Source of the DNA: Elusimicrobia bacterium GWD2_63_28
Lineage (GTDB): Bacteria > Elusimicrobiota > Elusimicrobia > Elusimicrobiales > UBA9959
Length of the DNA stretch: 64,000 bases
NCBI GenBank assembly: GCA_001799895.1
Contig: MGUI01000004.1
Coordinates: 20,961-84,960, forward strand
Direction of reading: 5' to 3'
The notes beneath the pieces were generated by a model. That model was not told where the DNA came from and searched no databases. It was given only the letters and a program-made list of their open reading frames with translations. How positions within the stretch are numbered: position 1 is the first letter of the stretch; each line of letters starts with the position of its first letter. The position numbers were made by a program, and so were the translations under genes. This document shows positions 1 to 64,000 of this stretch, piece after piece.

Positions 1-1901
1 ATCGCAGATTGGGGATGTTTCCCAACTCCACCTCGATATTTAACCGGATGGGTATTCCCGCCCGTAATTAATATCCGTTCATATACATCGTCAGCTCTAT
101 GCTTGAGCATATTTCGATACATATCTGGACGTTCAGAAGATGTAAGAACATTTTTTGAGGAATTGGGAACCTTCGCGCGTATCCTATTGATACACTTGGC
201 AACCACAGACGCAAGTTTTGAGTCGAATGTGTTCTGAGTGCCTAGCCACCGCACAAAAGCCTGATCAACTGTGCTCATTGTTGTTTTTGCTAATGGGTCG
301 ATTGAATTGAGATGCGGCAACGTTGTTTTTAGGTTCGACAACCACCCCGACTGTTTGGACAGAGGGATATTCGCGAGTCCTTTGTGCTGTGCGAGCAAAA
401 GTTTTAGTTGTTGCAGCGCTGTCCCTAAAGTATCTATTTCAGATGAACTATAACTAAGGGACTCCAGTTGACGCCGGATATCACTTAATTCGGACTTTTC
501 ATAATCCCCATTGGTGAGTGCCTTCACAATTACATTCAGCATCTGGCATTTTATCTCAAAGACAACAGGATAGATCCCAGAGTCTTCACAAACGACGCCT
601 CGCAATCTTCCGCTCTCCTTTCTCATATCAAGAAGAAGGATTCTAGAGAGTTGCAGTGCGGACTGGAAATCTTTTAACTCGGAGATTAGCCAAACCTTTT
701 CTTCCAGATCGATAGCCTTTAAAATTGCGGATACACCTGGGATGTCAGCATTTGCCGGAAGTATCCGCCACGCCCCTAGAATAGCTTCGCGCGCCTTGGC
801 ATAGTCATTCTCTGCCCAATAGCCAAGCCCGTTTGTAAGCGCGGCGATAATGCTAAACCAATATACGACAGGATTCCCTTTTTCCGGAAGTCTCCGAAGA
901 TAGACATCAAGAAGTGCCTCATAATACTCGTGCGCGTGTCGGTACTGTCTGTCACGGAACTGTTCATTAGCATTTTCCCACAAAAGAAGCGCGGACTGCG
1001 TGGCGAAGTTATCTTCAGACTCAAGGGCTGCCTTTTTAAGCCATGAAGCGGCATCAGCGTGTTTCCCCATATTCTGACAACGTCTAGATTTACACCAGTA
1101 CGAGTATATTTCATCGGAGGATCTTGTAACCCCAGGGGCATTGTAATTACCTTTGAATTCGAAGACCCTTGGATGAGCAATTTTGAATGAGATATTATTA
1201 GACTTCAGCGCACTACCTCTTGTGAATGGGGCACCCCACCATAACCTTGTAACCACTGAACGGAATCCGCCGCTTAACTTGATTTTGTTTCGCATTGCCA
1301 ACATGCCTGCATATTTTTCTGTTAGCAAAAATGTTTCCGACTGTTTCTTAATAGCGGCATGGAGTTTAGTATCATGAAACACTGGAAACATGACGCAGCC
1401 ATTTTTGGCTAAGAATATCCCCATGTGCAACGCTTGACATTTATTTTTACGCACCCACAAATCGCCTGAGAAGTGTCCACACGCCAGGGCTTCCGTTACA
1501 CGGGATTGTCTCTCCTTGCGATCATCCCATCTGAGACGATCTTTAAATTCAACCGAGCAAGAACCAGGAGTTAGTTTCTCCCACTCTTCTTCGGTAATAT
1601 ATCCCCCTTTGTAATGTGTATACACCCTGCATGGTAGTTGAATAACCACCTTTAGGGGGATTGTGGTGTTTCTGGGTTCGATATAATTCCCGCGCCCACG
1701 ACATGTGAGACACAGTTTTTCCCCACCCGTAAATATTTCACAATGCGGCAGACCTGGCTTGGCATGGCAGGCCGGACAATCTGCGTGAACGATTGGATAG
1801 CCATAGTTAGGACATTGGATGCCATCGGGAAGTTTTTTCGCCCCCTTACAGAACTCACACACTACTCGTTCAAATACAAGGCGCCCGTTTTCATACCGCA
1901 T
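1..1901 (-). CDS. Multi-CxxC Zn-finger / helical TPR-like protein, 3'-partial (C-terminus beyond window)
   Basis: Absent from the ORF track because it has no stop in the window. The minus-strand frame is open for 633 codons from ATG 1901..1899 down to base 3 (checked codon by codon). GAGGA lies 9 nt upstream of the ATG, which is 17 nt after the stop of the upstream gene. N-terminal motifs CEFCKG, CPACH, CLTCRGRG; the remainder is helical and repeat-like. Track ORF 776..1180 is an out-of-frame shadow. Confidence 0.65.
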   Translation of the reverse strand, partial: MRYENGRLVFERVVCEFCKGAKKLPDGIQCPNYGYPIVHADCPACHAKPGLPHCEIFTGGEKLCLTCRGRGNYIEPRNTTIPLKVVIQLPCRVYTHYKGGYITEEEWEKLTPGSCSVEFKDRLRWDDRKERQSRVTEALACGHFSGDLWVRKNKCQALHMGIFLAKNGCVMFPVFHDTKLHAAIKKQSETFLLTEKYAGMLAMRNKIKLSGGFRSVVTRLWWGAPFTRGSALKSNNISFKIAHPRVFEFKGNYNAPGVTRSSDEIYSYWCKSRRCQNMGKHADAASWLKKAALESEDNFATQSALLLWENANEQFRDRQYRHAHEYYEALLDVYLRRLPEKGNPVVYWFSIIAALTNGLGYWAENDYAKAREAILGAWRILPANADIPGVSAILKAIDLEEKVWLISELKDFQSALQLSRILLLDMRKESGRLRGVVCEDSGIYPVVFEIKCQMLNVIVKALTNGDYEKSELSDIRRQLESLSYSSSEIDTLGTALQQLKLLLAQHKGLANIPLSKQSGWLSNLKTTLPHLNSIDPLAKTTMSTVDQAFVRWLGTQNTFDSKLASVVAKCINRIRAKVPNSSKNVLTSSERPDMYRNMLKHRADDVYERILITGGNTHPVKYRGGVGKHPQSA

Positions 1902-1918
1902 ATTGTCATGTCCTCGTG

Positions 1919-2536
1919 TCAACGGAAAGGTTGAGAAGATCGCTCGACATCATCATCAACATACACCATCCCTGCAGAGCGCCCGGGAACGCGGTATGGT
2001 TTGCCGGGATTATACCGCGGACAATCTTTTGGCCCGTAGCAATGAGTCTCAAAACGGTATTTCTTTCTGTCCGGGTTCCAGTGATCAACGATGATTTCCG
2101 TGACCATGTTCAGACCCCAAGGACATGCAGCACAATTCCTTGCCCAAGTATCTCTATCAAGCCTTCGATGCCCATTAGCACGATAAACCTCAAGGGCAGG
2201 GGCGATGCCACCATCCGGTCCAGGAGGAGCATCGTCTGGAGAAGGCCCCCGCTTATGCACCTCTAAGCCACTAATCTTATAGAATTCCCCCCATTCTGTA
2301 TTGGGGTCAGGAACTGCTTCCCCCTCGCCTGAGACCACATCCCCAATTCTGAACCTGTGTTTTTCATGGGCCTTGGGCCCAATTGCTATTTTAAAATCCC
2401 GGGCGGCATCTCCCACTTTACCAGACATCACCAAGGAGTATCCCTGGTACTGATGCGTAGGAATCTGGTCAAAGGACCGAATAAGCCGTATTCTGGCCTT
2501 GACCGAGAGGATGGTGCCTTCAAATGGGACTTTCAT
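1919..2536 (-). CDS. Hypothetical protein (beta-rich N-terminus, Cys-rich C-terminus)
   Basis: Track ORF 1919..2590 starts at a TTG overlapping the upstream gene; ATG 2536 (MKVPFEG...) is more plausible. No family recognised. C-terminal Cys residues (NCAACPWG, THCYGPKDCP). Operon position between the dynamin gene and the Zn-finger/TPR gene. Confidence 0.5.
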   Translation of the reverse strand: MKVPFEGTILSVKARIRLIRSFDQIPTHQYQGYSLVMSGKVGDAARDFKIAIGPKAHEKHRFRIGDVVSGEGEAVPDPNTEWGEFYKISGLEVHKRGPSPDDAPPGPDGGIAPALEVYRANGHRRLDRDTWARNCAACPWGLNMVTEIIVDHWNPDRKKYRFETHCYGPKDCPRYNPGKPYRVPGRSAGMVYVDDDVERSSQPFR

Positions 2537-2576
2537 TGTTATCTCACAGTATGATCTCAACCGTCGGATCTTACCG

Positions 2577-4292
2577 TTACTTATATTCAAGCAATTCCTT
2601 ACGAAGTTGACTTAATTGCTTCTTGTGCTCGGACATTCTGTTCAATTCTGACTGTTGCTGATTTACGATTACTTCACATTCAACAATCTGCGGGGCACAA
2701 TTTTTCACAAATCGTTCGTCATCAGATAAGATGTCATACACAGGCCGGAAGATGTCCTTAATTTTATTGGTGATCTCGTTACGGACCTCCTCGGTCTTCT
2801 TTTGATCAAGTATTTTCTTACAAACATCATATAAATCCCCAGCCAATCCCAACCCCCCGGCTGCTGTAGATGCACCAGAAGAAATAGCCTTGGCCAGATT
2901 TGTCGCCCCCCAAGGAGCAAACTTAATAGGCGTTTCGGATACCTTTGAGAGCATATTCCTACCAGAAAACACCAGCCCTTTCAATTTGTTGATCGGCATT
3001 TTTTCAATCACAGAAGCAGCAGTGGCACTTTTATTTATCAGAGATCTTGGCAGGCCATCAAGATACTCATTTGTGGATGACAATTGAAGAGTTACTTTTT
3101 CAGACAATTGTCGAACCACGATCTTAGCACCGTCCAAGGCGCGCCCGAAACACAACTCAATTTTCGTTTTAAGCTTATAGCCGAACTCACCTGCACTTGA
3201 TAATCCGACTTCGGACTCCAGAAAATCCCGCATTTCATTCAGATTGAGATTACGGACACTGCTAATTAAACCGGTTTCCAGATTGTTGAGTTCTTCGAAG
3301 ATGCGCTTTCGTGATGAGGCCATATCTTCTTTTGCAATTTCTATGTCACTGTTAATATTCTTTGTTCCAGCGAGCAGTTCTTTTTCCTTGATATCGCTTT
3401 GCGCTAGCTCTGTTGCCGCCAAGTCCATTTTTCGAACAACAAGCTCGCGGACAACATCTTCTCCAGTCTTTTTTGCCAGCGATTCCGATGAGGTTTCCTT
3501 CAATACTTTCTGCACCTGGGATTTAAGAATGTCCAGTCTAGAGCGTGCGTCATAAACCTCCTCATTCTTAAACCAGAAGCTATCCAACCCCTTGCCTCCT
3601 GGATTGGCAGAAACAGAAACAATAGTAATCTTTTTTAACTCGGACTCGCTTAAGCCTACAAATTCCTTTAGCTTGTTACGCAGGTTATCACTTTTAATCT
3701 TAACCTGCCGCTCATAGTCGTCAGCATCTTTAAGATTTGCGACAGCATCCATCTTATTGATAACGAAAATCGTAGTTGTCAGTTTGTTTAAATCCCGCAG
3801 CAGCCATTTCACGGTGTCCCGCTGACTTTCCTTCAAAGGATTCATCGCATCAAGGACATAAAATATGAGGTGCGCTTCTGAAAGATACTTTTTCGTTATA
3901 TCGGAGTATTTTATTGTGGAGGCATCCCCCTCCACCGCTTTTGTCTTATCGCCATACAGTCCTGGGGTGTCAATAATCTCACATTTTTCCCCTAGCTCCT
4001 CAAGATGATAAATTCCCAAAGAGTCTGTAGACTCATCGCTATCAATTTTCATCGTTTCAGGAATTTTTTTAAGCCACCCTGCAATGATGCTGGTTTTTCC
4101 GTCTGAAAACGCTCCCACGAATGCGATACGGAGAACCTCACTTTTAATGTTTTCCACGGCGCGTTCTATTTTGCCAAGATCCTCCTTAACATCCAAGCCC
4201 AGCTCCTCAATTTTAGAGATGACCTCTTTTAGCCTTAGCAATTTTGCGATTACAGAGTCTTTTCCCGACTTGAATGCCTCGAATTCTTTCAT
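2577..4292 (-). CDS. Bacterial dynamin-like GTPase (LeoA-like)
   Basis: G1 GAFSDGKTS, G3 DTPGL, G4 NKMD, a long helical stalk, and a Gly/Ala-rich hydrophobic segment near the C-terminus. Start moved to ATG 4292 (GGAGGA RBS) from track start 4355. Confidence 0.8.
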   Translation of the reverse strand: MKEFEAFKSGKDSVIAKLLRLKEVISKIEELGLDVKEDLGKIERAVENIKSEVLRIAFVGAFSDGKTSIIAGWLKKIPETMKIDSDESTDSLGIYHLEELGEKCEIIDTPGLYGDKTKAVEGDASTIKYSDITKKYLSEAHLIFYVLDAMNPLKESQRDTVKWLLRDLNKLTTTIFVINKMDAVANLKDADDYERQVKIKSDNLRNKLKEFVGLSESELKKITIVSVSANPGGKGLDSFWFKNEEVYDARSRLDILKSQVQKVLKETSSESLAKKTGEDVVRELVVRKMDLAATELAQSDIKEKELLAGTKNINSDIEIAKEDMASSRKRIFEELNNLETGLISSVRNLNLNEMRDFLESEVGLSSAGEFGYKLKTKIELCFGRALDGAKIVVRQLSEKVTLQLSSTNEYLDGLPRSLINKSATAASVIEKMPINKLKGLVFSGRNMLSKVSETPIKFAPWGATNLAKAISSGASTAAGGLGLAGDLYDVCKKILDQKKTEEVRNEITNKIKDIFRPVYDILSDDERFVKNCAPQIVECEVIVNQQQSELNRMSEHKKQLSQLRKELLEYK

Positions 4293-4335
4293 AAGTCCTC
4301 CAAAGATTCTAGAAAACCCATCGCCCCGCCACCAT

Positions 4336-5970
4336 CTATAGGGGTTGTGCGTCAATTTCAGTTATATGAGAAGACAGGGTAACGATTACTCGCTCCAGAA
4401 CAGTTTCCGCATTTTTCATTCCATCTAGTCCCGCTTGCAAGGAAGAGATAGTGTGGCACAGAACTTTATCACTCACCTCCTCCTCAATTTTCTCGACATT
4501 CACACCATTTTGCTTTCTAATTGCCAAGATATTTTTTGCAATAGCCTCTCGTGCCTGCTTTTTTAATATTTTTAAATTTTCGTCAGTGCTCACAAATATA
4601 GCCTCATAAAGGTATTTTAGAAGATGTCCGGCTGCCACAATAATTGGGAATGTCCCCCCGCTAGCGATTGTTGCGCCCAATCCCGCGGAAGCGAGCATAG
4701 TCTTTGTGAAACTGCCCCATTTATCGGACACGGTTAGTCCGGCTATCCCAACATGATTTTGTCCAGCTATGTCCAGGCTCTGGGTATTGCAGATGGCCTC
4801 CACCCTCTCGATCTCTGCCTGCAATTTTAGGATTAACGCATCCCTTTCCTCTACGAATTTATTCACCAATCTACTCGTTATTTCTGCTTGTTCTGACTCC
4901 AAAGATTTTATCTCGCGGTTGAGCGCAAGACGGAGTTTTCTTTGAATACTCTCCTCGTCTTCCCCTGTCCTATCCACAATTGTATCAGAGAGTTCTCTAA
5001 GTCTATTGTGATGCTGCTCAATGATACTACCTGTTTCCTGATTTAAAGCTATTTTGAATTTGCTGAACCTGTCTTTAAGCCTCTTCTCGCATTCATTAAC
5101 AGCTTTTCTCGCTGCAGCGCATTTACTCCGATAGTTCTCTAGATCCATTTGCAGCACATTAACATTTTCAGTTAGCAACCTTGACACTTTTCTCCTATTA
5201 CTCAAAAGGATATCTCTCTCAAAAGTGCTCAGTTTATGCGAAACCACTTCGGACAAGAGATCAATACGACTAAAATCCCGCAGCAACTCCTTCTGTGGAA
5301 ATATTTCAAGAAATCCCTTTTGATCTTTTTCAAGATACTGTTTGGTTAAATCACATGTCGAACGATTGTTTTCATTAATAGCAAGAGCACTAAACGCCAT
5401 AAGGCCTTGAACAAGTTTCGCGTCGAGAAGCACTTCTGGCCCTATAATCGCAGAAAGAACCTCTATTGTCTGATGTAGTATTTCATCCGCGTCTTTATGT
5501 GTTGCCTGCAAACTGGTGCGATCTTCAGGAAACTCATATAAATCTGCTTTGCCACGAATGTTACAGACAGGAAGAACCGATGCTTCTCTCCTAAGGTACC
5601 GTTTAATCTTTTCAGCAGTTGCCGCCTCAGGTTTTTTGTTTGCCCCATTCACATAAAAGACCAAATGAGATTTAGCAATTCCTTTCTGAATAATAGCCTC
5701 ATACCTGACCTCATCCCCTTCTATCCCAGGCAAATCAAGCAACTGAAAGGTTTTCCCTAAATGCGTAAATTCATAGGACTTCATGTCCTTGGTAAAATCC
5801 GCCTCACCTGTGCCAATAGTTCTCCCATCAATTCGATCCACAGACAATCTGGAACATTCAAGTCTCTTTTGCTCCTGCAACAAATCAGACAGCAAAACCG
5901 AGCAAAGGCGATTAAGGTCTTTTCGCCATGCCCCGGTATGTGCCTTTAGGGTCAACCCGTTAAAAATCAT
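4336..5970 (-). CDS. Dynamin-like protein lacking a P-loop (G3/G4 plus stalk part of a split GTPase; LeoB-like?)
   Basis: No Walker A. DLPGIEG (DxxG, G3-like) and RGKAD (G4-like), then ~400 aa helical stalk and a hydrophobic Gly-rich segment (ASAGLGATIASGGTFPIIVAAG). The start ATG overlaps the stop of 5967..6584 (ATGA). Confidence 0.6.
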   Translation of the reverse strand: MIFNGLTLKAHTGAWRKDLNRLCSVLLSDLLQEQKRLECSRLSVDRIDGRTIGTGEADFTKDMKSYEFTHLGKTFQLLDLPGIEGDEVRYEAIIQKGIAKSHLVFYVNGANKKPEAATAEKIKRYLRREASVLPVCNIRGKADLYEFPEDRTSLQATHKDADEILHQTIEVLSAIIGPEVLLDAKLVQGLMAFSALAINENNRSTCDLTKQYLEKDQKGFLEIFPQKELLRDFSRIDLLSEVVSHKLSTFERDILLSNRRKVSRLLTENVNVLQMDLENYRSKCAAARKAVNECEKRLKDRFSKFKIALNQETGSIIEQHHNRLRELSDTIVDRTGEDEESIQRKLRLALNREIKSLESEQAEITSRLVNKFVEERDALILKLQAEIERVEAICNTQSLDIAGQNHVGIAGLTVSDKWGSFTKTMLASAGLGATIASGGTFPIIVAAGHLLKYLYEAIFVSTDENLKILKKQAREAIAKNILAIRKQNGVNVEKIEEEVSDKVLCHTISSLQAGLDGMKNAETVLERVIVTLSSHITEIDAQPL

Positions 5971-6584
5971 TTAACGATTCCAAGCCATATGGCCAGACGC
6001 GGATTAGCAATCAACAACAGAACAGCAACAAGCAATCCAATCACTGCGCCCATGGAATACCGAAGTAACTGGCGCCCTACACCATACTCCCTCACACAAT
6101 AATCCCGTATTGTTGTTATGTTTTCAGATAGTGTTTCCAGCTCAGTCGCATAGTTTTTGTATGCTTTTCCTAAGTGCTCCATCAGTGACTCGGCATTGTC
6201 TGAGTATTTCCTTTCCAGAATCTCAAGATTGGCCTTATTTTCCGCAATAAGTCTTTGCCGTGCCTTCTCCTGAAAGATAATCCGTAAACTTTCAATAATA
6301 GTGCTCTTTCCTGCATTTGTTTCCCCGAAGAATGCGATCGTGAATTTTTCCCATTCAGAATTATTCTCAAGGAAAGAGATTTCATCATCAAATCTGTTTT
6401 TTATCGCGTGAAGTGTTTTTTTTACCCCCTCAACATGCTGCCTCGCTTCAGGGTCAGCAACTTTCACGTCTGAGATGTCCTTCAAGCCCATGTGCACAGC
6501 CTTCTGGACATCTTTGTATAGACTTGAGTAAGTCTTTACATGTTTATGGATTGAATCGTTAGAGGGCTCATGTTCGTTTTTCAT
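5967..6584 (-). CDS. P-loop NTPase fragment with coiled coil and C-terminal TM helix (G1 part of a split dynamin-like GTPase; LeoC-like?)
   Basis: Walker A FFGETNAGKST, a coiled-coil stretch, and a C-terminal hydrophobic helix AVIGLLVAVLLLIANPRLAIWLGIV. Translationally coupled to 4336..5970. Confidence 0.6.
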   Translation of the reverse strand: MKNEHEPSNDSIHKHVKTYSSLYKDVQKAVHMGLKDISDVKVADPEARQHVEGVKKTLHAIKNRFDDEISFLENNSEWEKFTIAFFGETNAGKSTIIESLRIIFQEKARQRLIAENKANLEILERKYSDNAESLMEHLGKAYKNYATELETLSENITTIRDYCVREYGVGRQLLRYSMGAVIGLLVAVLLLIANPRLAIWLGIVK

Positions 6585-6639
6585 AGATTCAGCTTTTCTG
6601 TGTCGTTCCGAAGTAGTTCATATGAGAGTGACGCTAGGT

Positions 6640-7557
6640 TTATTTTGAATACATCTTATTCAGTTCCCGTACCCAATCTGCAAAACTCTCCTGCTCCAAC
6701 AGGTACTCTTTCCACTTAAGCGGTTTAAATGTCGTTACCCCGTCCCATCTCCCATTATGCGTTGAGTGCAGCATCCAAATAAACTCAATTGTATCATTGT
6801 CTAGCTGAACAGTAGCCCTAATTGGCTTTATTGTTTTATATATCCCGGAAGTGTCTCCCTCAGGTCTGTTTTTATCCACATCGACATCCCGCTCCGTGCT
6901 GCTAAATCTTACAGTGACTTTCCCGTCTAGCTGAGCTGCTATTGCAAGATACCCTGCAGACTCCACACCATTACAGACACATAAGGTCGGTCTTAAAATT
7001 CTAGCAGCGGCGAACCAAGTGCGCCAGCCGTTGGCATAATCGTTCTCCTGCCTTTTTGTTTTAGTGGGCCGAGCGGCGCTGCTCTGCATACAACGCTGAC
7101 AGATGTTCATATAAACTGCGTTGGCAAACACAAAGTCCTTTACAGCTTGATCTTCTGCTGAGCCCGACAGGATTGGGTTAATCGCCTCGAAAAACTTCGG
7201 GTAAGGCCGCGGGATATATTCATTTGTGATAAATTCAGCTAATCCAACACAACCGTAGTCATAATAGTCCCAGTTGTCGTTCGACTTAAAATACGATTCG
7301 GCTATAAAGCATGCACGATTTCTTAATCCCCCAGGATAGTTCCGCCCAATCCAGGGGAGATAACTAAACTTCCCAGCTTTCGGATTATCTCTCGGGGAAG
7401 CACTATCGGGCAACAACAGTGGCTCTTCGCCAGTTCCTTGGCGAACGAATTTTTGCAGCTCATTATAATTCAGATGCGTTTCCACATAGGCTTTAACCTT
7501 TTCATTCTTATATCCAGGAGAATCCAGCAAGCTTTTGTTAATTGAGATTCTTGTCAT
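6640..7557 (-). CDS. Hypothetical protein
   Basis: Track ORF 6640..7584 starts at GTG inside the upstream gene. ATG 7557 lies 1 nt after the upstream stop (TAAtATG). No confident family; a UDG-like-fold resemblance (ACFIAESYF, NAVYMNICQRC) is only an impression. Confidence 0.45.
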   Translation of the reverse strand: MTRISINKSLLDSPGYKNEKVKAYVETHLNYNELQKFVRQGTGEEPLLLPDSASPRDNPKAGKFSYLPWIGRNYPGGLRNRACFIAESYFKSNDNWDYYDYGCVGLAEFITNEYIPRPYPKFFEAINPILSGSAEDQAVKDFVFANAVYMNICQRCMQSSAARPTKTKRQENDYANGWRTWFAAARILRPTLCVCNGVESAGYLAIAAQLDGKVTVRFSSTERDVDVDKNRPEGDTSGIYKTIKPIRATVQLDNDTIEFIWMLHSTHNGRWDGVTTFKPLKWKEYLLEQESFADWVRELNKMYSK

Positions 7558-7558
7558 A

Positions 7559-8509
7559 TTAGTTGAGGCAGAATTTCTTTGCACCTTTCATAATTTCGTC
7601 TGAAATAACCGGCCGAAAAAAATGGGATTCCTGTGCCCTAATGGCGCTGTAGACTATCCAATCCTGCATGGCCTTGGTGGGGTTGCCAAGGTTCTTATGG
7701 CATTTATAGCGGCTTAAATAGGCCTCGGCGAATAGCGGGGAGACCTTGATCGCACTGTCTAGGTCGGACAGCTCGCTCTCATAGTCTTCCAAAGCGGCAT
7801 AAATCTCGCTTCGGGAGAGGAATGACCGGGCATGCTTGGGGTCGAGGCGTATCGCCTCGGTCAGATCGCTTAACGCCGATTTAACAGAGCAATGCATACA
7901 ACCGAAGTCCAACACGCTCTCCGCTCTGTAAGCATAATACTTCGCGCAGGGCTTGAGCCCGATTGCGGTGTCCAGGTCGCCCAACGCCTTGTCATGCTCG
8001 CCGAGGGCATCATAAACGGTAGCCCTCTCAAAAAGTGCCTCGGCATTGTCGGGCTCCAGCTCGATGACATCATTAAGGATCTTCAGGGCATTATCCCAGT
8101 TCTCAAGACGGATGTGCGCCATCGCCTGGTTATAATAGGGACTAACGTCTTTTGAATCGAGCTTGCGCGCAATCCCGTACGCTTCTATGGCTTCATGGTA
8201 TTGCTCCATTTCAAAGTAGATCCAGCCGAGACCATGATGCGCTTCCATATATTTGGGATCTATCTGTATTGCCAACTTTACATCCTCAAGAGCAAGCTTC
8301 AAGAGCGCCAAGGCAGCATCATCCAGAGGCGTATCTTCCCCCCTGCGAGCCATCGCTTTGCGGCAATAGGCTTCCGACCTGGAACAATAGGCCCGGGCCG
8401 CGGTAGAATCGTTCGCTATAGCTTCAGACAAACACTTAATGGCCGGCTCAAATACCTCCTCCATGAGGTACGCTTCCCCTTTCTGTATAAGCATAGCCGT
8501 ATTAGTCAT
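7559..8509 (-). CDS. TPR repeat protein
   Basis: Repeated 34-aa A..Y..RG.AY...G.Y..A..D...AI.L.P pattern throughout; GGAGG RBS before ATG 8509. Confidence 0.8.
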   Translation of the reverse strand: MTNTAMLIQKGEAYLMEEVFEPAIKCLSEAIANDSTAARAYCSRSEAYCRKAMARRGEDTPLDDAALALLKLALEDVKLAIQIDPKYMEAHHGLGWIYFEMEQYHEAIEAYGIARKLDSKDVSPYYNQAMAHIRLENWDNALKILNDVIELEPDNAEALFERATVYDALGEHDKALGDLDTAIGLKPCAKYYAYRAESVLDFGCMHCSVKSALSDLTEAIRLDPKHARSFLSRSEIYAALEDYESELSDLDSAIKVSPLFAEAYLSRYKCHKNLGNPTKAMQDWIVYSAIRAQESHFFRPVISDEIMKGAKKFCLN

Positions 8510-8537
8510 AGTTGCCTCCGCTCATAAGCGGACCATG

Positions 8538-9827
8538 CTACTCCTCGCTTACGATATCAGGGTCCAGCTTTAAGGCTTTGGCCGCATCAGCCTTAGCCAA
8601 GGGATATCTCCCCATATCCTGATATATCGCCCCGCGGTTGTAGTAGGCAAAAGCGCATTTGGGGTCCACCTTTATGGCCGAGGAATAGTCCGCCAGTGCA
8701 GCTGTATAATTCTCCATATCCGAGTAGACCTGAGCCCTGTTGCAGTAAAGTTCGGTCGAGGGTGGCTCCCACCTCATTGCCTGGGTAAAGTCCTGCAGGG
8801 CAGCTTCCAGGGCCCCTAGGGCGACATTAGCCATCCCACGGCCACAATACCCCAAACCACGCTCTGGATCGAGCTGGATGGCCTTATTGAAGTCGTTTAA
8901 GGCCTGCTTCGGCTTGCCGGCATGCAAATAAGCCAAACCGCGGTTATGGAGGTACAGGGGATTATTAGGGCTAAGACGGATGGCGGCATTAAAAAAGTGA
9001 ATGGCCTCCTTCAGCCCATCCTTGATCCCGCACATCAAAAGGGCGAAGTTGTTGTAGACGCCGCTGTCGGCAGGACTAAGCCGCATAGCCTTTGCGAAGT
9101 CGGCGTGAGCCTTCAGTAGGTCACCCTTCTCCTGGTAGAGCATTGCCCGGTTATTGTAAGCAAAACCGCTTTTGGGCTCTAACCTGATTATCTTGTCATA
9201 CTGCTCTATAGCCTTATCCGGTAGTTGCATAGCCTGATACGTCTGGCCGAGGCTCCCGAAGATATCGGTAGACTTCGGGTCAAGTTTTAAAGCCCGCTGA
9301 AAGTCCTTAAGCGCCCTATCGACATCTCCCATTTCAAAGAACACCCAGCCGCGGTTAAGATATGCGGCTGAATTTTTAGAGTCCAGCGTTATAGACCGAT
9401 TCAGGTCTTTCAAGGCGGATTTCAGATCCCCGCGCTCAACATAAGCCTGGCCGCGGTTGCTGTAGGTGCAGGAAGACTTGGGCTCCAGTTTAAGGGCCCG
9501 CTCGTAATCAGCGAACGCCTTGGAGAATTTACCCATTTCGGCATAGGCATCACCGCGATTGCTATGGAGGATGGCATTGTCCGGCTGAAGGCGAAGCCCA
9601 TGGTTGAAATCTGCGAGAGCTTTTTCCGGCATGCCGGCATCCAGGTAGGCGCAGCCACGGTCGCTATAAAGGCTGTAATCCCCCTTATCCGTCTTGATTG
9701 CTTTGGTGTAGCTGCGGATGGCCTTCTTAAAGGCCTTCTGGCTCATATGCCGCTCGGCGCGATAGCGGCAGAATACTCCGAGGACATAGTTCTTAAGACC
9801 GAAAAGCACTTTTTGAGTTTTGATCAT
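8538..9827 (-). CDS. TPR repeat protein (about 11 repeats)
   Basis: Highly regular TPR units (e.g. YSNRGQAYVERGDLKSALKDLNRSITLDSKNSAAYLNRG). Confidence 0.85.
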   Translation of the reverse strand: MIKTQKVLFGLKNYVLGVFCRYRAERHMSQKAFKKAIRSYTKAIKTDKGDYSLYSDRGCAYLDAGMPEKALADFNHGLRLQPDNAILHSNRGDAYAEMGKFSKAFADYERALKLEPKSSCTYSNRGQAYVERGDLKSALKDLNRSITLDSKNSAAYLNRGWVFFEMGDVDRALKDFQRALKLDPKSTDIFGSLGQTYQAMQLPDKAIEQYDKIIRLEPKSGFAYNNRAMLYQEKGDLLKAHADFAKAMRLSPADSGVYNNFALLMCGIKDGLKEAIHFFNAAIRLSPNNPLYLHNRGLAYLHAGKPKQALNDFNKAIQLDPERGLGYCGRGMANVALGALEAALQDFTQAMRWEPPSTELYCNRAQVYSDMENYTAALADYSSAIKVDPKCAFAYYNRGAIYQDMGRYPLAKADAAKALKLDPDIVSEE

Positions 9828-9852
9828 AACCCCACCATTCTGGAGATGAATC

Positions 9853-10335
9853 TTAATCCTTGGAATACTCCCAGCTTAAACCATAATCGGAGAACGGGAG
9901 CGGTTCAAAGTCCTTTACTTTAATATGGCTGTTGGCCACCCCAGTCACTTTACAACGCACCAATTCGTTGTCTTCGGTGGTAACAATCACGTGGTCGCCT
10001 TTCCTGGGCTCGCGCCAAGGATTTTTCAGTGTTATGCGCCACATCCCCTCGAAACCATTGACCCCAGACTTCATAGTCCAGAATCCTTCTAAAATATTGC
10101 TCTTGGGGAATTTGTGAAGAGTGGCGTCGCCGCTGACATTTTCTCCTTTCATTTTACACACATAATGCCCTGCGGCAGTCTCTGCCCCCTGCCAGACAAC
10201 GTGTAACCTGTTGAAATATGACACGACGATCTTTGCGCCTTCAATTCGAACATCGCAGGTATAGGCGTATTTATGATCTTCTGCGGGATAATCGACTGCC
10301 GGGCAGTTTTTATATATCAGCATTTCTGATTTCAT
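9853..10335 (-). CDS. Hypothetical protein
   Basis: 160-aa ORF with an AAGGAG RBS; operon position; no family recognised. Confidence 0.5.
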   Translation of the reverse strand: MKSEMLIYKNCPAVDYPAEDHKYAYTCDVRIEGAKIVVSYFNRLHVVWQGAETAAGHYVCKMKGENVSGDATLHKFPKSNILEGFWTMKSGVNGFEGMWRITLKNPWREPRKGDHVIVTTEDNELVRCKVTGVANSHIKVKDFEPLPFSDYGLSWEYSKD

Positions 10336-10355
10336 AAATTTCTCCTTAAACCCGC

Positions 10356-10706
10356 CTAATTCGGCAATCCACCATGGAGAATTTTCACCGGCACTTCGGG
10401 ACAGGGCGGTTCATACTTTGGGAACGGGTCGCGCCGGTCCAGTTTGTTCAGAGCTTTGGGACTGCGGGCATATTCAGCAGCCTCTTCCTCGGATAATCCC
10501 CGGTTGAACACAATCGCGGCTTTCACATCCCGCCTAAGCCGGCGCCAGGTTGTCCTGCCCTCAACTAAGGACTCCGCCTCATCCAAGGTGACGAACTCCA
10601 ACAACACCTCGCTTACGCCCATCTTCGTGAGCCGCTCGATTATGGAGTCCTTTCTGGCATTGGTTTGCCGGCGGTCATTCTTGTATTTATCGAGCCAGTT
10701 CGCCAT
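10356..10706 (-). CDS. Hypothetical protein (first gene of the operator-controlled operon)
   Basis: 116-aa ORF with a GGGGGAG RBS; 33 nt downstream of the -10-like TATCCT of operator copy 1. Confidence 0.5.
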   Translation of the reverse strand: MANWLDKYKNDRRQTNARKDSIIERLTKMGVSEVLLEFVTLDEAESLVEGRTTWRRLRRDVKAAIVFNRGLSEEEAAEYARSPKALNKLDRRDPFPKYEPPCPEVPVKILHGGLPN

Positions 10707-10739
10707 ATCTCCCCCTGAATGCTAGATCCTTCTGGCTAT

Positions 10740-10774
10740 AGGATACCGCCCCATCGCGACAGCGTTATGTCGCG
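10740..10774 (-). promoter_or_regulatory. Island operator/promoter copy 1: CGCGACA-N6-TGTCGCG + 9 nt + TATCCT
   Basis: Perfect 7+7 inverted repeat at 10755..10774. On the minus strand it is followed after 9 nt by TATCCT (10745..10740). Upstream of the 10706 -> <1 operon. Confidence 0.6.
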
Positions 10775-10827
10775 TTGCGAAAGCACACATGCAATTTAGC
10801 TGCGCCGAAGATCGTCGCAGAAATCCA

Positions 10828-13143
10828 TTAATTTTCGGGAGACTGGCTAAAAGGCGCCAGATTTATCCTATACTTCTCCACCTTATCGTCGTCAAACGGC
10901 GGAGCGGCATCAGGATCCATTTCTTCATCATTCTCAAGGTCCAACCATTCACCTGCGCCAAGCAGGTAGCGGAACATCCTATGGCGGGCCTGTACGCGCT
11001 GGAAGATCTTACGCTCGTATGTGCCTGGAAAAGGACAGAAATATATCTCAATACCGCAGTCCTCTTTCCCAGCTTTGCCAACTCCCCCCTCCAAATATTG
11101 CGCGTAACTATTAATCCGGTCTATGCGCCCATGCCGTTGCTCGATAACAGCAGGGCTCCAATGCAAATCATAATGCAATAGTTTCCGGCAGTATTTGTGC
11201 AGGTCTATAGCTTCGGAACCCTTTTCACCTGATACCAGTATTAGTGGGTAGGAAGGCAGGTTGAATTTAAGCATGTTAACTTCGTCAAACTCTGCGGCTA
11301 TAGGCAGATGTGATTTAGCTTTAATGTCGCCAAAGGAGGACTCGTTCTGCACAAAGTCGCGAAGTATTTCTTTATTCCATGGTTCACTTAACCATTTAGC
11401 TAAGTGGTGCTTTGCATGTCTTAAATCCATGCGTCGATTCCTGTACATTTCGGCAGAACCACGGGAGTAGGCGAACAGTTTGTAGATTATATCGCGGTAT
11501 TCTTTATTGTCTATGCACATCCGGCCAATAGAATGAATTGCCGTTTTGTAGAAGTGTTGTTTATTCTTTGATATGTACGCTTGGCAACGCTTCGATATCT
11601 TTATTAGTTCACGCGCCTCATCACTGGTGTTTATCCATTTAATAAGCTTCGTTATTGTTTCTTGACGGGTGCAGAACACAACAACTTTTTCATGCTCACG
11701 CACCTGGGATAAAATCCACTTAAACACCACCTTAAATTTGGGAATCTCCCCTCCATTATTCTTTTGCTGTATTAGGCGCTGGTATTTAAGCAGGGCTGGA
11801 TTTTTTCTCATTGCGCCTTTTGCCAAAGGCGACACCTTGAACGACTTGTTTATCGCAGCCATCGATGAACACAAAGATTGTCTTCGGCTGGCCTGATGCT
11901 CCCTGCCGCCCTTGCTTATGGCAATATCAAGCATTTTCTCTAAGGCCAGCATGGGAAAGGGTTTCTTTCCCAAAGCTTCCATCTGTCTCGCATATTCCCG
12001 TGCCATAGCAGGATCTGTATATATCTCCCGCATACTCCTGCCCTGATTATGATTTTCGGCCTTGGTAGAACGCACAATAAACTTCCTGAGCAGCCCCTGT
12101 AAGTCTCGTATCTCCGAAAAGTTTTCATTGTTATTTTGAAGTGAATCTCTGTATGCGTCCAACATCGCAAATAGAGAGGCCATTTCCTTATTAAATTCAC
12201 CCGGGTGCATCGATTTAGTAAAACCCTCAAGAAGGATTTTTAATTCGCCAATAGCCAGGGAAAATGGGGTTGCCGTGACATAAAGCATTTTCTCCCATTT
12301 TTCAGCAAGAAGATGATTTGTAACCCGGCTGCTGCCTTTGGCCCGGGTTTTATGCGCCTCATCTATAATGACTAGGTCGTAAAAAGCTTTAGTTTTACCT
12401 TTTTTAATAAACTTGCTCAGTTCAAGTTGACGCAGCACTTCTCGAATGCGGATCTCCGCTCCTGAAACCCATATTTTTCCATCTTTATAAAAATTCTCAG
12501 GGCCGATTATCTTTTCAGCTTCCTGGTAGGATAAGTCTTTTATCTCGCAATGTAGGGTGGCGCTAATTTTGCGTCCAGGGAAAACGGCATTGAACAAATA
12601 CTTTTTTTCATGCTCCTTAAGCCGTAGCCCGTACCTGTGGTAGATATATCCCAAAGCTTGCCTGAGTAAAAATATTCTTGGGGCATCGTCCTGTGAATTT
12701 CGTTTTACACTACTAAATGACGCTATAGTAATCCCCTTGTTTTCGGTTAAGTCACCCGGGGTGTATGCTTCTGACATCCAGCGATTCTTTACCAATATCT
12801 TTTTTACACCTGAATCCACTATCTTGTAATCCAATAACCGGTGCCATCTCTCCTGCCATGCCTTTGCCATAGGCCGGCTACTTGCCAGTATTAACACATT
12901 CGCTTTGGGTTTATGTAGTAAAAGGGCAGCCATCACGGACAAAGCCTCAAAGGTTTTGCCCATACCAACCTCATCGGCAAGTATTACTCCGGGGGCGTTG
13001 CGTTTGTATAAACGCAACAAAAGAGCCCTTGCGGTAAGGCGCTGGCGGTTGGCCTCCCTCCTTGGCACACCAGAGTCATCCTTATGCAGGGAAAGCCAAT
13101 TAAGGGGATCCTTGCTAATTTTATTGCAGAGCTTGATGTTCAT
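10828..13143 (-). CDS. SNF2-family (SF2) helicase/translocase
   Basis: Motif I LADEVGMGKTFEA, motif II LVIIDEAHKTR, VTATPFS, motif VI HWSPAVIEQRHGRIDRI. Confidence 0.9.
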   Translation of the reverse strand: MNIKLCNKISKDPLNWLSLHKDDSGVPRREANRQRLTARALLLRLYKRNAPGVILADEVGMGKTFEALSVMAALLLHKPKANVLILASSRPMAKAWQERWHRLLDYKIVDSGVKKILVKNRWMSEAYTPGDLTENKGITIASFSSVKRNSQDDAPRIFLLRQALGYIYHRYGLRLKEHEKKYLFNAVFPGRKISATLHCEIKDLSYQEAEKIIGPENFYKDGKIWVSGAEIRIREVLRQLELSKFIKKGKTKAFYDLVIIDEAHKTRAKGSSRVTNHLLAEKWEKMLYVTATPFSLAIGELKILLEGFTKSMHPGEFNKEMASLFAMLDAYRDSLQNNNENFSEIRDLQGLLRKFIVRSTKAENHNQGRSMREIYTDPAMAREYARQMEALGKKPFPMLALEKMLDIAISKGGREHQASRRQSLCSSMAAINKSFKVSPLAKGAMRKNPALLKYQRLIQQKNNGGEIPKFKVVFKWILSQVREHEKVVVFCTRQETITKLIKWINTSDEARELIKISKRCQAYISKNKQHFYKTAIHSIGRMCIDNKEYRDIIYKLFAYSRGSAEMYRNRRMDLRHAKHHLAKWLSEPWNKEILRDFVQNESSFGDIKAKSHLPIAAEFDEVNMLKFNLPSYPLILVSGEKGSEAIDLHKYCRKLLHYDLHWSPAVIEQRHGRIDRINSYAQYLEGGVGKAGKEDCGIEIYFCPFPGTYERKIFQRVQARHRMFRYLLGAGEWLDLENDEEMDPDAAPPFDDDKVEKYRINLAPFSQSPEN

Positions 13144-13158
13144 GATGCTTATAGCCCG

Positions 13159-14976
13159 CTATACCAGCCGAGTTAATTCCCACGGCCCTCGCTTTTTAAA
13201 ATGCATTGCAAGCTTACGGCGAAGACGCCTTGTCAGAGCTAGATATGTTTTGTCTTTGACTCTGCCATTAAGCGACTGCAGGGAATTGAGGATTTCAAAG
13301 CGCGCCCAATGTCGCCAATGTTTCTCCATTCCGCTTTTAGCTTTTGAAGGAGAATGTATATAAAACGTCTTCGAGAACAACGCCAGGACATTCCGGCAGT
13401 CCAGTTCCGTCCAGGGAGCATCATCGGCAATGCGGGATTCAAGGTAGCGCAATTTGGAAGCCAGATTTCGCACTTTGCCGGCCCAGTGGAAGTGGTTTTT
13501 ATCCATATCCCCACTCCCGCCTCCGGGAACTCGTTTGCCGGGGGCACCACCTGTGCCGGGTAGCTCTTGCTCCCCATAAATAGAGCCCAACCTGGCCAAC
13601 CATTGCTCCGGATCAATTTCGCCTTCATCAGGAGTAATCGGCACACTGTCATCTTCAGGTATATCTATTGCGACCAGTTGCTGCCTGTTCCCCTTTTTTA
13701 AAGTTATATCCAGAAAACAGTCCTGCTTAATACGAAATTTACGCAGACTGGCAGGTGTTAGCTCTGCATTCTCGTATCTGATTCTGCAATTACCAAATCC
13801 GTACTTCTTCTTCCATGTAATTTGCAGGCCCCTGGCTGTAAGCCGGGCAGACTCTATGGCAGAAAGAGTCCCGGACATTTCATCATCTTTACGCTGCTGG
13901 GAAGTCAGCATTTCCTTAATATCGGCAAAAGAACGCCAACGTGGGCCATCCAATGGGGCCAAAATGCCTGGTAAATCTACATGCTGTTCTTTAACTATGA
14001 CAGCCGCTTCCACGTTATACTTCCCGCGGCCACTCATTGCCTTTGATGTGCAATTCGGCGAACCGGCTAGCAGCAATGTGGTTATTTCGCCACGGCTCAA
14101 ACCTTTAATCGCAACTAGTTTGGCATGCAGTTGACCACCACTAAGTGGCACGCCGTGGATATTGAATTGTATTGATCTTATCTTGCAGAATTTTTCCAGA
14201 TCTTCCACAAAAGAACGAGGTGCATAAAGCTCTGCAATGGCGTCATTATAGGGGATGTATAGGTGTAGCTTATCTAAATGCCGCGTAGCTGGGTGTGCTA
14301 AGAGCTCACGAAGGAAGGAATGACTTTCACTGTACGAGTCGCTGCCGTTTTGGTTCAAATCTTCAGCGTCTTCCTGTATATCGTTGAAATACTTATCATA
14401 AAACGGCGAGACTACATGTATCTCATCCGCCAGCATGTGGTTAAGTTTTTCAAAAAGCCGGTCGTCTATTGGTCGCTGGAAACTGGTGACAACGGGAGAG
14501 GATTCTGGAGTTGCGGAGAGGAAATGCTGCGGGGCTTTGATTTCTTTTAAAAGCGGCATTAATGCGAATGGGATGCCCTCGCTACTGATAACTGAAAAGA
14601 ATTCCCTGTTGTGCCGCCAACCGCTAGCGGTTAGATTACCTGAGCCTAATATCGTAAGGAACGTTTTGCGGAACGCGACTATGTAAACTTTGGGGTGAAA
14701 GAGCCGGGCTGGAGTCTCCCATTGTTTAAGCGCATAGCCCTTGTTATAGCTATGCCCAGTATAAACTCTTTTATCGCAGACGACCAAGGTGCGGAACCGA
14801 GCCCCTACCAAACCTATTTCAGTGGGGTCTTGGAAAAGAGGGATTACTTCTTTTTCGAAGAAATGGCAGTCGAAGGTATAAGTAAGAAATACCGCAGCCA
14901 GCGGGTTGCCGTGTATAGTTATGGCTTCGCTGATAACATCTTCAATGCTCTGCTCCCCTACAAAGTTGATCACCAT
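13159..14976 (-). CDS. Phospholipase-D-family (two HKD motifs) nuclease with ~200-aa C-terminal extension
   Basis: HPKVYIV...GSGNLTASG and HAKLVAI...GSPNCTSKA. The start overlaps the stop of 14970..16121 by 7 nt. Confidence 0.8.
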   Translation of the reverse strand: MVINFVGEQSIEDVISEAITIHGNPLAAVFLTYTFDCHFFEKEVIPLFQDPTEIGLVGARFRTLVVCDKRVYTGHSYNKGYALKQWETPARLFHPKVYIVAFRKTFLTILGSGNLTASGWRHNREFFSVISSEGIPFALMPLLKEIKAPQHFLSATPESSPVVTSFQRPIDDRLFEKLNHMLADEIHVVSPFYDKYFNDIQEDAEDLNQNGSDSYSESHSFLRELLAHPATRHLDKLHLYIPYNDAIAELYAPRSFVEDLEKFCKIRSIQFNIHGVPLSGGQLHAKLVAIKGLSRGEITTLLLAGSPNCTSKAMSGRGKYNVEAAVIVKEQHVDLPGILAPLDGPRWRSFADIKEMLTSQQRKDDEMSGTLSAIESARLTARGLQITWKKKYGFGNCRIRYENAELTPASLRKFRIKQDCFLDITLKKGNRQQLVAIDIPEDDSVPITPDEGEIDPEQWLARLGSIYGEQELPGTGGAPGKRVPGGGSGDMDKNHFHWAGKVRNLASKLRYLESRIADDAPWTELDCRNVLALFSKTFYIHSPSKAKSGMEKHWRHWARFEILNSLQSLNGRVKDKTYLALTRRLRRKLAMHFKKRGPWELTRLV

Positions 14977-16121
14977 TTCGGATACCTCCGGTTAATAGAT
15001 TCCCGGAGAGAACACAAGGCATCCCATCTAAACAGGTAATCTTTCGCGGTATGGGGCTTGCCATTATATTTTAGTGCGAGATTCGTGGGCTTTGGCTTCC
15101 CCTTATGCATGGTTACAAGAATGCCGTCTGGATTGCCGCGATCCCTCTGTACCTGGTTATGCAGCTCCACTAGGGCCTGTATATGCTCAGTCCCTTTAGA
15201 GAACAGCATTCTTTTCATTTTATTGGTGTAGTTTCCTAGATCGAGAAGCTGTATCCCCTTTTTAAGACACAGACTCTTTGTCGCTGCCTTTAGGTCCCTT
15301 AGTTCAATAGAATGTGACTCGTTTTTTACCAAAGCATCAAAGAGGTTGTTTGCTGCTGCAAACCATTCTGCGAAAAGAGGCGCAAATGCGGCATACTCCC
15401 GTACTTCCGCGCTTTTTGAGGTCAGCGCTATTTTACGCCACGGCGGCGCCGTTCTGTATTTCCTGGCATACTGACTGTACATTTCCTTCATTACTGGAAA
15501 GTCTTTGTTCTCAAATACTTGGTCTTTCAACCATTTCCTGTTGCCGACAATAAGATATTCTCTAAGCTTGTTGAATCTGGCACATGGATTTTTATGTATA
15601 GATGGAGACCAGTGCCATGAGATGCTCTTGAAGCGATGCAGCACATGAGGCGAGAGTTCTAGTGGGTCTTTGCTTACCAACCCGGCCCTTCTAGCTGGCT
15701 GAGAATGCGCGCCATAAAGCCCCTGAGCTGCTTGGTTTTTGATCAGCCGCTCCGTATGCAGATTGAGGCTTTCCCAGGTTATTTCCCTGTTTTGTATGCC
15801 TTCAATAATTGTTTTGGACTTCTGAACCCCTCTAAATCCGCCATTGTGCCCTTCATTTACCCAGTTAAGTTTTAGTGCGTTTTCAAAGGCCAGGAAATTA
15901 TCCTGCACTTCTTTATCAGTCGGGAATCCTTTTAATGATGCAGTTTCTCGGGCCCATTTAATTCCGTATAGAAAATACAAATAATGCTCCACGTCCGGGG
16001 TTCCGCCGGTTAATAGGGGCAGCAACTTTGCAGCAATTGCCTCATGAACCGCATCGGTTCCGATAAGGTCAGTAAACATGTCCTCTTTGGGTAATTTTGT
16101 CCAGAAGGCGCTTATATGCAT
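14970..16121 (-). CDS. Hypothetical protein (first gene of the unknown-PLD-SNF2 operon)
   Basis: 383-aa ORF, no family recognised; translationally coupled to the PLD gene; preceded by a 181-nt intergenic region. Confidence 0.55.
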   Translation of the reverse strand: MHISAFWTKLPKEDMFTDLIGTDAVHEAIAAKLLPLLTGGTPDVEHYLYFLYGIKWARETASLKGFPTDKEVQDNFLAFENALKLNWVNEGHNGGFRGVQKSKTIIEGIQNREITWESLNLHTERLIKNQAAQGLYGAHSQPARRAGLVSKDPLELSPHVLHRFKSISWHWSPSIHKNPCARFNKLREYLIVGNRKWLKDQVFENKDFPVMKEMYSQYARKYRTAPPWRKIALTSKSAEVREYAAFAPLFAEWFAAANNLFDALVKNESHSIELRDLKAATKSLCLKKGIQLLDLGNYTNKMKRMLFSKGTEHIQALVELHNQVQRDRGNPDGILVTMHKGKPKPTNLALKYNGKPHTAKDYLFRWDALCSLRESINRRYPKW

Positions 16122-16302
16122 GATTTTACCTGTTCATTTTTTAACCCATCCCACGATGCCTTTTATTGTGCAGGTTCTCTGTTTGTCATGCAATGTAGAA
16201 AAAGATTGCCCTTCTTCTCTTCGGAGATTTGCAAAGAGTATCAGGGTGGCCTTATTGAGAAGAACTCACAACTATTCTCTTGTCAGCCGGCCTAGTTAAT
16301 GG

Positions 16303-17166
16303 CTATCTCGCCATAACAGCTGCATCTATTAACTTCGCAAGTTCCACGCCATCCGCAGGGCGTTGCGCTTGATTGTGGGATAATGCGTTTACTAGTACGG
16401 GGAATAGATTTTTGGGGCCAGTCCAATCGGTTTCGGTAACATTCCCGCTTGGGTGTCGTCCAGTTGCTACAAACCAAAATACTGAGCCGAGTTGGAAGAC
16501 ATCGGATCGCTTTGAAATTGCGTCTGTATTGCCAACGGCCTTATTTATTGCTTCCGGAGACATCCAATATCTGGGGCCAATCACTTCATCTGCACTTGTA
16601 AGGTCATCTCCGGAACCAAACACTTCACACAACCCAAAATCACTTAGCAACCATGTTTCACCTTTAACTAATATGTTTTCAGGCTTAATGTCTCGATGTA
16701 CGGCTTTTTGATGTAAAACACCAAGAGCCTCCGCCAAGCCTTTAAACTGTGCGATATACTCCTCTGGCAGTGGCATCTGCCCATCGGTTTTAATCACATC
16801 TCGAAGATTCTTGTCTGCAATTGGCATGATTAAAAATGGGATTATGACATCTTTTTTCTCGGGCATCTGTATGCCTCTGATTTCGCCATGGTCTACATAG
16901 CTCATAAGCTGAGAATGCGTGAGCTGCTGATGAAGCTCTATCTCTTTCGTAAATCTCTGTTTTCGCTTTTCTGACAGTATTAGTTGAAATTTAACAGCAT
17001 AAGTATCACCATCAATTCGGTCGATGCACTCATATACAACAGCGTTTCCTCCTGCTCCCAATCTGTCACCTATTTCGTATTCACGCCCTTTGCCTGAAAA
17101 AAAGCTTGGGGCTATACGCCAAGAGTTCCTTGGTCGAGATGAGAAATAGAGATCAATGTGTGTCAT
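16303..17166 (-). CDS. Hanks-type Ser/Thr protein kinase (kinase domain only)
   Basis: Gly loop LGAGGNAVVY, AVKF lysine, HRDIKPENIL, DFGL, SPE. The start overlaps the DUF262 stop (ATGA at 17163..17166). Confidence 0.85.
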   Translation of the reverse strand: MTHIDLYFSSRPRNSWRIAPSFFSGKGREYEIGDRLGAGGNAVVYECIDRIDGDTYAVKFQLILSEKRKQRFTKEIELHQQLTHSQLMSYVDHGEIRGIQMPEKKDVIIPFLIMPIADKNLRDVIKTDGQMPLPEEYIAQFKGLAEALGVLHQKAVHRDIKPENILVKGETWLLSDFGLCEVFGSGDDLTSADEVIGPRYWMSPEAINKAVGNTDAISKRSDVFQLGSVFWFVATGRHPSGNVTETDWTGPKNLFPVLVNALSHNQAQRPADGVELAKLIDAAVMAR

Positions 17167-18509
17167 TCAATCATGCCATGTTCATTGTCTGGGATGGCAT
17201 ATGTGGCATCCCAGACATGATATTCATTTCTGGCTTTTTCTTTGCACGCATTGTGAATAAAGACAGCGTTCATTATCTGGAATGTGGTGGATGTTTTCTT
17301 CCAAGTTAGAAATACTTTCTCCGTGGAATAATCTTCTCCCTCCTCTCCGCACACTGGGCACGTGAATGACGCTGTGGGGCATACGCCAGGAGTGTATAAA
17401 TCCCATAATAGAGAATGAAAGACTTTAACTCCCTCAATGTTTGGCGGTCGTGAAAAATATGTGCCCTCAATCACTAGTTTCAAGAAGTCCTTGCGCCAGC
17501 GCCGGCTTGCTATGGAATTGGCTTGCGAAATACATTGGATGGCATATTTGCGCAGTATCCCGATCTCTGACTCTGGTTCTGTGTTGTAGTCAATAAGCTG
17601 AAGATCCTCTTTTAGGTATTCCGCAGAGCGTCCCTCTAGCGTCCCTCCTGTAGAATTGCACTCATCAATCGCGGCGAAAAGACTATAAAAATCCGCCTTC
17701 TGCCTAAATCTCATTTGAGAAAATGTCTTTATATCGAGTGTTTCCGCCGGCTGTTGATCGCTAATGCTTTTCATGTCTTTCAGAACGCGCTCGAAGCGGG
17801 CCTTGATTGCTGCTTTTTCGGATGTATCCCAACGCGCATAGTTTAAGTAAAAATCATCTAACGTGTCCCTCTTCTCCTGAGGCCCTGATATTAGCAGCGC
17901 AAGAAGTTCCGATACAAACTCGACATCCCCCATGCGCTTGCTATTTGCGATTGTAAAGACTTTTGCTTCTTCGAGAAATTGGCTCTGTGCTAATTCCTCT
18001 GAAAGCGACAGGAATTCGCCAGGGTAGTCGGCTCTTCGTAATTCCTGTCTATTTAATGCGACCGTATATTTGTTAACTCGCTGATAGATGTTTCGTACCA
18101 CATCGTCAGGGGCATTACGGATTTCGTTTGTATCTATTTTATAAGACAAAAAGTCGTCTTGTATCGAAGATGGTAGTTCCGAAAAGATGCGACCAATATA
18201 TTCCCCATCGTAGGGCGGAGCAAGTCGATAATCCCCTTTTAAAAATGACAAAATCGCCTTTATGCGCTGCTGGCCATCTATAACCACACGATATGTATCA
18301 GAATCTCTTACAATTGAGTGGAAAAATATCTTGGGCATTGGGATATTTTTCATGATAGTGTCCATAAGAAAAACACGTGCTGCAGGGGACCAAACCTCCT
18401 TTCTTTGAAAGTCAGGACGTATTTCAAGTCTTTGAGCAGTGCTCCAATCTCTAATATCTGAAATCGGATGCGAACTAGAAATCCATTTCCATGTCATTTT
18501 GTGCTCCAA
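17163..18509 (-). CDS. DUF262 (ParB/Srx-like, GmrSD/SspE N-terminal-type) domain protein with Cys-rich C-terminus
   Basis: DFQRKEVWS and IDGQQR motifs. The C-terminus has CPVCGEEG ... IHNAC. Shorter than a canonical SspE, and I saw no obvious DUF1524/HNH domain. Confidence 0.75.
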   Translation of the reverse strand: MEHKMTWKWISSSHPISDIRDWSTAQRLEIRPDFQRKEVWSPAARVFLMDTIMKNIPMPKIFFHSIVRDSDTYRVVIDGQQRIKAILSFLKGDYRLAPPYDGEYIGRIFSELPSSIQDDFLSYKIDTNEIRNAPDDVVRNIYQRVNKYTVALNRQELRRADYPGEFLSLSEELAQSQFLEEAKVFTIANSKRMGDVEFVSELLALLISGPQEKRDTLDDFYLNYARWDTSEKAAIKARFERVLKDMKSISDQQPAETLDIKTFSQMRFRQKADFYSLFAAIDECNSTGGTLEGRSAEYLKEDLQLIDYNTEPESEIGILRKYAIQCISQANSIASRRWRKDFLKLVIEGTYFSRPPNIEGVKVFHSLLWDLYTPGVCPTASFTCPVCGEEGEDYSTEKVFLTWKKTSTTFQIMNAVFIHNACKEKARNEYHVWDATYAIPDNEHGMIE

Positions 18510-18527
18510 GCAAGAAATATACTCTTG

Positions 18528-19484
18528 TTACCCTTTCCAATATATAACCTGTGAATGCCGAGGGGTATCCCAGGATATCTCTTTTGGGAAAAAATAGACC
18601 AACCAATCGTAAAAGACTCTTACGTTTTCCTTAACTTGCCAGCGATATGGCAGAGGGACATCCTCGCATTTCCGATGAATCCAGTCTGCAACCGCACCGA
18701 ATCGGAGACTGCTTTGTGCTTTTAAATAGGAAACAAAATCTACGACAAAGGGCGACTCTTGGAATGCACGCCTTAGCTGTTCAGTGAACTCTGAAGGAGA
18801 AAGGCCGGGCTTAATCTGAAACAGGACAAGGTCATGAATTGCCCGTCTAACCTCATCTGTTGTCTGGGGTGACGCGATTTGCAGGTAATAATTTCTCAGT
18901 TTATCTGGGGTATCGCTTGCCGGAAGAGACGACAATGAATATGCTTTCCTTTCAGGTGCGGGGATGTTCTTAAAGTATTCTTTTTCTACTTGAGGATTTT
19001 CTTTTTTGTATCTTTCAAGCTCAGAATTTAATGCAGAATAATATGTTTCATCAACCAGAGAGCTTTCATCGATAATTCTATAGATATGCCCCCAATCTGT
19101 GACTGATAATCTGGCGAAACTGCCAGCCTCAATATTTGGAGTCTTTCCAGTCCCCATCCCAGATTGTGTTAAGTTGCCACTAGTGTTCAATGCATGGTTT
19201 GATTCAAACACGTAAAGCTTAAGATGGATACTCTTGTTAACGAACAGCTGAATCCCCTTGTTGTGTAAATATGGATAAACACTTAAATCGGAAACCCCCG
19301 CAACAAGATCCGCAGGAGTCCACCGCACAACAATTTTAACGTCAAGGGGTGCCGGTATGCGCTCAACAAGGTTTTTCAAAGCGTCGAGTTTTATGAAAGG
19401 CGATATTACAAGGCGCAGCGAATCGCCGGCTTCAATTCGCTGCACTATTGCTTGCTCAATTGGTGGCCAGATCAAATCACCCAT
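18528..19484 (-). CDS. Single-HKD PLD-family nuclease (NgoFVII/BfiI-like N-terminal domain) with unknown C-terminal domain
   Basis: HLKLYVFESNHALNTSGNLTQSG motif in the N-terminal ~130 aa. Confidence 0.6.
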   Translation of the reverse strand: MGDLIWPPIEQAIVQRIEAGDSLRLVISPFIKLDALKNLVERIPAPLDVKIVVRWTPADLVAGVSDLSVYPYLHNKGIQLFVNKSIHLKLYVFESNHALNTSGNLTQSGMGTGKTPNIEAGSFARLSVTDWGHIYRIIDESSLVDETYYSALNSELERYKKENPQVEKEYFKNIPAPERKAYSLSSLPASDTPDKLRNYYLQIASPQTTDEVRRAIHDLVLFQIKPGLSPSEFTEQLRRAFQESPFVVDFVSYLKAQSSLRFGAVADWIHRKCEDVPLPYRWQVKENVRVFYDWLVYFFPKEISWDTPRHSQVIYWKG

Positions 19485-19522
19485 ATAGAACGCAGCCCAG
19501 CGTATGCATTAGAATTAAGATG

Positions 19523-21310
19523 CTATATACCATCAAAAAACTCTTCCGCAATCGTACCCCACTCAAACCGTGTCTTTTCGAGAGCTCTCCGTTTATCAAG
19601 CCCGGATTCGTCTTCCATTCTTGCCCAGGCGCTAATTAGCAGTTTAATTGCTTTCAACTCTGACGTGTCCCCATCTTTTGGAGTCCCATCTTCATTTGCA
19701 AGCACATCATAAAGGTTGTCGCACACACGGTGTTTTGTATTGATTGTAATTACTATCATCCCGCTTTCGGAGCGCACATCGAAAAATGCTGGGCTGGGCA
19801 ATTCTCCCTTCACAAAAATATACTTGTATTTCTTTTCAACAATAACTCGTGCTCTTGTCTCTGCTACTGCGGAGGGTTCTCCGTGTGAGATTAGTAGTTC
19901 TTCAATAGACTTTCTTTTTTTGGAGTCTGGCTCACTTTCTGTTTTATCGCTAGCCCCCGACTTTCCCTCTTGCTGGCGTTTCCTGGTTTTCTCTGTCGCC
20001 ATGACTTCCGCCGAGTTGGGGTCGTACGCTCCTCCCGCCTTAGCACCTGCTGCCTGCCTAGAGATCTGAGCCCGTAATGTGGATAGTTTTCTTGAGATTG
20101 CGTCGGAAATACGCGCAATTACCAGTAGCGGATCTTCAGCATCATCGAGTTCCTTTTCAAGCTCCTTACGAGTCTGGCCATAATCCTCCGCCAAACTATC
20201 CAAATCCGTAAACTTAAAATTTGTAGCGGATTGCTTCGTATTTGAAACCCCGAATATTCCATCTAGGTCTGGATGGAAGTCGACTTCGCAATGCCACCAC
20301 CGCTCGCGGGTGTCAACTGCCGTGAACGTGCTGTTCATTTCCAGCTCGCGATCAGCTCGGACCACTGACACACCCTGATTCTTTTTTAAGAACTGCCCAA
20401 TTGGAGAAGCGCCGCCTTCCGCGCGAACACTGGATGTCGCGATAGAAAAACGAATTTTTACTTTGTAGTGAATGTTATTTAGTCGGACATTTACAATTTC
20501 CTCTCCACAATCATCGCAAGCGGCCTCTTTCGCATAAATTCCAGGAGCACATGTCCCGACCATCAAGCCCAAAGGATCGTTTGCTTTAAGAACGCGGTTT
20601 TCATCAAGTGCTTCGTTATCGCTTTCGTCAATGGAATATACCTTTAGAGATATCTCTGCTTGCCCGCGCTGCAAAAATCGCCGGTAAATTCTGCCGATTA
20701 AAAATTCAGAGTTTTTTAATATCGTGGCACCGGTTCGCCATTGAATTCTATCTAGCTTCTTCCATACAACCAGTGTACCGTGCTGTTTGTTGATAATTTC
20801 TTCCCCAATCCTTTTTGCCCAGTGAGCAGGGATCTTATCTTCCTTTGGGGTCGGAACCGTCTCGGTTCCTTTCGATTTAATTTCGTCTATATCAAGGTAT
20901 GAGTGTAAGACATGTCCTTTTTGCCACGTCCAGACATCCACTCTCCTGCCGCAAGAAATGGAGGAGTTGGGTAAGCCCATACCGAATTTACCAATCCCCT
21001 CATGGCGGGTTTTTCCAGTGTTGGTCCCGTTCCCGAATGCTAAGGCTTTTGAAAGCACTTCGGCGTTCATTCCGCAGGCATTGTCAAAGACGGCAATCTC
21101 TTGAATACAACTTTTGCCGCGGCCCCGTCCCGATGAGGCCTGCTTTCTATCCAATGTGATAACCTGAACTTGGGTGCAATCATTGTGGCCAAGGCCGGCT
21201 TGAATGCTGTTATCAATTAACTCGGCAAGAGCATGTGCTGGATCGCGATATCCACTATCGCGCATGGCTTCAATTGCCAAATCAACTGGCATTATTTTCT
21301 GGGAAATCAT
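19523..21310 (-). CDS. GHKL (MORC/HATPase_c_3-like) ATPase
   Basis: N-box LAELIDNSIQAG, FDNACGM, GIGKFGMG. Start moved to ATG 21310 (AAGGAG RBS, 2 nt after the helicase stop) from track start 21328. Confidence 0.8.
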   Translation of the reverse strand: MISQKIMPVDLAIEAMRDSGYRDPAHALAELIDNSIQAGLGHNDCTQVQVITLDRKQASSGRGRGKSCIQEIAVFDNACGMNAEVLSKALAFGNGTNTGKTRHEGIGKFGMGLPNSSISCGRRVDVWTWQKGHVLHSYLDIDEIKSKGTETVPTPKEDKIPAHWAKRIGEEIINKQHGTLVVWKKLDRIQWRTGATILKNSEFLIGRIYRRFLQRGQAEISLKVYSIDESDNEALDENRVLKANDPLGLMVGTCAPGIYAKEAACDDCGEEIVNVRLNNIHYKVKIRFSIATSSVRAEGGASPIGQFLKKNQGVSVVRADRELEMNSTFTAVDTRERWWHCEVDFHPDLDGIFGVSNTKQSATNFKFTDLDSLAEDYGQTRKELEKELDDAEDPLLVIARISDAISRKLSTLRAQISRQAAGAKAGGAYDPNSAEVMATEKTRKRQQEGKSGASDKTESEPDSKKRKSIEELLISHGEPSAVAETRARVIVEKKYKYIFVKGELPSPAFFDVRSESGMIVITINTKHRVCDNLYDVLANEDGTPKDGDTSELKAIKLLISAWARMEDESGLDKRRALEKTRFEWGTIAEEFFDGI

Positions 21311-21312
21311 AA

Positions 21313-22935
21313 TTAATTCTCCTTCCATATGTTGTTCCAGTGATTAAATAAATCCCCGATACTCTTAAATCCTGGAATATTGTCTTGCACTGAAACTATC
21401 TTCGAGACGTCGTTCCCTCCAACCTTGTGCCCACGCAATGCTCGTCCAACCATTTGGCTATAAAGCCCCACTGAGCTGGTTGGACGGGCAATAAACGCAA
21501 CGTTCGTTTTTGGGGCATCAAATCCTGTGGTGAGTACGCCATAGTTGGTTATCACCATGGGATCTTTAGAGTCTTTAAATTCAGATAAGGCTTTGGTTCT
21601 TTGAGTTGAATCGGTATCACCCGTTACAGAATACGCTTTTATCCCACGCTTTTTTAAGATATTTGCCAGTGTTTTGGACTGTTTAACAGAACAGGCGAAT
21701 AAAATCATTTTCATGGTTTTCTTCGCCATTTGAAGCTGACTTAATTCTGTTTCGATTCGCTTAATTATTGCCAGGTTCCTGTAGTCACTTGCCCCCAGTT
21801 TAAGTAAGACAGAATCAGGCAAGTCAAATCCGGTTTGTAACGCAGAAAGCTCTTCCTGAGTTAAAAGCAACTTTGCCCCCCAGGGGATGTTGAGATCTTC
21901 GAAGATTGGAGAGGAAAGGTATCCCTCTTTTTGTAGATACTCTACGGGGTTACTGTATCCGTCCACCTCAAGAGTCACTCGATTGCCATGAAAGAAATCT
22001 CTTAAAGTGTCGGAGTCTTTTTGAGATACCGCTCTTCCTGGTGTTGCAGATAATCCAAGAATTGAGGGGGTGCGCGAAATCTGGAGCAAGTTGACTAGAT
22101 GTTGATATGTCGGGGCAGGAAGCTGATGAGCTTCATCAAACACAACAAACACTGTTCGTTTAGAGAGTTTGAGGAAATCACTTTGATGGTCAAGACTGTG
22201 CTTGTATAACAACGGAAGACTGGAAACAAAAAAACCATTTTTAACATCACTTAGGGATGAGACTCTTGCGTCCCCATAATGTCTGTATATTGTAACAGGA
22301 CGTTGGCCAAACTCCCCCCACGCCTTTTCAAACTCATCGGCGGCTTGGTTGCACAACTCCTCTGAGTACGCTAGCCAAATCACCACATCATCTGGGGCGG
22401 CTATTTCTCTCAAGTAGTGGGCGACAACATTCATTGCCGTTCTGGTCTTTCCTGAACCCGTCGGCATGTGCAACAATACTCGTCCGGCAGAATTCAATGC
22501 GTGCAAGACTTTCAAATATGCTTCTCGCTGATGCGGGAACAAAGGGTGGGTTGGAACAATCTCTTTTGATGGCAATAATTTGTTGGTATTCTCGGCTAAT
22601 GGTTCTTTCACTCCAAAATAATCAAACAAAGTTTTAATGTTCTCAGAGCCTTTTCTGAATTTAATATCCCCCACTTGATATCCGATGCCAGCTTGCCCCA
22701 AACTTTTTGCGAGCAGGTTCACATCTGGTTCGCGAAGCGCACGGATAATTTGGGGGCGTATTTTATTGTCGGTCAAAAGGCCAGTTGCGCCAATTGACTC
22801 AATAAGAAGATCGGCCATGGATGCGCAATCGTATTCCATTTCAAGCAACTTGATGAGGGCGACATCTTCCTTGCCGATTAACCCCACAAGTTTGGCGGCC
22901 CCAAGGCGAATTAGAGTTTCCTTTAGTTTATCCAT
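21313..22935 (-). CDS. SF2 DEAD/DEAH-box helicase (type III restriction Res-like)
   Basis: Motif I HMPTGSGKTRTA, motif II VVFDEAHQL, SATPGR, motif VI YSQMVGRALRG. Confidence 0.85.
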   Translation of the reverse strand: MDKLKETLIRLGAAKLVGLIGKEDVALIKLLEMEYDCASMADLLIESIGATGLLTDNKIRPQIIRALREPDVNLLAKSLGQAGIGYQVGDIKFRKGSENIKTLFDYFGVKEPLAENTNKLLPSKEIVPTHPLFPHQREAYLKVLHALNSAGRVLLHMPTGSGKTRTAMNVVAHYLREIAAPDDVVIWLAYSEELCNQAADEFEKAWGEFGQRPVTIYRHYGDARVSSLSDVKNGFFVSSLPLLYKHSLDHQSDFLKLSKRTVFVVFDEAHQLPAPTYQHLVNLLQISRTPSILGLSATPGRAVSQKDSDTLRDFFHGNRVTLEVDGYSNPVEYLQKEGYLSSPIFEDLNIPWGAKLLLTQEELSALQTGFDLPDSVLLKLGASDYRNLAIIKRIETELSQLQMAKKTMKMILFACSVKQSKTLANILKKRGIKAYSVTGDTDSTQRTKALSEFKDSKDPMVITNYGVLTTGFDAPKTNVAFIARPTSSVGLYSQMVGRALRGHKVGGNDVSKIVSVQDNIPGFKSIGDLFNHWNNIWKEN

Positions 22936-23113
22936 AACGGATTATGTCCGCAGAGTATTCCCAGCTAACCTAAGTATAGATTTCTATATTACTAATTATT
23001 GCCATTGGGGTTCACTATAATGTGAGAATAAATCCGTGCAAGTGTTGTAATGACTCAACACGAACGCAAAGATGGCGTATTTAGGAAGAGGCGGAACTAC
23101 TAGTGGTGAAGGA

Positions 23114-23956
23114 CTATTTGTGGCAAGCCAAACAGACTTTTGACTGCCCGTATAAATCATCCATATCTACTGGCAGATTGTTTGATCGAAGAGGGTTCTG
23201 GATTGACTTGGCCTTAAGCCGTGCTAGCCGTTTTTCATAGTCGGCTTTTATTTGTTTGATTCGCTCCGGCTTAGACATGTCCTCAAGTGACTCCCGCTCT
23301 GACCATGTAAACTGAGAGCCGGCTGCAGTGGCTGTCTTTTCATAGCGTTTGGCTTCTTCAAAAGCTTCGGGGTGTCTTTCTAATAATCTCACCCATTCAA
23401 TTTTTCTTTGAAAAAAACAAAAGGTACAGCCGCTACGCGATCTCCAGGCATAATAGTCTGGAAGTCCTAGTCCGGAATGGTTTAGGATATCAATTACCCC
23501 CTGTTTGTCGATGCCTGCGTCTTTAAATGGAAGCTTTACAATCAGATTATTATCTCGCGATTGATATCCTTCCCGGTATTCCTCGTCGGACCTTATTGCC
23601 ACGTAGGAGTAGACGGTCTCTCCCCTCTCCAAAAAATTACCAACCCACTTCTCGAACGGCTTTAGTTTCATCTGTATCGTGCACCATCGAGTCTGTGCGG
23701 AGGGAAGAAAATTATTGTACTGCATGAGCCAGAAATCAAAACCCCTATCGGGGTTGATTCTTAGTATCGGGCGACCTAAATAGCCTTCCAGCTTGCTTAG
23801 ATAAGAATAAACCTCTGGAAGTTCTTTCCCTGTGTCTGTGAAAAAATATTCTATTTCTAGTTCAGGGTGATTGTCACGCATGAAGACAGCCAAAGCAGCG
23901 CTATCTCTTCCGCCAGAGAGTCCTAGTACATGTTTCAGCTTGTTCCCCATGGTCAA
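23114..23956 (-). CDS. sspD: PAPS-reductase/PP-loop ATP pyrophosphatase, SspD/DndC-like
   Basis: PP-loop LSGGRDSAA; Cys pairs CTFCFF and VCLACHK; 1 nt downstream of the large ATPase gene. Confidence 0.75.
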   Translation of the reverse strand: MTMGNKLKHVLGLSGGRDSAALAVFMRDNHPELEIEYFFTDTGKELPEVYSYLSKLEGYLGRPILRINPDRGFDFWLMQYNNFLPSAQTRWCTIQMKLKPFEKWVGNFLERGETVYSYVAIRSDEEYREGYQSRDNNLIVKLPFKDAGIDKQGVIDILNHSGLGLPDYYAWRSRSGCTFCFFQRKIEWVRLLERHPEAFEEAKRYEKTATAAGSQFTWSERESLEDMSKPERIKQIKADYEKRLARLKAKSIQNPLRSNNLPVDMDDLYGQSKVCLACHK

Positions 23957-23957
23957 G

Positions 23958-26900
23958 TTAGTTTATTGATGCTTTTTTAGTAAGACGATCTGCCAAAGAC
24001 ATCCCGAGCTCAGCAATTGCCGCCAAGATATGCTTTTCATTGGTCGATAATGCCTTGGCGGATTTGAGTATCTTGTCCTTAAGTCTTTCGATTTCAGGGG
24101 CATGCTCCTCTAGAATGTCGAATTCAGCCTCTGAGGTTGTTGGCGAGCCATTTTTCCCCGTGATGATTGCAACGGCGTATCTCGAAGGGTGGCGATTTTT
24201 TATCTTAGTGTACAATTCTGCTTTTTTGAATGCCGAGCACATCGCAATTAGTTGCGCCTGCGCATTTTGGATGTCGAGATCAATCCATTCCGTAGGCGGC
24301 TTGCTAATCGCAAGGCTAACCAATCCTGCGATATCCTCAAGTGTGCCAGAAAAAGTTGAAAGACGCGAGGCAAATCCATCCAAGCGGAAATCGCCAGATG
24401 TCCCTGCAACTTTCTTTGCCCGTTCATTTAGCTTTTTAAGGTTTTGCGGGCTGGGGAATAAAACCTCAAGCTCCGAAGTGATGAGTGTTCCAATCCGCTG
24501 CATAGCATTCGGGTATGTGGCGATTAATTCCCCCATGCTTTTTTTGAATTCACTCACAATGGTGGTTGAATTAGGGGTGCCTCTAGATTCAAGAATGATG
24601 GGCGAAAATATTTCAGCAAGATCATCAAATAGCATCTTATTTGGATCTTTCGCCGATTTCACCATTTCCCGGAACTTGGTAGTAGTCTTAGAGAGTTCCC
24701 GCGTTTTTAGCACCCAAGGGTGCAGGTCATAAATTACTGAAACCACATGTCTAGAAACTTCCAAAGGCGAAGAGTGCCGTGGGATTTGATGAGTAGGGAG
24801 GAGCTCATTTACGGCCGCAATTATTCCGGACAGAATCCCCTCCGAAACCGTATCCAGCTCAGCCCAGCGAAGAGTGATTACTTCCGGAGCTTTTAACAAA
24901 TAGTCGATGATAAGATCATCAAATTTGGTGACATAAAACCCCTCTCGGTAAACAGCGATAGAATCCTTTCGGGTAAGCAGGTATGCAACCGCAAAAAACG
25001 GATGCATCGCATTTTTAATACCATAGGGCGGCTGTTCCCATATATCGTATATAGCACCTAGATTCAACGCCCCCTTTGAGTTTTTAATTGCAGAGTCTGC
25101 TGCATTCCAGGCGTTGTGTAGCCCATGTTTATCCCCAGATTTAGGAGACGTAATCGTAAAATGTTTTTCCTTATCGCTAGTGTAAAGACCCGTTTCTTCT
25201 AACAATATTTTAAAAAGCCCTTTTTCCGGAGGATATCCTTCAATGCCAAGATTTGGCTCTCCATCCTTTAGAATCATGCTGCGAAGAAGCTCGTGGAGGG
25301 CGGAATTTGCGCTCGCAGATGCACGCTTTCTGTTCAAAAGTTCGCTCTTAATTTTAGGGGACTTCTTGTATACCGCCGCACATAATTTGGACGCTATGGC
25401 GCTCAATTGCGCACTTGGCATCCTGCCGAGGCGTTCACCGTTATGATGCCAGCTAGAAGCTATTAGAACTTCGGATAATTTGCCCTCAAGCAACGAAGTC
25501 GTTGCGGCAATTCGGCCTTCAATTTCTCTGCGCGCAACAGAATCAGAAGAGAGTTCACCTTTGTTATTGTAAATCCATTCCAGAGCAAGAAGTTCTTTTG
25601 AATACGCATTTATGAGATATGATTCCCTTGCTACAGCAAGTAACACGGGGAAATGGGGATCACTTTTGTGCTGCTTTACATATTCTTCCGCACGGCGTGT
25701 TTCACTAGCGTTAAATGGGAGTAGAATCGAGAATAGTCCCGATGCCGTGGAGTTTTGTTTTTCGTTGTTAAGGAATTCGGAGATTTCCGAAATCGGAGCT
25801 ATAGTGACGTTAAACCAACGCATTGCCCCATATTCGTGATAGTATCTCTTTGCGATTACTGGCTTGAAATTAGCAAGTTTCGATAGGCGTGCGACATCAA
25901 CATCATTGGTTTTTGAAAACGCTTCGCGGAGGGCAGAGTCCAGGTCGAAGTCACTGCCCTCAAATATCGAATACGAGTCAGTATGTTTCTTGTATATTGT
26001 GACGGATATCTTCTCCAGATCGCGAAGCAGGTCTGCGATTTTGACGGTATTGCCAAAAACTGCGTCAAGAACTTGAACTGTGGGAGAAAGACCAGAGGTG
26101 GTCCCCTTAAAAATATCAATCACTGCAATCGTCTTTAACAAATTTATATGAGCTAGGCTAAACCCTTTAGCTTCGGCTCTGGAGATAGCGTCTAATGCAA
26201 TGCTCCATAACCTGGAATCTGAGGAAGACATGATTAGTGACTCGAAATTGTCTTTCAGATAATCGAAATACCGATGTGGTTTATATAGAGTCCCGCCCGC
26301 ATAGTCCTCTAGCTTGAGGAAATCCCTGAATCCTTCTGGCTCGGCCGAGTTTAGGAACGAAAAAATGCTGCGCTGATTCTGGCCAAACTTTCGTTTTGAT
26401 ACTGGGCCAAGCAGACATGCCACAACCGGATCTAAAGGCCAACAGTTGGACAAGCTTTCCTGAAGACGTTTTTCGTTTACTGGCCTATTGCGCGCAATCG
26501 TGGCCACGATTTGCTTTACTGGTGTGGTGGCACTTTTGGGCTTTTTGTCGGATACAATTGCCCGGCCAATAAGCTCAATTTGTTCCTCACCGGCGGCATT
26601 GACCGGCATGTCGATGAACCTGCCCTGGATCTTTATCCACTCGTCCCTAGTGGTGTGGGGTAGTGACCGAGCATATTCAGTAAATGCTTGGTGTAATATT
26701 CCAATTAGAATTATTTTCTTTTTGCTGCGAGAGGCGAATTCCGCTAGTTGCTGAAAAAAATAAACATCCGCTTCCCCGCGAGCAGCAGCCTCAAGAATCT
26801 TCCCCATTTCATCCACAAAAATTATGAGACCATCATTTCTGTTCGCGATTTCTGTTAAGACTTGGAACATTCTTTCTTTGGTCGACACGTTTTTGGCAAG

Positions 26901-27302
26901 TTTCAGTGTTTCCAAATGGCGTTGAACTAAACCGAACGGATCCTTGGGCTCGCCAATGATGGGCAGGATTTCCCAGCCTGATCTAACGCCAAGATTTGTT
27001 TGAATCTCTCTATATGACTTTGCCGAAATAACTTTTTGGGCAGCTTGTCGTAAATTTTTGCTTTTCGATACTATAGCGCTCAGCAGCAATACAAGGCTGG
27101 ATTTGCCAGACCCATAGGGGCCTGTCCAGGTAAAAGAAGCCTGCCCATTTGTCGCCACATTGTTCGCCACATTAAGGAGTGCGCTTTCCGAAGAATGTGG
27201 GCAAATAAAACCAGAGAGTATCGACTCATCATTGATATCAGTCTCAATATTTATAGATCTGACGAACCGACTATTAAGTGAAACAATTTCCGAGTATTTC
27301 AT
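23958..27302 (-). CDS. sspC: Large P-loop ATPase, SspC-like
   Basis: Walker A TGPYGSGKSS, Walker B LIIFVDEMGK; 1114 aa; sits between the DUF4007 gene and the PAPS-reductase gene. Confidence 0.65.
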   Translation of the reverse strand: MKYSEIVSLNSRFVRSINIETDINDESILSGFICPHSSESALLNVANNVATNGQASFTWTGPYGSGKSSLVLLLSAIVSKSKNLRQAAQKVISAKSYREIQTNLGVRSGWEILPIIGEPKDPFGLVQRHLETLKLAKNVSTKERMFQVLTEIANRNDGLIIFVDEMGKILEAAARGEADVYFFQQLAEFASRSKKKIILIGILHQAFTEYARSLPHTTRDEWIKIQGRFIDMPVNAAGEEQIELIGRAIVSDKKPKSATTPVKQIVATIARNRPVNEKRLQESLSNCWPLDPVVACLLGPVSKRKFGQNQRSIFSFLNSAEPEGFRDFLKLEDYAGGTLYKPHRYFDYLKDNFESLIMSSSDSRLWSIALDAISRAEAKGFSLAHINLLKTIAVIDIFKGTTSGLSPTVQVLDAVFGNTVKIADLLRDLEKISVTIYKKHTDSYSIFEGSDFDLDSALREAFSKTNDVDVARLSKLANFKPVIAKRYYHEYGAMRWFNVTIAPISEISEFLNNEKQNSTASGLFSILLPFNASETRRAEEYVKQHKSDPHFPVLLAVARESYLINAYSKELLALEWIYNNKGELSSDSVARREIEGRIAATTSLLEGKLSEVLIASSWHHNGERLGRMPSAQLSAIASKLCAAVYKKSPKIKSELLNRKRASASANSALHELLRSMILKDGEPNLGIEGYPPEKGLFKILLEETGLYTSDKEKHFTITSPKSGDKHGLHNAWNAADSAIKNSKGALNLGAIYDIWEQPPYGIKNAMHPFFAVAYLLTRKDSIAVYREGFYVTKFDDLIIDYLLKAPEVITLRWAELDTVSEGILSGIIAAVNELLPTHQIPRHSSPLEVSRHVVSVIYDLHPWVLKTRELSKTTTKFREMVKSAKDPNKMLFDDLAEIFSPIILESRGTPNSTTIVSEFKKSMGELIATYPNAMQRIGTLITSELEVLFPSPQNLKKLNERAKKVAGTSGDFRLDGFASRLSTFSGTLEDIAGLVSLAISKPPTEWIDLDIQNAQAQLIAMCSAFKKAELYTKIKNRHPSRYAVAIITGKNGSPTTSEAEFDILEEHAPEIERLKDKILKSAKALSTNEKHILAAIAELGMSLADRLTKKASIN

Positions 27303-27305
27303 CTT

Positions 27306-28268
27306 TTAATCCTTGAAATTCCTGATTAAAGACTTCCTAGCCTTTACGTCAAGGTGGACGGTGTATTTTTCAGTTCTGTTGAGCACAACTTGTCTTAACC
27401 CAGCGGTTTCTGACCACTCTAGGAGCCCATTGGTTTCATCTGCAAGCTTATGGGCAAACCCCACAATGGCATCTTCGTCTAAGAAGAATATTCGCCCAGG
27501 AGATTTCGGCTCATAACATATTGACTCTAGTGATAATGTTGAGGCATTGGGGGCGTAGGTTTCCCAAAATTTTAGAAGTCCGAAGACAAACGTGTGGAGA
27601 GAAAGGCTGGCTTTCCAGCCCCGTCTTGGCTGAAACACATCCCGCCTCCGTATCGGGGCGATTAATCCTAACTCCGTAAGAGGTGATTCGATGCTGTCCT
27701 CGTCAAAGTCTCCACTTTTTGTTATTTTAGGAACATACATCCGAATAAAACACTCAACATCGCGTTTTACAGTTAGCGGAGATGCGTTCGCCCAGCTTTG
27801 TTCTTTAGCAAGATCCAACAATGACTTTGAGAGACTGTCCCGATCAAAGAGAGATCCATTCCAATAGTTAAAGAACCAATCGTAGGTAATTAGTGATGAA
27901 TTTGCGGCGAGGTTCCAGTGGAAGTACCATATTGTGGCCGGGTTTTCCATCCAAGGATCAAGGCCCTCGTCGCTTAACAATTCTCGCGCAAAATCGTTAA
28001 TTTTTAGCTCGCGATTTTCGTCAATATCGAAAACCCCACACACCTGAGCCCAATGGCGTATGGAGGAAACCATGTTTTTCCCGACACCAAAGGCCGCAAT
28101 ACTTTCTTCGTTATTAAAAACATCTTTGATTATCGATTTCTTATGCTTCTCCGTTAGGATTGCCGCGTCGAAAGCTTTTTTCAGCCACCCATACCGCAGT
28201 GGAAATGTCTCATGTCCGGAAAAGATGGGCTTTATCCCCTCTTTTGCCGTATAGTTGCTATTTGCCAT
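27306..28268 (-). CDS. sspB: DUF4007-family protein, SspB-like
   Basis: N-terminal FSGHETFPLRYGWLKK signature. Track start 28325 is a TTG; ATG 28268 (MANSNY) has a GAGG RBS. Confidence 0.7.
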   Translation of the reverse strand: MANSNYTAKEGIKPIFSGHETFPLRYGWLKKAFDAAILTEKHKKSIIKDVFNNEESIAAFGVGKNMVSSIRHWAQVCGVFDIDENRELKINDFARELLSDEGLDPWMENPATIWYFHWNLAANSSLITYDWFFNYWNGSLFDRDSLSKSLLDLAKEQSWANASPLTVKRDVECFIRMYVPKITKSGDFDEDSIESPLTELGLIAPIRRRDVFQPRRGWKASLSLHTFVFGLLKFWETYAPNASTLSLESICYEPKSPGRIFFLDEDAIVGFAHKLADETNGLLEWSETAGLRQVVLNRTEKYTVHLDVKARKSLIRNFKD

Positions 28269-28283
28269 ATTAAGTTGCCTCGT

Positions 28284-28348
28284 TACTGGAAGAGTGCTCC
28301 AGGAAGCCTTTTTTGTATGATACAATAATACTGGAACAGCTTTCCAGT
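28284..28348. promoter_or_regulatory. Divergent sspB/sspA control region with two TACTGGAA-containing palindromes
   Basis: CTGGA-N7-TCCAG at 28286..28302 and ACTGGAA-N5-TTCCAGT at 28330..28348. Both begin with TACTGGAA, 45 nt apart. Confidence 0.35.
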
Positions 28349-28369
28349 TCCTTGCGCTAGCCCCTACGC

Positions 28370-29542
28370 ATGAGAAATATTATGCCTGAACGCATATTTT
28401 TAGACTACAACTCAACTACCCCCCTAGATCCTATAGCCCTTGAGGCAATGCTGCCATACATGTCTACGCAATACGGAAATCCTCATTCATCTGAACACAG
28501 TTTCGGATGGGAGGCTGAAAAGGCTATAAATGAGTCTCGGACATTTATTGCCGGACTTCTTAATTCTTTAGAGGATGAGCTCATTTTCACTTCAGGGGCT
28601 ACTGAATCTAATAATGCTGCGATTCTTGGGGTTGCGTTTAAAGCCTTAGAGAAATCGAAAAAAAAGACGATCATTGTATCCGAAATAGAGCACAAATGTG
28701 TGATTGGAGCCGCACGATTTACAGAGAAATTCGGCTTTAAAGTTTTAAAAGCTCCTGTGGGTAAAGATGGTGTCGTGGATATGGGCAAGTTGTCGTCGAT
28801 GATTGATCCTAACACCTTGTTGGTGTCGGTAATGGCAACCAACAATGAAATAGGGACCAATCAACCGATAGCTGAAATAGGCAAAATATGTAAAAGGAAC
28901 GATGCCGTATTCCACGTCGATGCGGCACAAGGCTTATATTCCGGAGTAGATGTGGCCGAGGCGGATATAGATTTGTTAAGTGTTTCTGCTCATAAAATAT
29001 ATGGACCAAAGGGGGTTGGAGTGCTTTTCATTAGCCAGAATCTTCAACTCAAACCGGACCCAATAATTCATGGCGGCGGGCAGCAAAATGGCTTTCGCTC
29101 CGGAACTATCCCCACCCCGTTAATCGTCGGGTTCGGAGCGGCTGCAAAAATATTTAGTGAACAAAGAGATAGTGAGAAAGCGCGACTTCAAGAGTTAAGG
29201 GACTATCTCATTACATTGCTGCAGAGCCAAATCCCATCTATAAGGGTAAATGGATCATTGAAGAATCGGCATCCCGGAAATATCAATATTTTGTTTCCAG
29301 GTATAGAGGCTAAGCAATTGATTCTAAAGCTGCAACCCTCTATGGCAGTTTCAACAGGGTCAGCTTGTACCAGCGGAATTCCTGAGCCATCCCATGTTTT
29401 GCGCGCAATCGGACTTTCAACAAAAGATGCAGAATCATCACTCCGCATTTGTGTCGGGCGCCAAACGACTAAAGAGCAGGTAGACATCTTTGCGCAAACC
29501 CTTATATCCGTTGTTAAGGAATTAGGAAACAATTCCATTTAA
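28370..29542 (+). CDS. sspA: Cysteine desulfurase (NifS/IscS class V aminotransferase), SspA/DndA-like
   Basis: PLP-lysine motif SAHKIYGPKG, catalytic Cys STGSACTSG; divergent from sspBCD. Confidence 0.85.
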   Translation: MRNIMPERIFLDYNSTTPLDPIALEAMLPYMSTQYGNPHSSEHSFGWEAEKAINESRTFIAGLLNSLEDELIFTSGATESNNAAILGVAFKALEKSKKKTIIVSEIEHKCVIGAARFTEKFGFKVLKAPVGKDGVVDMGKLSSMIDPNTLLVSVMATNNEIGTNQPIAEIGKICKRNDAVFHVDAAQGLYSGVDVAEADIDLLSVSAHKIYGPKGVGVLFISQNLQLKPDPIIHGGGQQNGFRSGTIPTPLIVGFGAAAKIFSEQRDSEKARLQELRDYLITLLQSQIPSIRVNGSLKNRHPGNINILFPGIEAKQLILKLQPSMAVSTGSACTSGIPEPSHVLRAIGLSTKDAESSLRICVGRQTTKEQVDIFAQTLISVVKELGNNSI

Positions 29543-29646
29543 CAATATCACGGCTACCCTTCCACCGAAACACGATACTGTTTGCGCCCTCCTAACTATC
29601 GCAAGTTTTATATACTTCAGCTTCTTCGTTTTGCTGTCGCTTCAGA

Positions 29647-30123
29647 GTGGCAACAGCAAAAATGGACTCACAGGAAATCCACTACAAACCCGCCCCCCAA
29701 GAGAAAAGCCTTGTAGCTAGGCTTTTCAGCGATAAGATACAGCGTCAGCGACTTTCGGTTACTGAAATCATTAACCTAATTAACGAGCGACAGGCCATGC
29801 TTAACCGGAATGTTAAGACCCTGGATTACCAGCTTTGCCAAATAGGAGGGCTGAAGAGTACCTTCGACACCATTCACTACACGGCAGACCTTGGCGCGCT
29901 GATCAAGGACAAAATCGGTTTGGAGAAAAGTGTGACCGAACTTGAAATGAAGAAAGCGGACGAATACAAGCAGTGTTGGAAGGATATCAGCACCCTCAGG
30001 AAGGACCTCCTCGATGGACTGGTGGAATACATGGCACTGCAGAAAAAGGCCGAGCTACTGTCTCCTAGCTACAGAGAATACGATAAGACCAGCCCCTATC
30101 CCCCTAAACCCACATACTCATGA
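29647..30123 (+). CDS. Hypothetical coiled-coil protein
   Basis: 158-aa ORF (GTG; alternative ATG at 29662). Its stop overlaps the start of the ATPase gene (ATGA at 30120..30123). Confidence 0.5.
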   Translation: MATAKMDSQEIHYKPAPQEKSLVARLFSDKIQRQRLSVTEIINLINERQAMLNRNVKTLDYQLCQIGGLKSTFDTIHYTADLGALIKDKIGLEKSVTELEMKKADEYKQCWKDISTLRKDLLDGLVEYMALQKKAELLSPSYREYDKTSPYPPKPTYS

Positions 30124-32207
30124 CCTTCAAAACTCCCGACGATAAAGTGAAAGAGCTTCTTATCAGCCTGCGCCCTAAAATCGGCACAGATGAGGCGGAG
30201 CAAATCTGGCAAGCCTATTGCCTTAGCGACGACAAGATGAAGGCCGAGCTTGAAGAGATGATAAGCATGATGGCCTACACAGAGCTGGGGAACACACTAA
30301 GCGGTGGACAGGCTTTCTTCGCTCCACCTCCAAGGGAACTCGCCGCCGGCCCATATCCACTCGGCAACGTGATACAGAACGGACAGACCCTATATCCTTT
30401 TGCGCTGCACGACAAAGAGATAGGAGAGCATGTCTCGATAACAGGTCGTAGCGGCGCCGCTAAGAGCACTGTACTCTTCCATGTGCTCCAAGGACTGCTG
30501 CACAAATCGCCCGATGTTAAACTGCTGGCCTTTGACTGGAAGAGGGAGCTTCGGGCGCTTACCCTTCACCCCGCCTTAGGGGATAAAGTCCAGGTCTATA
30601 CTGTCGGCCGTGACATAGCCCCGTTCCAGTTTAACCCTCTAATTCCCCCTCCTGGGACCAACATAACCAATCATATGGAGCAATTGCTGGACATCATCTG
30701 CCGCTGTTTTTACGCTGGAGAGGGAGTCTTCGACATCCTTACGCGTGCGATAGATTCATGCTACCGGGATTTCAAAGTCTATGAAGGCAAGGCACTCGGC
30801 TATCCCACCTTCCGGGATATTCATGCCAAGATTGAAAGCTTTGACCTGAAGGGCAGGCAGAACGAATGGAAGTCTTCTGCCTTAAGGATTACCCGGGCGC
30901 TAGGTTTTGGGGAATTCGGGAATGTCGTAAACACCTCTGGCAACAACCTAACGGAGATTCTGAACCAGCACACGATACTTGAGCTGGACTCCCTCCCAAT
31001 GGCTAAAAGGGTGTTCTTCGTAAGCGCCCTACTAGCCTGGCTGTACAGCTACTCGCTCGGGAGAAAGACCAATGAAGCTGATTTCGGCAGGACGCTTAAT
31101 CGGGTTATCGTCATAGAGGAGGCTCATAATATCGCGTTAAAACACGCTGCCGGGGCCAGGGAGAGCATTTTAGAGCAGATGATAAGGCAAGCCAGGTTCC
31201 TGGGGATAGGAATGATCCTGGTGGACCAGACCCCCAGCCTGCTGTCCTCCACAGTCATGGCCAACGTACACACCTCCATAAGCCTTAACCAGAAGAACAG
31301 CGGAGACATCAGCGCGGCCGCAGCAAACCTTCTTTTGGACGATAAGCAGCGGGAACAGTTGAGCCTACTGCGTGTCGGCGAGGCAATAGTGAGGCTTTCT
31401 GATCGGCACCTTACCCCTTTTATGATCAAGACGGAGATTGTCCCGATTAAGGAGATGCCCGTGCCAGACTCTGCCCTGCGTAGGGATACAGGTCCGCCCG
31501 AAGGCGGTTGTTTCACCTATTCCCCGCCGGAAGCATCTGAAACAAGCCATAACCCCGGTGATTCCGCGCCTGACAATATAACAGAGGACGAGACTAGATT
31601 GTTGAAAGACATACTGGAATATCCATTCATCGGAGTAGCAAAGCGATATAAGAAACTATTTCTTAGCGCAAGAAAGGGAAATGAGCTCAAAGAAACGCTG
31701 ACCCGGAAAGGCATTGTAGAAACCGAAGAGATAAACACCGGCAAGGCCAGCCTTATGCTGCTTAAGCCCACGGCGCTCGGCCTCCGCCTTGCGCATGAAT
31801 TGGGACTAGAACAAAAAAAACCGATAGACTTCCGTGCCTCCTTGGAACATGAATACTGGCGACACAAGGCTGCGACCTTCTGCAAGGCATTGGGCTACCA
31901 GGTGGAATATGAGGCTAAGGTGAACGGGAAGACGGACATTGTCGCCCGGAAGGACGATATCTCTATCGCCATAGAGATAGAGACTGGAAAGAACAATCTG
32001 GATTATGCCATCGGCAATATTAAAAAGAACTTAACGAAAGGATTTGACCGAGTAATCTCGCTGGTCAGCGAGCCTGCGTTCCTTGTGCGCCTTCAGGAAC
32101 AGGCAAGGGCGGGACATTTAGATGTCCCCGACGTAAAGATCATGCCTGCCCACCAGTTCTGTGCAGGCAATATCCCCTCTTCCGAAGATAAGCCGTATAC
32201 CGAATAA
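30120..32207 (+). CDS. HerA/FtsK-like (DUF87-type) ATPase fused to wHTH and PD-(D/E)xK-like C-terminal domains
   Basis: Walker A ITGRSGAAKST, Walker B VIVIEEAHNI, a wHTH-like segment (SARKGNELKETLTRKGIV), and C-terminal EHEYW...TDIVA...IAIEIETGK. Confidence 0.7.
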   Translation: MTFKTPDDKVKELLISLRPKIGTDEAEQIWQAYCLSDDKMKAELEEMISMMAYTELGNTLSGGQAFFAPPPRELAAGPYPLGNVIQNGQTLYPFALHDKEIGEHVSITGRSGAAKSTVLFHVLQGLLHKSPDVKLLAFDWKRELRALTLHPALGDKVQVYTVGRDIAPFQFNPLIPPPGTNITNHMEQLLDIICRCFYAGEGVFDILTRAIDSCYRDFKVYEGKALGYPTFRDIHAKIESFDLKGRQNEWKSSALRITRALGFGEFGNVVNTSGNNLTEILNQHTILELDSLPMAKRVFFVSALLAWLYSYSLGRKTNEADFGRTLNRVIVIEEAHNIALKHAAGARESILEQMIRQARFLGIGMILVDQTPSLLSSTVMANVHTSISLNQKNSGDISAAAANLLLDDKQREQLSLLRVGEAIVRLSDRHLTPFMIKTEIVPIKEMPVPDSALRRDTGPPEGGCFTYSPPEASETSHNPGDSAPDNITEDETRLLKDILEYPFIGVAKRYKKLFLSARKGNELKETLTRKGIVETEEINTGKASLMLLKPTALGLRLAHELGLEQKKPIDFRASLEHEYWRHKAATFCKALGYQVEYEAKVNGKTDIVARKDDISIAIEIETGKNNLDYAIGNIKKNLTKGFDRVISLVSEPAFLVRLQEQARAGHLDVPDVKIMPAHQFCAGNIPSSEDKPYTE

Positions 32208-32208
32208 C

Positions 32209-32562
32209 TCAAAATATGCCTTTTTCTCCCCCTTCTCGGCTTGCCATAGAGTTAAGCGAACTCTTCAGTGCCCTTTCCACCATCTCCAACCGGTGACTCC
32301 GGTAAGAGCCAAGCCCGCCAAGATCTAAACTTTGCCTTACCTGTTTCCATTCCATAGCTACTAGCTGTAAATATACCTGGCCATCAATGAGGTCCATCTG
32401 TGCCTTATTAAAAAAGAAAGCGTCATGTTCGTCTCCGGGGCGGCGCTCTTCGGCGCTCAGCGAGTGAAATCCCCGAAGGAAGCCCAGCTGATTTATCGAG
32501 CGTTCTAACTGATACATCCAGGCATCAAATATCTCTATAGTGCGCTTATCTCTTTGTGCCAC
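32209..32562 (-). CDS. Hypothetical protein
   Basis: 117-aa ORF; no family recognised. Confidence 0.4.
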   Translation of the reverse strand: MAQRDKRTIEIFDAWMYQLERSINQLGFLRGFHSLSAEERRPGDEHDAFFFNKAQMDLIDGQVYLQLVAMEWKQVRQSLDLGGLGSYRSHRLEMVERALKSSLNSMASREGGEKGIF

Positions 32563-32604
32563 GCTAGTACTACGATGTCCGGATTTATATATCTTTCGCC
32601 GGTG

Positions 32605-32817
32605 TTAGTAGTAGGTTGCGTAATCTTCGGGAAAGCCGAGATATTTTCTTATCTTCCCTGCAGGTGTATAGATATCGGCCAGATGTTCAAGGCTGAAGGA
32701 GGCATCTCGCAACTCCTTAACTATATGGTCCATCTTCTGGCTTATATCCGATACGACATGAGAGATGTAGTTCACATCGCGCTTCCACTTATGTTTATGC
32801 TTTTCAGCTTTTGCCAT
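32605..32817 (-). CDS. Hypothetical small protein
   Basis: 70-aa ORF upstream of, and co-directional with, 32209..32562. Confidence 0.3.
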   Translation of the reverse strand: MAKAEKHKHKWKRDVNYISHVVSDISQKMDHIVKELRDASFSLEHLADIYTPAGKIRKYLGFPEDYATYY

Positions 32818-32905
32818 TGTGAAATGACAACAGCGTTCAACTATATAAACCTTTCTATCTTTCGGAGTCCAAAAGGCTTAAATACCCCAGCCACATAAAT
32901 ATTTC

Positions 32906-33481
32906 ATGCTTAAGTGGTTAACAAAGCTCACGAAGAAGCGTCAAACAAAAGCGACTGCAGGGAAAAAGAGCAAACAGAACAGAATTCTCGACGAGATCAA
33001 AGCCCAGGTGGAGAAGGTTTCTGCCAAGTCTATCGGCAACACCGTCGATATAGAGGCACTTAAGAAACAAATCTCTACTATCGGCGACACCGTAGCCAGA
33101 CTGTCGGCTACGCTTGAGAGCACGCCGGCAGCGAACCCTATTGCGCCGGCTACGCTACCGCCTGCGTTGGCTGCGGAGGAACTTACGCATTTACAGGAGG
33201 CTACTTTGATAATTCTTTTTAGGCTCATCAGCAGGGAACACTCCCAGTGGATCCCGATGAAGCTCTTGGTAAATAACATATACCCCGGGCAGGACTACAA
33301 CCGGGTACGCACCACAATCTTCGAATATATGCGCCTCTTCGAAGACCTTGGAATGATAAAACGGGCAAAACGCGGAACCCGCACTTACATTACGCTCACC
33401 GAAAAAGGAACAACGATTGCAAAAAAGAAGCTGGCCGGCAAGGCAAAGAAAGTGTTGGAGTTGCCGGAGATAGAAACGTAG
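32906..33481 (+). CDS. Coiled-coil + winged-HTH DNA-binding protein
   Basis: C-terminal wHTH-like IFEYMRLFEDLGMIKRAKRGTRTYITLTEKG. Confidence 0.55.
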   Translation: MLKWLTKLTKKRQTKATAGKKSKQNRILDEIKAQVEKVSAKSIGNTVDIEALKKQISTIGDTVARLSATLESTPAANPIAPATLPPALAAEELTHLQEATLIILFRLISREHSQWIPMKLLVNNIYPGQDYNRVRTTIFEYMRLFEDLGMIKRAKRGTRTYITLTEKGTTIAKKKLAGKAKKVLELPEIET

Positions 33482-33558
33482 CCGACGTAGCGGGGATCGT
33501 CGCCGACGTTACCCCTGCGTATTGAACCGCGTTTCTCACGTATCCGCCTACGCAAAGA

Positions 33559-33876
33559 ATGACAGAGCAAAAACAAATACTGCACAATTTGGAATTCTGG
33601 GAGCAGCTAGTCACCAGGCTCCATTTCCTGGACATCAGGATTCTTGAGTATGTCTATGTGCAGGAGAACGGGGCGACCTACTTCACTTCGCTGGAGAAGG
33701 CCATGAGAAAGATGAATGTCAGACGGACCGCTATACGCAACCATACCCGACGTCTTGAGGAATTCGGCCTGATAAAGAGCACCCGCAGTGGCATTCTGGT
33801 CGTCAATTCTGTCCCGGAAATAACGGAGAACGTTACCCGGCTAATATCTCTGTGCAAAATGAGGTGGCAGGGATGA
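33559..33876 (+). CDS. Winged-HTH DNA-binding protein
   Basis: LEKAMRKMNVRRTAIRNHTRRLEEFGLIKSTRSG. Confidence 0.55.
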   Translation: MTEQKQILHNLEFWEQLVTRLHFLDIRILEYVYVQENGATYFTSLEKAMRKMNVRRTAIRNHTRRLEEFGLIKSTRSGILVVNSVPEITENVTRLISLCKMRWQG

Positions 33877-34139
33877 GGCTAGACGAGCGCGGCCGGCCCG
33901 GCCTGGATCAGTTGGAGGGCATTAAAGAGCGGATAATAGGCTTGATAGAAGAGCTTGGCATGGCGCATCCGGCGAGATTGCGGAAGGCCTATAACGAGCA
34001 TTATAGGCAAGGGCAGAAGATCTCCTGGATAACCATGAGGCGATATCTGGACCAGCTCAAGGCGGAAGGCAAGATTCGGGAAGAGGTAATTACCAGCGGC
34101 AAGAAGCGGACTATTTCTGTGATACGGGCTAATTTCTGA
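33852..34139 (+). CDS. Winged-HTH DNA-binding protein
   Basis: IIGLIEELGMAHPARL...RRYLDQLKAEGKIREE; overlaps the previous gene by 25 nt. Confidence 0.5.
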   Translation: MQNEVAGMRLDERGRPGLDQLEGIKERIIGLIEELGMAHPARLRKAYNEHYRQGQKISWITMRRYLDQLKAEGKIREEVITSGKKRTISVIRANF

Positions 34140-34183
34140 GCATAAGAGCTCGAACCTGATTTACTGCATGGGACGTATTTTTC

Positions 34184-34256
34184 ATCTATCTATATCTATC
34201 TATTGATAATCTCTCTATCTCTCTATCTCTCTATCTCTCTCTTCTCTCTCTATTTT
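34184..34256. repeat. Low-complexity TA/CT tract, (ATCT)n then (CTCTCTAT)n
   Basis: atctatctatatctatctat ... ctctctat ctctctat ctctctat ctctctcttctctctctatttt, immediately 5' of the iterons. Confidence 0.8.
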
Positions 34257-34375
34257 CTAAGCAAGATGACACTATTTCTAAGCAAAGTAGCACTATTTCT
34301 GAGCAAAGCGACACTATTTGTGAGCAAGATGACACTATTTCTGAGCAAAACGACACATTTTCTAAGCAAAGTAAC
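34257..34375. repeat. Iteron array: 21-bp tandem direct repeat, 5 full copies + 1 partial
   Basis: Units start at 34257, 34278, 34299, 34320, 34341 and 34362. Sequences are CTAAGCAAGATGACACTATTT / CTAAGCAAAGTAGCACTATTT / CTGAGCAAAGCGACACTATTT / GTGAGCAAGATGACACTATTT / CTGAGCAAAACGACACATTTT / CTAAGCAAAGTAACG. There are no spacers, so it is not a CRISPR array. Confidence 0.85.
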
Positions 34376-34558
34376 GCCGGGCGAAAGCGACGCGCAGTTC
34401 GTCGATGTGGCTTAGCAGTTAGCCCCATGACATATTTCAGCTTTGCGCCAACTTGCTCAGAAATCCTGCAAAAAGTTCCGCACATTGCTTAAAACTTTTT
34501 AGCGCGGCGTGCGTTTAACGGTTCGCCCATCGTGGAATGGGCGAAGTATATACTCAAA

Positions 34559-35293
34559 CTAAGGATTTTGAATAGTCCCGTCTGTTTTTATGCAGGAAAT
34601 GGGCCTCACTCGCAAAACGTCTGGTTCAAGCAATTCCGTCCCCATTGGCTCCTCAAAGACAATCCCCAAAAGTATTGGCCAATCATTATCTAGATAGGTC
34701 GTAATTCCTAGTATAGGGGACCCGCTTATTCCACCTGAAGAATGAATTTCACGATATTTCAAAGCATAATCGACCATTTCCGCACCAGGGTCGATTGTTG
34801 TATCGACTGTAACCAAAGTTGGGGTAACTCTTTTAACTCGCAGCCCTGAGCGATAAAAGGAATAAGCGCCAACGTTTGTCATTGAATCAACCCGTATTTC
34901 TTTGGGATATCCAGAGTTAAAGACCCCCATGTCCACTTCCGGCAAGATGTAATCGGGGCACTTCTGTACCGCAGCAATTTTACCAAGAGACTTTAATTCT
35001 TCAGAAGTAATCTTAAATGTTGCCAAGTCCAGATTTTTATCAGAATCGATGAGGCGGTCAGTTAATGCAAATGGTAGATTGAGAATAGTGATTTGACCGC
35101 CCTCCGACTTAAGCTTGTCTTGCAGGGCACTGTAAACATGATAGTTTGTAATTGCGATTGGATTTTCTGGATTAAAAAAAGTGACTGTTCCATTACAATA
35201 GAGCTTGCCAGGCCCCCCTTTTAACCAAAATATCGGGGCCACACAGGAACCTAAAATCCTTACCTGAGCATCGGATGGATCAATATTTGTCAT
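34559..35293 (-). CDS. Trypsin/chymotrypsin-like (S1) serine peptidase
   Basis: Catalytic-triad contexts ITNYHVY (His), LDLATFKI (Asp), GGISGSPILG (Ser). Confidence 0.7.
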   Translation of the reverse strand: MTNIDPSDAQVRILGSCVAPIFWLKGGPGKLYCNGTVTFFNPENPIAITNYHVYSALQDKLKSEGGQITILNLPFALTDRLIDSDKNLDLATFKITSEELKSLGKIAAVQKCPDYILPEVDMGVFNSGYPKEIRVDSMTNVGAYSFYRSGLRVKRVTPTLVTVDTTIDPGAEMVDYALKYREIHSSGGISGSPILGITTYLDNDWPILLGIVFEEPMGTELLEPDVLRVRPISCIKTDGTIQNP

Positions 35294-35341
35294 TGCGCAT
35301 TATGACTATTATACCTCTCCTCAACAATCCGAGACATGCGC

Positions 35342-35701
35342 TTATTTCTGGCAAAGCTCTTCGCAATCGAAGTAGCCCTTTTCGTTATTCCAGCAATACG
35401 GAGTAGTATCCCCCATTCTCCAGCCCATTAAGGTGCCGTTGGAAACATAGAGAGTGCTTGGATCCTTTGTTCCCAAGTAAGATAATTCGTGGTAACAGGA
35501 AGGGAACTGAAGGGCTTCGTGATTTTTTACAACGAAATCCAAGGCCGATGCCTGCTCAAGAACCAATGACATGGTTGATTTCTGTGCGTCTTCGTATTGA
35601 TGCTTGTAATGCGTTGCTGCAAGTGACACGATCAGAAACATTATGACAAGAACAAGTGCGTCGAATCGCAATCGGCTCAATGCATTTTTTTGCCAATCCA
35701 T
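35342..35701 (-). CDS. Small membrane-anchored protein
   Basis: N-terminal TM helix ALVLVIMFLIVSLAAT, Cys-containing ectodomain; upstream of the protease gene. Confidence 0.45.
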   Translation of the reverse strand: MDWQKNALSRLRFDALVLVIMFLIVSLAATHYKHQYEDAQKSTMSLVLEQASALDFVVKNHEALQFPSCYHELSYLGTKDPSTLYVSNGTLMGWRMGDTTPYCWNNEKGYFDCEELCQK

Positions 35702-35754
35702 AGAAATATGAGGATGTTCGGGTATATAAACCTTTCTGCTTTAACAGAGCAATA

Positions 35755-35784
35755 GCGCGCCCGCCCCAAAAGGGACGGGCGCGC
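35755..35784 (-). terminator. GC-rich hairpin downstream of 35805..37025
   Basis: GCGCGCCCG(ccc)-loop-(ggg)aCGGGCGCGC, a 9-12 bp stem 20 nt after the stop codon. No clear U-tract follows. Confidence 0.4.
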
Positions 35785-35804
35785 ATTGTTCAAGCTCACA
35801 GGTG

Positions 35805-37025
35805 TCAGTCTATTTCCCCTGTCACCTGCCACGACGAGACTGCTGTGTTAGGGACTGGCTCCCACCAGCCCTTCAGCATCACATCCCGGTGCTCCCGGCC
35901 GGTATGCTTAACCAAGCCGGAGACCAGTATCACGCCGTTCAGCGCCAGGAACTTCTCGACGCGATTTGGCCGGTTGTTGCCCTGACGCAACTCTCCCTGC
36001 CGGGGAGCGTAAGCCCTGACTGATTCCACAGCCAGTTCCAACTCCTTCACTCTCTGCTCGTAGATGCGTTCCTGCTCGCTGTCCGAGAAGCTATAACAGT
36101 AGTTGCCACCGGGGCGATAGTGAGCATTTGTTTCCGCTCCCATCTGCCTGGCATCCGGAGGATTATCTGCTATCGCTTTCAAGTCGGCCGGCGGCGGCGG
36201 GAGTTCAGGCAATTCATCCATCCTGTGGATAAAGAACCATTCCCCCTGCCGCTCAACCTGTATGCCTCCCATTTCGGCCATTACCACCTTGGCCGGCTTA
36301 AGGAGCTCGTACGCCTCCGCCACTGTTTTTGCAGCTCGCGGCAGTTTCACCATGAATGGGTTGAACACTTTATGTTTAAGTTCCTCTCTGTCGATGTCGA
36401 AAAGGAAATACTCCTCCCCAACCTTCAACAGGCAGGCCCCGACATAATGTCTCGTCTCATCCTGAGGAACCCATTCGTTGTTTTTCCACGTTTTAACCGT
36501 TACCGTTATGGTCTCCTCCGGCGCCTTCTCCAGAATTTCCGACGCAAGCAGGTTCAGCTTGGCATCAGCGAATATCTGAAACGGCACCGGGATAGCACCA
36601 GCCTTCTGCAGGATGGCTTGTGCCGGGGCTTGAGCATAGGTATAGGACCTCTGCCCACCGAATACCACGTGAGTCCCGCAATACTTCAGGCGATTGGCGT
36701 TAGACAACACTATGCCGCAAGGCAACCGTATCGCCAGCTCGTCCGTGCCATCAACCTTTGTCTCCGTTTTCTGGGCCGTGTAGTTGAAAGAGGTGCTGAA
36801 GCCCGTATAAATCAGCTTCGTCACCCCCCCCTCCACGACCGTGCTGTAGTTGCGGTAGCGGGTGCGGTTTCCGAGGGTGTTGTTCACGAACCCCGCCAGG
36901 AAGCCCTCCGCAGTCTTTACCGCTACTTTAGCCTTAGGCTCAGCAGGCTTTACCTTCATCTCCTGCTGAACCGGCTCCGGCGATATTTCCTCAACCGCTT
37001 CGCGAACCTTCTCATTGCTTTCCAT
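35805..37025 (-). CDS. Hypothetical protein (406 aa)
   Basis: Long ORF with a plausible protein composition. The antisense track ORF 36120..37283 is Arg/Leu-rich shadow. No family recognised. Confidence 0.55.
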   Translation of the reverse strand: MESNEKVREAVEEISPEPVQQEMKVKPAEPKAKVAVKTAEGFLAGFVNNTLGNRTRYRNYSTVVEGGVTKLIYTGFSTSFNYTAQKTETKVDGTDELAIRLPCGIVLSNANRLKYCGTHVVFGGQRSYTYAQAPAQAILQKAGAIPVPFQIFADAKLNLLASEILEKAPEETITVTVKTWKNNEWVPQDETRHYVGACLLKVGEEYFLFDIDREELKHKVFNPFMVKLPRAAKTVAEAYELLKPAKVVMAEMGGIQVERQGEWFFIHRMDELPELPPPPADLKAIADNPPDARQMGAETNAHYRPGGNYCYSFSDSEQERIYEQRVKELELAVESVRAYAPRQGELRQGNNRPNRVEKFLALNGVILVSGLVKHTGREHRDVMLKGWWEPVPNTAVSSWQVTGEID

Positions 37026-37045
37026 TTTAGTGTCCTCCTGTGTTT

Positions 37046-37498
37046 TTACTCCGACATCAACCGCTTCTCTTTGAGTGACAGGTGCCCGTCCTTAGTGACG
37101 ATCACATGGTCCAGCACCTCTATCCCGATCAGCCTCCCGGCCTCAGCCATCCTCTTGGTCAGCGAGATATCCTCCTCCGAAGGGGTCAGCGCTCCGGACG
37201 GATGGTTGTGGACCAGGATTATCGATGCCGAGTTCATCAGGATGGCAGCTTTGAATACTTCCCGTGGATGCACCAGAGAATAATTCAGGCTGCCTATACT
37301 GACCGTTTCTATACCCAACACCATGTTGCGGGTATCAAGATGGACCGTCAGAAAATGTTCCCGGTCCAGCTTTTTCAGGTACCCAAGCATCTTCGCTAGC
37401 TCTTTTGGGTTCGTGATACTTACGTCGTACTTTGCCTTTCCCTGCCTAACCAGCTGCACCCCTACACGCAAGCCGGATGGCAATCGCCCTATGGTCAT
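37046..37498 (-). CDS. radC: RadC-like JAB/MPN domain protein
   Basis: JAMM motif ILVHNHPSGALTPSEEDISLTKRM. Confidence 0.85.
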   Translation of the reverse strand: MTIGRLPSGLRVGVQLVRQGKAKYDVSITNPKELAKMLGYLKKLDREHFLTVHLDTRNMVLGIETVSIGSLNYSLVHPREVFKAAILMNSASIILVHNHPSGALTPSEEDISLTKRMAEAGRLIGIEVLDHVIVTKDGHLSLKEKRLMSE

Positions 37499-37575
37499 AA
37501 CTACCTCCTAATAAAAGAGGCGGGCGCCTCCCTTTCGAAAGCACCCGCCATCTGGTTAGTTTCTGGTACTGCTAC

Positions 37576-37902
37576 TTATACTTCCCCACGCCGCTTCATT
37601 GCCTCATGTCGCACCTCTGCCAGACTTTTCGTAGACCAATAAAGGTCACGCTCTACTCCGCCCAAAGGCCTCACATTGCAACTGTTCTCCTCTAGCTCCT
37701 GTAGGCTAAAGTATCCCAGCTCCACTTCGAACCCGCTGACAAGACCAAAGAACATCCCATCCTTGTACTCTGTTGCCCACCAGTCCCAGGCACCAGCACC
37801 CGTAAAGAAATGTGCCAGCACAGTGATCTCTTCCTCCTTTTTACCTTCGGTTGAACCTTGAGCCAGAAACGCAGCCTCCAGCTCTTTCGTCATCATTTTC
37901 AT
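37576..37902 (-). CDS. DUF2958-like protein
   Basis: FFTGAGAWDWWATEYKDGMFFGLVSGFEVELGYFSLQEL pattern. Start moved to ATG 37902 (AAGGAG RBS) from track start 37932. Confidence 0.5.
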   Translation of the reverse strand: MKMMTKELEAAFLAQGSTEGKKEEEITVLAHFFTGAGAWDWWATEYKDGMFFGLVSGFEVELGYFSLQELEENSCNVRPLGGVERDLYWSTKSLAEVRHEAMKRRGEV

Positions 37903-38097
37903 ACACTCTCCTTTCAGCAGAATTAGTAACAAGCGCCGACTAATGCGGTTCTTCTATTTCAAGGGTAAAGCCTTGGAACAACCGGAATGGCCGTCGCCAA
38001 ACTCACCTGAGGCGCAGGCATGAAAAGAGGATTAATCTTTCTAGCCTGCGCATTCAGTGATTTTTAGAGGTATCTGGGGTTTATATACTTTTCGGTA

Positions 38098-38132
38098 CGC
38101 GACATGACCCTGTCGCGGTCCTGATGTAAGCT
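38098..38132 (+). promoter_or_regulatory. Island operator/promoter copy 2: CGCGACA-tgaccc-TGTCGCG + 9 nt + TAAGCT
   Basis: Perfect palindrome at 38098..38117; upstream of the 38175 operon that contains the WYL regulator gene. Confidence 0.6.
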
Positions 38133-38174
38133 ATATTCAGAAAATGTGCCTCACCGCAGCTGGGACGTAGGGTT

Positions 38175-38681
38175 TTGAATATGGAATTGTTTAACGGATT
38201 GCTTAAAGTGATAGATGAAAAAGGACTGCGCAATAAATATAGCAGCAGCCCTGCAGGCAGACTGCTCGCATTTTGGCTGGATGGCTGGCCGGTAAACCGC
38301 CCAGTGCTGCCTTCGGACTGTCTATATGACAGCGCTACGGATATTTATATCTTCCCGGGCAGCTTTGGACCTGATGACTATCGTGCATTGCTTGGGACAG
38401 TGGTCTACTGGATCGATGCCATTCGAGCGCAGAAGATCAGCAATTACCAAATTCACATTACAGCATCCGTCTTGGATTGGACACCGGAGATAGTCCCAAA
38501 TCCCTTTAAGGATATTGAGAAACTGCCAGCGCAGTATCTGGATGATTTCAAAGTCTTCCATCAATTTGTTGCGGAGTTTTACAGCGAGGAAGAGGCCTCA
38601 AAGGTATTCTTAAATATTGACGGCGAATATCCGGATGAGGGGACTACCAGCATATGCAAGTTATTGATCTCGAACATATAA
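38175..38681 (+). CDS. Hypothetical protein
   Basis: 168-aa ORF (TTG; ATG at 38181); no family recognised. Confidence 0.45.
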   Translation: MNMELFNGLLKVIDEKGLRNKYSSSPAGRLLAFWLDGWPVNRPVLPSDCLYDSATDIYIFPGSFGPDDYRALLGTVVYWIDAIRAQKISNYQIHITASVLDWTPEIVPNPFKDIEKLPAQYLDDFKVFHQFVAEFYSEEEASKVFLNIDGEYPDEGTTSICKLLISNI

Positions 38682-39223
38682 TCAACAACGTAACCCCAAT
38701 ATCTACCGACCGCAGGTATTCCCTGGCATGGTCTTCTGGCGGAGTAATTGGAATTAGAGAATTGGCTACATGTTCTCCCCTTGTTACGCTCAGAGAGGAT
38801 CATGGCGCGATCCTACGGGCGGGATTTTCCACCGACATGCGACAACTGGTTTCCGCCAATGAGGACGGCACCTATTCTATATGGTTCATTAAAAACGACA
38901 TCCCCCCGAAAGGTCGCACCCCTCAAAACAATATCGTCGACTATATCTGCGATGTAGATCTGGTCCCATACCTGAACATAAACCCAAAATCCAAAGCGCA
39001 CAGATATCATTTCATGCTGAAAGATGTGAGTTACGCCATGTATGACTGGTATGATTGGCAAGACTGCCAATGCCCATACTGCGCATGGTACAGCCCCTGC
39101 CGGGAGCCTGGTTGGAAAAGTTCAGACCCGAGCGCTACAAGCTGCTCACGCGGAAGCAAAGGGTGCAACTACAAGTCTACGAGACTTGCTGAAAAGAAGG
39201 GCAAAAGATACCATATAAGATAG
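38654..39223 (+). CDS. Hypothetical protein with Cys-rich C-terminus
   Basis: 189-aa ORF with an ATG start. One WD-like stretch (VSANEDGTYSIWFI). C-terminus CQCPYCAWYSPC...SCSRGSKGC. Confidence 0.45.
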   Translation: MQVIDLEHIINNVTPISTDRRYSLAWSSGGVIGIRELATCSPLVTLREDHGAILRAGFSTDMRQLVSANEDGTYSIWFIKNDIPPKGRTPQNNIVDYICDVDLVPYLNINPKSKAHRYHFMLKDVSYAMYDWYDWQDCQCPYCAWYSPCREPGWKSSDPSATSCSRGSKGCNYKSTRLAEKKGKRYHIR

Positions 39224-39238
39224 GACTACGGGGAGATT

Positions 39239-40246
39239 ATGGCTAAGAAAAAAACTGCCACAAAAAAGGACGATTTTAAGGTCATAAGAATAGGAGCGAA
39301 CCCTGACAAGCGCAGTGATGGGGATCGCCAACATTATCGCATAGGCAAGATCCTAAACAGGCTGGAAGAAGGTCCGGTGCAACTCCGCGCTTTAGCTGCG
39401 GAGTACGGTGTGGTCAAGCGGTCAATAGAACGCGACATAGAACGCATTGAACTTTATGGGTATAACATTGTTACCCCTAAAAAAGGCTGGCGACAATTCG
39501 CCCCAGGAGTAAGCCTAAAAAAAGGGCGCCTAGACGTTCAGCAGCAATCCGCATTAATCATCCTTAACGAGATATCCAAGAACCTTGGCAGTTCCATGCA
39601 GCAATCCTTCGGGACTCTCTTCAAGCACCTCATGGAGGCCGATCCGGCCGATTCTGTTATTGTGCCGGTAATGCCCAAGATCATCAACACAAAAGAGATT
39701 CCCTACATAGACCAGATAGAGGCGGCGATACAGGACCACCGCAAGCTCAATATCCAGTATAACTACGAGGCAAAGGGAGAAATTGTCCCCCGCACAATCT
39801 GCCCGGTCAAGATACTCATCTCCGAAGGCAATGCCTATGTTCTGACGATATCGGAACGGTGGCACGGCAGCCCTATCACATACCGGATAGACCGAATAAA
39901 GACCTTGGAGGACACCCCGGATAAATTCACTCCCCCGAATAACCTGAGCGAGTTGCTGGAAAAGGCGCGCAGCATCTGGGGCATAATGCCGGAGAATGAG
40001 CGCACAACCCTTATACGCCTGAAAGTAACCGACTGGGCCAGGGAATATTTCAGATACCAGGAAATAGTCGGCGGGCAGAAAATAATACCCCAGGAAGACG
40101 GTTCCTTCATCTACGAGGCCAAGATTGGCCGACTGATGGAAATAGTCCCCCATATTCTGCGGTGGATGCCCTATGTGAAGGTTCTGGAGCCTAAAGAGCT
40201 GAAAGAGACCGTCAAATACCGCATAAACGAGTACCTGAAGAAATAG
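39239..40246 (+). CDS. WYL-domain transcriptional regulator (BrxR/CapW-like architecture)
   Basis: N-terminal HTH LRALAAEYGVVKRSIERDIERI, central WYL-like domain ICPVKILISEGNAYVLTISERWHGSPITYRIDRI, and a C-terminal extension. Confidence 0.75.
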   Translation: MAKKKTATKKDDFKVIRIGANPDKRSDGDRQHYRIGKILNRLEEGPVQLRALAAEYGVVKRSIERDIERIELYGYNIVTPKKGWRQFAPGVSLKKGRLDVQQQSALIILNEISKNLGSSMQQSFGTLFKHLMEADPADSVIVPVMPKIINTKEIPYIDQIEAAIQDHRKLNIQYNYEAKGEIVPRTICPVKILISEGNAYVLTISERWHGSPITYRIDRIKTLEDTPDKFTPPNNLSELLEKARSIWGIMPENERTTLIRLKVTDWAREYFRYQEIVGGQKIIPQEDGSFIYEAKIGRLMEIVPHILRWMPYVKVLEPKELKETVKYRINEYLKK

Positions 40247-40279
40247 CCTTCCACTAGACAGTCCCCAAAATTAGCGCAC

Positions 40280-40314
40280 CGCGACAAAACCCTGTCGCGG
40301 TGCTTGCTTATACT
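40280..40314 (+). promoter_or_regulatory. Island operator/promoter copy 3: CGCGACA-aaaccc-TGTCGCG + 9 nt + TATACT
   Basis: Perfect palindrome at 40280..40299; TATACT at 40309..40314; AAGGAGG RBS and ATG 40336 follow. Confidence 0.65.
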
Positions 40315-40335
40315 ATTGCAAATCAAGGAGGCCAT

Positions 40336-41562
40336 ATGAGCAACAGCGAATTTTTTGACGGTCAGATAAAGCAGTTCCATAAGGAATTCCCCCAGAGCGA
40401 GGGCTGGCAAATCTTCAAAAACAACAAAGACTTTTTATCTTTGGTGCCAGAATTGATAGACACTAAACCAAAGATATTAAAGTCCGGCGAAATTTCCCGA
40501 GACATCTCCCACGAATCTCACTATTCGGAAACCAAGGAGGTGTATGAGTTTTCCATGCGGAAAACCCGTTGGCTCGGGACATATCGGCTTCTCTGGGATA
40601 ATAAGCCCATAATAATACGATCCCTCTATTACGAGACCCACCGACAGATACCCTACTTCCTCGTAGCCGTCAAAGATTCTGCCACTCTCAGCAACTTCTA
40701 TGAAGCGATATTAAAGTTTGAGCTGGAAGTCGGAAAGAAACGGGGGCATTCCGTTGTGCAGACCGTGGACTCGGAAGATATTTCCCTCTCCGGGATGTCC
40801 TGGGACAACCTGATACTCCCTACCGGCATGGTAGAAGAGATCAGAACCGGGGTAGAAACATTTTTTAAGGCTGAGGACGTATACAAACGCTTTAGCATCC
40901 CCTACAAGCGTGGTTTTGTTTTTTCCGGCCCGCCAGGATGCGGAAAGACCATGACTGCCAAAACAATCTTAGGGACAATGCACCATCCCTCCTTCCTAAT
41001 CACCAGCAGCGCTGGGAGAGATTACATGGAGTATAAGATCAAGTGGGCATTTGAAGCAGCATCCAGACACGCACCGGCAATACTTCTGATCGAAGAACTT
41101 GAGAAGTTTTCCGAGGCGTCATCGATATCGACCGTGCTAAACCTTATGGATGGGCTCAGTTCAATGAAGGGGATCCTCGCAATAGCCACCACGAACTACC
41201 CCGAGAAGATTGACCCCGCCCTACTGCTGCGGCCCAGTCGCTTCGACCGGGTCTGGAATTTTGCACTGCCGGACTATGAGTGCCGGCTGCGAATGCTTCA
41301 GAAGAAAGCGAACGGACATGTTAACGCCAACATCCTGGAGAAAGTGGCGAAATTCTCCTCCGGATTCTCAATGGCCTATGTGCAGGAAATATTCGCCTCG
41401 GCGATATCCATGGCCCTGCGTGAAGGCCGGGAAGTTTCGGACGTCGACCTGCTGAATAGCGTAGAAATGCTCAAAAAGCAGATCAAGAGCGCCCCGAAGA
41501 GCGGTGCTGGACTTGGTGAAGGTAGCCAGAAAATGGGATTCATCCCGGCGGATGTGAGTTGA
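40336..41562 (+). CDS. Classical AAA+ ATPase (single AAA module, unknown ~190-aa N-domain)
   Basis: Walker A SGPPGCGKTMTA, Walker B ILLIEELE, ATTNYPEKIDPALLLRPSRFDR (SRH/Arg finger). The track start 40300 (GTG) lies inside the operator; ATG 40336 has AAGGAGG. Confidence 0.85.
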   Translation: MSNSEFFDGQIKQFHKEFPQSEGWQIFKNNKDFLSLVPELIDTKPKILKSGEISRDISHESHYSETKEVYEFSMRKTRWLGTYRLLWDNKPIIIRSLYYETHRQIPYFLVAVKDSATLSNFYEAILKFELEVGKKRGHSVVQTVDSEDISLSGMSWDNLILPTGMVEEIRTGVETFFKAEDVYKRFSIPYKRGFVFSGPPGCGKTMTAKTILGTMHHPSFLITSSAGRDYMEYKIKWAFEAASRHAPAILLIEELEKFSEASSISTVLNLMDGLSSMKGILAIATTNYPEKIDPALLLRPSRFDRVWNFALPDYECRLRMLQKKANGHVNANILEKVAKFSSGFSMAYVQEIFASAISMALREGREVSDVDLLNSVEMLKKQIKSAPKSGAGLGEGSQKMGFIPADVS

Positions 41563-41563
41563 T

Positions 41564-41869
41564 ATGACATTCCTTTTCATCTGCCTCGGGCTTTACCTCT
41601 TGTCACGACTATTCTCCCCAAGGCCGGAGGAGCACCAGCGGGAGATCCTCATCGGAATATTTATCTCTGAGTACCACAAGCGCAGCGGTATCTGGGTGAC
41701 CCGAGAGCAGGCGATAGCCCTTATTCAAATTGCATATGCTACGATAACCAATGAGGAACGGGCGGTTAGCCATGCGGAGCAACAAAGACACGCCCAGACT
41801 TTGGCCAGAGAACTTTGCCAAGCAGCAGAACAGGCAGTTCTGAATAACCAGAATAAAGAAAATTTATGA
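41564..41869 (+). CDS. Small single-pass membrane protein
   Basis: N-terminal TM FLFICLGLYLLSRLF; starts 1 nt after the AAA stop. Confidence 0.5.
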   Translation: MTFLFICLGLYLLSRLFSPRPEEHQREILIGIFISEYHKRSGIWVTREQAIALIQIAYATITNEERAVSHAEQQRHAQTLARELCQAAEQAVLNNQNKENL

Positions 41870-42315
41870 CAAACAAGCATCGCGACACGATAAATGCCAT
41901 AAAGCAATATCTCATTGATACAGGCGAATATGAGTTCCCCAGCGAACGATTCTTTGAGAAGGAGATAAAGCCTACGGGGAGCCGTGGTGCTTGGGGGTAC
42001 ACTCCGGATATCAATGCTGTAAGGAAAGATGGAGCTCGCGTTATCGTAGAGGTCGAATATGGTGTTAGCCTAGGAAAGGTTATTGAAGATATAATCTTGT
42101 CGAATTTAATCACCCCCCCACCCCTGCTGATTATCGTGTCTCCATATTCCGCCTATGTTTCCTCCTGGTATGAATTGCTGAAGAAGGAATATAAGTTAAG
42201 CCTGAAGATGGCGTTTATCGAATGCAAAGATTCTACTTCTGAAGCGTATTCCGCCGTTGTGTCAAAATTTAAAGACATTTTAAACAATCATCTGCCACAC
42301 CAGACCGCGACATAG
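41866..42315 (+). CDS. Hypothetical protein, possible PD-(D/E)xK-fold
   Basis: ATGA overlap with the previous gene. GYTPDINAV...VIVEVEYG resembles a restriction-endonuclease core (weak call). Confidence 0.45.
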   Translation: MTNKHRDTINAIKQYLIDTGEYEFPSERFFEKEIKPTGSRGAWGYTPDINAVRKDGARVIVEVEYGVSLGKVIEDIILSNLITPPPLLIIVSPYSAYVSSWYELLKKEYKLSLKMAFIECKDSTSEAYSAVVSKFKDILNNHLPHQTAT

Positions 42316-42340
42316 CCCTGTCGCGCTGTCCTGCCATAAT
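42306..42340 (+). promoter_or_regulatory. Island operator/promoter copy 4: CGCGACA-tagccc-TGTCGCG + 9 nt + CATAAT
   Basis: Perfect palindrome at 42306..42325, overlapping the last codons of 41866..42315; ATG 42359 is 18 nt after the hexamer. Confidence 0.6.
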
Positions 42341-42358
42341 ATTGCTGAGGCAAACATT

Positions 42359-43714
42359 ATGGCAAGCATTAAACAAACAAATTCATCCCTTTCCTTCCGC
42401 TACCGGTTGCATGGTGGAGCGGAAGAGATAGGAGGCAACTTTATTGAGGTGGAATTCGCCGGGAAGCGCATTTTCCTGGATATGGGGATGCCGCTTACCC
42501 TTCCCGAAGAGGGCCCCTTCTCCTCCTGGGAGATAGAAAAGCGCTCGACAGCGGAAATAGTGCAAGCCGGCTACCTACCGGAGCTGCCGGGCCTATATAA
42601 TGGCACTGACCCCAGCATACTCGGGATTATCATCTCCCACCCGCACAAAGACCATTTTGGATTCATTAAACGGGCAAGTCCGAAAATCCCTATATACATG
42701 GGGGAGAAGACCCGGGCAATAATAGAGGCGACAGCTCATTTCATAAAGGATTATCCCACTTTCAAGGAGAACATCCTCCATCCCATATCCGATCGCGCAA
42801 GATTCCAGTTAGGGCCATTCGAGATTACCCCCTTCGCATCGGATCATTCTGCTTTCGATTCCTATTCGCTGCTGATACGCGTTGGAGGCAAGTCCCTGTT
42901 CTACTCCGGCGACCTGAGAGCTCACGGAAGAAAGGGATATTTTTTCGAGAGCCTCCTCCGGGATATCCCCCGCAGCATTGACCACTTCCTCCTGGAAGGC
43001 ACTATGATGGGCCGGCCAAGAGAGAAGCGTCTTCGGGAAGTGGACCTGGCTAATGATTTTACGGGACTGCTTACATCAAGACGCGGACTTGTCCTGGTTA
43101 ACACTTCGGCACACAACATAGATCGCTTGGAGACCATCTACTACAGCGCCATGAATGCCGGCAGAACCCTGATTATGGATAATTACTCGGCATACATCTA
43201 CACGGCGATTGGCCACCCATTTCTTCCTGGTAAAGCCCCTGAAGTGAGGGTTTTCTTCCCCGTAAGGCAGTGCATAAACATCAAGAAAGAAGCCACGTTC
43301 TCAACAAAGCTCACGCCGTTTATGGATAGGCGAATATACGCCGACGAGATTGCGAAGAGCCCGGAAAAATACGTAATGCTATTCCGGGATTCGATGCTGG
43401 AGGATTTTAGTGACAGGGGCAGGCGCTATATACCCACAAAGTGTCTGGCAGGAGCCAAACATATCTACTCAATGTGGGATGGGTATTGGGATGAAATGCC
43501 CAGAACCCAGGCCTTTCTCCGGGAGCACCGTATCCGCAATGTGGCGATACATTGCTCCGGGCATGCCTACAAACAAGATCTAAAGAGGCTTCTTGCTGCG
43601 GCACAGCCACAATACGCCGTGCCGATACACACCGAGAAGGAAAGACGCAAAGACTTCAAGGGGATCTACAGCAGCGTCCTGCCAGTCAATAAAGGCGAGT
43701 GGCAGAGAATTTAG
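42359..43714 (+). CDS. MBL-fold metallo-hydrolase, beta-CASP/RNase J-like nuclease
   Basis: HxHxDH motif IISHPHKDHFG; also ASDHSAF, SGDLR, HCSGHA, VPIHTE. Confidence 0.75.
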   Translation: MASIKQTNSSLSFRYRLHGGAEEIGGNFIEVEFAGKRIFLDMGMPLTLPEEGPFSSWEIEKRSTAEIVQAGYLPELPGLYNGTDPSILGIIISHPHKDHFGFIKRASPKIPIYMGEKTRAIIEATAHFIKDYPTFKENILHPISDRARFQLGPFEITPFASDHSAFDSYSLLIRVGGKSLFYSGDLRAHGRKGYFFESLLRDIPRSIDHFLLEGTMMGRPREKRLREVDLANDFTGLLTSRRGLVLVNTSAHNIDRLETIYYSAMNAGRTLIMDNYSAYIYTAIGHPFLPGKAPEVRVFFPVRQCINIKKEATFSTKLTPFMDRRIYADEIAKSPEKYVMLFRDSMLEDFSDRGRRYIPTKCLAGAKHIYSMWDGYWDEMPRTQAFLREHRIRNVAIHCSGHAYKQDLKRLLAAAQPQYAVPIHTEKERRKDFKGIYSSVLPVNKGEWQRI

Positions 43715-43732
43715 CACACACTAGAGCCGTGG

Positions 43733-44572
43733 TTACCTAAACCATTCCTCAAGATCTTCAGTTACAATCCGGGCAATCTCGGCCGGAGAAAGATTGGGGT
43801 GAGCCCCATTAAGATGTGTCATATAACTTCTCTGAAGTTGTGCGCGAGTGCGAGAAGAGAAAGATTGATCCTTGAACCTACAGGTGAAACGAACACCGGA
43901 AGATTCAGGGCGGGCGACTCTCTCGTGACGCGCATGGCCGAACAGATGATTTAGATATTTGGCAAGATACTGCCCATGAGTCCCACATTTATCCTGAACA
44001 TATTCACCGAACTCTTTCATGGATACCCAGAAAACATGCGGAGACTGCTTAGCTGGGACATCAGAAAACCCTGCCGGTTTACGTCCAAGTGGAGTTAAAT
44101 AGACTATATCTACCTGGTCAATGATAGCCTGAACCCCGGATATCTTCTGCAGCAGTGAATCGAAAGAACTTTTGTTATCGGAAGCGGCGCGTATCTGGCG
44201 AAGCGCAGTTAGATTTGCGACCATACCCGCTTCCTGTGCCACACGATATCTGTTGAACTGCTTTTGATCATGGTCCGTCTTTAACGTCTCCTCGGATGTT
44301 TTGAATTCCACAAGAACCCATCTAGAGTCATTTCCATCCTCGACAAAGCAGAGATAATCGACAGCTGTGAATTGATTTGATTCCGGCTTTTTTAATGGGA
44401 ATTCCGCTGCGATTAAACGCACTTCTTTCGATTTATAAACTTTCTCACTTAAGTATCCAGGCAAGAAATGCGCTACAAAAACATCCAAGCGGCGCTCTAT
44501 TGAAAACCCCGGCAGGTTTTCCATCTCTTCAATATAAGAGAATAGTTTCTGAAAACAATCGTGCGTAGACAT
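43733..44572 (-). CDS. PD-(D/E)xK-like nuclease-fold protein
   Basis: AVDYLCFVEDG...WVLVEFKT core. Start moved to ATG 44572 (GAGGG RBS, 13 nt after the upstream stop) from track start 44641. Confidence 0.5.
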   Translation of the reverse strand: MSTHDCFQKLFSYIEEMENLPGFSIERRLDVFVAHFLPGYLSEKVYKSKEVRLIAAEFPLKKPESNQFTAVDYLCFVEDGNDSRWVLVEFKTSEETLKTDHDQKQFNRYRVAQEAGMVANLTALRQIRAASDNKSSFDSLLQKISGVQAIIDQVDIVYLTPLGRKPAGFSDVPAKQSPHVFWVSMKEFGEYVQDKCGTHGQYLAKYLNHLFGHARHERVARPESSGVRFTCRFKDQSFSSRTRAQLQRSYMTHLNGAHPNLSPAEIARIVTEDLEEWFR

Positions 44573-44585
44573 TTGCCCTCGCCTA

Positions 44586-45389
44586 TTACCTAGCAATTTT
44601 AGCTCTATTGCCCCTTGGCTTAGAGTACACCTGATCCCCATTAAGCTTAAGTGTTTGGGTTAAGCAGTTATCTCCAGGGAATTCTCTAGAAACCTGTCCC
44701 CATGTCAAAATTCCAAATCTAGCAAAGACACGACTTAACTGGGTTGAATCATTCGAATATCGACTTTTCCAGTAATCAGACATCTTCTGGTAAACAGGCC
44801 TCCCGTCCCCAGGGATAAGACCAATCACATACCATTTAGCAGAATACTCCCACAGCATGTTTATTAGATACTTGCTTACAGGCTTACTGTCCGGTATTTT
44901 TCGAAGTTGGCCATCTATGACCTCCCCTATGCGTAGAGATCTCCTCATGGTCAAAAAATTATTATGGCTTTTCCAATTTTCGATTCTTCCTCCTAGCTCA
45001 AGTTCACGGGTGACCTGTTTTTTTAGGCAGGATGTCCCATCGCCAAGAAATTCCCGGAGGAGCGTCTTTTCTTTTTTAAATCCTTTTGCTTTTGCTTCGA
45101 TAAACAGCGCCACCCGCTGTTCTTTAGAGTCATCGCGTGATTGCGCTTTCAATAGGAGAATCGCATCCGGATTTCCACATTCACTTAAAGAAAATTCAAC
45201 AAGCACATGATCCAAGGAATTCACCACAAGGTTCTGACCAATTAGTCCAGAAAACCCCTTTCCGTTTAGCAGTTTCGTAAGTATCTTTGCCCCATTCTGA
45301 TTAATCAATTCATTTACAAACGCGTTTACCGCACCCCTTTCTGAATATTGCCACAGCCTAACCTTTGCCAATTGCGAACGTGTCATCAT
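44586..45389 (-). CDS. PD-(D/E)xK-like nuclease-fold protein
   Basis: NPDAILLL...ALFIEAKAKG core; no family recognised. Confidence 0.45.
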   Translation of the reverse strand: MMTRSQLAKVRLWQYSERGAVNAFVNELINQNGAKILTKLLNGKGFSGLIGQNLVVNSLDHVLVEFSLSECGNPDAILLLKAQSRDDSKEQRVALFIEAKAKGFKKEKTLLREFLGDGTSCLKKQVTRELELGGRIENWKSHNNFLTMRRSLRIGEVIDGQLRKIPDSKPVSKYLINMLWEYSAKWYVIGLIPGDGRPVYQKMSDYWKSRYSNDSTQLSRVFARFGILTWGQVSREFPGDNCLTQTLKLNGDQVYSKPRGNRAKIAR

Positions 45390-45470
45390 ATACTTCTCTC
45401 CATTTCGGAATCATCCCAGAATAACCATCATATATACCTTTCAGAATGTAAGGCAATATCTAAATTTACA

Positions 45471-46433
45471 CTATACGTCCTTTTCATCCATTACCTGCAC
45501 TATGCTGTAGTGGTTATCCTCGAACTCAAGGTGCTTGACCATCTCTGCATAAACAGGGAACTTCTCCCTCTTCCCCAACTCGGTAATCTTCCCTGCCCGA
45601 TAGAATGTTGCCAGAGAATCCCAAGCCGCACGGCGGACATCTGCCACAGGATCCTTAACCAATTCCCGAAGAAAGGCTACGGCATCCTCCGAAAAGCATT
45701 TTCCAATAGCCATTGCCGCCGCCTCGCGGGTATTGGCATCCGGAGATTTAAGTTTCGGCAAAACCAGCCATGAGAGATCCTCCCCCATCCTCATAAGCGC
45801 CGTGGCGAATTCAAGCTGAAACTTGTCGTCCTCCTCTTCCAGCATCGCGCATTTTATGGATTGGCGAATCCAGCTATGTGGCTCCATGCCTGCAAGAGCA
45901 CTGGCCGCTGCGGTGCGAAGTTCCCCCGGCCTGTCTGCTTCGAGTAAGCGCAAAAGATGCGGCTTACACTCGGGGTCCTTAATCTCCTCTATGCCATACA
46001 GCCCATGCAAAGCCACGATCTGATCCTCACTGTCCGCCGCCTTAACCAGCACCATCAGGCCCGCATATCCCCCGAGATGCGCTATGGCCATGCTGGACTC
46101 TATCCCAACCTCTACTATCACATCGGAAAGAGCCTCCTCCAGCTCGTCCATTTCCCGTTCCGTAGCGCATGTCTTCATAGCAATTGCTGCAGCTAGCCGC
46201 ACGTACGGGCCCCCAAAGCGGAGGAGATAGGCCAGCCGGCTTGCCGCTATCCTTAGCCCTAGCATCCCAACCGCCTGTATAGCGCGAAGCAAGACCTTCT
46301 GTTTCTTACGGAAGAGGAGTTCCAGCAGCAGGAAGCGTTTCTCCCTGTTGGCAGGCTGGCCTAAGGCATAGACCGCGGTTCGCCACTTCTTAAGATCCCT
46401 TTCAGATGCTATTGTTTTAATGATGTCGTTCAT
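45471..46433 (-). CDS. HEAT-repeat protein
   Basis: Repeated D...R..AA.ALG units (GELRTAAASALAG, DANTREAAAMAIGK, DPVADVRRAAWDSLA). ATG 46433 has a GGAGGA RBS; track start 46448 is a TTG. Confidence 0.65.
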   Translation of the reverse strand: MNDIIKTIASERDLKKWRTAVYALGQPANREKRFLLLELLFRKKQKVLLRAIQAVGMLGLRIAASRLAYLLRFGGPYVRLAAAIAMKTCATEREMDELEEALSDVIVEVGIESSMAIAHLGGYAGLMVLVKAADSEDQIVALHGLYGIEEIKDPECKPHLLRLLEADRPGELRTAAASALAGMEPHSWIRQSIKCAMLEEEDDKFQLEFATALMRMGEDLSWLVLPKLKSPDANTREAAAMAIGKCFSEDAVAFLRELVKDPVADVRRAAWDSLATFYRAGKITELGKREKFPVYAEMVKHLEFEDNHYSIVQVMDEKDV

Positions 46434-46451
46434 ATATCCTCCGTCCAATAA

Positions 46452-46486
46452 AGTCTACTCCCCCAACGCGACAGGGCAATGTCGCG
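46452..46486 (-). promoter_or_regulatory. Island operator/promoter copy 5 (minus orientation): CGCGACA-ttgccc-TGTCGCG + 9 nt + TAGACT
   Basis: Perfect palindrome at 46467..46486. Read on the minus strand, its spacer ends in CCC like copies 2-4. TAGACT at 46457..46452; HEAT-gene ATG 46433. Confidence 0.6.
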
Positions 46487-46502
46487 GTCTACCCATCCCC
46501 AA

Positions 46503-46537
46503 CGCGACATGACGTTGTCGCGGTGATGTTGTATGCT
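46503..46537 (+). promoter_or_regulatory. Island operator/promoter copy 6: CGCGACA-tgacgt-TGTCGCG + 9 nt + TATGCT
   Basis: Perfect palindrome at 46503..46522; TATGCT at 46532..46537; ATG 46559. Copies 5 and 6 are each preceded by CCCCAA. Confidence 0.65.
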
Positions 46538-46558
46538 ATTAGTGAAAGAGAGGACCTT

Positions 46559-48040
46559 ATGGCTAACAAACGACTTTCCAAATCCCAGTTCATGATGGGA
46601 CTGCAGTGTCAGAAAAGACTCTGGCTCTATAACTATCGCAAAGATCTTATCCCTCCTATAGACCCTGCTCAGCAGCAGATATTCGACCAGGGGCATGCTA
46701 TCGGGGAGTTGGCGCGCAATTACTTCCAGGGCGGAACCCTGGTCAGCGCGGATTATATGCATATCCCGGAGGCAATAAAGCATACAGCAGAGCTTGTTTC
46801 CGGGAAGACGAAGGCGGTTTATGAAGCGACCTTTGTCTACGACAATGTCCTGGTCAGGGCAGACATCTTAAAGAGGAACAGTGATGGTTCCTGGGACCTA
46901 ATAGAAGTTAAGGGTTCCACAGAAGTGAAGGACGAACACCTCTATGATGTCGCCGTCCAACGCTACGTCATCGAAGGCGCCGGCATAAAAATCCGCAAAG
47001 CGGAACTGATGCATATAGATAACACCTTCGTTAAAGACGGAGAGATAAAGCCAAAGGATTTCTTCACCCGTCAGGATATAACCAAAGAGACTAAGGAACT
47101 AATCCCGGAAGTAAAAGAAAATCTGAAGGACTTCATGAAGACGCTCTCGGCCGCGAAAGAGCCCGACATCGATATCGGCCAGCATTGTTCTTCCCCCTAT
47201 TCCTGCGATTTCTGCGGACACTGCTGGAAAGGGATACCGGAATACTCTATCTACGATATCCCGCGGCTTAAGTGGGAGAAAAAGAACGCGCTCAGAGAGA
47301 TGGGCATTCTGAAGTTCCGGGATGTACCAGAGGACTTCGATTTGAATGACGGACAGCGCCTCTATTGGCAGGTTGAAAGGACAGGACGGACAATCCTGGA
47401 CAAAGAACAAATACAGGAATTCCTTGATAAACTCGAATACCCTATCTGCCACATAGACTTCGAGACGATCATGCCCGGGTTGCCTCTCTATGACGGCACA
47501 CGGCCATACCAGCAGATCCCGTTCCAGGTCTCCCTGCACATCCAGGATAAACCAGGAGCAGAACCAACGCATTGTGAGTTCCTTGCAGATGGAAAGGCCG
47601 ACCCCAGACCGGAATTAACCAAGTTCCTGGTCTCCAATATAGGGACGAAAGGCACACTATTGGCCTATAATGCGGCCTTTGAGAAAAAGCGGATAGAGGA
47701 ACTGGCTGAGGCCTTTCCTAAGCATCGCAAGGCGCTATTGGCCTTGTTAGACCGCTTTGAAGACCTTATGAAGCCCTTTCAGCAGCGTGCCTACGTTCAC
47801 CCCAAGTTCCAGGGGCGGTATTCAATAAAGAACGTTCTCCCCGCGCTTATCCCTGATATGACATATAAGGGAATGGCCGTTGCCAACGGAGGAGACGCTC
47901 AGATAGCCTATCTTAACATCCTGTCCGGCAAACTTTCACCGGAAGCCGTTGAGCAGACACGGAAGGACTTAATCGCCTACTGCGGCCAGGATACCTTGGC
48001 TATGGTAAAGATACTGGAGCACTTGGGAGACATAGTGTAG
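46559..48040 (+). CDS. DUF2779-like protein: Cas4/RecB-like PD-(D/E)xK + Cys cluster, C-terminal DEDD-like exonuclease
   Basis: LSKSQFMMGLQCQKRLW N-terminus, RADIL...WDLIEVKG core, CSSPYSCDFCGHC cluster, then HIDFET / AYNAAFEKKRI / YCGQDTLAM. Start at ATG 46559; the track GTG 46523 lies inside the promoter. Confidence 0.65.
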   Translation: MANKRLSKSQFMMGLQCQKRLWLYNYRKDLIPPIDPAQQQIFDQGHAIGELARNYFQGGTLVSADYMHIPEAIKHTAELVSGKTKAVYEATFVYDNVLVRADILKRNSDGSWDLIEVKGSTEVKDEHLYDVAVQRYVIEGAGIKIRKAELMHIDNTFVKDGEIKPKDFFTRQDITKETKELIPEVKENLKDFMKTLSAAKEPDIDIGQHCSSPYSCDFCGHCWKGIPEYSIYDIPRLKWEKKNALREMGILKFRDVPEDFDLNDGQRLYWQVERTGRTILDKEQIQEFLDKLEYPICHIDFETIMPGLPLYDGTRPYQQIPFQVSLHIQDKPGAEPTHCEFLADGKADPRPELTKFLVSNIGTKGTLLAYNAAFEKKRIEELAEAFPKHRKALLALLDRFEDLMKPFQQRAYVHPKFQGRYSIKNVLPALIPDMTYKGMAVANGGDAQIAYLNILSGKLSPEAVEQTRKDLIAYCGQDTLAMVKILEHLGDIV

Positions 48041-48050
48041 AGGTTGGGAT

Positions 48051-48704
48051 ATGAATAAGACAGCATTTGATCTCGTCATTTTTGATATGGATGGAACATT
48101 AGTCGATTCTATGGATTGCCTTGCCGACTGGATACACCGTGCCATAAAAGACCATTGCCCGGATACTGTCACCCCGGCAACAGTAACTGCCGCTTTTGGA
48201 CCGACAGAAGAACAGATCATCGAACGGTTCGTTGGGCCAGAACTGCTTAAGTCATGCCTGGAACGCTATTACAACCTGTATGAAAGCGAACATGAACGCG
48301 TATATGTTTATCCGGGAATAAACGAGCTACTGAGAGAGTTGAAACGCAAAGGGACCCCAATGGCTCTCTGCACCGGGAAAAGCAGGCGTGCAGTGGAGAT
48401 AAGCTTAAAGCGGTTGGAATGGGACAGTTTATTCCAAACAATTATTACCGGCGATGACACATCTAGATTTAAGCCTGACCCGGAAGGGATCAACAAGATC
48501 CTAAGCCAAGTAAAGGCTGAGAAAAGCCGAACATTGTTTATTGGCGACTCGCCTGCCGATACTGCCGCGGCAAAGAACGCCGGCATCTTTAGCGGCAGGG
48601 CACTTTGGGGGATTGCGACTTCAGCCCTGGATACAACTTCAGTGCCGACCTATATTTTTACAGAACCACGATCAGCAATAGCGATTCTTTCCCCCAATCA
48701 ATAA
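48051..48704 (+). CDS. HAD-superfamily hydrolase (phosphoglycolate-phosphatase-like)
   Basis: Motif I VIFDMDGTLVDS, TGKSR, GDSPADTAAAKNAG. Confidence 0.8.
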   Translation: MNKTAFDLVIFDMDGTLVDSMDCLADWIHRAIKDHCPDTVTPATVTAAFGPTEEQIIERFVGPELLKSCLERYYNLYESEHERVYVYPGINELLRELKRKGTPMALCTGKSRRAVEISLKRLEWDSLFQTIITGDDTSRFKPDPEGINKILSQVKAEKSRTLFIGDSPADTAAAKNAGIFSGRALWGIATSALDTTSVPTYIFTEPRSAIAILSPNQ

Positions 48705-48715
48705 AGGAGCCAGAA

Positions 48716-48943
48716 ATGTCTCTCTCAGAAAATAGCATCCTGGAATTCAAAGAACTCCTGGAAAAAACCTACAACGTCAAAGTCACCAAAGAATACGCCG
48801 AAGAAGCAGCTGAAAATCTGCTCAATTTTTACAGGATTCTACTTAAGGTTGATAAAAACCAACAGGTGGCGAAAAACGGCATCCCTATCCACAAACAAAC
48901 CCACCACCGAAGCAGCACAAAAAGGATAACCTCAAAAACTTAA
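48716..48943 (+). CDS. Hypothetical small protein (75 aa)
   Basis: ATG 48716 with an AAGGAG RBS; the track ORF 48605..48943 has a spurious 5' extension into the HAD gene. Confidence 0.4.
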   Translation: MSLSENSILEFKELLEKTYNVKVTKEYAEEAAENLLNFYRILLKVDKNQQVAKNGIPIHKQTHHRSSTKRITSKT

Positions 48944-49195
48944 ATTCCAATTTTTTCCATTTTTTCCTAGTGAGCTTCAATATTTTCCAAAAGAAGCATC
49001 GAGTAGATTCCACCCTGGAATCAACTCAGCCAACTGACATCCACAGCTGGCTTCCCTATTCACAGAAGTAATTTCATGAGCAAGGCCAGATTCACCAACG
49101 CCGACCAATATTTCTCCAAAAATCCCTTTCTCAGATGGTACCCCTATTTATTCCAGTAAAAAAGCCGGAAAGAATAGCGCAGAATCAATCCTCAC

Positions 49196-50173
49196 CTACC
49201 TAATAGCAACCGTTTTCTTGATTCCGGAAATTTGCCCCAATCTATCCATCGGCGAGAATTTCCTGTGCTGAAGAGTCATATTGCTGTTAGCCATGTCCAC
49301 ATATACCCGGACCATATCCAAGGTAGAATGTCCCAGGATTTTCTGCAGGCTAAAAGCATCACCACCGTTCAGAACATACTGGGTGGCGAAGGTATGGCGC
49401 AGGGTGTGAGGTGAAGGTCTTACGCCCTTTATTCCAGCCTTCTCCGCGTAGAGTTGTATTTGACGCTGAATGGTACGGCGGTTGAGTCCCCCGCCAAACC
49501 GGTTCAGAAAGACAAGTTCCTGGCCTGGGATTTCACCAATCCGCATCAGGTATTGCATCAATGCTTGTTTCGCCGTAGTTCCAAAGGGAACCAGGCGTTC
49601 CTTACCTCCTTTGCCCATTACCTTGATCGTATTCTCAGACAGGTCGATATCATTTTTCTTTATCGAAAGAGCCTCTGAGATTCTCAGACCGGTATCCAAC
49701 AGCAAGACTATCAGCGTTCGTGTTCGTAATAGCGGAAAGTTGTCTTGGTCGAACTGCGCAAGAAGATCCCGCACCTGGTCCATGGAGAAGGCCTGCAGCA
49801 TTTTCTTAGTCCGCTTGGGTTTCTCAACCAACGCCATTGGATTAGCCTGGATAAAATCTTCCTTCAACAGGAACGTAAAAAAAGTCCCCAAACCAGTGTA
49901 TGCTCTGTATATTGTTCCGGAACAAAGCCCTTCAGCCTGTAAATGCTCAAAATAGGCCCTAATTTGAGTTGGGGTGATACTTCTTGCGTCTTTCACCTTT
50001 AAGCCCTCTAGGAAGGCTATAAAGGGCTTTAGCTTGTCTTTATACCACCGGATGCTACCATTAGACAGGGACTTGGCCTTACAACGTAGGATAAAGGCCT
50101 CCAGAAGGGTATTTAAGGACGTACCGGATTGGCCGGGCACAGGGTTGGATTTAACCAGCAGGGGTAGCTTCAT
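49196..50173 (-). CDS. int: Tyrosine recombinase / phage-type integrase
   Basis: N-terminal SAM-like core-binding domain. Catalytic contexts TGLRISEAL, HTLRHTFAT, LGHSTLDMVRVY. ATG 50173 has a GGAGG RBS; track start 50206 is a GTG. Confidence 0.9.
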   Translation of the reverse strand: MKLPLLVKSNPVPGQSGTSLNTLLEAFILRCKAKSLSNGSIRWYKDKLKPFIAFLEGLKVKDARSITPTQIRAYFEHLQAEGLCSGTIYRAYTGLGTFFTFLLKEDFIQANPMALVEKPKRTKKMLQAFSMDQVRDLLAQFDQDNFPLLRTRTLIVLLLDTGLRISEALSIKKNDIDLSENTIKVMGKGGKERLVPFGTTAKQALMQYLMRIGEIPGQELVFLNRFGGGLNRRTIQRQIQLYAEKAGIKGVRPSPHTLRHTFATQYVLNGGDAFSLQKILGHSTLDMVRVYVDMANSNMTLQHRKFSPMDRLGQISGIKKTVAIR

Positions 50174-50220
50174 ATTGCCTCCGTAAGGTCGTCGAACCTT
50201 GCGCACTCAGAAGGCAATAA

Positions 50221-50252
50221 AAAAGGCTTGTGGTTAGTGCCACAAGCCTTTT
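50221..50252 (-). terminator. Hairpin with flanking A/T runs downstream of the tRNA
   Basis: aaaaGGCTTGTGG-ttagtg-CCACAAGCCtttt: a 9-bp stem with T-runs on both strands, 20 nt after the tRNA 3' end. Confidence 0.6.
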
Positions 50253-50272
50253 CTCGTCGAGAGACTGAAAAC

Positions 50273-50349
<77 letters not shown>

Positions 50350-50354
50350 CATGT

Positions 50355-50383
50355 ATTATAGCACAAGGTTCAAGCAGTTGCAA
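50355..50383 (-). promoter_or_regulatory. Sigma70-type promoter of the tRNA gene
   Basis: On the minus strand: TTGCAA (50383..50378), a 17-nt spacer, TATAAT (50360..50355), then 5 nt to the tRNA 5' end. Confidence 0.7.
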
Positions 50384-50728
50384 CATTTCTCGTCGGAGAA
50401 ACCTGCATTCCCAAGACGGTTATCTCTACTGATCACATGCAAAAGTGATCGATCCAAGGCAGTGATCGGATTTGAGATCGGTTTGGCTGAAAACCAGAGA
50501 TGTGATCCCCAATGATGTCTACTGATTAAATACTCCGCCGTCAGTTGGGATGGATTACAGGGGAAGGTCAGAGAGCCTTCCGGATGAGGTGACCTGGTGA
50601 AGCCGCGCTACCTCGTATTGGTGCTGGACGAGGCGCGCGCCGCGGCGGGGCGCTTCCCGCTGGCGGCGGCCTGCTGCTGGTGAAAACGAAAAGATAAGAG
50701 CTGAATTCCCCGTGGAAAGGCAAAAAGA

Positions 50729-50754
50729 GGGGCCGGCTGAAAACAGCCGGCCCC
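50729..50754 (-). terminator. Rho-independent terminator of 50796..51167
   Basis: GGGGCCGGCTG-aaaa-CAGCCGGCCCC, followed on the minus strand by TCTTTTT. Confidence 0.75.
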
Positions 50755-50795
50755 TTGGATTTTGCCAGGTTTTACTTACCGCCCCGGCTGCCTGG

Positions 50796-51167
50796 TCACT
50801 TCTTCGCGGGCGCCTTGGCCGCGCTCTCTTTAAAAGAGTCCACCTTTATGGCCGCCAGCGGGTACTTGGGCGGGTGGGCGGGCAGCAGGGCCCCTTTCAC
50901 GGTGACAGTCTTGCCTCCGAGGGTCTCCAGCTTTTTAAAGTTCTTCTTATCAGCGCCGGGAAGAAGCTTTATGGTCTCCTCGCCTACCTTCAGGAGTACC
51001 GTGTTATACTTCTCCTTCTTCGCTTCGTCAGCCTTTATGACTTCTATGGTCCCGGTCTTCTCTTCACTCTTCTTCCTCGCTTTCTCTATAGTTTCCCCGG
51101 CCATGGCCGCGCCGGCCCCGAGCAGAAAGCTGAAGGCTATGGCGCCGGCGAGTAGTTTACCTTTCAT
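50796..51167 (-). CDS. Small secreted Lys-rich protein
   Basis: Signal peptide MKGKLLAGAIAFSFLLGAGAAMA. ATG 51167 has a GGAGGA RBS; track start is 51203. Confidence 0.55.
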   Translation of the reverse strand: MKGKLLAGAIAFSFLLGAGAAMAGETIEKARKKSEEKTGTIEVIKADEAKKEKYNTVLLKVGEETIKLLPGADKKNFKKLETLGGKTVTVKGALLPAHPPKYPLAAIKVDSFKESAAKAPAKK

Positions 51168-51251
51168 TAATTTTTCCTCCGTTCTCTGAATAAAGTTTTC
51201 CAACCCGACGAGGATATCATACCAAAAAGCCGCCGGGGCAGGGCGGGCGGG

Positions 51252-52304
51252 CTATTTAGCGGGGTCGTCCCCGCCGCCGCGCAGGCGGCGTTTGGTCTCG
51301 CCTATGTCGCGCACCATCCGGCCGAAGCTGCGCAGCCGGCGCTTGGCCTCCAGGCGTTTCTTGAGGTCCGTGCGCTGGGCCTGCCGCTCGGTCTCGCGGC
51401 GCAGCTTGTAATAGTTTTCCAGGCGCTCTTCGGTCAGCGCGCCGGAGGCCACGGCCGCCGCCACCGCGCAGCCCGGCTCGCCGGTATGCGAGCAGTTCGT
51501 GAAGCGGCAGCCGGCCGCCAGCTCGCTGACATCGGGGAAGGAGTTCTGCAGCCCTTCGCCGGAGTAGGCCACGCCGAACTCCCTGATGCCGGGGGTGTCT
51601 ATCACCTGCCCGCCGCAGGGCAGCTGGTAGAGCTGCCGCCCGGTGGTGGTATGCCTGCCGCGGGCGTCGTCTTCCCGGACCGGCCCGGTCAGCGCCGCCT
51701 CGCGCCCGGCCAGGCGGTTGAGCAGCGTGCTCTTGCCCGCGCCGGAAGAACCGACAAAACAGCAGCGGATCCCGCCGGCCAGTTCGGCCTCCACCTCCGG
51801 CACGCCTTCGCCCGAAATTGAGGACAGGCAGAGCACCCGCGCGCCCGGCGCTGCCAGCGTAACGGCGGCCAGCCTGTCGGCCAGCTCCGCCTCCGGGCAC
51901 AGGTCCTTCTTGGTCAGCGCCACCACGGGCAGCGCGCCGCTGTCCCAGGCGGCCACCAGCATGCGCTCCAGGCGGGGGATGTTGTAATTCCCGTCGAGGC
52001 CCATCACCAGGAAAACCTTGTCGATATTGGCGGCCAGCGGCTGCGCGTCGCCGTCTTTGCCCAGCCCCTTGCGCAGCAGCAGGGTGCGGCGCGCCGCCAC
52101 GCCGTGCACCACGGCCTTGGCGCCGCCGTCGTGCAGGGACACGCTGACCTCGTCCCCCACCACGGGATAGTCCAGCCGGGAGGCGGCCTCACCGCCCAGC
52201 TTGCCGGCTATCACGGCCGGCAGGTCCCTGCCGTCGAGGAGCACCGTGTAGCCCCCTCTCTGTTCCGCCGTTACCAGCGCGGTAAATGTTTCTTGTTCAG
52301 GCAT
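51252..52304 (-). CDS. rsgA: Ribosome small-subunit-dependent GTPase A
   Basis: Circularly permuted GTPase: TKKDL, GSSGAGKSTLLNRL, GRHTTT, DTPG. Zn knuckle CRFTNCSHTGEPGCAV. Confidence 0.9.
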   Translation of the reverse strand: MPEQETFTALVTAEQRGGYTVLLDGRDLPAVIAGKLGGEAASRLDYPVVGDEVSVSLHDGGAKAVVHGVAARRTLLLRKGLGKDGDAQPLAANIDKVFLVMGLDGNYNIPRLERMLVAAWDSGALPVVALTKKDLCPEAELADRLAAVTLAAPGARVLCLSSISGEGVPEVEAELAGGIRCCFVGSSGAGKSTLLNRLAGREAALTGPVREDDARGRHTTTGRQLYQLPCGGQVIDTPGIREFGVAYSGEGLQNSFPDVSELAAGCRFTNCSHTGEPGCAVAAAVASGALTEERLENYYKLRRETERQAQRTDLKKRLEAKRRLRSFGRMVRDIGETKRRLRGGGDDPAK

Positions 52305-52354
52305 AATAACCCGGCCGCCCGGAAAAACCGGAGCCCGGCCGGAATCGGGATAAT

Positions 52355-53530
52355 TTATTTATCGAGTTCGAAAGTGTCCGCCACGTCGCCGGCCTTGTCG
52401 TAGACGGTCATCTTCAGCGACTTCTCTTTTACGTCGAAGACGGCGAAATGGTACACCGGCAGGAACTTGGCGGACCAGTCCTCGTTGCGGCGCTGAATGT
52501 ATAGGGGCGAACCGCCCCCGCCGAGGGTAATGTAAGTTATCCCCCCGGCCTGATCGGGAAGACCGTCCTTTACCGGCAGGGTGCGCTCGTAGTTGTGGTC
52601 GTGGCCCTGCAGCACCAGGTCCACCTTGTATTTTTGCAGCAGCGGTTCCAGCGCCTTCACCTCTTCCTCCAGCGTGCCGTGCGCGCCCGTGGAATAGAGC
52701 GGCTCGTGCAGCACCACGAACTTCCAGGTCTTGTCGGCGGACTTGGAGAGGAAATGCTGCAGCCACTTGTACTGCTTGGACTCGGGGGTCAGCGCCGGCG
52801 CGAATCTGGCGCCGAAGAAGGCGTTGGTATCCAGCACAAAGAAGCGCGCGTGCGCCACGTCGAAGAAATAATAATGCGGCGGCAGCCCGGTCAGCGGGGT
52901 GCTGTGGTAGGGCGTGTAGTTGGCCTTCAGGAAGCCCTTGCCGGCGGCGGTCTTGAGGTCCCGGCCGTAGTCGTGGTTGCCCAGCGTCAGGAAGAAGGGC
53001 GTCCGGGCCAGCAGGGGCGCGTAAGGCCTGAAATATTCCTCGTCGGCCATTTCCTCCAGGCCTTCGGAGAGCATGTCGCCGGTATGCATCACGAAGTCCG
53101 GCCGGAATTTCTCCATCTGCAGGGCCAGCTGGTTCTGCTCGTCGCTGGCGGAGCCGGAGTCGCCGAAGGCCAGGAAAGAGAACCAGGGCTTGTCCTCGGT
53201 GCGGAAGGTGGTGAAGGTGCCCTCGTGCGCCTTGTAGACGGCGGTGCTCTCGTAGGCGGTCAGGTAGAGGCGGTAGCAGTGCGTCGTATCGGGCAGCAGC
53301 CCGAACAGCGGCACGCGGTTTTCCTTCACGGCCGCCAGCGGCGCCAGGAAGCGCTCGCAGTCCGGCGCCATGCCGTAGGAGATCCACGCCGGGGAAGCGG
53401 CGTCCACCCTGAAGCGGACCGTCACCATGTCCTTGGACATGTTCTCCAGGTAGGGGCCGCGGTCCAGCCGCGCCGCCCGCGCGGGAGCGCAGGCCAGCAG
53501 GGCGAGGGCGGCCGCCAGGATTATCTTCAT
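52355..53530 (-). CDS. Secreted metallophosphoesterase (purple-acid-phosphatase-like)
   Basis: Signal peptide MKIILAAALALLACAPARA; GDSG, GDM, GNHD, LHEPLYS, GHDHNYER. The start overlaps the ade stop (ATGA at 53527..53530). The track ORF extension to 54598 is GC shadow. Confidence 0.8.
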   Translation of the reverse strand: MKIILAAALALLACAPARAARLDRGPYLENMSKDMVTVRFRVDAASPAWISYGMAPDCERFLAPLAAVKENRVPLFGLLPDTTHCYRLYLTAYESTAVYKAHEGTFTTFRTEDKPWFSFLAFGDSGSASDEQNQLALQMEKFRPDFVMHTGDMLSEGLEEMADEEYFRPYAPLLARTPFFLTLGNHDYGRDLKTAAGKGFLKANYTPYHSTPLTGLPPHYYFFDVAHARFFVLDTNAFFGARFAPALTPESKQYKWLQHFLSKSADKTWKFVVLHEPLYSTGAHGTLEEEVKALEPLLQKYKVDLVLQGHDHNYERTLPVKDGLPDQAGGITYITLGGGGSPLYIQRRNEDWSAKFLPVYHFAVFDVKEKSLKMTVYDKAGDVADTFELDK

Positions 53531-55269
53531 TTCCCCCCGGGGCCGCAGAAGAGCGGCGTCACCTTGAATTTCACGGCGTCGATGACGCCGCGGTCGGTGA
53601 TGCGGAGTTCCGGTATCGGAGGCAGCGTCAGAAAGGCCATGGCCATGAAGGGGTCGGAGAGTTTGGAGCCCAGCATCCTGGCCGCCGCGGCCAGCCGCGC
53701 CAGCTTCTCGCGGACGAACTCGGAGCTGCGGTCCGACATCAGGCCGGCCACCGGCAGCGGCAGGGCTTCCAGCACCTGGCCGTTGAGGGCCGCCACTATG
53801 CCGCCCTGCATTTTGACCACCTGCACCGCTGCGGCGTACATGTCCCCGTCGTGCGTGCCGATGACCACGATGTTGTGCGAATCGTGCGAGACCGAGGAGG
53901 CGATGGCGCCTTTCTTGAGGCCGAAGCCCTTCACCAGGCCGCGGGCGATGCGGCCGCTGGCCATGTGGCGCTCTATCACGGCGATCTTCAGGATGTCGCG
54001 GTCGGTGTCGGAAGAGACGTACCCGCCGTCCTGCTTGACCTTTTCCACGCTCATCTTGGTGACGATCTGGTCCGGGATGACGTTGATGACCTTGGCGTAC
54101 TTGCCCTCGGCCTTCAGCGCGAAATCCTCGTGCTCTATCCACTTCACGTTGACCGTGCCGCGGACCTTGCCCTCGTATTCCTTTATCACGCCGGGGGTGA
54201 TCTTCCTGTCGGAAGCCACCAGCTTGCCCTGCTTGAAGACCTTGGAGATCTTCATTCCCTTGAGGTCCTGCAGGATCACCAGGTCCGCCTGGTAGCCGGG
54301 GGCGATGGCGCCCAGGTTCTTGAGGCCGAAATACTCGGCGGTATTGATGGTGGCCATCTGGATGGCGCGGATGGGGTCCACGCCCAGCTTGATGGCGGTG
54401 CGCACCAGGTAGTCTATGTGCCCCTGCTTCTCGATATCCTCCAGGTGGCGGTCGTCGGTGACGAGGATGAACTTGCGGGAATTTTCGGAATTCACCAGCG
54501 GCAGCAGGCCCTTGAGGTTCTTGGCGGCCGTGCCCTCGCGGATCATGATGTACATGCCGGCGCGCAGCTTCTCGCGGGCCTCGGCCACGTCGGTGCACTC
54601 GTGGTCGCTCTTGATGCCCGCCGAGACGTAGGCATAAAGCTGCTTGTCCTTGAGCATCGGCGCGTGGCCGTCTATCACCTTGTTCTTGGCAATGGCGATC
54701 TTCTCCAGCACGCCCTTGTCGCCATAGATCACGCCGGGGTAGTTCATCATCTCGGCGAGGCCCAGCACGCGCTCGTCGCCCAGCAGCAGCGACAGGTCGT
54801 GGGCGTCCAGGTCGGCGCCGGCGGTCTCCAGGGCGGTGGACGGCACGCAGGAGGGCAGCATCACGTAGACGCCCAGCACGGCGTTAAGGCTGGAGGAAAG
54901 CATGTACTTGATGCCGTCGAGGCCTAGCACGTTGGCGATCTCGTGCGGGTCGATGACCACGGAGGTGGTGCCGCAGGGCAGCACGGTGCGGGCGAACTCG
55001 GGGATCTTCACCATCGAGCTCTCGATATGCACGTGGCCGTCGATGAAGCCGGGGGCCAGGTAGGCGCCCTTGAGGTCCATGGTAGCCTTGGCCTTGTAGT
55101 CGCCGAAGCCCACGATCTTGCCGCCGTGTATGGCCACGTGGGTGCGGTGGATGTCTCCGGAGAAAGTGTTGATCACCCGGGCGTTCCTGAGCAGCAGGTC
55201 CACCCGCTTGCCGCCGCCGGAGATCTCTATGGTGCTCCTGAGTTTTTCGAGGTTTGAATCTTTTTCCAT
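53527..55269 (-). CDS. ade: Adenine deaminase
   Basis: Amidohydrolase motif GFIDGHVHIESSM and SDHEC; 580 aa, typical Ade length and layout. Confidence 0.85.
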   Translation of the reverse strand: MEKDSNLEKLRSTIEISGGGKRVDLLLRNARVINTFSGDIHRTHVAIHGGKIVGFGDYKAKATMDLKGAYLAPGFIDGHVHIESSMVKIPEFARTVLPCGTTSVVIDPHEIANVLGLDGIKYMLSSSLNAVLGVYVMLPSCVPSTALETAGADLDAHDLSLLLGDERVLGLAEMMNYPGVIYGDKGVLEKIAIAKNKVIDGHAPMLKDKQLYAYVSAGIKSDHECTDVAEAREKLRAGMYIMIREGTAAKNLKGLLPLVNSENSRKFILVTDDRHLEDIEKQGHIDYLVRTAIKLGVDPIRAIQMATINTAEYFGLKNLGAIAPGYQADLVILQDLKGMKISKVFKQGKLVASDRKITPGVIKEYEGKVRGTVNVKWIEHEDFALKAEGKYAKVINVIPDQIVTKMSVEKVKQDGGYVSSDTDRDILKIAVIERHMASGRIARGLVKGFGLKKGAIASSVSHDSHNIVVIGTHDGDMYAAAVQVVKMQGGIVAALNGQVLEALPLPVAGLMSDRSSEFVREKLARLAAAARMLGSKLSDPFMAMAFLTLPPIPELRITDRGVIDAVKFKVTPLFCGPGGK

Positions 55270-55572
55270 ATAGCCACCGCCCTTAAATATAATTTATTAG
55301 CCTGAAAGTTGCAGGTGCAACTTTCCGCCCGCATAGAGGGCGCCCTTCGGGAGGCATACACCTCGTCGGGCCTGGCGCGCATAGCGCTGGGCCCTCCGCC
55401 CGCTGCGCGGGGAATCCTGCAGGATTCAGGTTAATTTTACATATTAGCGGGCCGCCCCGCAAAACAAAAAAACACGCCCGGGGCGCGAACATATATAGAA
55501 AGCTTTCCTTAGCGCGGCGGCATTTTTGTATTATAGGCTTTGCGGCGGGCGCCTTAGCGCCAGCCAGGCTTT

Positions 55573-58500
55573 ATGAATTTAAAATTGAACTCAAAGATCA
55601 CGGCGGCGGCGGCCGGGCTTATCCTGCTGGTCATGGCCGGCCTGGGCGGCCTGCTTTATCAGAATCTGGACCAGTGGCGCAAAACCGAGAGGCAGATACG
55701 GCATACCAGGGACTCTATCCGCATTTATGAAGAGCTGTACTCCCAGGTGCTCGCGGCCGAGTCGGCGGTCCGTGCCTACGTTATAACCGCGAGCCCCTCC
55801 GCGCTGCCCGCTTACGCTAAAGCCTCCGCCGCCGTTCAAAGAGAACTGCTCTTCCTGAAGCGCATGGAAAAAGAGCATTCCGCGCAGGTACCCGCCCTTC
55901 AGGCTCTTGAAGAGCTTCTCAAGCAGCGCAAAACTATCCTGGACGAGTCGGTACTGCTCAGGAGGACACAGGGGTTTGAAGCCGTCCGCGTTTTTGCCAG
56001 CAAGGGAACCGGCACCCGCCTCTCGGCGGAGATCGACAAGGTGATAAGGGAGGCGCAGGCAACCGAGCGGCGGGACCTCTCAGGCCGGCAGGAGGAGTCC
56101 AGGGCGGCCTCGGCGCAGCGCAGCCTGCTGCTGACGGCTATCTTCATCATCATTTTCCTCGTAGTGCTGGCCGCGCTGGGAGTGGTGCTGCAGGCTGCGC
56201 GCAGGCGCCGCCTGGCGGAAGAGGAACTGGCTGACGCCCACGAAAGGCTCAGAAGCGTGCTGGACGCCGCCGACCAGGTGGGCATTATAGCTACCGACCT
56301 GAAAGGCGTAATTACTCTTTTCAACAAGGGCGCCGAGAAGATGCTGGGCTACCGCGCCGAAGAAGTGGTCAACCTGAAAACTCCAGCGCTCCTCCACCTT
56401 TCGCCGGAAGTGGAGGCCAGGGGCAAAGAACTCACCGAAAAGCTGGGCCGGCCCGTGCAGGGCTTCGACGTCTTCGTGGAAACCGCCAGGCAGGGCGGCT
56501 TCGACAGGCGGGAGTGGACCTATGTCAGCAAGGACGGCAGGCCTTTCCCCGTGGAGCTCGTCGTGACCGCGATAAAGGACCATAACGGCCTCCTCACCGG
56601 CTTCGTGGGCCTGGCCACCGACATCAGCTCGCGCAAGGCCTCCCAACTGCAGATGCGCAAGCTCTCCGCCGCCATTAAAGCCAGCCCCACCTCCATCGTC
56701 ATCACCGACAAAGAAGGCCGGATAGAATACGCCAACCCCAAGTTTTTAGAGCTGACCGGCTATACCGAGGCGGAGCTGCTGGGCCAGAACCCGAAGGTGA
56801 TAGCCTCCGGCAAAACGCCCGTGAGCGTGTATAAAGAGCTCTGGGACACCCTGCTGGCCGGCCGCGAATGGCAGGGCGAGCTGCTCAACCGCAAGAAGAG
56901 CGGAGAACTTTTCTGGGAGCACGCCTCCATCTCGCCGGTCAAGGACCCGCAGGGGAATATCACCAACTTCGTGGCGGTCAAGCTGGACATTACCGACCGC
57001 CGGCTGGCCCAGAAGGAAACCGAGAAGGCCCGCGACGCCGCCGTGCAGCTGGCCCGGATGAAGTCCGAATTCCTGGCCAATATGAGCCACGAGATCCGCA
57101 CGCCGATGAACGCCATCATAGGCATGACCGGCCTGCTGATGGATACCCCGCTGACCGGGCAGCAGCGCGACTATGTCAGGACGGTGAACGGGGCGGGCGA
57201 GGCGCTGCTCGACATCATCAACGACATCCTGGATTTCTCCAAGATAGAGTCGGGCAAGCTGCTCATCGAGAAAATGGACTTTAACCTGCGCGAAACCGTG
57301 GAAGGCACGGGAGACCTGCTGGCCTCCCGCGCGCAGGCCAAAGAGATAGAGCTGGCCTATTTCATAGAGGCCGGCGTCCCCCCCGCCCTGCGGGGCGACC
57401 AGGGCCGGCTGCGGCAGGTGCTGTTGAACCTGATGGGCAACGCCGTGAAGTTCACCGAGAAGGGAGAGGTGGTGCTGAGGGTTTCGACCGTCCGCGAGGA
57501 CGCCGGCTCCGCCGTGCTGAAGTTCGCCGTGAAGGATACCGGCATAGGCATTTCCCCGGAGGCGCAGAAAAACCTTTTCGAAGTATTCATGCAGGCCGAC
57601 GCCTCCACCACGCGCAAATACGGCGGCACAGGCCTGGGCCTCTCCATCTCCAGGAAGCTGGTGGAACTGATGGGCGGAACCATAGGCCTGGAGAGCGAGC
57701 CGGGCAGTGGGTCCACCTTCTGGTTCACCCTGCCGTTCGACAAGGCGGCCGCCGGCGCCGCCCCGGAACTGCCCGCGGCGGACGTGACCGGCGTGCGGGC
57801 CCTGATAGTGGACGACAACGCCGCCAACAGGGAGATAGTAAGCCGCTACCTGGAGGCCTGGGGCATGCGCTACGAGACCGCGGACTCGGGCCGGGCCGCG
57901 CTGGAGATCCTCAGGCGGGAAGCGGCCGGCAGCGACCCTTTCAGGCTGATGGTCCTGGACATGCAGATGCCCGGGATGGACGGGCTGATGCTGGCGGCGG
58001 AGATGAAGAAGAACCCCGCCTTGGCGGGTATCCGCAAAGTCATGATGACTTCGCTGGGCCATGAATTGCCGCAGCGCGAGCTCGACGAGACCGGCATCTC
58101 GGCCTGCCTGGGCAAGCCGGTGCGGCCGCTTGCCCTGCTGAAGAAGATCTCCATGGCGCTGGCCGGCGCCGAGGCCGAGCCGGCCGCCGAGCCGCAGGCC
58201 GCGGCTGTAGACCGGCCGCTCAATAAATATTTCCGGGTGCTGGTGGCCGAGGACAATACGGTCAACCAGAAGGTGGCGCTCAAGCAGCTGGAAAAACTGG
58301 GCTACGAGGCCGACGTGGTGGCCAACGGCCTGGAAGTGCTGGAGGCGCTGAAGCGCCGCCCCTACGACCTGGTGCTGATGGACTGCCAGATGCCGGAGAT
58401 GGACGGCTTCCAGGCCACGGAGGCGATCCGGAAAGAAGAGGCCGGGCAGCGGCATCTTCCGGTGGTGGCCATGACGGCCAACGCCATGCAGGGCGACCGC

Positions 58501-58944
58501 GAGAAATGCATAGCCGCCGGCATGGACGGCTACATCCCCAAGCCGGTGCGGCTGGAGAAGCTGGCCGAGGCGCTGGCCAAATGGGACACACCGCTGGACG
58601 CCGCCGTAGTCGGAGAACTCCGCGCCCTCGCCGGACCGGAAAGCCCCGGGTTTTTCGCCGACCTGGCGAAGGCCTTCCTGGCGGACCTGCCGGGCCGGCT
58701 GGCAGCCATACGGGCAGCCGTCCTTTCCGGTGACGGGGAGGCCCTGCGCCAGGCCGCCCACGCCCTGAAGGGCAGCTCCGGCAATATGGGAGCCAAGCGC
58801 CTGCAGAAGCTCTGCCTGCAGCTGGAGAACTCCGGGAGGTCCGGCTCCATGGGCGGAGCCCCGGAACTGCTGGGCGCCCTTGAGACTGAAACTCCGCTGA
58901 CCCGCGCCGCGCTGGAAGCCGAGGCCTCCGGGGCCGGGCGCTAG
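55573..58944 (+). CDS. Hybrid sensor histidine kinase (CHASE3-like, 2x PAS, HisKA, HATPase_c, 2x REC, HPt)
   Basis: N-terminal TM + CHASE3-like helix bundle, H-box [19 protein letters not shown], two receiver domains ([20 protein letters not shown]), HPt [12 protein letters not shown]. Confidence 0.9.
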
Positions 58945-58945
58945 C

Positions 58946-59716
58946 GTGGAATTCCTCCCCGCCCAGGCCTGGTTGCCTCTGGCCCTGCTGGTTTTCCTGG
59001 CCGGCTTCGTGGACTCCATCGCCGGGGGCGGCGGGTTGATAACCCTGCCCGCCTACCTGGCCTACGGCCTGCCCCCCTCGCTGCTGCTGGGCACCAACAA
59101 GCTCTCTTCGTGCCTGGGCACCGCGGTGGCGGCGGCGAAATTCCTGAAGGAAATGCGCTTCCGCGGCGACTTCCTGTTCATCCTCGTCATGCTGGCGGCC
59201 GGCGGCTCTTTCCTGGGCGCCAAGGCCATCTCCATGGTGCCGCCGGAGCTGATACGCTACCTGCTGATCATCCTGCTGCCGCCGGTGGCCCTCTTCCTGG
59301 CCGCGCGCAAAAGTTTCGGCCTGGCCGACACCAGCCGGGCACATAGCGAGGGAGCGCTGCTGGGGCGCTCGGGCGCCATCTCGTTCGGAGTGAGTTTTTA
59401 CGACGGGCTGCTGGGGCCGGGCACCGGCACCTTCCTGGCCGTGGCCTTCGCACGGCTCTGCGGCTTCGACCTGCTGCGCTCCACGGCGCTGGCCAAGCTG
59501 CTGAACCTGGTATCCAACGCCGCGGCGCTGGCGGCCTTTCTCTATTTCGGAATGGTGGACGTGCGGCTGGGCCTGGCGATGGGCGCGGCCGGCATGGCGG
59601 GCAATTACGCCGGCTCCCACGTCGCCCTGAAAAAGGGCGCGTGGGTCATCAGGCCGATGCTCTTCACCGTCTCGGCCGGCCTGCTGCTAAAAATAGCTTG
59701 GGATATGCTCAGGTGA
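58946..59716 (+). CDS. TSUP (TauE/SafE) family membrane transporter
   Basis: Polytopic protein; IAGGGGLITLPAYL signature; GTG start. Confidence 0.7.
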   Translation: MEFLPAQAWLPLALLVFLAGFVDSIAGGGGLITLPAYLAYGLPPSLLLGTNKLSSCLGTAVAAAKFLKEMRFRGDFLFILVMLAAGGSFLGAKAISMVPPELIRYLLIILLPPVALFLAARKSFGLADTSRAHSEGALLGRSGAISFGVSFYDGLLGPGTGTFLAVAFARLCGFDLLRSTALAKLLNLVSNAAALAAFLYFGMVDVRLGLAMGAAGMAGNYAGSHVALKKGAWVIRPMLFTVSAGLLLKIAWDMLR

Positions 59717-60491
59717 GCATGGCCAGCAGCCCGAAGCGGCCGGTCTTCTCGCCGTCGCGCCGCCAGGAATAGAACATTTCTTTTTCCGAGTAAGTGCAGA
59801 GGTGCATGAACTCGTGCTGCCGGACGCCCAGCGCCTCCAGGCGCTGGCGCAGCAGCTCCCGCAGGTTGAAATAATGCCTCCCTTCCTTCAGGGTCACGAA
59901 GCGCTTGTGCGCGCCGTCGGGATAAAAGGCCGTCAGCTTCTCCAGGAAATCTTCCTTTACCGGGTAATGCGCCGCCGAGATCATGGGCGACACGCCCGCC
60001 ACGATATCGCCGGGCGCGCAGCCGAAGCGCAGCTTCATCGCCGCCAGGGCGGCCCCGTATACGTCCAGCAGCGCCCCGCGCCAGCCGCTGTGGATCACGG
60101 CGATCACCTTGCGGGCGGGGTCGTAGAAGCAGGTGAGGGCGCAGTCGGCGGAAAGGCCGAGCAGCGGCACGCCGGGCGCGGCCGTCACTATAGCGTCTGT
60201 ATACTCCGGGGGCACGCCGCCGCCGCCTTCGAGCACCACCACGTTGGCCGTGTGCCGCTGGCGCATGCGCTCCAGCCGGGCGGGCTCCGCGCCTATGGCC
60301 GCGCAGAGCAGCGCCAGGTTCTCCTCCACGCTTTCTATCTTGTCCCCGACGGCCGCGCTCAGGTTCAGCCCGGCGTAAGCCCCGGCGCTGGCGCCGCCCT
60401 GGCGCGTGGAAACCGCGCATTGCAGGCCGGCCTGGCCCTTAAAAATGTCGAAGCGCAGCAGCTTCAGCCCGTCTTTCTCTTCGGTATGCAT
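59709..60491 (-). CDS. pgeF: Peptidoglycan editing factor PgeF / YfiH (laccase-domain, DUF152) family
   Basis: RQRHTANVV, SADCA, VIHSGWRG motifs. Confidence 0.8.
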   Translation of the reverse strand: MHTEEKDGLKLLRFDIFKGQAGLQCAVSTRQGGASAGAYAGLNLSAAVGDKIESVEENLALLCAAIGAEPARLERMRQRHTANVVVLEGGGGVPPEYTDAIVTAAPGVPLLGLSADCALTCFYDPARKVIAVIHSGWRGALLDVYGAALAAMKLRFGCAPGDIVAGVSPMISAAHYPVKEDFLEKLTAFYPDGAHKRFVTLKEGRHYFNLRELLRQRLEALGVRQHEFMHLCTYSEKEMFYSWRRDGEKTGRFGLLAMLT

Positions 60492-60531
60492 TGTTCTCCC
60501 CCTTGCCCGCTCAAATTATAACAGACGGCGC

Positions 60532-61437
60532 TCAGCTCTTCAAGGCAAGTATGTAGGACTTGACGATCCGCGACGGAAAATAGGACTCCTTGGCTTTTTT
60601 AAGACCGGGGAGGCCGAGGTCGTTCTCTTTGTTGATGCTCGCGTACCCGGCCGGCACGGCCTTGGCGGCCTCGCTGTCGAGGAACTGGTAAAGCCCTTTC
60701 ACGCCGGAGTCGGCCTTCTCGAAGTTGAGCGTCCAGGTGTCGGCGGTGAGCCGCGAGCCGAAGGCGAACCCGGCCAGCCGCCCGCCCAGCTCCACCGCCA
60801 CGCCGGACATTTCCAGCTCTTTAAAATGTTCCAGGGCGTTGACGATGGCCTTGCGCTCGCAGTTGGGGATGTCCGCTATCACCGGCCCGCCGCGCACCTG
60901 CTCCCACTGGTCGAAGAGCTCCAGGCACTCGCGCAGGCAGACGCCCTGCATGGGCTTTACCGCGGCCGTCGGGCCGCAGGCCTTGGCGAACTGCGCTATC
61001 AGATTGCGCTTCTTGGAATACTTGTGCCCCTTCAGCTGCGCCAGATCGGAAGCTGCGTAAATGTAATCGCCGTAGCCGGATTCCTCCTGCACCGTGAAGA
61101 AGCCCTCGATATTGGCCAGCCCTATGATCTCCAGGTAATCCTGCGGCACATAATGGTAGCACGGGAAGTCCAGCGCGCGCGCGGCCTCGGCCAGTTCCTT
61201 GGGCGTGGGGTAGCGGAAGGGCCTGAGCAGCGGCAGCAGCATGCGGCGGCGGGAAGGGTCCTCGATATCGGCTTCGGAAAGGAAAAGCGTGCCGTTTTCT
61301 TCGCGCCAGAAGGCCTCGTGCAGGCAGCCGCTCCAGATGATCATGGAGGCCAGCGAATACGGGCAGAGCGGGTAAAGCTGCCCGTTGAACCAGGGCTTCA
61401 GGCGCCGGTAATCGTGCGGCTCGAGTTTTTTAAACAT
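60532..61437 (-). CDS. DUF2156 (lysyl-PG-synthase C-terminal-like, GNAT fold) protein
   Basis: 301 aa; layout resembles the DUF2156 family; overlaps the upstream GNAT gene by 8 nt. Call from general resemblance only. Confidence 0.45.
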   Translation of the reverse strand: MFKKLEPHDYRRLKPWFNGQLYPLCPYSLASMIIWSGCLHEAFWREENGTLFLSEADIEDPSRRRMLLPLLRPFRYPTPKELAEAARALDFPCYHYVPQDYLEIIGLANIEGFFTVQEESGYGDYIYAASDLAQLKGHKYSKKRNLIAQFAKACGPTAAVKPMQGVCLRECLELFDQWEQVRGGPVIADIPNCERKAIVNALEHFKELEMSGVAVELGGRLAGFAFGSRLTADTWTLNFEKADSGVKGLYQFLDSEAAKAVPAGYASINKENDLGLPGLKKAKESYFPSRIVKSYILALKS

Positions 61438-61840
61438 TTTTTGTCAGGGCCGCGTGGCGCGGCGGGGTGGCATAGCCGAGGCGCCGGTAGAAAGGCGCGG
61501 AGCCGCCGCTGGCTATCAGGCCTATCCAGCGGATCCCGTCCTTCTTCAGGCGGGCCTCCAGGCGGCGCAGCAGGCCGGAGCCGATATCCCGGCCGCGGAA
61601 TTCCTTGGCCACGGCCACGTCGTGTATGTAGGCCTCCTTGGAGAGGGCGTTCACGGCGCGGCCCATGCCCGCCAGTTTTCCCCCCTCGAAGGCCGCCAGG
61701 AAGCAGTGGGTGTCGCGCACTATCCGGCGCAGCAGGGCCCGGCTGTCGGACTTGTCCCACCAGCCCTGCTCCGCGTAGAGCGCGGTGAGCTGGTCCAGGG
61801 TTTTCTCGTCGGGATTTTTAAGGAAGCGGTAGCGTATCAT
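61430..61840 (-). CDS. GNAT-family N-acetyltransferase
   Basis: Acetyl-CoA motif VAVAKEFRGRDIGSGLLRRLE. Confidence 0.75.
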   Translation of the reverse strand: MIRYRFLKNPDEKTLDQLTALYAEQGWWDKSDSRALLRRIVRDTHCFLAAFEGGKLAGMGRAVNALSKEAYIHDVAVAKEFRGRDIGSGLLRRLEARLKKDGIRWIGLIASGGSAPFYRRLGYATPPRHAALTKNV

Positions 61841-61932
61841 GCGTCAAAAAAATCGTATCTTATATGCCGCGCGCCGGTCAAACCAATAAAAAGCCCGGGA
61901 GATCCCGGGCTTTTCAAGGCGCGCTCGCCCGC

Positions 61933-63216
61933 TTATATTACCTTATAGGGGTTGTCGGTCACGCTCAGCAGGTAGACCGCGGCCTTGATATTGCGCTCCA
62001 CGGCGCCCTTCACTATGGCGGCGCCGGGGTAGAAGCCGCGGCCCTCCAGCTCGAAGGTGAAGGCCAGCACGCCGGTGGCGGCGTAGGCCCAGTCGGCGCT
62101 GTCGCCGGTGGCCACGTACATGTCGCTGGACTTGCGGGGCTCGTAGTTGGTCAGCTTGCCCATCTCGGTCGCTATCTTGATGAAGGCCTTCTTATCCTTC
62201 TCTTCGGGCACGTCGGCGTCGTTGCCGCCCCAGGGGTAAAGGATCTCGCTGGCGTAGGAGTGGTAGGTGATGTGCGTCTTCAGGTTACGGCGGGCTTCGA
62301 AGAAGCGCTTGATATTCTGGCTCTCGACCTCGGAGAAGGCCTTGGGGCCGCAGTAGGTGTCGGAGCCGGGATAGGTAGAGGCGCCCGACTCGCACCACCA
62401 GGAGTCGAAGTTGCGGTTCAGGTCCACGCCGCGCGAGCCGCCGGCGTTCTTGGCCATGTTCTTGCGGTAGTACTGGTAGGAGCCGGTCTTGATGTCGAAC
62501 TCGGAGCCGTCGGGATTGGCCATCGGGGCGATATAGATGTCCAGCGTGGAGATATATTTCTTCACGTCGGCGTCGTTGCGGTGCTCCAGCAGCCAGGCGG
62601 CCAGCAGCACGGAGACCTCGGTGGTCAGGTGCTCGCGGGCGTGCAGGTTGCCCATGAAGAAGGCGCCGGGCTTGGAGCTGGGGCCGTCGCCCTTGACGGA
62701 GGAGTTGATGCGCAGGCACCAGATGTCCCGGCCTTCCACGGTCTTGCCGATCGAGAACAGCGAGGCGATGTCGGGATTGGCCGCGGCCAGCTGCTTGAGC
62801 AGGTCGTAGGTCTCCTGGTAATTGTGGTAGATGGCGTCCTGCGAAGGGAAATCCTTGGCGCGGGCGGCGTAGTCGGCCATCGAAACTTTGCTGACGACGC
62901 CGAAAGACTTGGAGGACAGCAGGCCCAGCAGGTCGGGACCGGCGAAACCGGAGACGCTGCCTTTCTCTATCTCCACTATGTCGAAGCCGGCTTCCAGCAG
63001 GCGGGTGCGGGCGTGCTTGTCGGCGGCCTTAACGGTAACCCAGTAGCGGCCGTCGGCGGCCCTGTCAGAGGCCTGGGCGGCCACGGGGGCGACGGGGATC
63101 TCCTGCTCTACGCGGGTGAGCTGGTTTAAAAGCTGGTCGAAAGAAAGGTTTTCCGCGGCAAATACGGGAAGAGCTAAAGTGCCGGTCAGGATGAGGGAGA
63201 GAAGAAGTTTAAGCAT
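61933..63216 (-). CDS. Secreted M14-family zinc carboxypeptidase
   Basis: Signal peptide; HAREHLTTE (HxxE) and ITYHSYASEILYPWG zinc-ligand contexts. Confidence 0.8.
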   Translation of the reverse strand: MLKLLLSLILTGTLALPVFAAENLSFDQLLNQLTRVEQEIPVAPVAAQASDRAADGRYWVTVKAADKHARTRLLEAGFDIVEIEKGSVSGFAGPDLLGLLSSKSFGVVSKVSMADYAARAKDFPSQDAIYHNYQETYDLLKQLAAANPDIASLFSIGKTVEGRDIWCLRINSSVKGDGPSSKPGAFFMGNLHAREHLTTEVSVLLAAWLLEHRNDADVKKYISTLDIYIAPMANPDGSEFDIKTGSYQYYRKNMAKNAGGSRGVDLNRNFDSWWCESGASTYPGSDTYCGPKAFSEVESQNIKRFFEARRNLKTHITYHSYASEILYPWGGNDADVPEEKDKKAFIKIATEMGKLTNYEPRKSSDMYVATGDSADWAYAATGVLAFTFELEGRGFYPGAAIVKGAVERNIKAAVYLLSVTDNPYKVI

Positions 63217-63361
63217 TGCTGAAAGCCTCCGCCGCGGTATTGACTATAATCAATCTATACTAATTATAGGACCCAAAGGGCAAATTCCGCAAGACCAAAA
63301 GACCCACGCACGCATAGGCCCTAGGGCCTATGACGAATGTCAATAGAACTGACGGATCTAA

Positions 63362-63979
63362 TTATTTGAACAGGCCGCTCAGGCCGAGCGCCAGGTACCA
63401 CAGGCCGGCTATCAGCAGGGTGAGGCGGCCTATCTCGTTAGCGCGCCGGCCCAGCCAGGGAGTGCCCAGCAGCACCGGCGAAATGAACAGGGAAGTGGCG
63501 GCAAAGAAGCCGCCGAAATAAGCGAAGCCTTTCGGCACGTCAGCCAGCTCCAGCAGGCGGATAAAACCCGCCGCGAAAGGCGGGCAGATGTTTATCCCGG
63601 TCACGAAGCCCAGGACCAGCGGGAGGCGGCTGAACCAGGGGTTGAGGTCTTTCTTCAGGAAGCAGGGGCCGCCTTTAACCGAGACGCGGGAGACGGCCAG
63701 GAACGCCATCAGCCCCCCGCAGCCCGCCATGGAGGCCGGCAGCAGCCAGGACGGCAGGGCGTACTGCCCGGCCTTGCCGGCCAGCGAGGCCAGCAGCGCG
63801 AACAGCATGTAGGCGGCGAAGCGGCCGCCCAGGAACTGCAGGAAGATGTAGAAGTTGAATTTCCAGGCGGCTTTTCCCTCCGCCATCAGGTAGGGCGCCA
63901 GCAGCGGCAGGCAGGAGGCCAGGCAGTAGAACCCGGTGGAAAGGCCCAGCAAAAAACCTTCGGAGAACAGCGCCGGCAC
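63362..63979 (-). CDS. Polytopic membrane protein (DsbD_2/TauE-like)
   Basis: Six hydrophobic segments; N-terminal GFYCLASCLP motif. Confidence 0.4.
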   Translation of the reverse strand: MPALFSEGFLLGLSTGFYCLASCLPLLAPYLMAEGKAAWKFNFYIFLQFLGGRFAAYMLFALLASLAGKAGQYALPSWLLPASMAGCGGLMAFLAVSRVSVKGGPCFLKKDLNPWFSRLPLVLGFVTGINICPPFAAGFIRLLELADVPKGFAYFGGFFAATSLFISPVLLGTPWLGRRANEIGRLTLLIAGLWYLALGLSGLFK

Positions 63980-64000
63980 TTGCTAAATGTCCACTGCGCG

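What the first reader, a model, noticed from the sequence alone, without database searches (positions are those of the whole stretch)
1..10774. Ten-gene operator-headed operon embedding Eleos/LeoABC-like dynamins among TPR and Zn-finger proteins
All genes from 10706 down to the left edge are co-directional. Going from 10706 towards base 1, the inter-gene gaps are 20, 25, 28, 1, 55, -4 (overlap), 43, 40 and 17 nt. The operon follows operator copy 1.

The core is three genes forming a dynamin-like set at 5967..6584, 4336..5970 and 2577..4292. This resembles the LeoA/LeoBC anti-phage system called Eleos, reported in the 2022 expansion of defence systems.

Here that set is flanked by seven further genes:
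- upstream: two unknowns (116 and 160 aa), two TPR proteins (316 and 429 aa) and a 305-aa unknown
- downstream: a 205-aa Cys-rich unknown and a Zn-finger/TPR-like protein of at least 633 aa

As far as I know, TPR and Zn-finger partners are not part of the described two-gene Eleos. They could be sensor or adaptor components of an expanded, differently regulated variant.
Basis: partly seen in the sequence, partly recalled or inferred. Interest (0 to 1): 0.7.

Follow-up and report, generated by a model that had tools for sequence, protein, structure and literature searches.

The report
Eleos dynamin genes in composite operon
A standard three-gene "Eleos" dynamin-like anti-phage module sits inside a ten-gene, apparently single-promoter unit of a mobile defence island, but comparison with other genomes gives little sign that the seven extra genes are general partners of Eleos.

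Summary
Ten co-directional minus-strand ORFs lie at the stated coordinates with the stated gaps. The core is a canonical split leoC-leoB-leoA Eleos set. Its LeoA matches the ETEC LeoA crystal structure chain 4AUR at E 2.7e-124.

I extended the contig leftwards. The last gene is 770 aa and is followed 50 nt later by a strong intrinsic terminator. At the head is one of six copies of a palindrome, CGCGACA-N6-TGTCGCG, placed 9 nt before a TAnnnT box. Its half-sites match those bound by DriD, and the island encodes an HTH-WYL-WCX regulator. A single regulated transcription unit is therefore plausible.

The "expanded Eleos" reading is only weakly supported:
- None of 72 other Leo loci carries any of the seven accessory genes.
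- The 205-aa Cys-rich gene belongs to a widespread independent family (OB fold plus Cys cluster). Its nearest relatives have no Leo nearby.
- The 770-aa protein is an ORFan.
- The 305-aa gene's distant homologue sits beside a PDC-M27 system instead of Leo.
- GC3 shows a compositional mosaic.

Only two short contigs from close relatives keep parts of the operator-to-LeoC order.

Best reading: a WYL-controlled composite cargo operon carrying ordinary Eleos. Interest is modest.

The parts
10755..10774 (-). Palindromic operator CGCGACA-TAACGC-TGTCGCG heading the unit. Its half-sites are the same as the DriD box.
   Evidence: six copies in the window against 0.02 expected. It is conserved in L096, and homology between L096 and the window starts exactly here.
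10740..10745 (-). Putative -10 hexamer TATCCT, 9 nt after the operator. No -35-like hexamer is present.
   Evidence: the same geometry (operator, 9 nt, TAnnnT) is seen at all six operator copies. This is inference, not transcript data.
10356..10706 (-). g10, 116 aa, unknown function. First gene of the unit, with a good Shine-Dalgarno sequence (GGGGGAG).
   Evidence: No hit in Pfam, PADLOC, NCBIfam, PHROGs or PDB. 84% identical in L096.
9853..10335 (-). g9, 160 aa, unknown function.
   Evidence: No family hits. 93% identical in L096. Its N-terminal ~100 aa has weak tblastn hits in two plasmids with no Leo nearby.
8538..9827 (-). TPR protein, 429 aa, with about 9 or more TPR units.
   Evidence: Pfam TPR_1 E 3e-85. 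96% identical in L096. GC3 0.64.
7559..8509 (-). TPR protein, 316 aa.
   Evidence: Pfam TPR_1 E 7e-24. 77% identical in L096 and 60-66% (frameshifted) in L082. GC3 0.61.
6640..7557 (-). g6, 305 aa, unknown function. Its start lies 1 nt after the TPR316 stop.
   Evidence: Only 4 homologues among 5.8 billion proteins. L082 has an 81% homologue between TPR316 and LeoC. L085 has a 36% homologue followed by PDC-M27A. The AF2 model is unusable (pLDDT 45). GC3 0.46.
5967..6584 (-). LeoC: the P-loop part (GETNAGKS) of the split second dynamin, with a C-terminal hydrophobic anchor.
   Evidence: PADLOC LeoC 214 bits. Sequence. Same design as ETEC LeoC (206 aa, P-loop plus membrane anchor; PMC4159319).
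4336..5970 (-). LeoB: the rest of the split dynamin (DLPG switch 2 and helical domains). It overlaps leoC by 4 nt.
   Evidence: PADLOC LeoB 481 bits and Pfam Dynamin_N.
2577..4292 (-). LeoA dynamin-like GTPase with motifs G1 GAFSDGKT, G3 DTPG and G4 NKMD.
   Evidence: PADLOC LeoA 715 bits. NCBIfam NF041922 528.6 bits, above its cutoff. Pfam DLP_helical 8.9e-55. PDB 4AUR E 2.7e-124 over the full length.
1919..2536 (-). Cys205: a 205-aa protein with an OB fold and a C-terminal Cys cluster. It is an independent, widespread cassette.
   Evidence: More than 513 homologues at 57-85% identity, some fused to an XRE-type HTH. AF2 model pLDDT 87.8. Foldseek finds OB folds of AspRS, SSB and PriB (probability 0.97-1.0, E at or above 0.016). 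Its nearest relatives lack Leo. DNA homology is confined to the ORF itself.
1..1901 (-). g1_770: the first 633 codons of a 770-aa ORFan with N-terminal CxxC motifs. Its end and the operon terminator lie left of the window (L074 10636-12948 and 12998-13018).
   Evidence: No homologue in the word-based search. HMMER against 1.84 billion representatives finds only about 9 small proteins matching residues 1 to roughly 90-180. No TPR was detected.
39239..40246 (+). HTH_11-WYL-WCX regulator, the candidate binder of the six operators.
   Evidence: Pfam. The best PDB matches are WYL-domain chains, including 8tp8 ('DeoR-family transcriptional regulator'), at E about 2e-9; I take these to be DriD entries from memory, not from the tool output. 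An operator copy at 38098-38117 heads the operon that contains this gene.

Best explanation
The region is a composite cargo operon of a roughly 50-kb, low-GC defence island integrated next to tRNA-Met.

A canonical split Eleos module sits in the middle of ten tightly packed genes. It consists of leoC-leoB, together one membrane-anchored dynamin-like GTPase, plus leoA, a second and probably soluble one. The ten genes share one promoter region and one intrinsic terminator.

The promoter has no -35 element. Instead, a palindrome (CGCGACA-N6-TGTCGCG) lies 9 nt upstream of a TAnnnT -10 box. The same design is used at five other promoters of the island. One of these heads the operon that encodes an HTH-WYL-WCX regulator related to DriD.

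Inferred mechanism: the WYL regulator binds these operators and couples expression of the whole regulon, including the Leo operon, to a nucleic-acid signal such as ssDNA produced during phage attack or DNA damage. It most likely acts as an activator replacing the -35 contact, as DriD and PafBC do. Less likely, it is a BrxR/CapW-type repressor. Once made, LeoC/LeoB and LeoA act as in described Eleos: GTP-dependent dynamin-like proteins at the membrane that block phage propagation. Their exact mode of action is unknown for any Eleos.

The seven other genes are not general Eleos components:
- Cys205 is a free-standing, widely distributed cassette with an OB fold and a Cys cluster.
- The 770-aa gene is an ORFan occupying a variable slot.
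- The five head genes (g10, g9, two TPR genes, g6) travel with the operator and Leo only in the closest relatives. Their composition partly differs from that of Leo.

Shown: gene identities, operator copies, the terminator, and the absence or presence of synteny. Inferred: co-transcription, regulator-operator pairing, the direction of regulation, and any functional link between the head genes and Leo.
For: Leo identity: and the ETEC design.

Unit boundaries:
- Operator and -10 at the head.
- L074 is identical to the window over 12,536 nt and extends it.
- The best terminator in 20 kb lies 50 nt after the 770-aa gene: an 8-bp stem with 6 GC pairs and a U-run, z-score -3.6.
- Gaps are at most 55 nt, with two coupled junctions.

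Regulator:
- HTH_11-WYL-WCX architecture.
- The closest solved WYL-domain relatives, at E about 2e-9, are entries I take to be DriD.
- The DriD site is CGAC-N7-GTCG (PMC10853764).
- WYL regulators are known to co-localise with defence islands (PMC9122601).
- WYL genes flank Leo in 9 of 72 other loci.

Against obligate partnership:
- 0 of 72 Leo loci carry any accessory homologue.
- The two-gene Eleos alone defends (Millman et al.).
- Cys205 contexts lack Leo.
- g1_770 is an ORFan.
- A g6 homologue sits next to PDC-M27A.
- GC3 is 0.61-0.68 for g10, TPR429 and TPR316, against 0.41-0.48 for g6, Leo, Cys205 and g1_770.

Island context.
Against: - No transcript data exist. No terminator separates the upstream SNF2 gene from the operator, so read-through from upstream is possible, and internal promoters are not excluded.
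- The only two close relatives found keep the head genes in order with the operator (L096) and with LeoC (L082). In L096, homology begins exactly at the operator. This fits a module that moves as a unit and could be functional.
- The 72 comparison loci share at most 44% LeoA identity. They say little about a young, lineage-specific accessory set.
- The operator spacing is N8 between CGAC and GTCG, not the N6-7 reported for DriD.
- No binding has been tested, and the sign of regulation is a guess.
Confidence: 0.6

Rival explanations
1. Expanded Eleos variant. The head genes (TPR429, TPR316 and g6, perhaps also g10 and g9) would be lineage-specific sensor or adaptor subunits. They would recruit or gate the LeoCBA dynamins, so the operon would be one multi-component system.
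For: - Single promoter and single terminator, with g6 starting 1 nt after TPR316 and 55 nt before leoC.
- L082 keeps the order TPR316-g6-LeoC.
- L096 keeps the order operator-g10-g9-TPR429-TPR316, with its homology breakpoint at the operator.
- The accessory genes diverge faster than LeoC: LeoC 94%, g6 81%, TPR316 60-77%. This is what one might expect of a sensor.
- g6 has the same GC3 as Leo.
Against: - 0 of 72 other Leo loci have any of these genes.
- The g6 homologue in L085 precedes PDC-M27A, not Leo.
- TPR316 is frameshifted in L082 and lies 127 nt from g6 there.
- GC3 differs between the TPR genes and Leo.
- Eleos works without such partners.
- The evidence rests on two short contigs from close relatives.
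Confidence: 0.2
2. Several independent systems merely lie side by side. For example, a TPR/g6 system, Eleos, and a Cys205/g1_770 pair would each have its own internal promoter, and the shared operator would be irrelevant to most of them.
For: - Defence islands pack unrelated systems on one strand. Here SNF2/PLD, a kinase and Ssp-like genes all lie on the minus strand.
- The operon is a compositional mosaic.
- In L078 the gene in the slot after Cys205 has its own strong sigma-70-like promoter.
- The promoter scan shows consensus-like sites inside coding regions.
Against: - Intergenic gaps of 1-55 nt leave no room for separate promoter regions.
- The number of promoter-like hits does not exceed that in shuffled sequence (22 found against 20.3 expected).
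- No terminator-like hairpin with a U-run lies between the genes on the coding strand.
- The only strong terminator lies after the tenth gene.
Confidence: 0.15
3. The dynamin genes serve a housekeeping or virulence-type membrane function, such as vesicle release as first proposed for ETEC LeoA, rather than phage defence. The neighbouring TPR proteins would then belong to an envelope process.
For: LeoABC were first linked to vesicle-associated secretion (PMC4159319). TPR proteins give their best, generic matches to PilW, NlpI and MamA models.
Against: - The locus lies in an integrase/tRNA-bounded island packed with defence genes.
- The TPR hits are generic repeat matches far below the models' cutoffs, apart from one repeat-only match.
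- Homologous operons defend against phage, and 60% of them co-localise with defence systems.
Confidence: 0.05

Closest known systems
Eleos / LeoABC of ETEC H10407 (split form leoC-leoB-leoA; LeoA structure 4AUR)
   Same: - Same gene order and sizes (205/544/571 aa here against 206/572/577 aa in ETEC).
- The P-loop is in LeoC and the DxxG motif in LeoB.
- LeoC has a C-terminal hydrophobic anchor.
- LeoA aligns over its full length to 4AUR at E 2.7e-124.
- Strong PADLOC and NCBIfam hits.
   Different: - It sits inside a ten-gene unit with five genes ahead and two behind.
- It is headed by a WYL-type operator.
- The nearest LeoA among species-representative genomes is only 44% identical.
- There is no DNA match in E. 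coli genomes or plasmids.
Two-gene dynamin-like system of Bacillus vietnamensis (Millman et al. 2022), the experimentally validated Eleos
   Same: Paired dynamin-like GTPases in a defence island, with P-loops present in both.
   Different: In that system the first gene is fused (LeoBC) and it works from its native promoter without accessory genes. Here the first gene is split and embedded among other genes. Activity has not been tested here.
DriD (Caulobacter) and PafBC (mycobacteria): WYL-domain transcription activators
   Same: - HTH-WYL-WCX architecture.
- The closest solved WYL-domain relatives are entries I take to be DriD.
- Palindromic CGACA/TGTCG half-sites, as in the DriD box.
- An operator ahead of the regulator's own operon.
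- The binding site abuts the -10 box in place of a -35. The comparison of this geometry with PafBC promoters rests on my recollection of the RecA-NDp motif and was not verified in the papers read.
   Different: - The spacer is one base longer than in DriD boxes.
- The regulator is encoded on a mobile defence island and controls cargo and defence operons rather than chromosomal DNA-repair genes.
- Ligand and sign of regulation are unknown.
BrxR/CapW family of WYL regulators of defence islands
   Same: A WYL regulator associated with phage-defence genes and binding inverted repeats (PMC9122601). WYL genes flank Leo in 9 of 72 other loci.
   Different: Those regulators are repressors, usually encoded right next to the system they control. 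Here one regulator appears to serve six dispersed promoters up to 28 kb away.

Membership tests
Eleos (LeoA + LeoBC, or split LeoC + LeoB) | LeoA-family dynamin-like GTPase with a helical (DLP) domain | tested here: met
   PADLOC LeoA 715 bits. NCBIfam NF041922 528.6 bits against a cutoff of 325. Pfam DLP_helical 8.9e-55. PDB 4AUR E 2.7e-124.
Eleos (LeoA + LeoBC, or split LeoC + LeoB) | A second dynamin-like protein encoded immediately upstream, either fused or split into LeoC plus LeoB | tested here: met
   LeoC 214 bits and LeoB 481 bits. The genes overlap by 4 nt and lie 43 nt before leoA. The split form is described.
Eleos (LeoA + LeoBC, or split LeoC + LeoB) | Intact phosphate-binding loops in both GTPases (required for defence in Millman et al.) | tested here: met
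   GETNAGKS in LeoC and GAFSDGKT in LeoA, read directly from the translations. The requirement is stated.
Eleos (LeoA + LeoBC, or split LeoC + LeoB) | Location among other defence systems | tested here: met
   SNF2/PLD (PDC-M27/Zac-like), a PD-T4-6-like kinase, GmrSD_N, and an Ssp-like cluster (my naming from the Pfam domain set PAPS_reduct, DUF4007 and Aminotran_5; no Ssp model was run) lie in the same island next to an integrase and tRNA-Met.
Eleos (LeoA + LeoBC, or split LeoC + LeoB) | Protection against phage | not testable with these tools
   Requires cloning and plaque assays.
   0 of 72 Leo loci (with 10 kb on each side) have a homologue of any of the seven genes. There was one generic TPR hit.
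   L096 keeps operator-g10-g9-TPR429-TPR316. L082 keeps TPR316 (frameshifted)-g6-LeoC. Both contigs are short and closely related. No relative was found that covers LeoA-Cys205-g1_770.
   Cys205 relatives at 85%, 78% and 64% identity lack Leo. The g6 relative at 36% identity precedes PDC-M27A. g1_770 has no full-length relatives.
DriD-type WYL activator regulon | Regulator with wHTH, WYL and WCX domains | tested here: met
   Pfam HTH_11, WYL and WCX. The closest PDB chains are WYL-domain proteins I take to be DriD, at E about 2e-9.
DriD-type WYL activator regulon | Palindromic CGAC-N(6-7)-GTCG box in target promoters, including the regulator's own | tested here: inconclusive
   The half-sites are identical, but the spacing is N8 (CGACA-N6-TGTCG). 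There are six copies, one of them ahead of the regulator's own operon.
DriD-type WYL activator regulon | ssDNA-dependent DNA binding and transcription activation | not testable with these tools
   Needs EMSA or fluorescence polarisation with and without ssDNA, plus reporter assays.

The most novel reading that the evidence does not exclude
The five head genes (g10, g9, TPR429, TPR316, g6) form a previously undescribed sensor/adaptor module. It would be co-inherited with a split Eleos and placed under a DriD-like, ssDNA-responsive WYL switch. That would make this an inducible, multi-component Eleos variant in which TPR scaffolds couple infection sensing to dynamin assembly.
Probability: 0.15. 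Interest if true: 0.65.

Novelty: new member of a known kind. Interest (0 to 1): 0.35.

Why it matters
How Eleos works is unknown. A confirmed set of partner proteins, or a defined inducing signal, would give a handle on how bacterial dynamins sense infection.

What this locus offers with reasonable support is narrower:
- An example of Eleos wired into an island-wide regulon with DriD-like operators.
- A hint that the operator marks a recombination boundary where cargo operons are swapped.

These make the regulation of Eleos testable, through WYL binding and induction by DNA damage or phage. The claim of new Eleos subunits currently rests on two short contigs from close relatives.

Tried and rejected
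- **DNA similarity:** megablast of 1-11000 against E. coli genomes and plasmids gave no match.
- **Metagenome scan with LeoC:** it returned only the contig already known.
- **Viral-contig scans with g9 and g10:** nothing found.
- **Plasmid tblastn:** nothing for g10. For g9, two weak N-terminal hits in unannotated DNA, uninformative about function.
- **Family and structure-sequence searches:** Pfam, PADLOC, NCBIfam, PHROGs and PDB sequence searches gave nothing for g10, g9, g6, Cys205 and g1_770.
- **g6 structure:** AF2 from a 4-sequence alignment gave pLDDT 45, and its Foldseek hits are meaningless.
- **g6 as a UDG-superfamily protein:** I suspected this from motifs recalled from memory (FIAES..., N-I-C-Q-R-C, LCVCNG, HS). 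No tool supported it, so it remains an untested lead.
- **g1_770 Zn-finger:** relatives of its N-terminal region give only sub-threshold DnaJ_CXXCXGXG hits. It is not filed as DnaJ-like, and no TPR was detected in it.
- **L078 slot gene:** the 307-aa gene in the same slot in L078 is not homologous to g1_770.
- **Upstream terminator:** none found between the SNF2 gene and the operator.
- **Rfam:** only the tRNA was found.
- **Host identification:** cluster look-ups returned no names.


Full report
**1. Observation**

Plus-strand ORFs in the interval are short and lie inside the longer minus-strand frames.

The 121-nt space between the preceding SNF2 gene (stop at 10828) and the first ATG (10706) holds the palindrome CGCGACATAACGCTGTCGCG at 10755-10774. 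GCGACA-N6-TGTCGC occurs six times in the 64 kb against 0.02 expected. I found no copy within an ORF I take to be a real gene; two copies (at 40280 and 46503) overlap the 5' ends of mechanically called GTG ORFs.

**2. The core is ordinary, split-type Eleos**

- The three central proteins hit PADLOC LeoC (214 bits), LeoB (481 bits) and LeoA (715 bits).
- LeoA passes the NCBIfam LeoA/HP0731 model (528.6 bits against a cutoff of 325).
- LeoA has Pfam DLP_helical and Dynamin_N domains.
- LeoA aligns end to end with the ETEC LeoA crystal chain 4AUR at E 2.7e-124.
- The sequences carry G1 motifs in LeoC (GETNAGKS) and LeoA (GAFSDGKT), DxxG in LeoB, and a hydrophobic C-terminus in LeoC.

This is the design Michie et al. 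described for ETEC: LeoC of 206 aa with a P-loop and membrane anchor, LeoB supplying the rest, in the order leoC-leoB-leoA (PMC4159319). Millman et al. note that in some genomes the first gene of the two-gene system is split in this way. The three genes therefore do not depart from "two-gene Eleos".

**3. Extending the unit**

An exact-sequence look-up of the 205-aa protein found a 60-kb contig, L074. It is identical to the window over 12,536 nt and continues leftwards.

- The tenth gene is 770 aa.
- 50 nt after its stop lies the best terminator-like site in 20 kb: CGCCCTCT-CATCC-AGAGGGCG followed by TTTTAATTT. Its RNA fold z-score is -3.6.
- After it come further co-directional genes: 55, 137, 167, 181 and 737 aa, then GrpE, HSP70, VWA and others.
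- No comparable terminator lies between the upstream SNF2 gene and the operator.

Structurally, one promoter region and one terminator bracket exactly the ten genes. Read-through from upstream cannot be excluded, and no transcript data exist.

**4. Setting**

- The window is about 45% GC up to roughly 50 kb and 60-67% GC beyond.
- tRNA-Met lies at 50273-50349 and a tyrosine integrase at 49196-50206.
- The low-GC part is a defence island. It carries an unknown 383-aa gene plus PLD plus SNF2 (PDC-M27/Zac-like), a PD-T4-6-like kinase, GmrSD_N, PLD, a MORC-like ATPase and a helicase. It also carries a cluster I read as Ssp-like from its Pfam domain set (PAPS reductase, a 1114-aa ATPase, DUF4007 and a class-V aminotransferase); no Ssp model was run.
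- Exact-match contigs come from groundwater metagenomes.

**5. The operator and its likely regulator**

All six operator copies share one geometry: CGCGACA-N6-TGTCGCG, then 9 nt, then a TAnnnT hexamer (TATCCT, TAAGCT, TATACT, CATAAT, TATGCT, TAGACT). None has a -35-like hexamer at 17±1 nt.

They head these units:
- the Leo operon;
- an operon of two unknown genes plus an HTH_11-WYL-WCX gene (39239-40246);
- an AAA ATPase gene;
- a metallo-β-lactamase/RMMBL gene;
- a DUF2779-HAD pair;
- divergently from that pair, a HEAT-repeat operon.

The WYL protein's nearest solved relatives are WYL-domain chains, including 8tp8, at E about 2e-9. I take these to be DriD entries from memory; the tool output names them only as WYL-domain or DeoR-family proteins. 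DriD binds the palindrome ATACGACAGTTACTGTCGTAT, that is CGAC-N7-GTCG, and is switched on by ssDNA (PMC10853764). The half-sites here are the same, with one extra spacer base.

I infer, but did not show, that this regulator controls the six promoters. It is probably an activator substituting for the -35 contact. From memory, this geometry resembles PafBC-dependent promoters; the papers read confirmed only that the PafBC motif is non-palindromic and RNAP-dependent. A BrxR/CapW-like repressor role is the alternative (PMC9122601).

Independent support for a link between WYL regulators and Eleos comes from the other Leo loci. Two unrelated WYL families sit next to Leo in five Pseudomonas and four Bacteroidales loci out of 72.

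**6. Are the seven other genes Eleos partners?**

(a) *Other Leo loci.* A scan of species-representative genomes with LeoA gave 73 loci, the best only 44% identical. tblastn with all ten proteins found LeoB and LeoC in 65-66 of them. It found no homologue of any accessory gene, apart from one generic TPR match. Clustering all neighbours within 4 kb showed no recurrent partner. The largest neighbour family is a 72-aa DUF6140 gene in 11 Bacteroidales loci.

(b) *Cys205.*
- It has more than 513 homologues at 57-85% identity across phyla, some fused to XRE-type HTH domains.
- A confident AF2 model (pLDDT 87.8) shows an N-terminal OB fold resembling AspRS, SSB and PriB OB domains (Foldseek probability 0.97-1.0, but E at or above 0.016), plus a C-terminal Cys cluster.
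- Its closest relatives lack Leo. L078 (85%) reads operator-HAD-HisPhos-Cys205-unrelated 307 aa-then the same 137/167/181/737-aa cluster. L076 (78%) lies near RadC and a convergent PLD/SNF2 system. L080 (64%) is in an unrelated context.
- DNA homology to L078 and L076 covers only the ORF itself.

It is a self-contained cassette, not a Leo partner.

(c) *g1_770.* It has no homologue in the 5.8-billion-protein search. A full HMMER pass over 1.84 billion representatives finds only nine small proteins (169-212 aa) matching its first 90-180 residues, the CxxC region. These small proteins give sub-threshold DnaJ-type zinc-finger hits. No TPR was detected in g1_770.

(d) *g6.* It has four homologues.
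- L082 and L083 are the same contig. It reads TPR316 (60-66%, frameshifted, 127 nt away)-g6 (81%)-LeoC (94%).
- L085 (36%) is followed by a PDC-M27A gene, not Leo.
- L084 is too short to tell.

(e) *g9 and g10.* There are no family hits. A 90%-cluster variant of g9 led to L096. In L096, 92% DNA identity to the window starts exactly at the operator and runs through g10 (84%), g9 (93%), TPR429 (96%) and TPR316 (77%). The gene upstream of the operator is a different SNF2 C-terminus.

(f) *Composition.* GC3 by gene:

| Gene(s) | GC3 |
|---|---|
| g10 | 0.68 |
| TPR429 | 0.64 |
| TPR316 | 0.61 |
| g9 | 0.53 |
| g6, LeoC, LeoB, LeoA, Cys205, g1_770 | 0.41-0.48 |

This is a mosaic with a step between TPR316 and g6.

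**7. Reading**

The unit is best seen as a composite. A head module starts at the operator and, in the closest relatives, is contiguous with g6 and Leo. Next comes the canonical Eleos trio. Then come the free-standing Cys205 cassette and an ORFan in a variable slot, closed by a terminator.

The breakpoint at the operator in L096, together with the operator-HAD-HisPhos-Cys205 arrangement in L078, suggests that WYL-controlled promoters in this island family act as docking points for exchangeable cargo. This rests on two examples.

A functional tie between the TPR and g6 genes and Leo is possible but unproven (I put it at about 0.15-0.2). Such a tie is unlikely for Cys205 and cannot be assessed for g1_770.

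**8. Comparison and novelty**

The Leo genes meet every sequence-level criterion for Eleos (see the membership table). They are a new, fairly divergent member of that family. WYL regulators in defence islands are known. A DriD-box-like regulon spread over six promoters of a mobile island, one of them driving Eleos, is a noteworthy regulatory context rather than a new kind of system. I rate interest at 0.35.

Noticed in passing
window 38098-38117, 40280-40299, 42306-42325, 46467-46486, 46503-46522 (plus 10755-10774); regulator gene 39239-40246: An island-wide regulon. Six DriD-box-like palindromes each lie 9 nt before a TAnnnT box with no -35. They head operons for two unknown genes plus the HTH-WYL-WCX regulator, an AAA ATPase, a metallo-β-lactamase/RMMBL protein, DUF2779 plus HAD, and a HEAT-repeat operon. 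Six copies were found against 0.02 expected.
   Followed up: partly
L096 1039-3819 compared with window 10774 downwards: In a second sample, 92% DNA identity to the window begins exactly at the operator, and the upstream gene is a different SNF2 C-terminus. The operator therefore looks like a recombination boundary for the cargo operon.
   Followed up: partly
window 1919-2536; L078 3131-3733; L076 3802-4434: The Cys205 family is a highly conserved, widespread, unannotated family of about 205 aa (57-85% identity across phyla, no Pfam match). It has a predicted OB fold and an invariant Cys cluster, and is sometimes fused to XRE-type HTH domains. It behaves as a one-gene cassette with variable flanks.
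   Followed up: partly
L074 13113-20618 (left of the window): After the terminator comes another co-directional cluster: 55, 137, 167, 181 and 737 aa (HerA/mad8-like), then GrpE, HSP70, VWA, 253 aa and a TPR protein. The 137-737 aa genes are conserved at 55-89% in L078. This may be a separate chaperone/vWA-type conflict system or the island backbone.
   Followed up: no
window 10828-16121 and 16303-17166: An unknown 383-aa gene, PLD and SNF2 helicase resemble the PADLOC candidates PDC-M27 A/B/C and ZacB/C. A PD-T4-6-like Ser/Thr kinase gene lies just upstream.
   Followed up: partly
window 17163-29542: A cluster I read as an Ssp-type DNA phosphorothioation cluster from its Pfam domains alone: PAPS-reductase-like, a 1114-aa ATPase, DUF4007 and a divergent class-V aminotransferase (cysteine-desulfurase-like). 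No Ssp or Dnd model was run. Beside it lie GmrSD_N, PLD, a MORC-like HATPase and helicase genes.
   Followed up: no
window 49196-50349 and the GC step near 50.3 kb: A tyrosine integrase next to tRNA-Met marks the right end of a low-GC island (about 45%) in a host with 60-67% GC. The left end lies beyond the window.
   Followed up: no
window 34254-34392: At least five tandem 21-nt repeats (TTTCTAAGCAAGATGACACTA-like), iteron-like, in an intergenic stretch.
   Followed up: no
L007, L008, L009, L011, L013 (Pseudomonas); L025, L046, L054, L060 (Bacteroidales); 11 Bacteroidales loci including L030-L033: Two unrelated WYL-domain regulator families sit next to Leo operons in other genomes. A 72-aa DUF6140 gene recurs beside Leo in 11 Bacteroidales loci.
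   Followed up: partly
L082 1-474: The TPR316 homologue upstream of g6 and LeoC in the one syntenic relative is frameshifted near its 3' end and separated from g6 by 127 nt instead of 1 nt. This is either gene decay or an assembly error.
   Followed up: no
L085 637-2112: A 36%-identical homologue of g6 lies directly upstream of a PDC-M27A gene. The g6 family may be a promiscuous companion of different defence systems.
   Followed up: partly

Follow-up and report, generated by a model that had tools for sequence, protein, structure and literature searches.

In Caulobacter crescentus, DriD is a homodimeric activator with a wHTH-WYL-WCX architecture (PMC9186387, PMC10853764, PMC13004042). Its operator is ATACGAC-N7-GTCGTAT (PMC13004042), in which R37, E40, and R41 of the protein read the CGAC half-site (PMC10853764). 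DdaA of the Moraxellaceae, described in 2025, is a WYL protein that activates both DNA-damage and anti-phage genes (PMC12392091, PMC13010146) with the motif CGWCA-N5-TGWCG (PMC12392091). PafBC of the Actinobacteria is a WYL activator that works by sigma adaptation (PMC8635444, PMC11804915) and has the consensus tGTCgg(N10)tA(N3)T (PMC8635444). BrxR and CapW are defense-associated WYL repressors (PMC9122601, PMC9122589, PMC11662680, PMC13622015) with a conserved RWHVR motif in a WYL strand (PMC11662680).

The 64-kb stretch of DNA analyzed here (the window) contains an integrase-bearing island with a WYL regulator gene of its own. A pattern search identified six exact matches to the palindrome CGCGACA-N6-TGTCGCG, starting at 10755, 38098, 40280, 42306, 46467, and 46503. 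The initial annotation had described six copies lying exactly 9 nt from a −10-like hexamer in the direction of the adjacent gene, with the ATG 18–49 nt further on, and both the search and a reading of the sequence confirmed this for 6/6 sites. The 20-bp palindrome was not matched in 100 dinucleotide-preserving shuffles of the window. One extra match appeared in the window when up to two mismatches were tolerated, at 20422. Being intragenic and lacking a −10 hexamer, it is considered spurious, and was ruled out as a seventh operator. The operators, the genes behind them and the markers of the island end are as follows, with operator scores in bits from the leave-locus-out weight matrix:

1..10706, minus strand: P1 operon of ~10 genes (Pfam, PADLOC, and gene calls on the source scaffold), in the order 116 aa, 160 aa, TPR protein of 429 aa, TPR protein of 316 aa, ~305 aa, LeoC-like, LeoB-like, LeoA-like, 223 aa, and 770 aa, the 770-aa gene extending past the left end of the window
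2577–4292, minus strand: LeoA-like protein (PADLOC LeoA, 2.5e-215)
4336–5970, minus strand: LeoB-like protein (PADLOC LeoB, 1.5e-144)
5967–6584, minus strand: LeoC-like protein (PADLOC LeoC, 4.8e-64)
10755..10774, minus strand: Operator 1, CGCGACATAACGCTGTCGCG in the direction of transcription, with the −10 hexamer TATCCT at 10740–10745 (P1); 39.4 bits
38098..38117, plus strand: Operator 2, with TAAGCT at 38127–38132 (P2); 38.3 bits
38181..39223, plus strand: genes for two uncharacterized proteins of 166 aa and 189 aa, the start of the P2 operon, 5′ of the regulator gene
39239..40246, plus strand: wHTH-WYL-WCX transcription factor of 335 aa, the final gene of the P2 operon and candidate operator binder (Pfam HTH_11, WYL, WCX)
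40280..40299, plus strand: Operator 3, with TATACT at 40309–40314 (P3); 41.2 bits
40336..42315, plus strand: P3 operon, AAA+ ATPase of 408 aa (Pfam AAA, 2.9e-22; weak PADLOC IetA and TRIP13), then 101 aa and 149 aa
42306..42325, plus strand: Operator 4, with TGc-CATAAT, hexamer at 42335–42340 (P4); 34.6 bits
42359..43714, plus strand: metallo-β-lactamase (MBL)-fold protein of 451 aa with RMMBL, a putative nuclease (Pfam Lactamase_B_2, RMMBL)
43733..46433, minus strand: P5 operon, HEAT-repeat protein of 320 aa (Pfam HEAT_2, 5.5e-23; PADLOC HEAT-ARM_XIII, 5e-12), then 267 aa and ~280–302 aa of unknown function
46467..46486, minus strand: Operator 5, with TAGACT at 46452–46457 (P5); 29.4 bits
46503..46522, plus strand: Operator 6, with TATGCT at 46532–46537 (P6); 46.9 bits
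46559..48704, plus strand: P6 operon, DUF2779 protein of 493 aa (Pfam DUF2779, 8e-43), then HAD hydrolase of 217 aa (HAD_2, 2.9e-44)
49196–50206, minus strand: tyrosine integrase (Pfam Phage_integrase, 4.5e-38)
50273–50349, minus strand: tRNA-Met (ARAGORN), which together with the integrase marks the right end of the island

The weight matrix was built from 29 sites outside both the window and its relative, locus L003, and recovers exactly the six window sites with 29–47 bits. The top score in shuffled sequence was 12.4 bits, and a scan of both window strands gave nothing above 12 bits beyond the six sites.

Within the P1 operon, LeoA, LeoB, and LeoC dynamin-like GTPases are encoded in adjacent genes (2577–6584, PADLOC), the arrangement that defines the Eleos defense system. 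The 166-aa and 189-aa proteins of the P2 operon have no Pfam or PADLOC family, and their genes are conserved in L003 (43–48% amino-acid identity). Operator 3, whose palindrome extends to 40276–40303, lies 34 nt 3′ of the regulator stop codon, and an AAA gene following the WYL gene behind a site is also seen in L003, L004, and L017. Operator 4 overlaps the stop codon of the gene before it; in L003 and L021, homologs of the MBL-fold protein are likewise found behind a site. P5 and P6 are divergent, with 16 bp between Operators 5 and 6. The HEAT gene is kept in L003 (73%), and the DUF2779 protein, which has a weak Cas4-like PD-(D/E)XK match (PADLOC Cas4, weak), has a homolog behind sites in L003 and also in L021, there 3′ of the MBL gene.

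The island has a GC content of ~45–50% according to the GC profile, next to a GC-rich right-hand flank, and the host flank is that of an Elusimicrobiota. In an att search, the tRNA-Met end and the region of the left boundary shared no direct repeats of 12 bp or longer. The operator sites are confined to the island's ends (10.7 kb on the left, 38–46.5 kb on the right), and ~22 of the ~47 island genes are found behind a site. The central 27 kb contain no site and hold SspABCD, kinase, DUF262, PLD, and helicase modules. The shared operator joining six transcription units into one circuit is supported, as originally proposed, but calling the regulon 'island-wide' overstates its reach because the sites occur only at the two ends. 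For the stretch between P1 and P2, 'variable cargo slot' is the more fitting term. Its description as a 22-kb insertion relative to L003 was dropped, since the helicase/PLD cassettes in the corresponding place share no homology.

Homologs of the regulator with 38–89% identity were taken from independent metagenome and MAG contigs, representing 13 distinct loci. The palindrome is present in 12 of the 13, in 1–8 copies per locus and always with N6, and neither N5 nor N7 variants were found in any locus. Among the sites with at most two mismatches (n = 40), TANNNT follows at exactly +9 nt in 36, CATAAT in two, and TATAAC in one, the remaining one being a spurious intragenic match. The 9-nt linker is kept across these ~40 sites, even where protein identity is as low as 38%, and GACA and TGTC are invariant in 39–41 of 41 aligned sites. 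Loci with only distant WYL proteins (27–32% identity) contain no site. Neither does L007, whose WYL protein is 56% identical; L007 is without the two small ORFs that come after the site in its relative L008. The motif-marked genes include Eleos, Abi_2, BrnT, Fic/RhuM, YhcG nucleases, and several unknowns. A literature search for the motif strings returned only unrelated primer or sequence matches.

The WYL gene is the sole gene common to all motif-bearing loci, which were themselves selected by WYL homology. From this sequence comparison the WYL protein encoded at 39239–40246 is the best candidate for the operator binder, in line with the initial annotation. The same annotation had also named three wHTH proteins as possible binders (32.9–34.1 kb). 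These were rejected, as they have no Pfam family and no homolog among the genes listed for the motif-bearing loci, and thus do not co-occur with the motif elsewhere. The regulator gene is located behind its own operator (P2) and has no other obvious promoter. Autoregulation, also suggested earlier, is therefore likely, because the regulator operon lies behind one of the six sites.

The regulator contains HTH_11 (residues 37–85), WYL (156–224, 6e-11), and WCX (258–331, 1e-10) Pfam domains, and so has the N-terminal winged HTH, the central WYL domain and the C-terminal WCX dimerization domain that characterize the wHTH-WYL-WCX family with its chains of ~300–330 aa. An AF2 model of moderate quality (pLDDT 72, pTM 0.43) matches full-length DriD, PafC, CapW, and BrxR in Foldseek, with values of ~1e-14 for PafC and DriD and ~1e-8 for CapW and BrxR. 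Searching the PDB with the family profile gave DriD (3.5e-13), PafBC (2e-9), PafC (7e-5), and BrxR (0.009 and 1.4), and no match to CapW. Judged from the sequence and the predicted fold, DriD and PafBC, both ssDNA-sensing activators, are nearer to the regulator than are the defense repressors BrxR and CapW. The only named matches below this clade in a homolog search were Acinetobacter WYL proteins (~23% identity).

The putative recognition helix KRSIER aligns with RRTAER of DriD, so that DriD R37, E40, and R41 correspond to R61, E64, and R65, in an HTH alignment that derives from a sub-threshold HMM domain. The DriD ssDNA contacts Y168, R178, Y192, W206, and R207 (residues from PMC9186387) have the counterparts Y174, R185, Y200, Y215, and R216, and the contact arginines R176 and R204 are replaced by V183 and I213. 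Where CapW and BrxR carry RWHVR, the island regulator has NAYVL, and the family alignment at this position reads G-[FN]-A-Y-[IV]-[LF].

Setting the −10 hexamer at −12 to −7 puts the operator at approximately −41 to −22 with its center near −31.5, covering the −35 position. This is also the classical placement for a repressor. The best match to TTGACA averages 2.5/6 over the 41 sites, and 0/6 window promoters pass a canonical sigma-70 consensus scan. Some spacers contain −35 remnants matching 4/6 (ATGACC, ATGACG), the best one in the window being ATGACC of P2. An extended −10 (TGn) is found at 13/41 sites, including P4 and most sites of L024, and could allow these promoters to work unaided by an activator; in the window, both a usable −35 and an extended −10 are missing from five of the six promoters. 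The direction-specific CCC spacer noted in the window generalizes: with the spacers oriented by transcription, 32/41 sites (13 loci) have C at spacer position 4, and only 4/41 have G at the mirror position.

We give a probability of about 0.6 to the reading that a homodimer of the island wHTH-WYL-WCX protein binds the six operators, most likely as an activator in the style of DriD, DdaA, and PafBC. The binding, activation over repression and the ligand are what we infer from sequence, the structural model and analogy. The WYL domain would bind a ligand, by analogy ssDNA arising from DNA damage, phage infection or DNA entry, upon which the wHTH domains would engage the operator. The regulator would then aid the housekeeping RNA polymerase holoenzyme at a promoter with only a −10 element. 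This could turn on six units together: the Eleos (LeoABC) dynamin/TPR operon, the regulator's own, and the AAA+, MBL-fold nuclease, HEAT-repeat and DUF2779/HAD units. Activation of the regulator operon would amount to positive feedback, and since the regulator gene is behind its own operator only, a pure activator would depend on basal expression. The initial annotation had left open whether a bound dimer occludes or replaces the −35 element, and the evidence favors replacement of the DriD/PafBC type.

The same protein and operator could instead work as in BrxR and CapW, with the apo dimer on the −35 region blocking RNA polymerase and a ligand such as ssDNA de-repressing the six units. The characterized defense-associated WYL regulators are repressors (PMC11662680, PMC9122601, PMC13622015), the operator overlaps the core promoter, and negative autoregulation of the regulator operon would be conventional; the extended −10 at a third of the sites and the 4/6 remnants in some spacers also agree with such a mechanism. 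Yet with 5/6 window promoters lacking both elements there would be little to repress, and the invariant 9-nt linker is expected for an activator, which must contact RNA polymerase, whereas steric repression can do without it. Sequence and fold both place the protein nearer to DriD and PafBC, it has NAYVL in place of RWHVR, and the CapW operator is dissimilar to that of the island (PMC11662680). We therefore regard repression as unlikely, though it is the rival to be taken most seriously.

The operator could also be read mainly by another protein, a chromosomal Elusimicrobiota WYL ortholog acting as a host DNA-damage regulator, with the island promoters plugged into its regulon and the island copy redundant or modulatory. 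The operator is unchanged across WYL proteins of 38–100% identity, so paralogs should cross-recognize it; the host flank is from the same phylum, some homologs are found in core-like chromosomal settings near tuf, pfk, and mltA, and a gene for DNA polymerase III alpha has a site in front of it. Against this, the island has one WYL gene, neither a second one nor a host-side site was found in the 64-kb window or the 7.4 kb beyond, and the island and L003 each retain their own regulator within the regulated block, which makes a leading role for a host protein improbable. Least probable by far is a reading of the palindromes as hairpins in RNA or DNA (terminators, insulators) or as REP-like repeats that the island has spread. 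Their 7-bp GC-rich arms could fold, and 40276–40303, just past the regulator stop codon, is flagged as terminator-like, the only such site. But most sites are 5′ of a paired −10 and have no T-tract, conservation of the arms contrasts with a variable loop, and a single protein family accompanies the motif through very different loci. The REP-like scatter considered in the initial annotation was also not seen: good sites all precede a gene at the fixed 9 nt from a −10, and there is none in the GC-rich host flank (50.3–64 kb, 13.7 kb), as already noted there, or in the 7.4 kb left of the window.

The view that no comparable wiring of defense genes had been described is not supported, as BrxR (PMC9122601) and DdaA with its CGWCA-N5-TGWCG motif (PMC12392091) were already published. 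WYL activators controlling defense genes are thus known from DdaA, and what is new here is the clade and the variant. As a tentative and rather doubtful extension of the activator reading, the composite element (CGCGACA-N6-TGTCGCG, 9 nt, −10) might serve a clade of WYL activators in the Elusimicrobiota as a portable on-switch tag, gating several immune modules in a mobile island. The four modules with at best weak PADLOC or known-defense matches (AAA+/101 aa/149 aa, MBL nuclease, HEAT/267 aa/~300 aa, and DUF2779/HAD) might then be new inducible anti-phage or DNA-damage effectors. Because the operator is kept across 38–100% regulator identity, island and chromosomal copies would cross-talk, possibly coupling acquired immunity to a host ssDNA alarm. 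If so, these four modules would be discoverable as effectors through their co-regulation. If the activator reading itself is right, the motif would be a cheap computational tag for inducible defense, toxin, and repair genes in these genomes. Such a reading would also mean that ssDNA-triggered, −35-replacing activation in the style of DriD, DdaA, and PafBC reaches the almost uncultivated phylum Elusimicrobiota, and that a regulator and its six dependent promoters travel together on an integrative island. The ~45 phased promoters in 13 loci would define a grammar of half-site, direction-biased N6, invariant 9-nt linker, and a TAtaCTATT −10. The dimer geometry is predicted to allow 1 extra bp between the half-sites, with the promoter-proximal half-site keeping the PafBC/DriD register to the −10.

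Compared with the known systems, BrxR and CapW share with the island regulator the wHTH-WYL-WCX superfamily, a position beside defense genes on mobile islands, ~20-bp palindromic operators and, for their part, a signal that is probably ssDNA. They are more remote in sequence and fold, their operator sequences are unrelated to those of the island, and their usual arrangement is a single operator at a single bidirectional promoter, in contrast to the six phased sites seen here. PafBC is the second-best PDB relative. Its tGTCgg-N10-TANNNT register equals TGTCGC-N10-TANNNT of the island promoters, likewise without a −35, and the arginines i/i+4 on the GTC guanines (R46/R50 in PafB) would correspond to R61/R65. 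PafBC is, however, a heterodimer of paralogous WYL chains that reads a single non-palindromic half-site (the −26 element) and needs RNA polymerase in order to bind DNA, whereas the island has one WYL gene and a full two-fold palindrome.

DdaA resembles the proposed circuit as a WYL activator with a CGWCA…TGWCG palindrome and a regulon of DNA-damage genes and defense systems (RM, Zorya, CRISPR-Cas). It is a chromosomal global regulator with scattered targets and an N5 spacer, unlike the self-contained, N6-spaced island regulon. DriD has the same domain order and is the best PDB match by sequence and fold, with an identity of just ~18–22%. Its operator is also a palindrome with a CGACA/TGTCG half-site, placed over the −35 position with constant spacing to the −10, without a recognizable −35 and at several promoters. 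In our own alignment of three DriD promoter oligos (PMC13004042) a conserved CAA follows TG[GT]CGCA after 9 nt, the −10 position of DriD not being stated by those authors. In L014 and L025 the regulator gene and a divergent neighbor have a site between them that points at the neighbor, which resembles driD/CCNA_03891. The DriD half-sites are arranged as CGAC-N7-GTCG and those of the island as CGAC-N8-GTCG, 1 bp wider; the DriD/DdaA-type spacing (ACA-N5-TGT) is absent here, all sites being ACA-N6-TGT, and the arms are GC-rich CGCGACA instead of ATACGAC. DriD targets recA, recJ, dnaG, didA, and bapE, whereas the island sites precede defense-like and uncharacterized modules, with regulator and targets together on an integrase-bearing Elusimicrobiota island and the regulator transcribed from one of its own target promoters.

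An exact search of the window confirmed the six copies of the palindrome CGCGACA-N6-TGTCGCG reported in the initial annotation, at 10755, 38098, 40280, 42306, 46467 and 46503 (operators 1–6). No exact match occurred in 100 dinucleotide-preserving shuffles, and allowing ≤2 mismatches added a single match in the window, at 20422, which is intragenic and has no -10 hexamer. Read directly from the sequence, all six sites are followed, toward the adjoining gene, by the claimed 9-nt linker and a hexamer (TATCCT, TAAGCT, TATACT, CATAAT, TAGACT or TATGCT). All six promoters (P1–P6) then have a Shine-Dalgarno sequence and an ATG 18–49 nt past the hexamer. As a 26-bp duplex the operator has the form CACCGCGACA-N6-TGTCGCGGTG. 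The following genes lie behind the promoters:

P1, minus strand: operon of about 10 genes continuing past the left window end, with two TPR proteins and LeoC, LeoB and LeoA
P2: two genes without assigned function, then the wHTH-WYL-WCX regulator (39239–40246)
P3: AAA+ ATPase and two small genes
P4: putative nuclease of MBL/RMMBL fold
P5: HEAT-repeat protein and two proteins without assigned function
P6, divergent from P5: DUF2779 protein (weak Cas4-like match) and HAD hydrolase

The Leo genes are Eleos dynamin-like defence genes (PADLOC E-values of about 5e-64 for LeoC, 1.5e-144 for LeoB and 2.5e-215 for LeoA). At operator 3 the palindrome extends to arms of 11–12 bp (GCACCGCGACA...TGTCGCGGTGC, window 40276–40303). 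This extended form begins 30 nt past the regulator stop codon and was flagged as terminator-like; the same extended arms are also seen at the sites following the WYL gene in two other loci, L003 and L008. Between the P2 and P3 units, operator 3 may also serve as a terminator or insulator.

The regulon had been described as island-wide, which is too broad: sites are found only at both island ends, with about 22 of the 47 genes behind one. No operator, not even by weight-matrix scan, lies in the 27 kb that separate P1 from P2, and this site-free middle restricts the regulon to the two ends. The interval carries an SNF2 helicase with a PLD protein and the following cargo:

16303–22935, downstream of SspABCD on the same strand: PbeA-like helicase, MzaB-like, DrmC-like PLD, NsnA-like DUF262 and PD-T4-6-like Ser/Thr kinase genes
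23114–29542: complete SspABCD phosphorothioation module, with SspD (1e-133), SspC (E=0), a DUF4007 protein (SspB-like) and a class-V aminotransferase/cysteine desulfurase (SspA-like)
30120–32207: HerA/DUF87-like ATPase
37046–37498: RadC
37576–37932: DUF2958 protein

There is no WYL operator ahead of SspABCD, nor any in 29647–37932. The latter is a block typical of mobile elements, which holds the last three features and three small proteins, initially annotated as wHTH, that have no Pfam match. Both the window (10828–16121) and L003 (4408–8796) carry a minus-strand cassette of a helicase, a PLD and a third gene between P1 and P2. The proteins of the two cassettes are not homologous (helicase 29% over 93 aa only). 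At this position there seems to be a slot for variable cargo, flanked by conserved WYL-regulated modules.

The island has a GC content of roughly 45–50% and ends on the right with a tyrosine integrase and tRNA-Met (49196–50349), beyond which the flank is at 60–67% GC. This flank belongs to Elusimicrobiota, since its adenine deaminase is 89–93% identical to Elusimicrobia MAG proteins. Comparison with the other island end (host-side locus L029, 14300–15100) gave no direct repeat of ≥12 bp matching the tRNA-Met end. Some 0.7 kb beyond the left window end GC climbs to 0.55–0.61, which places the approximate left boundary just outside the window. Directly past this end, in higher-GC host DNA, lies a GrpE-HSP70-VWA gene cluster (L029 18809–21716). 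The GC-rich host DNA at 50.3–64 kb shows long overlapping ORFs on both strands. Real genes according to Pfam are RsgA, metallophosphoesterase, adenine deaminase, CHASE3-PAS hybrid histidine kinase, TauE and M14 peptidase. No Pfam family was found for the ORFs at 52595–54295(+), 56746–59019(-), 60406–61788(+) and 59605–60420(-), and no homolog at E ≤ 1e-20 for that at 61864–63129(+); these five are probably spurious. The host scaffold was inspected over 64 kb plus 7.4 kb of its 183 kb (environmental metagenome).

The WYL homologs form a small family (111 clusters at E below 1e-30 in an exhaustive profile search). We compared the DNA around homologs at 38–89% identity on independent contigs of metagenomes and MAGs. 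Elusimicrobia account for nearly all of these; the single locus binned as Bacteroidetes may be explained by MAG binning. The same palindrome stands beside the WYL gene in 12 of 13 distinct loci, which were chosen by that gene, and this is far beyond the chance expectation of about 0.6 sites (≤2 mismatches) in roughly 190 kb. Several loci are mutually related and the sites not all independent. L003, with a regulator 89% identical, has six sites with promoters equivalent to those of the window. Eight sites were found in L011 and in L024, five in L022, three each in L013, L017 and L021, and one each in L004, L008, L014, L023 and L025; loci with only distant WYL proteins (27–32% identity) have none. 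Half-site spacing is exclusively N6. Among 40 sites with ≤2 mismatches, TANNNT follows at exactly +9 nt in 36, CATAAT in two and TATAAC in one. A weight matrix built from 29 sites, with the window and L003 left out, recovered exactly the six window sites (29–47 bits; maximum 12.4 bits in shuffled sequence).

Only the WYL gene is constant among these loci, while the cargo behind the sites varies widely. It includes YhcG nucleases, RhuM/Fic, BrnT, a Gp49/HigB-like protein, KilA-N, ADP-ribosylglycohydrolase, Abi_2, ClpX-like AAA proteins, a DnaB_C-like protein, and homologs of the MBL and DUF2779 genes. L024 has its eight operators within 18 kb (1779–17712), seven of them with a nearly identical downstream block (...TCTGC-TATGCT-ATTTGTGGG...) ahead of unrelated genes (two YhcG nucleases, RhuM/Fic, BrnT, Gp49-like protein and KilA-N). 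This block looks like a promoter cassette copied ahead of successive cargo genes. Three chromosomal-looking Elusimicrobia loci have a small ORF of 49–78 aa after the site (L008 2181–2375, L013 5099–5248, L023 1863–2099), sharing K-[KR]-[FL]-S-[LF]-F-x-[GD]-x-I-[LI]...R-x-Y at the N-terminus; the gene after it in L013 is DNA polymerase III alpha. The ORF could encode a small protein induced by DNA damage, similar to DidA or AciT, or it could be what is left of a longer gene.

Against known WYL structures, the family profile matched DriD best (3.5e-13), then PafBC (2e-9) and PafC (7e-5), all activators or their parts, while the repressor BrxR gave 0.009 and 1.4 and CapW was not found. Fold comparison of the AF2 model (pLDDT 72) gave the same order, with PafC and DriD at about 1e-14 and CapW and BrxR at about 1e-8. 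Where CapW and BrxR have RWHVR on one strand, the regulator has NAYVL (PMC11662680). The recognition helix RRTAER of DriD aligns with KRSIER (sub-threshold HMM domain; PMC10853764), so that the base-reading R37, E40 and R41 of DriD would correspond to R61, E64 and R65. The DriD ssDNA contacts Y168, R178, Y192, W206 and R207 correspond to conserved Y174, R185, Y200, Y215 and R216 of the regulator family, whereas R176 and R204 are not conserved (PMC9186387). With these five counterparts conserved, an ssDNA-like ligand is plausible.

The operators share the half-site CGACA with those of DriD (ATACGAC-N7-GTCGTAT; PMC13004042) and DdaA (CGWCA-N5-TGWCG; PMC12392091), with one extra bp between half-sites. 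PafBC promoters lack a -35 and follow tGTCgg(N10)tA(N3)T (PMC8635444); the window pattern TGTCGC(N10)TANNNT places the promoter-proximal half-site in the register of known activators. When we aligned the three DriD promoter oligos, a conserved CAA fell 9 nt past TG[GT]CGCA, and from their sequences we infer that the authors' optimised -35 is 17 bp upstream of that DriD hexamer (PMC13004042). None of the six window promoters passed a sigma-70 consensus scan, and the best TTGACA match averages 2.5/6 over 41 sites. The N6 spacer is directional, tending to nnACgc toward the gene, with a faint xxGACx remnant at the sigma region 4 position. This fits the DriD complexes, in which the wHTH and the docked sigma-4 occupy opposite faces of the DNA.

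Binding to the operators, ligand and sign of regulation we infer throughout. The regulator probably acts as an activator (probability about 0.6–0.65), given its kinship by profile and fold, NAYVL, the half-site, its register, the missing -35 and the directional spacer. That it is a repressor seems rather unlikely against these features, even though defence-linked WYL proteins tested so far are all repressors and its own gene is transcribed from a target promoter. An extended -10 at a third of sites, including P4 and most L024 sites, and a 4-of-6 match to the -35 in two spacers also speak against activation.

The novelty claim of the initial annotation, that no defence island wired by one shared operator in this way is known, cannot stand in that form. 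Regulation of defence islands by BrxR-type proteins has been published (PMC9122601), RptR represses a phage defence island (PMC12255303), and the activator DdaA has DNA-damage and defence genes under a related palindrome (PMC12392091). A literature text search for the motif strings returned nothing relevant. We found no description of the N6 operator, the Elusimicrobiota WYL clade, this cargo gene set, or a single integrative island that carries a regulator together with six phased promoters dependent on it. As an activator, a regulator dimer on the operator would switch on promoters without a -35, like DriD, DdaA and PafBC. Its operator differs from the N7 and N5 spacing of DriD and DdaA, and the single half-site read by the PafBC heterodimer is not seen here. 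By these differences the regulator would represent a new clade of WYL activators, an ortholog of none of the three.

What the first reader, a model, noticed from the sequence alone, without database searches (positions are those of the whole stretch)
10828..16121. Three-gene operon: unknown 383-aa protein, double-HKD PLD nuclease, SNF2 helicase
The genes are tightly coupled, with a 7-nt overlap and a 15-nt gap. The operon has its own 181-nt upstream region and ends just before operator copy 1.

SNF2 plus PLD recalls DrmD and DrmC of DISARM. However, no DrmA, DrmB (DUF1998) or methyltransferase is present anywhere in the window. The first gene has no motif I can recognise. The PLD protein also carries an unusual ~200-aa C-terminal extension.

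Two readings are possible. It may be a minimal helicase-nuclease defence system. Alternatively it may be a second phosphorothioate-dependent effector that uses the neighbouring Ssp modification as its self mark.
Basis: inference. Interest (0 to 1): 0.65.

Follow-up and report, generated by a model that had tools for sequence, protein, structure and literature searches.

The report
Compact Azaca-like PLD–SNF2 defence trio
Three tightly coupled genes (a helical protein of unknown fold, a DNA-cutting PLD enzyme and an SNF2 motor) form a rare, compact and unnamed branch of the Azaca/PDC-M27 type of anti-phage cassette, and it sits beside the Ssp phosphorothioation genes here without travelling with them elsewhere.

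Summary
Three minus-strand genes are packed with a 7-nt overlap and a 15-nt gap: A (383 aa), B (605 aa, double-HKD PLD) and C (771 aa, SNF2). All catalytic motifs are intact.

The trio is not a DISARM fragment, and nothing ties it to Ssp.
- In 12 distinct related loci, A-B-C is collinear and no SspA-D homologue lies within about 10 kb.
- In 201 genomes of the host's order, the other SspC carriers lack the trio, and the one other carrier of a trio-like B gene lacks SspC.

The trio belongs to a superfamily of "A + PLD + SNF2" cassettes. That superfamily includes PADLOC's untested candidate PDC-M27 and, more remotely, Azaca (ZacABC). In Azaca all three proteins are needed to cut DNA.
- A matches the long-form and PDC-M27-like A proteins with hhalign 99.6%, E 4e-24.
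- A's link to ZacA is only moderate.
- No Pfam, NCBIfam or PADLOC model recognises A.
- A's confident AlphaFold model (pLDDT 89) has no neighbour in PDB or BFVD.

The PLD C-terminal extension is a conserved family feature, not an oddity.

Verdict: a new compact variant of a known kind of helicase-nuclease defence system. It is a neighbour of Ssp in a tRNA-Met island, not its effector. Its function has not been tested.

The parts
14970..16121 (-). Gene A: a 383-aa, mostly alpha-helical protein of unknown fold. It is the obligate partner of the PLD protein. Conserved blocks are FWT.P...DPLG.D...LVP.LTGRT, FERALK..W, NQR.QGLLG.Y, LH..V..RG..W and D.RW.
   Evidence: - ORF; no Pfam, NCBIfam or PADLOC hit.
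- 44 cluster representatives among 1.84 billion proteins; alignment A1.
- AF2 model with pLDDT 89.4 and pTM 0.87; no PDB or BFVD neighbour.
- hhalign 99.6% to long-form and PDC-M27-like A proteins.
- Moderate signal to ZacA.
13159..14976 (-). Gene B: a 605-aa single-chain double-HKD PLD-superfamily nuclease (H94/K96/N114 and H284/K286/N308). Its conserved C-terminal region comprises a small beta domain (374-436), a Gly-rich disordered linker (441-499) and a four-helix bundle (497-604).
   Evidence: - PLDc_2 4.5e-10; ZacB 3.6e-13 and PDC-M27B 3.2e-7.
- Family alignments A2 and A6.
- AF2 model with pLDDT 67.7.
- Foldseek hits to Tdp1 at 9e-9, SauUSI at 1e-5 and NgoAVII-R at 1e-3.
- hhalign to ZacB at 96.6%, over the second HKD motif only.
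10828..13143 (-). Gene C: a 771-aa SNF2-family SF2 ATPase/translocase with intact motifs I (GMGKT, 60), II (DEAH, 261), III (TATP, 290) and VI (QRHGRIDR, 669).
   Evidence: - Pfam SNF2-rel_dom, ResIII and Helicase_C.
- PDC-M27C 3.5e-30, ZacC 2.6e-24 and DrmD 1.3e-21.
- Motif positions.
- The tree places it in the short-form clade.
16122..16302 (-). The 181-nt region upstream of gene A is the presumed promoter region of the trio. It carries no copy of the island's WYL-type operator box.
   Evidence: - Sequence.
- No box there.
- The simple scan found no sigma-70-like promoter and no terminator here, so read-through from the kinase gene cannot be excluded.

Best explanation
The trio is a self-contained three-subunit helicase-nuclease anti-phage cassette. 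It is a compact, unnamed branch of the superfamily that holds PDC-M27 and, remotely, Azaca (ZacABC). It lies in a tRNA-Met-linked defence island next to, but functionally independent of, the Ssp phosphorothioation genes.

Inferred mechanism, by analogy with Azaca:
- A, B and C form one complex.
- The SNF2 subunit C uses ATP to load on or translocate along invading DNA.
- This licenses the two-HKD PLD subunit B to cut DNA through a phospho-histidine intermediate.
- The helical subunit A is an obligatory structural or specificity partner of B.
- Self/non-self discrimination probably rests on a feature of the invader's DNA (a modification or a structure), not on a host mark. No modification gene is conserved beside the trio.

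Shown here: gene structure, intact catalytic motifs, conservation of the trio, lack of linkage to ssp, and homology to PDC-M27-like and long-form cassettes.

Inferred: defence function, complex formation, division of labour, and target.
For: 1. Tight coupling with intact PLD and SNF2 motifs.
2. A-B-C is collinear with matching sizes in all 7 distinct loci of the closest helicase subfamily and in L014. It is also collinear in 3 long-form and 2 Bacteroidota loci.
3. The neighbours differ from locus to locus and are often defence genes: McrBC, R-M, GmrSD, SIR2, WYL, NERD/UvrD.
4. PADLOC's best hits for B and C are ZacB/PDC-M27B and PDC-M27C/ZacC, ahead of DrmC/DrmD.
5. The A-family profile matches long-form and PDC-M27-like A proteins over their full length (hhalign 99.6%, E 3.7e-24). 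The Bacteroidota trios hit PDC-M27A/B/C at 1.5e-7, 9.5e-25 and 7.5e-63.
6. Genuine Azaca operons have the same order and coupling. A merged A HMM scores two of four ZacA proteins at 30.6 and 16.3 bits, against 7.6 for the best of 1000 shuffles, in collinear segments.
7. In Azaca all three proteins and the ZacC Walker A motif are needed for DNA cleavage (bioRxiv 10.1101/2025.07.10.664194).
8. The B core folds like DNA-acting two-HKD enzymes, including the ATP-dependent restriction enzyme SauUSI.
9. A-B pairing persists even in very distant helicase-less branches.
Against: - No experiment exists for this branch or for PDC-M27, which is one of 145 untested candidates.
- The link to the only tested relative, Azaca, is remote. 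A versus ZacA reaches only 15-57% hhalign probability. B versus ZacB aligns over 60 columns only. ZacC is the most distant clade in the helicase tree.
- No PADLOC, Pfam or NCBIfam model would call this system.
- All genes from sspB to the trio lie on one strand, and no terminator or promoter was detected in the 181-nt gap. Co-transcription with the Ssp-linked modules in this genome is therefore not excluded.
- There are no RNA data.
Confidence: 0.7

Rival explanations
1. The trio is a second phosphorothioate-dependent restriction effector. It reads the SspABCD mark as 'self' and attacks unmodified DNA.
For: - It lies 7 kb downstream of sspBCD on the same strand, after two other Ssp-associated modules.
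- No terminator was detected between the kinase gene and gene A.
- Dnd/Ssp neighbourhoods are known to recruit HKD+SF2 nucleases such as PbeA (PMC10853773).
Against: - None of 12 distinct related trio loci has an SspA-D homologue within about 10 kb, and their Pfam lists show no PAPS_reduct or DUF4007.
- In 201 genomes of the host's order, the two other SspC carriers lack the trio, and the one other carrier of a trio-like B gene lacks SspC.
- The trio proteins hit no SspE or Dnd restriction model. PbeA matches only through the PLD motif, at 4e-4.
- The PT-systems survey I read describes no such partner.
Confidence: 0.08
2. The trio is a degenerate or minimal DISARM: DrmC and DrmD are left over after loss of DrmA, DrmB and the methyltransferase.
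For: C hits DrmD models (1.3e-21) and B hits DrmC (3.4e-4) in PADLOC.
Against: - The NCBIfam DrmD equivalog scores 89 bits against a cut-off of 610.
- PDC-M27C and ZacC score higher than DrmD.
- No DUF1998/MZB domain occurs in the whole genome, with a positive control.
- The same three genes, without DrmA, DrmB or a methyltransferase, recur in every related locus. This is therefore the native architecture, not a remnant.
- Gene A has no DISARM counterpart.
Confidence: 0.02
3. The trio is not an immune system. It would instead be a DNA-repair or mobile-element maintenance module: a Tdp1-like PLD phosphodiesterase that removes DNA adducts, assisted by an SNF2 remodeller. It could also act against competing plasmids or islands.
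For: - The best structural neighbours of the B core are Tdp1 structures, at 9e-9.
- Two loci (L003, L026) sit among housekeeping genes.
- WYL regulators, often damage-responsive, stand directly upstream in L010 and L025.
Against: - The distribution is patchy and rare, with only 44 A-cluster representatives.
- The trio lies in a low-GC island beside a tRNA gene.
- Its neighbours are frequently defence genes.
- It is related to Azaca, which gives >1,000,000-fold protection against T4.
- The Tdp1 similarity is the generic two-HKD fold (TM about 0.35-0.46).
Confidence: 0.1

Closest known systems
Azaca (ZacA-ZacB-ZacC). The discovery paper is cited from my own knowledge as Millman et al. 2022. Biochemistry is in bioRxiv 10.1101/2025.07.10.664194.
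   Same: - The three-gene order is the same: unknown helical protein, then two-HKD PLD nuclease, then SF2/SNF2-type ATPase, with overlapping genes.
- B and C hit ZacB and ZacC.
- The PLD proteins are similarly long.
- No modification gene is present.
   Different: - All three proteins are shorter: 383/605/771 aa against about 412-434/612-634/1045-1089 aa.
- A is not recognised by the ZacA model or by any Pfam model, DUF6361 included. It shows only moderate remote similarity, mainly in the N-terminal D(P/E)LG...LxPG.T block.
- B aligns with ZacB only around HKD2.
- ZacC is the most distant clade in the helicase tree.
- Activity has not been tested.
PDC-M27 (PADLOC-DB v2 'phage defence candidate', untested; bioRxiv 10.1101/2024.01.29.577857)
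   Same: - The A/B/C architecture is the same.
- PDC-M27C is the best PADLOC hit of C, at 3.5e-30.
- The A family is full-length homologous to the A proteins of PDC-M27-like Bacteroidota trios.
   Different: - The window's A does not hit PDC-M27A.
- B hits PDC-M27B only at 3.2e-7, over one HKD motif.
- C is about 400 aa shorter.
- The clades are separate in the helicase tree.
DISARM DrmC (PLD) + DrmD (SNF2)
   Same: It combines a PLD nuclease with an SNF2 ATPase in a defence context.
   Different: - There is no DrmA, DrmB (DUF1998) or methyltransferase.
- DrmD and DrmC scores lie far below the family cut-offs.
- There is an extra obligatory gene A.
- The PLD has two HKD motifs in one chain and is much longer than DrmC.
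SauUSI and other PLD-helicase fusions (PbeA; NCBIfam 'phospholipase D-like anti-phage protein')
   Same: An ATP-dependent SF2 motor is coupled to a PLD nuclease acting on DNA. SauUSI appears among the fold hits of B, at 1e-5.
   Different: - Here the nuclease and the motor are separate polypeptides, with a third subunit.
- Sequence similarity is limited to the motifs.

Membership tests
Azaca (ZacABC) | Three-gene operon in the order ZacA - ZacB (PLD) - ZacC (SF2 helicase), tightly coupled | tested here: met
   The window has a 7-nt overlap and a 15-nt gap. Genuine Azaca operons from Actinomycetota show the same order with overlaps.
Azaca (ZacABC) | The first gene is a ZacA / DUF6361 protein | tested here: inconclusive
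   - No Pfam or PADLOC hit for P0001 or any of 32 family members.
- A ZacA profile finds nothing in the genome at E<=1.
- hhalign gives 15% for A1 and 57% for the merged profile, over the N-terminal 80 residues.
- The merged HMM scores two of four ZacA proteins at 30.6 and 16.3 bits, against 7.6 for the best of 1000 shuffles.
Azaca (ZacABC) | The PLD and helicase subunits match the ZacB and ZacC models over most of their length | tested here: not met
   - ZacB hits at 3.6e-13 but covers only model positions 227-389 of 586.
- ZacC hits at 2.6e-24 with short best stretches.
- hhalign of B against ZacB covers 60 columns.
- ZacC forms a separate, most distant clade.
Azaca (ZacABC) | Anti-phage activity, with DNA cleavage that requires all three proteins and the helicase Walker A motif | not testable with these tools
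   This is known for BmAzaca only.
PDC-M27 (PADLOC candidate) | Hits to the PDC-M27A, B and C models | tested here: not met
   - Window hits: A none, B 3.2e-7 (one motif), C 3.5e-30 (partial).
- Only 1 of 32 A-family members touches PDC-M27A, at 0.0046.
- Homology at superfamily level is nevertheless clear.
DISARM | Core genes DrmA and DrmB (DUF1998/MZB), plus DrmC with DrmD or DrmE, and a methyltransferase | tested here: not met
   - No MZB/DUF1998 domain in the genome, with a control positive in 8 of 14 genomes.
- The DrmD equivalog scores 89 bits against a cut-off of 610.
- There is no methyltransferase among the neighbours.
Ssp/Dnd-dependent restriction modules (SspE, SspFGH, DndFGH, PbeABCD) | Recurrent genomic linkage with ssp/dnd modification genes | tested here: not met
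   - None of 12 distinct related loci has SspA-D homologues nearby.
- There is no co-occurrence in 201 genomes of the host's order.
Ssp/Dnd-dependent restriction modules (SspE, SspFGH, DndFGH, PbeABCD) | Sequence homology of the proteins to known PT-dependent effectors | tested here: not met
   PADLOC gives no SspE or Dnd restriction hit. PbeA hits B at 4e-4 through the HKD motif only.

The most novel reading that the evidence does not exclude
In this island an Azaca-like helicase-nuclease complex has been recruited as a third effector arm of Ssp. It would be co-transcribed with the upstream Ssp-linked modules, and its unknown-fold subunit A would read the phosphorothioate mark, or its absence. 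That would be a new way of sensing PT by a new fold.
Probability: 0.06. Interest if true: 0.7.

Novelty: new variant of a known kind. Interest (0 to 1): 0.35.

Why it matters
- Current defence-annotation models (PADLOC, NCBIfam, Pfam) miss a whole compact branch of the Azaca/PDC-M27 superfamily. Its first subunit is a confidently modelled fold with no structural neighbour.
- At about 5.3 kb, this small version could be a convenient minimal system for learning what the enigmatic ZacA-like subunit does. In Azaca that subunit is required for cleavage, and its role is unknown.
- For this genome, the result corrects the tempting idea that every nuclease beside ssp genes is a phosphorothioate-dependent effector.
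- The gain is incremental, because similar Azaca-like trios have already turned up repeatedly in this scan.

Tried and rejected
- **Word-indexed homologue search for A:** found only the window's own protein. The exhaustive HMMER search was needed.
- **The search for related loci with the A alignment:** failed, because no stretch was conserved enough. With the B alignment a single peptide pattern was used and gave only 11 loci, so the genome survey is shallow.
- **Sequence search of solved structures:** nothing for A or B, and only RapA motif hits for C.
- **Foldseek of the A model:** no match in PDB or BFVD with E<0.2.
- **A versus SspB (DUF4007):** no relation.
- **Operator box:** I rejected the idea that the island's WYL box controls the trio, since no copy lies upstream.
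- **Promoter and terminator scan:** nothing useful in either intergenic region.
- **Sequencing runs:** no RNA runs. DNA contigs from other samples cover the whole island at low depth, so they say nothing about linkage.
- **Literature:** nothing found on PDC-M27 itself. No ZacA sequence could be taken from the Azaca preprint, so genuine Azaca operons were fetched from Actinomycetota genomes instead.
- **Not possible here:** a model-to-model structural comparison of A with ZacA.
Full report
**Observation.** A and B overlap by 7 nt (ATGGTGA), with a GGAGG 9 nt before B's ATG. B and C are 15 nt apart. A 181-nt gap separates A from the kinase gene upstream. The 'operator' is a palindromic box, CGCGACAnnnnnnTGTCGCG, at 10755-10774, 53 nt beyond C's stop. 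Five more copies lie at 38-46.5 kb and none lies in front of the trio.

B carries two HxK...GSxN motifs (H94/K96/N114 and H284/K286/N308). C carries all the SF2/SNF2 motifs: GMGKT at 60, DEAH at 261, TATP at 290 and QRHGRIDR at 669. A has no hit in Pfam, NCBIfam or PADLOC.

**Surroundings.** Upstream on the same strand lie sspB, sspC and sspD, with a divergent sspA. All have very strong PADLOC scores. They are followed by an SF2 helicase / GHKL ATPase / PLD set and a DUF262 / Ser-Thr kinase pair. An earlier follow-up in this scan judged both of those to be Ssp-associated modules. Downstream, behind the operator box, starts an operon with TPR proteins and Eleos-like dynamins. The whole left 50 kb of the window has 46.9% G+C against 63.5% in the right flank, and a tRNA-Met gene at 50273-50349 marks the border. 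The trio therefore lies in a large horizontally acquired defence island of a groundwater metagenome-assembled genome.

**Is the trio a unit, and does it go with Ssp?** A is rare but real. An exhaustive HMMER search of 1.84 billion cluster representatives gave 44 relatives, mostly 355-390 aa long. B has only a handful of relatives by word search. C has a closest subfamily of about 30 proteins of around 700 aa, at about 30% identity over their full length.

I fetched seven distinct contigs for that helicase subfamily (L007, L008, L010, L011, L025, L026, L027). Every one has the same collinear, overlapping trio: A 355-384 aa, B 583-603 aa, C 696-719 aa. So does a Methylomirabilota MAG contig, L014, which breaks off inside B. 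A 'long form' (A about 440, B about 710, C about 975 aa; L001-L005) and a Bacteroidota form (A about 415, B about 665, C about 1175 aa; L015, L020) keep the same order.

HMMs built from the A and B families, and phmmer with C, find all three genes side by side in each of these loci. phmmer with the window's SspA-D finds nothing in any of them. The neighbours vary: McrBC, type II and III R-M, GmrSD, SIR2, NERD/UvrD, WYL regulators, and in two cases plain housekeeping genes.

In 201 genomes of the host's order, a B homologue occurs only in the window's genome and, in distant form, in G314. SspC occurs in the window's genome, G310 and G323, so apart from the window's own genome the two sets do not overlap. 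The trio is thus an autonomous cassette, and its adjacency to ssp here is not a conserved association. Low-depth contigs from mine-drainage and rock metagenomes cover the whole island and add nothing on this point.

**Relationship to known systems.**
- *PADLOC hits.* B ranks ZacB (3.6e-13) and PDC-M27B (3.2e-7) first. C ranks PDC-M27C (3.5e-30) and ZacC (2.6e-24) ahead of DrmD (1.3e-21).
- *Azaca.* It is the tested system ZacA (DUF6361) - ZacB (PLD) - ZacC (SF2 helicase). According to bioRxiv 10.1101/2025.07.10.664194, all three proteins and the ZacC Walker A motif are needed for cleavage. The complex prefers glucosyl-hmC T4 DNA and protects more than a million-fold against T4.
- *PDC-M27.* It is one of 145 untested 'phage defence candidates' found by guilt-by-embedding.
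- *A versus PDC-M27-like A.* Profile-profile comparison shows the window's A family to be full-length homologous to the long-form and Bacteroidota A proteins (99.6%, E 3.7e-24, 353 columns). The Bacteroidota trios match PDC-M27A/B/C at 1.5e-7, 9.5e-25 and 7.5e-63.
- *A versus genuine ZacA.* I retrieved true Azaca operons from Actinomycetota genomes (ZacA E 1e-135 to 1e-74). Against them the A family gives only 15% hhalign probability, or 57% with a merged profile, over the N-terminal D(P/E)LG...LxPG.T block. A merged HMM nevertheless scores two of four ZacA proteins at 30.6 and 16.3 bits in collinear segments, against 7.6 bits for the best of 1000 shuffles.
- *B and C versus ZacB and ZacC.* B aligns to ZacB at 96.6%, but only around the second HKD motif. 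In a helicase tree the window's C lies inside the short-form clade (sister to L011, support 96/97). The long-form, PDC-M27-like and ZacC clades are separate, and ZacC is the most distant.
- *Deepest core.* In still more distant branches (Natrinema L017, Hymenobacter L021) an A-like gene directly precedes a longer PLD gene without a helicase. The A-B pair is therefore the deepest conserved core.
- *DISARM.* Membership fails. The DrmD equivalog scores 89 bits against a cut-off of 610, and no DUF1998/MZB domain exists in the genome.
- *PT literature.* The survey of PT-associated nucleases that I read (PMC10853773) describes HKD+SF2 fusions (PbeA) but no such trio.

**Structures.**
- *Protein A.* With the 32-sequence alignment, AlphaFold2 gives a confident model (pLDDT 89.4, pTM 0.87). 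It is almost all helical, with a small beta hairpin near the C-terminus. Foldseek finds nothing similar in the PDB (best E 1.2, TM below 0.2) or in BFVD (best E 0.2).
- *Protein B.* The model is of moderate quality (pLDDT 67.7). The two-lobed PLD core (about 1-345) is well modelled. It is followed by a small beta domain (374-436), a disordered Gly-rich linker (441-499) and a four-helix bundle (497-604).
- *Fold hits for B.* The core matches Tdp1 (9e-9), PPK1, the ATP-dependent restriction enzyme SauUSI (1e-5) and NgoAVII-R (1e-3). The extension matches nothing.
- *The extension.* It is conserved across the family, with invariant W388, F496, H541, W554 and W557 in the short-form alignment. ZacB and PDC-M27B are of comparable length. 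It is a family trait, plausibly the docking surface for A or C (inference).

**Mechanism (inferred).** By analogy with Azaca, A, B and C would form one complex. C's ATPase would drive loading or translocation on foreign DNA and license B to cut through a phospho-histidine intermediate. A would be an obligatory partner of B that contributes stability or target specificity. No modification gene is conserved beside the trio, so discrimination probably relies on a property of the invader's DNA and not on a host mark. None of this has been tested for this branch.

**Rivals.**
- The PT-dependent effector reading keeps a small probability. All genes from sspB to the trio share a strand, and the simple scan found neither a terminator nor a promoter in the 181-nt gap. 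The comparative evidence is against it.
- A repair or maintenance role (Tdp1-like fold, WYL regulators upstream in L010 and L025, two housekeeping contexts) is possible. It fits the patchy, island-borne distribution less well.
- A DISARM remnant is excluded for practical purposes.

**Novelty and score.** This is a new, compact variant of a known kind of system (Azaca/PDC-M27-like A + PLD + SNF2 cassettes) that today's models do not capture. Earlier notes of this scan list dozens of Azaca-like trios in other genomes, mostly the long form. I did not treat those notes as evidence, but they lower the surprise. Interest is 0.35: a useful annotation gap and a handy minimal model for the unknown ZacA-like subunit, but not a new principle.

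**Limits.**
- The genome-wide survey rested on one peptide pattern and on 12 distinct loci.
- The A-ZacA link is not settled.
- No expression data exist.
- No model-to-model structural comparison could be run.

Noticed in passing
window 50273-50349 (and 1-50272 vs 50350-64000): A tRNA-Met gene marks a sharp composition break. Positions 1-50000 have 46.9% G+C and 50001-64000 have 63.5%. The whole left 50 kb (Eleos, the trio, Ssp and its partner modules, the WYL regulon) looks like one tRNA-linked genomic island that runs off the left edge of the window.
   Followed up: partly
L010 6051-7088 and L025 6106-7125: A WYL-domain regulator stands directly upstream of the short-form trio, on the same strand, in 2 of 7 related loci. 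In the window, the island's WYL-type box has six copies, but none lies in front of the trio. The nearest (10755-10774) lies just behind it.
   Followed up: partly
L010 4668-6047 and L011 6499-7977: A DUF2779 protein is a neighbour of the short-form trio in two unrelated contigs, upstream of the WYL gene in L010 and directly after the helicase in L011. It may be a recurrent accessory gene.
   Followed up: no
L017 8251-12115 (Natrinema) and L021 8229-12628 (Hymenobacter): Very distant relatives keep only the pair: an A-like protein (about 567 aa) followed by a longer PLD protein (740-913 aa), with no SNF2 gene behind. The A-B pair therefore seems to be the ancestral core, also in an archaeon.
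   Followed up: partly
window 34254-34392: A tandem array of a 21-nt unit (TTTCTAAGCAAGATGACACTA-like, 5-6 copies, 69-82% alike) was found by the repeat search. Its meaning was not examined.
   Followed up: no
window 13142: One low-depth contig of a mine-drainage metagenome (run X5) lacks 3 nt at the start codon region of helicase gene C. This is a strain variant that may shift or remove the annotated start.
   Followed up: no
G314:C27:16065-18379 (L013, L045, L046): One genome of the same order carries a distant A-like gene (412 aa; ZacA model at 6.8e-5, merged A HMM at 1.5e-12) followed by a PLD gene. It has no SspC.
   Followed up: partly
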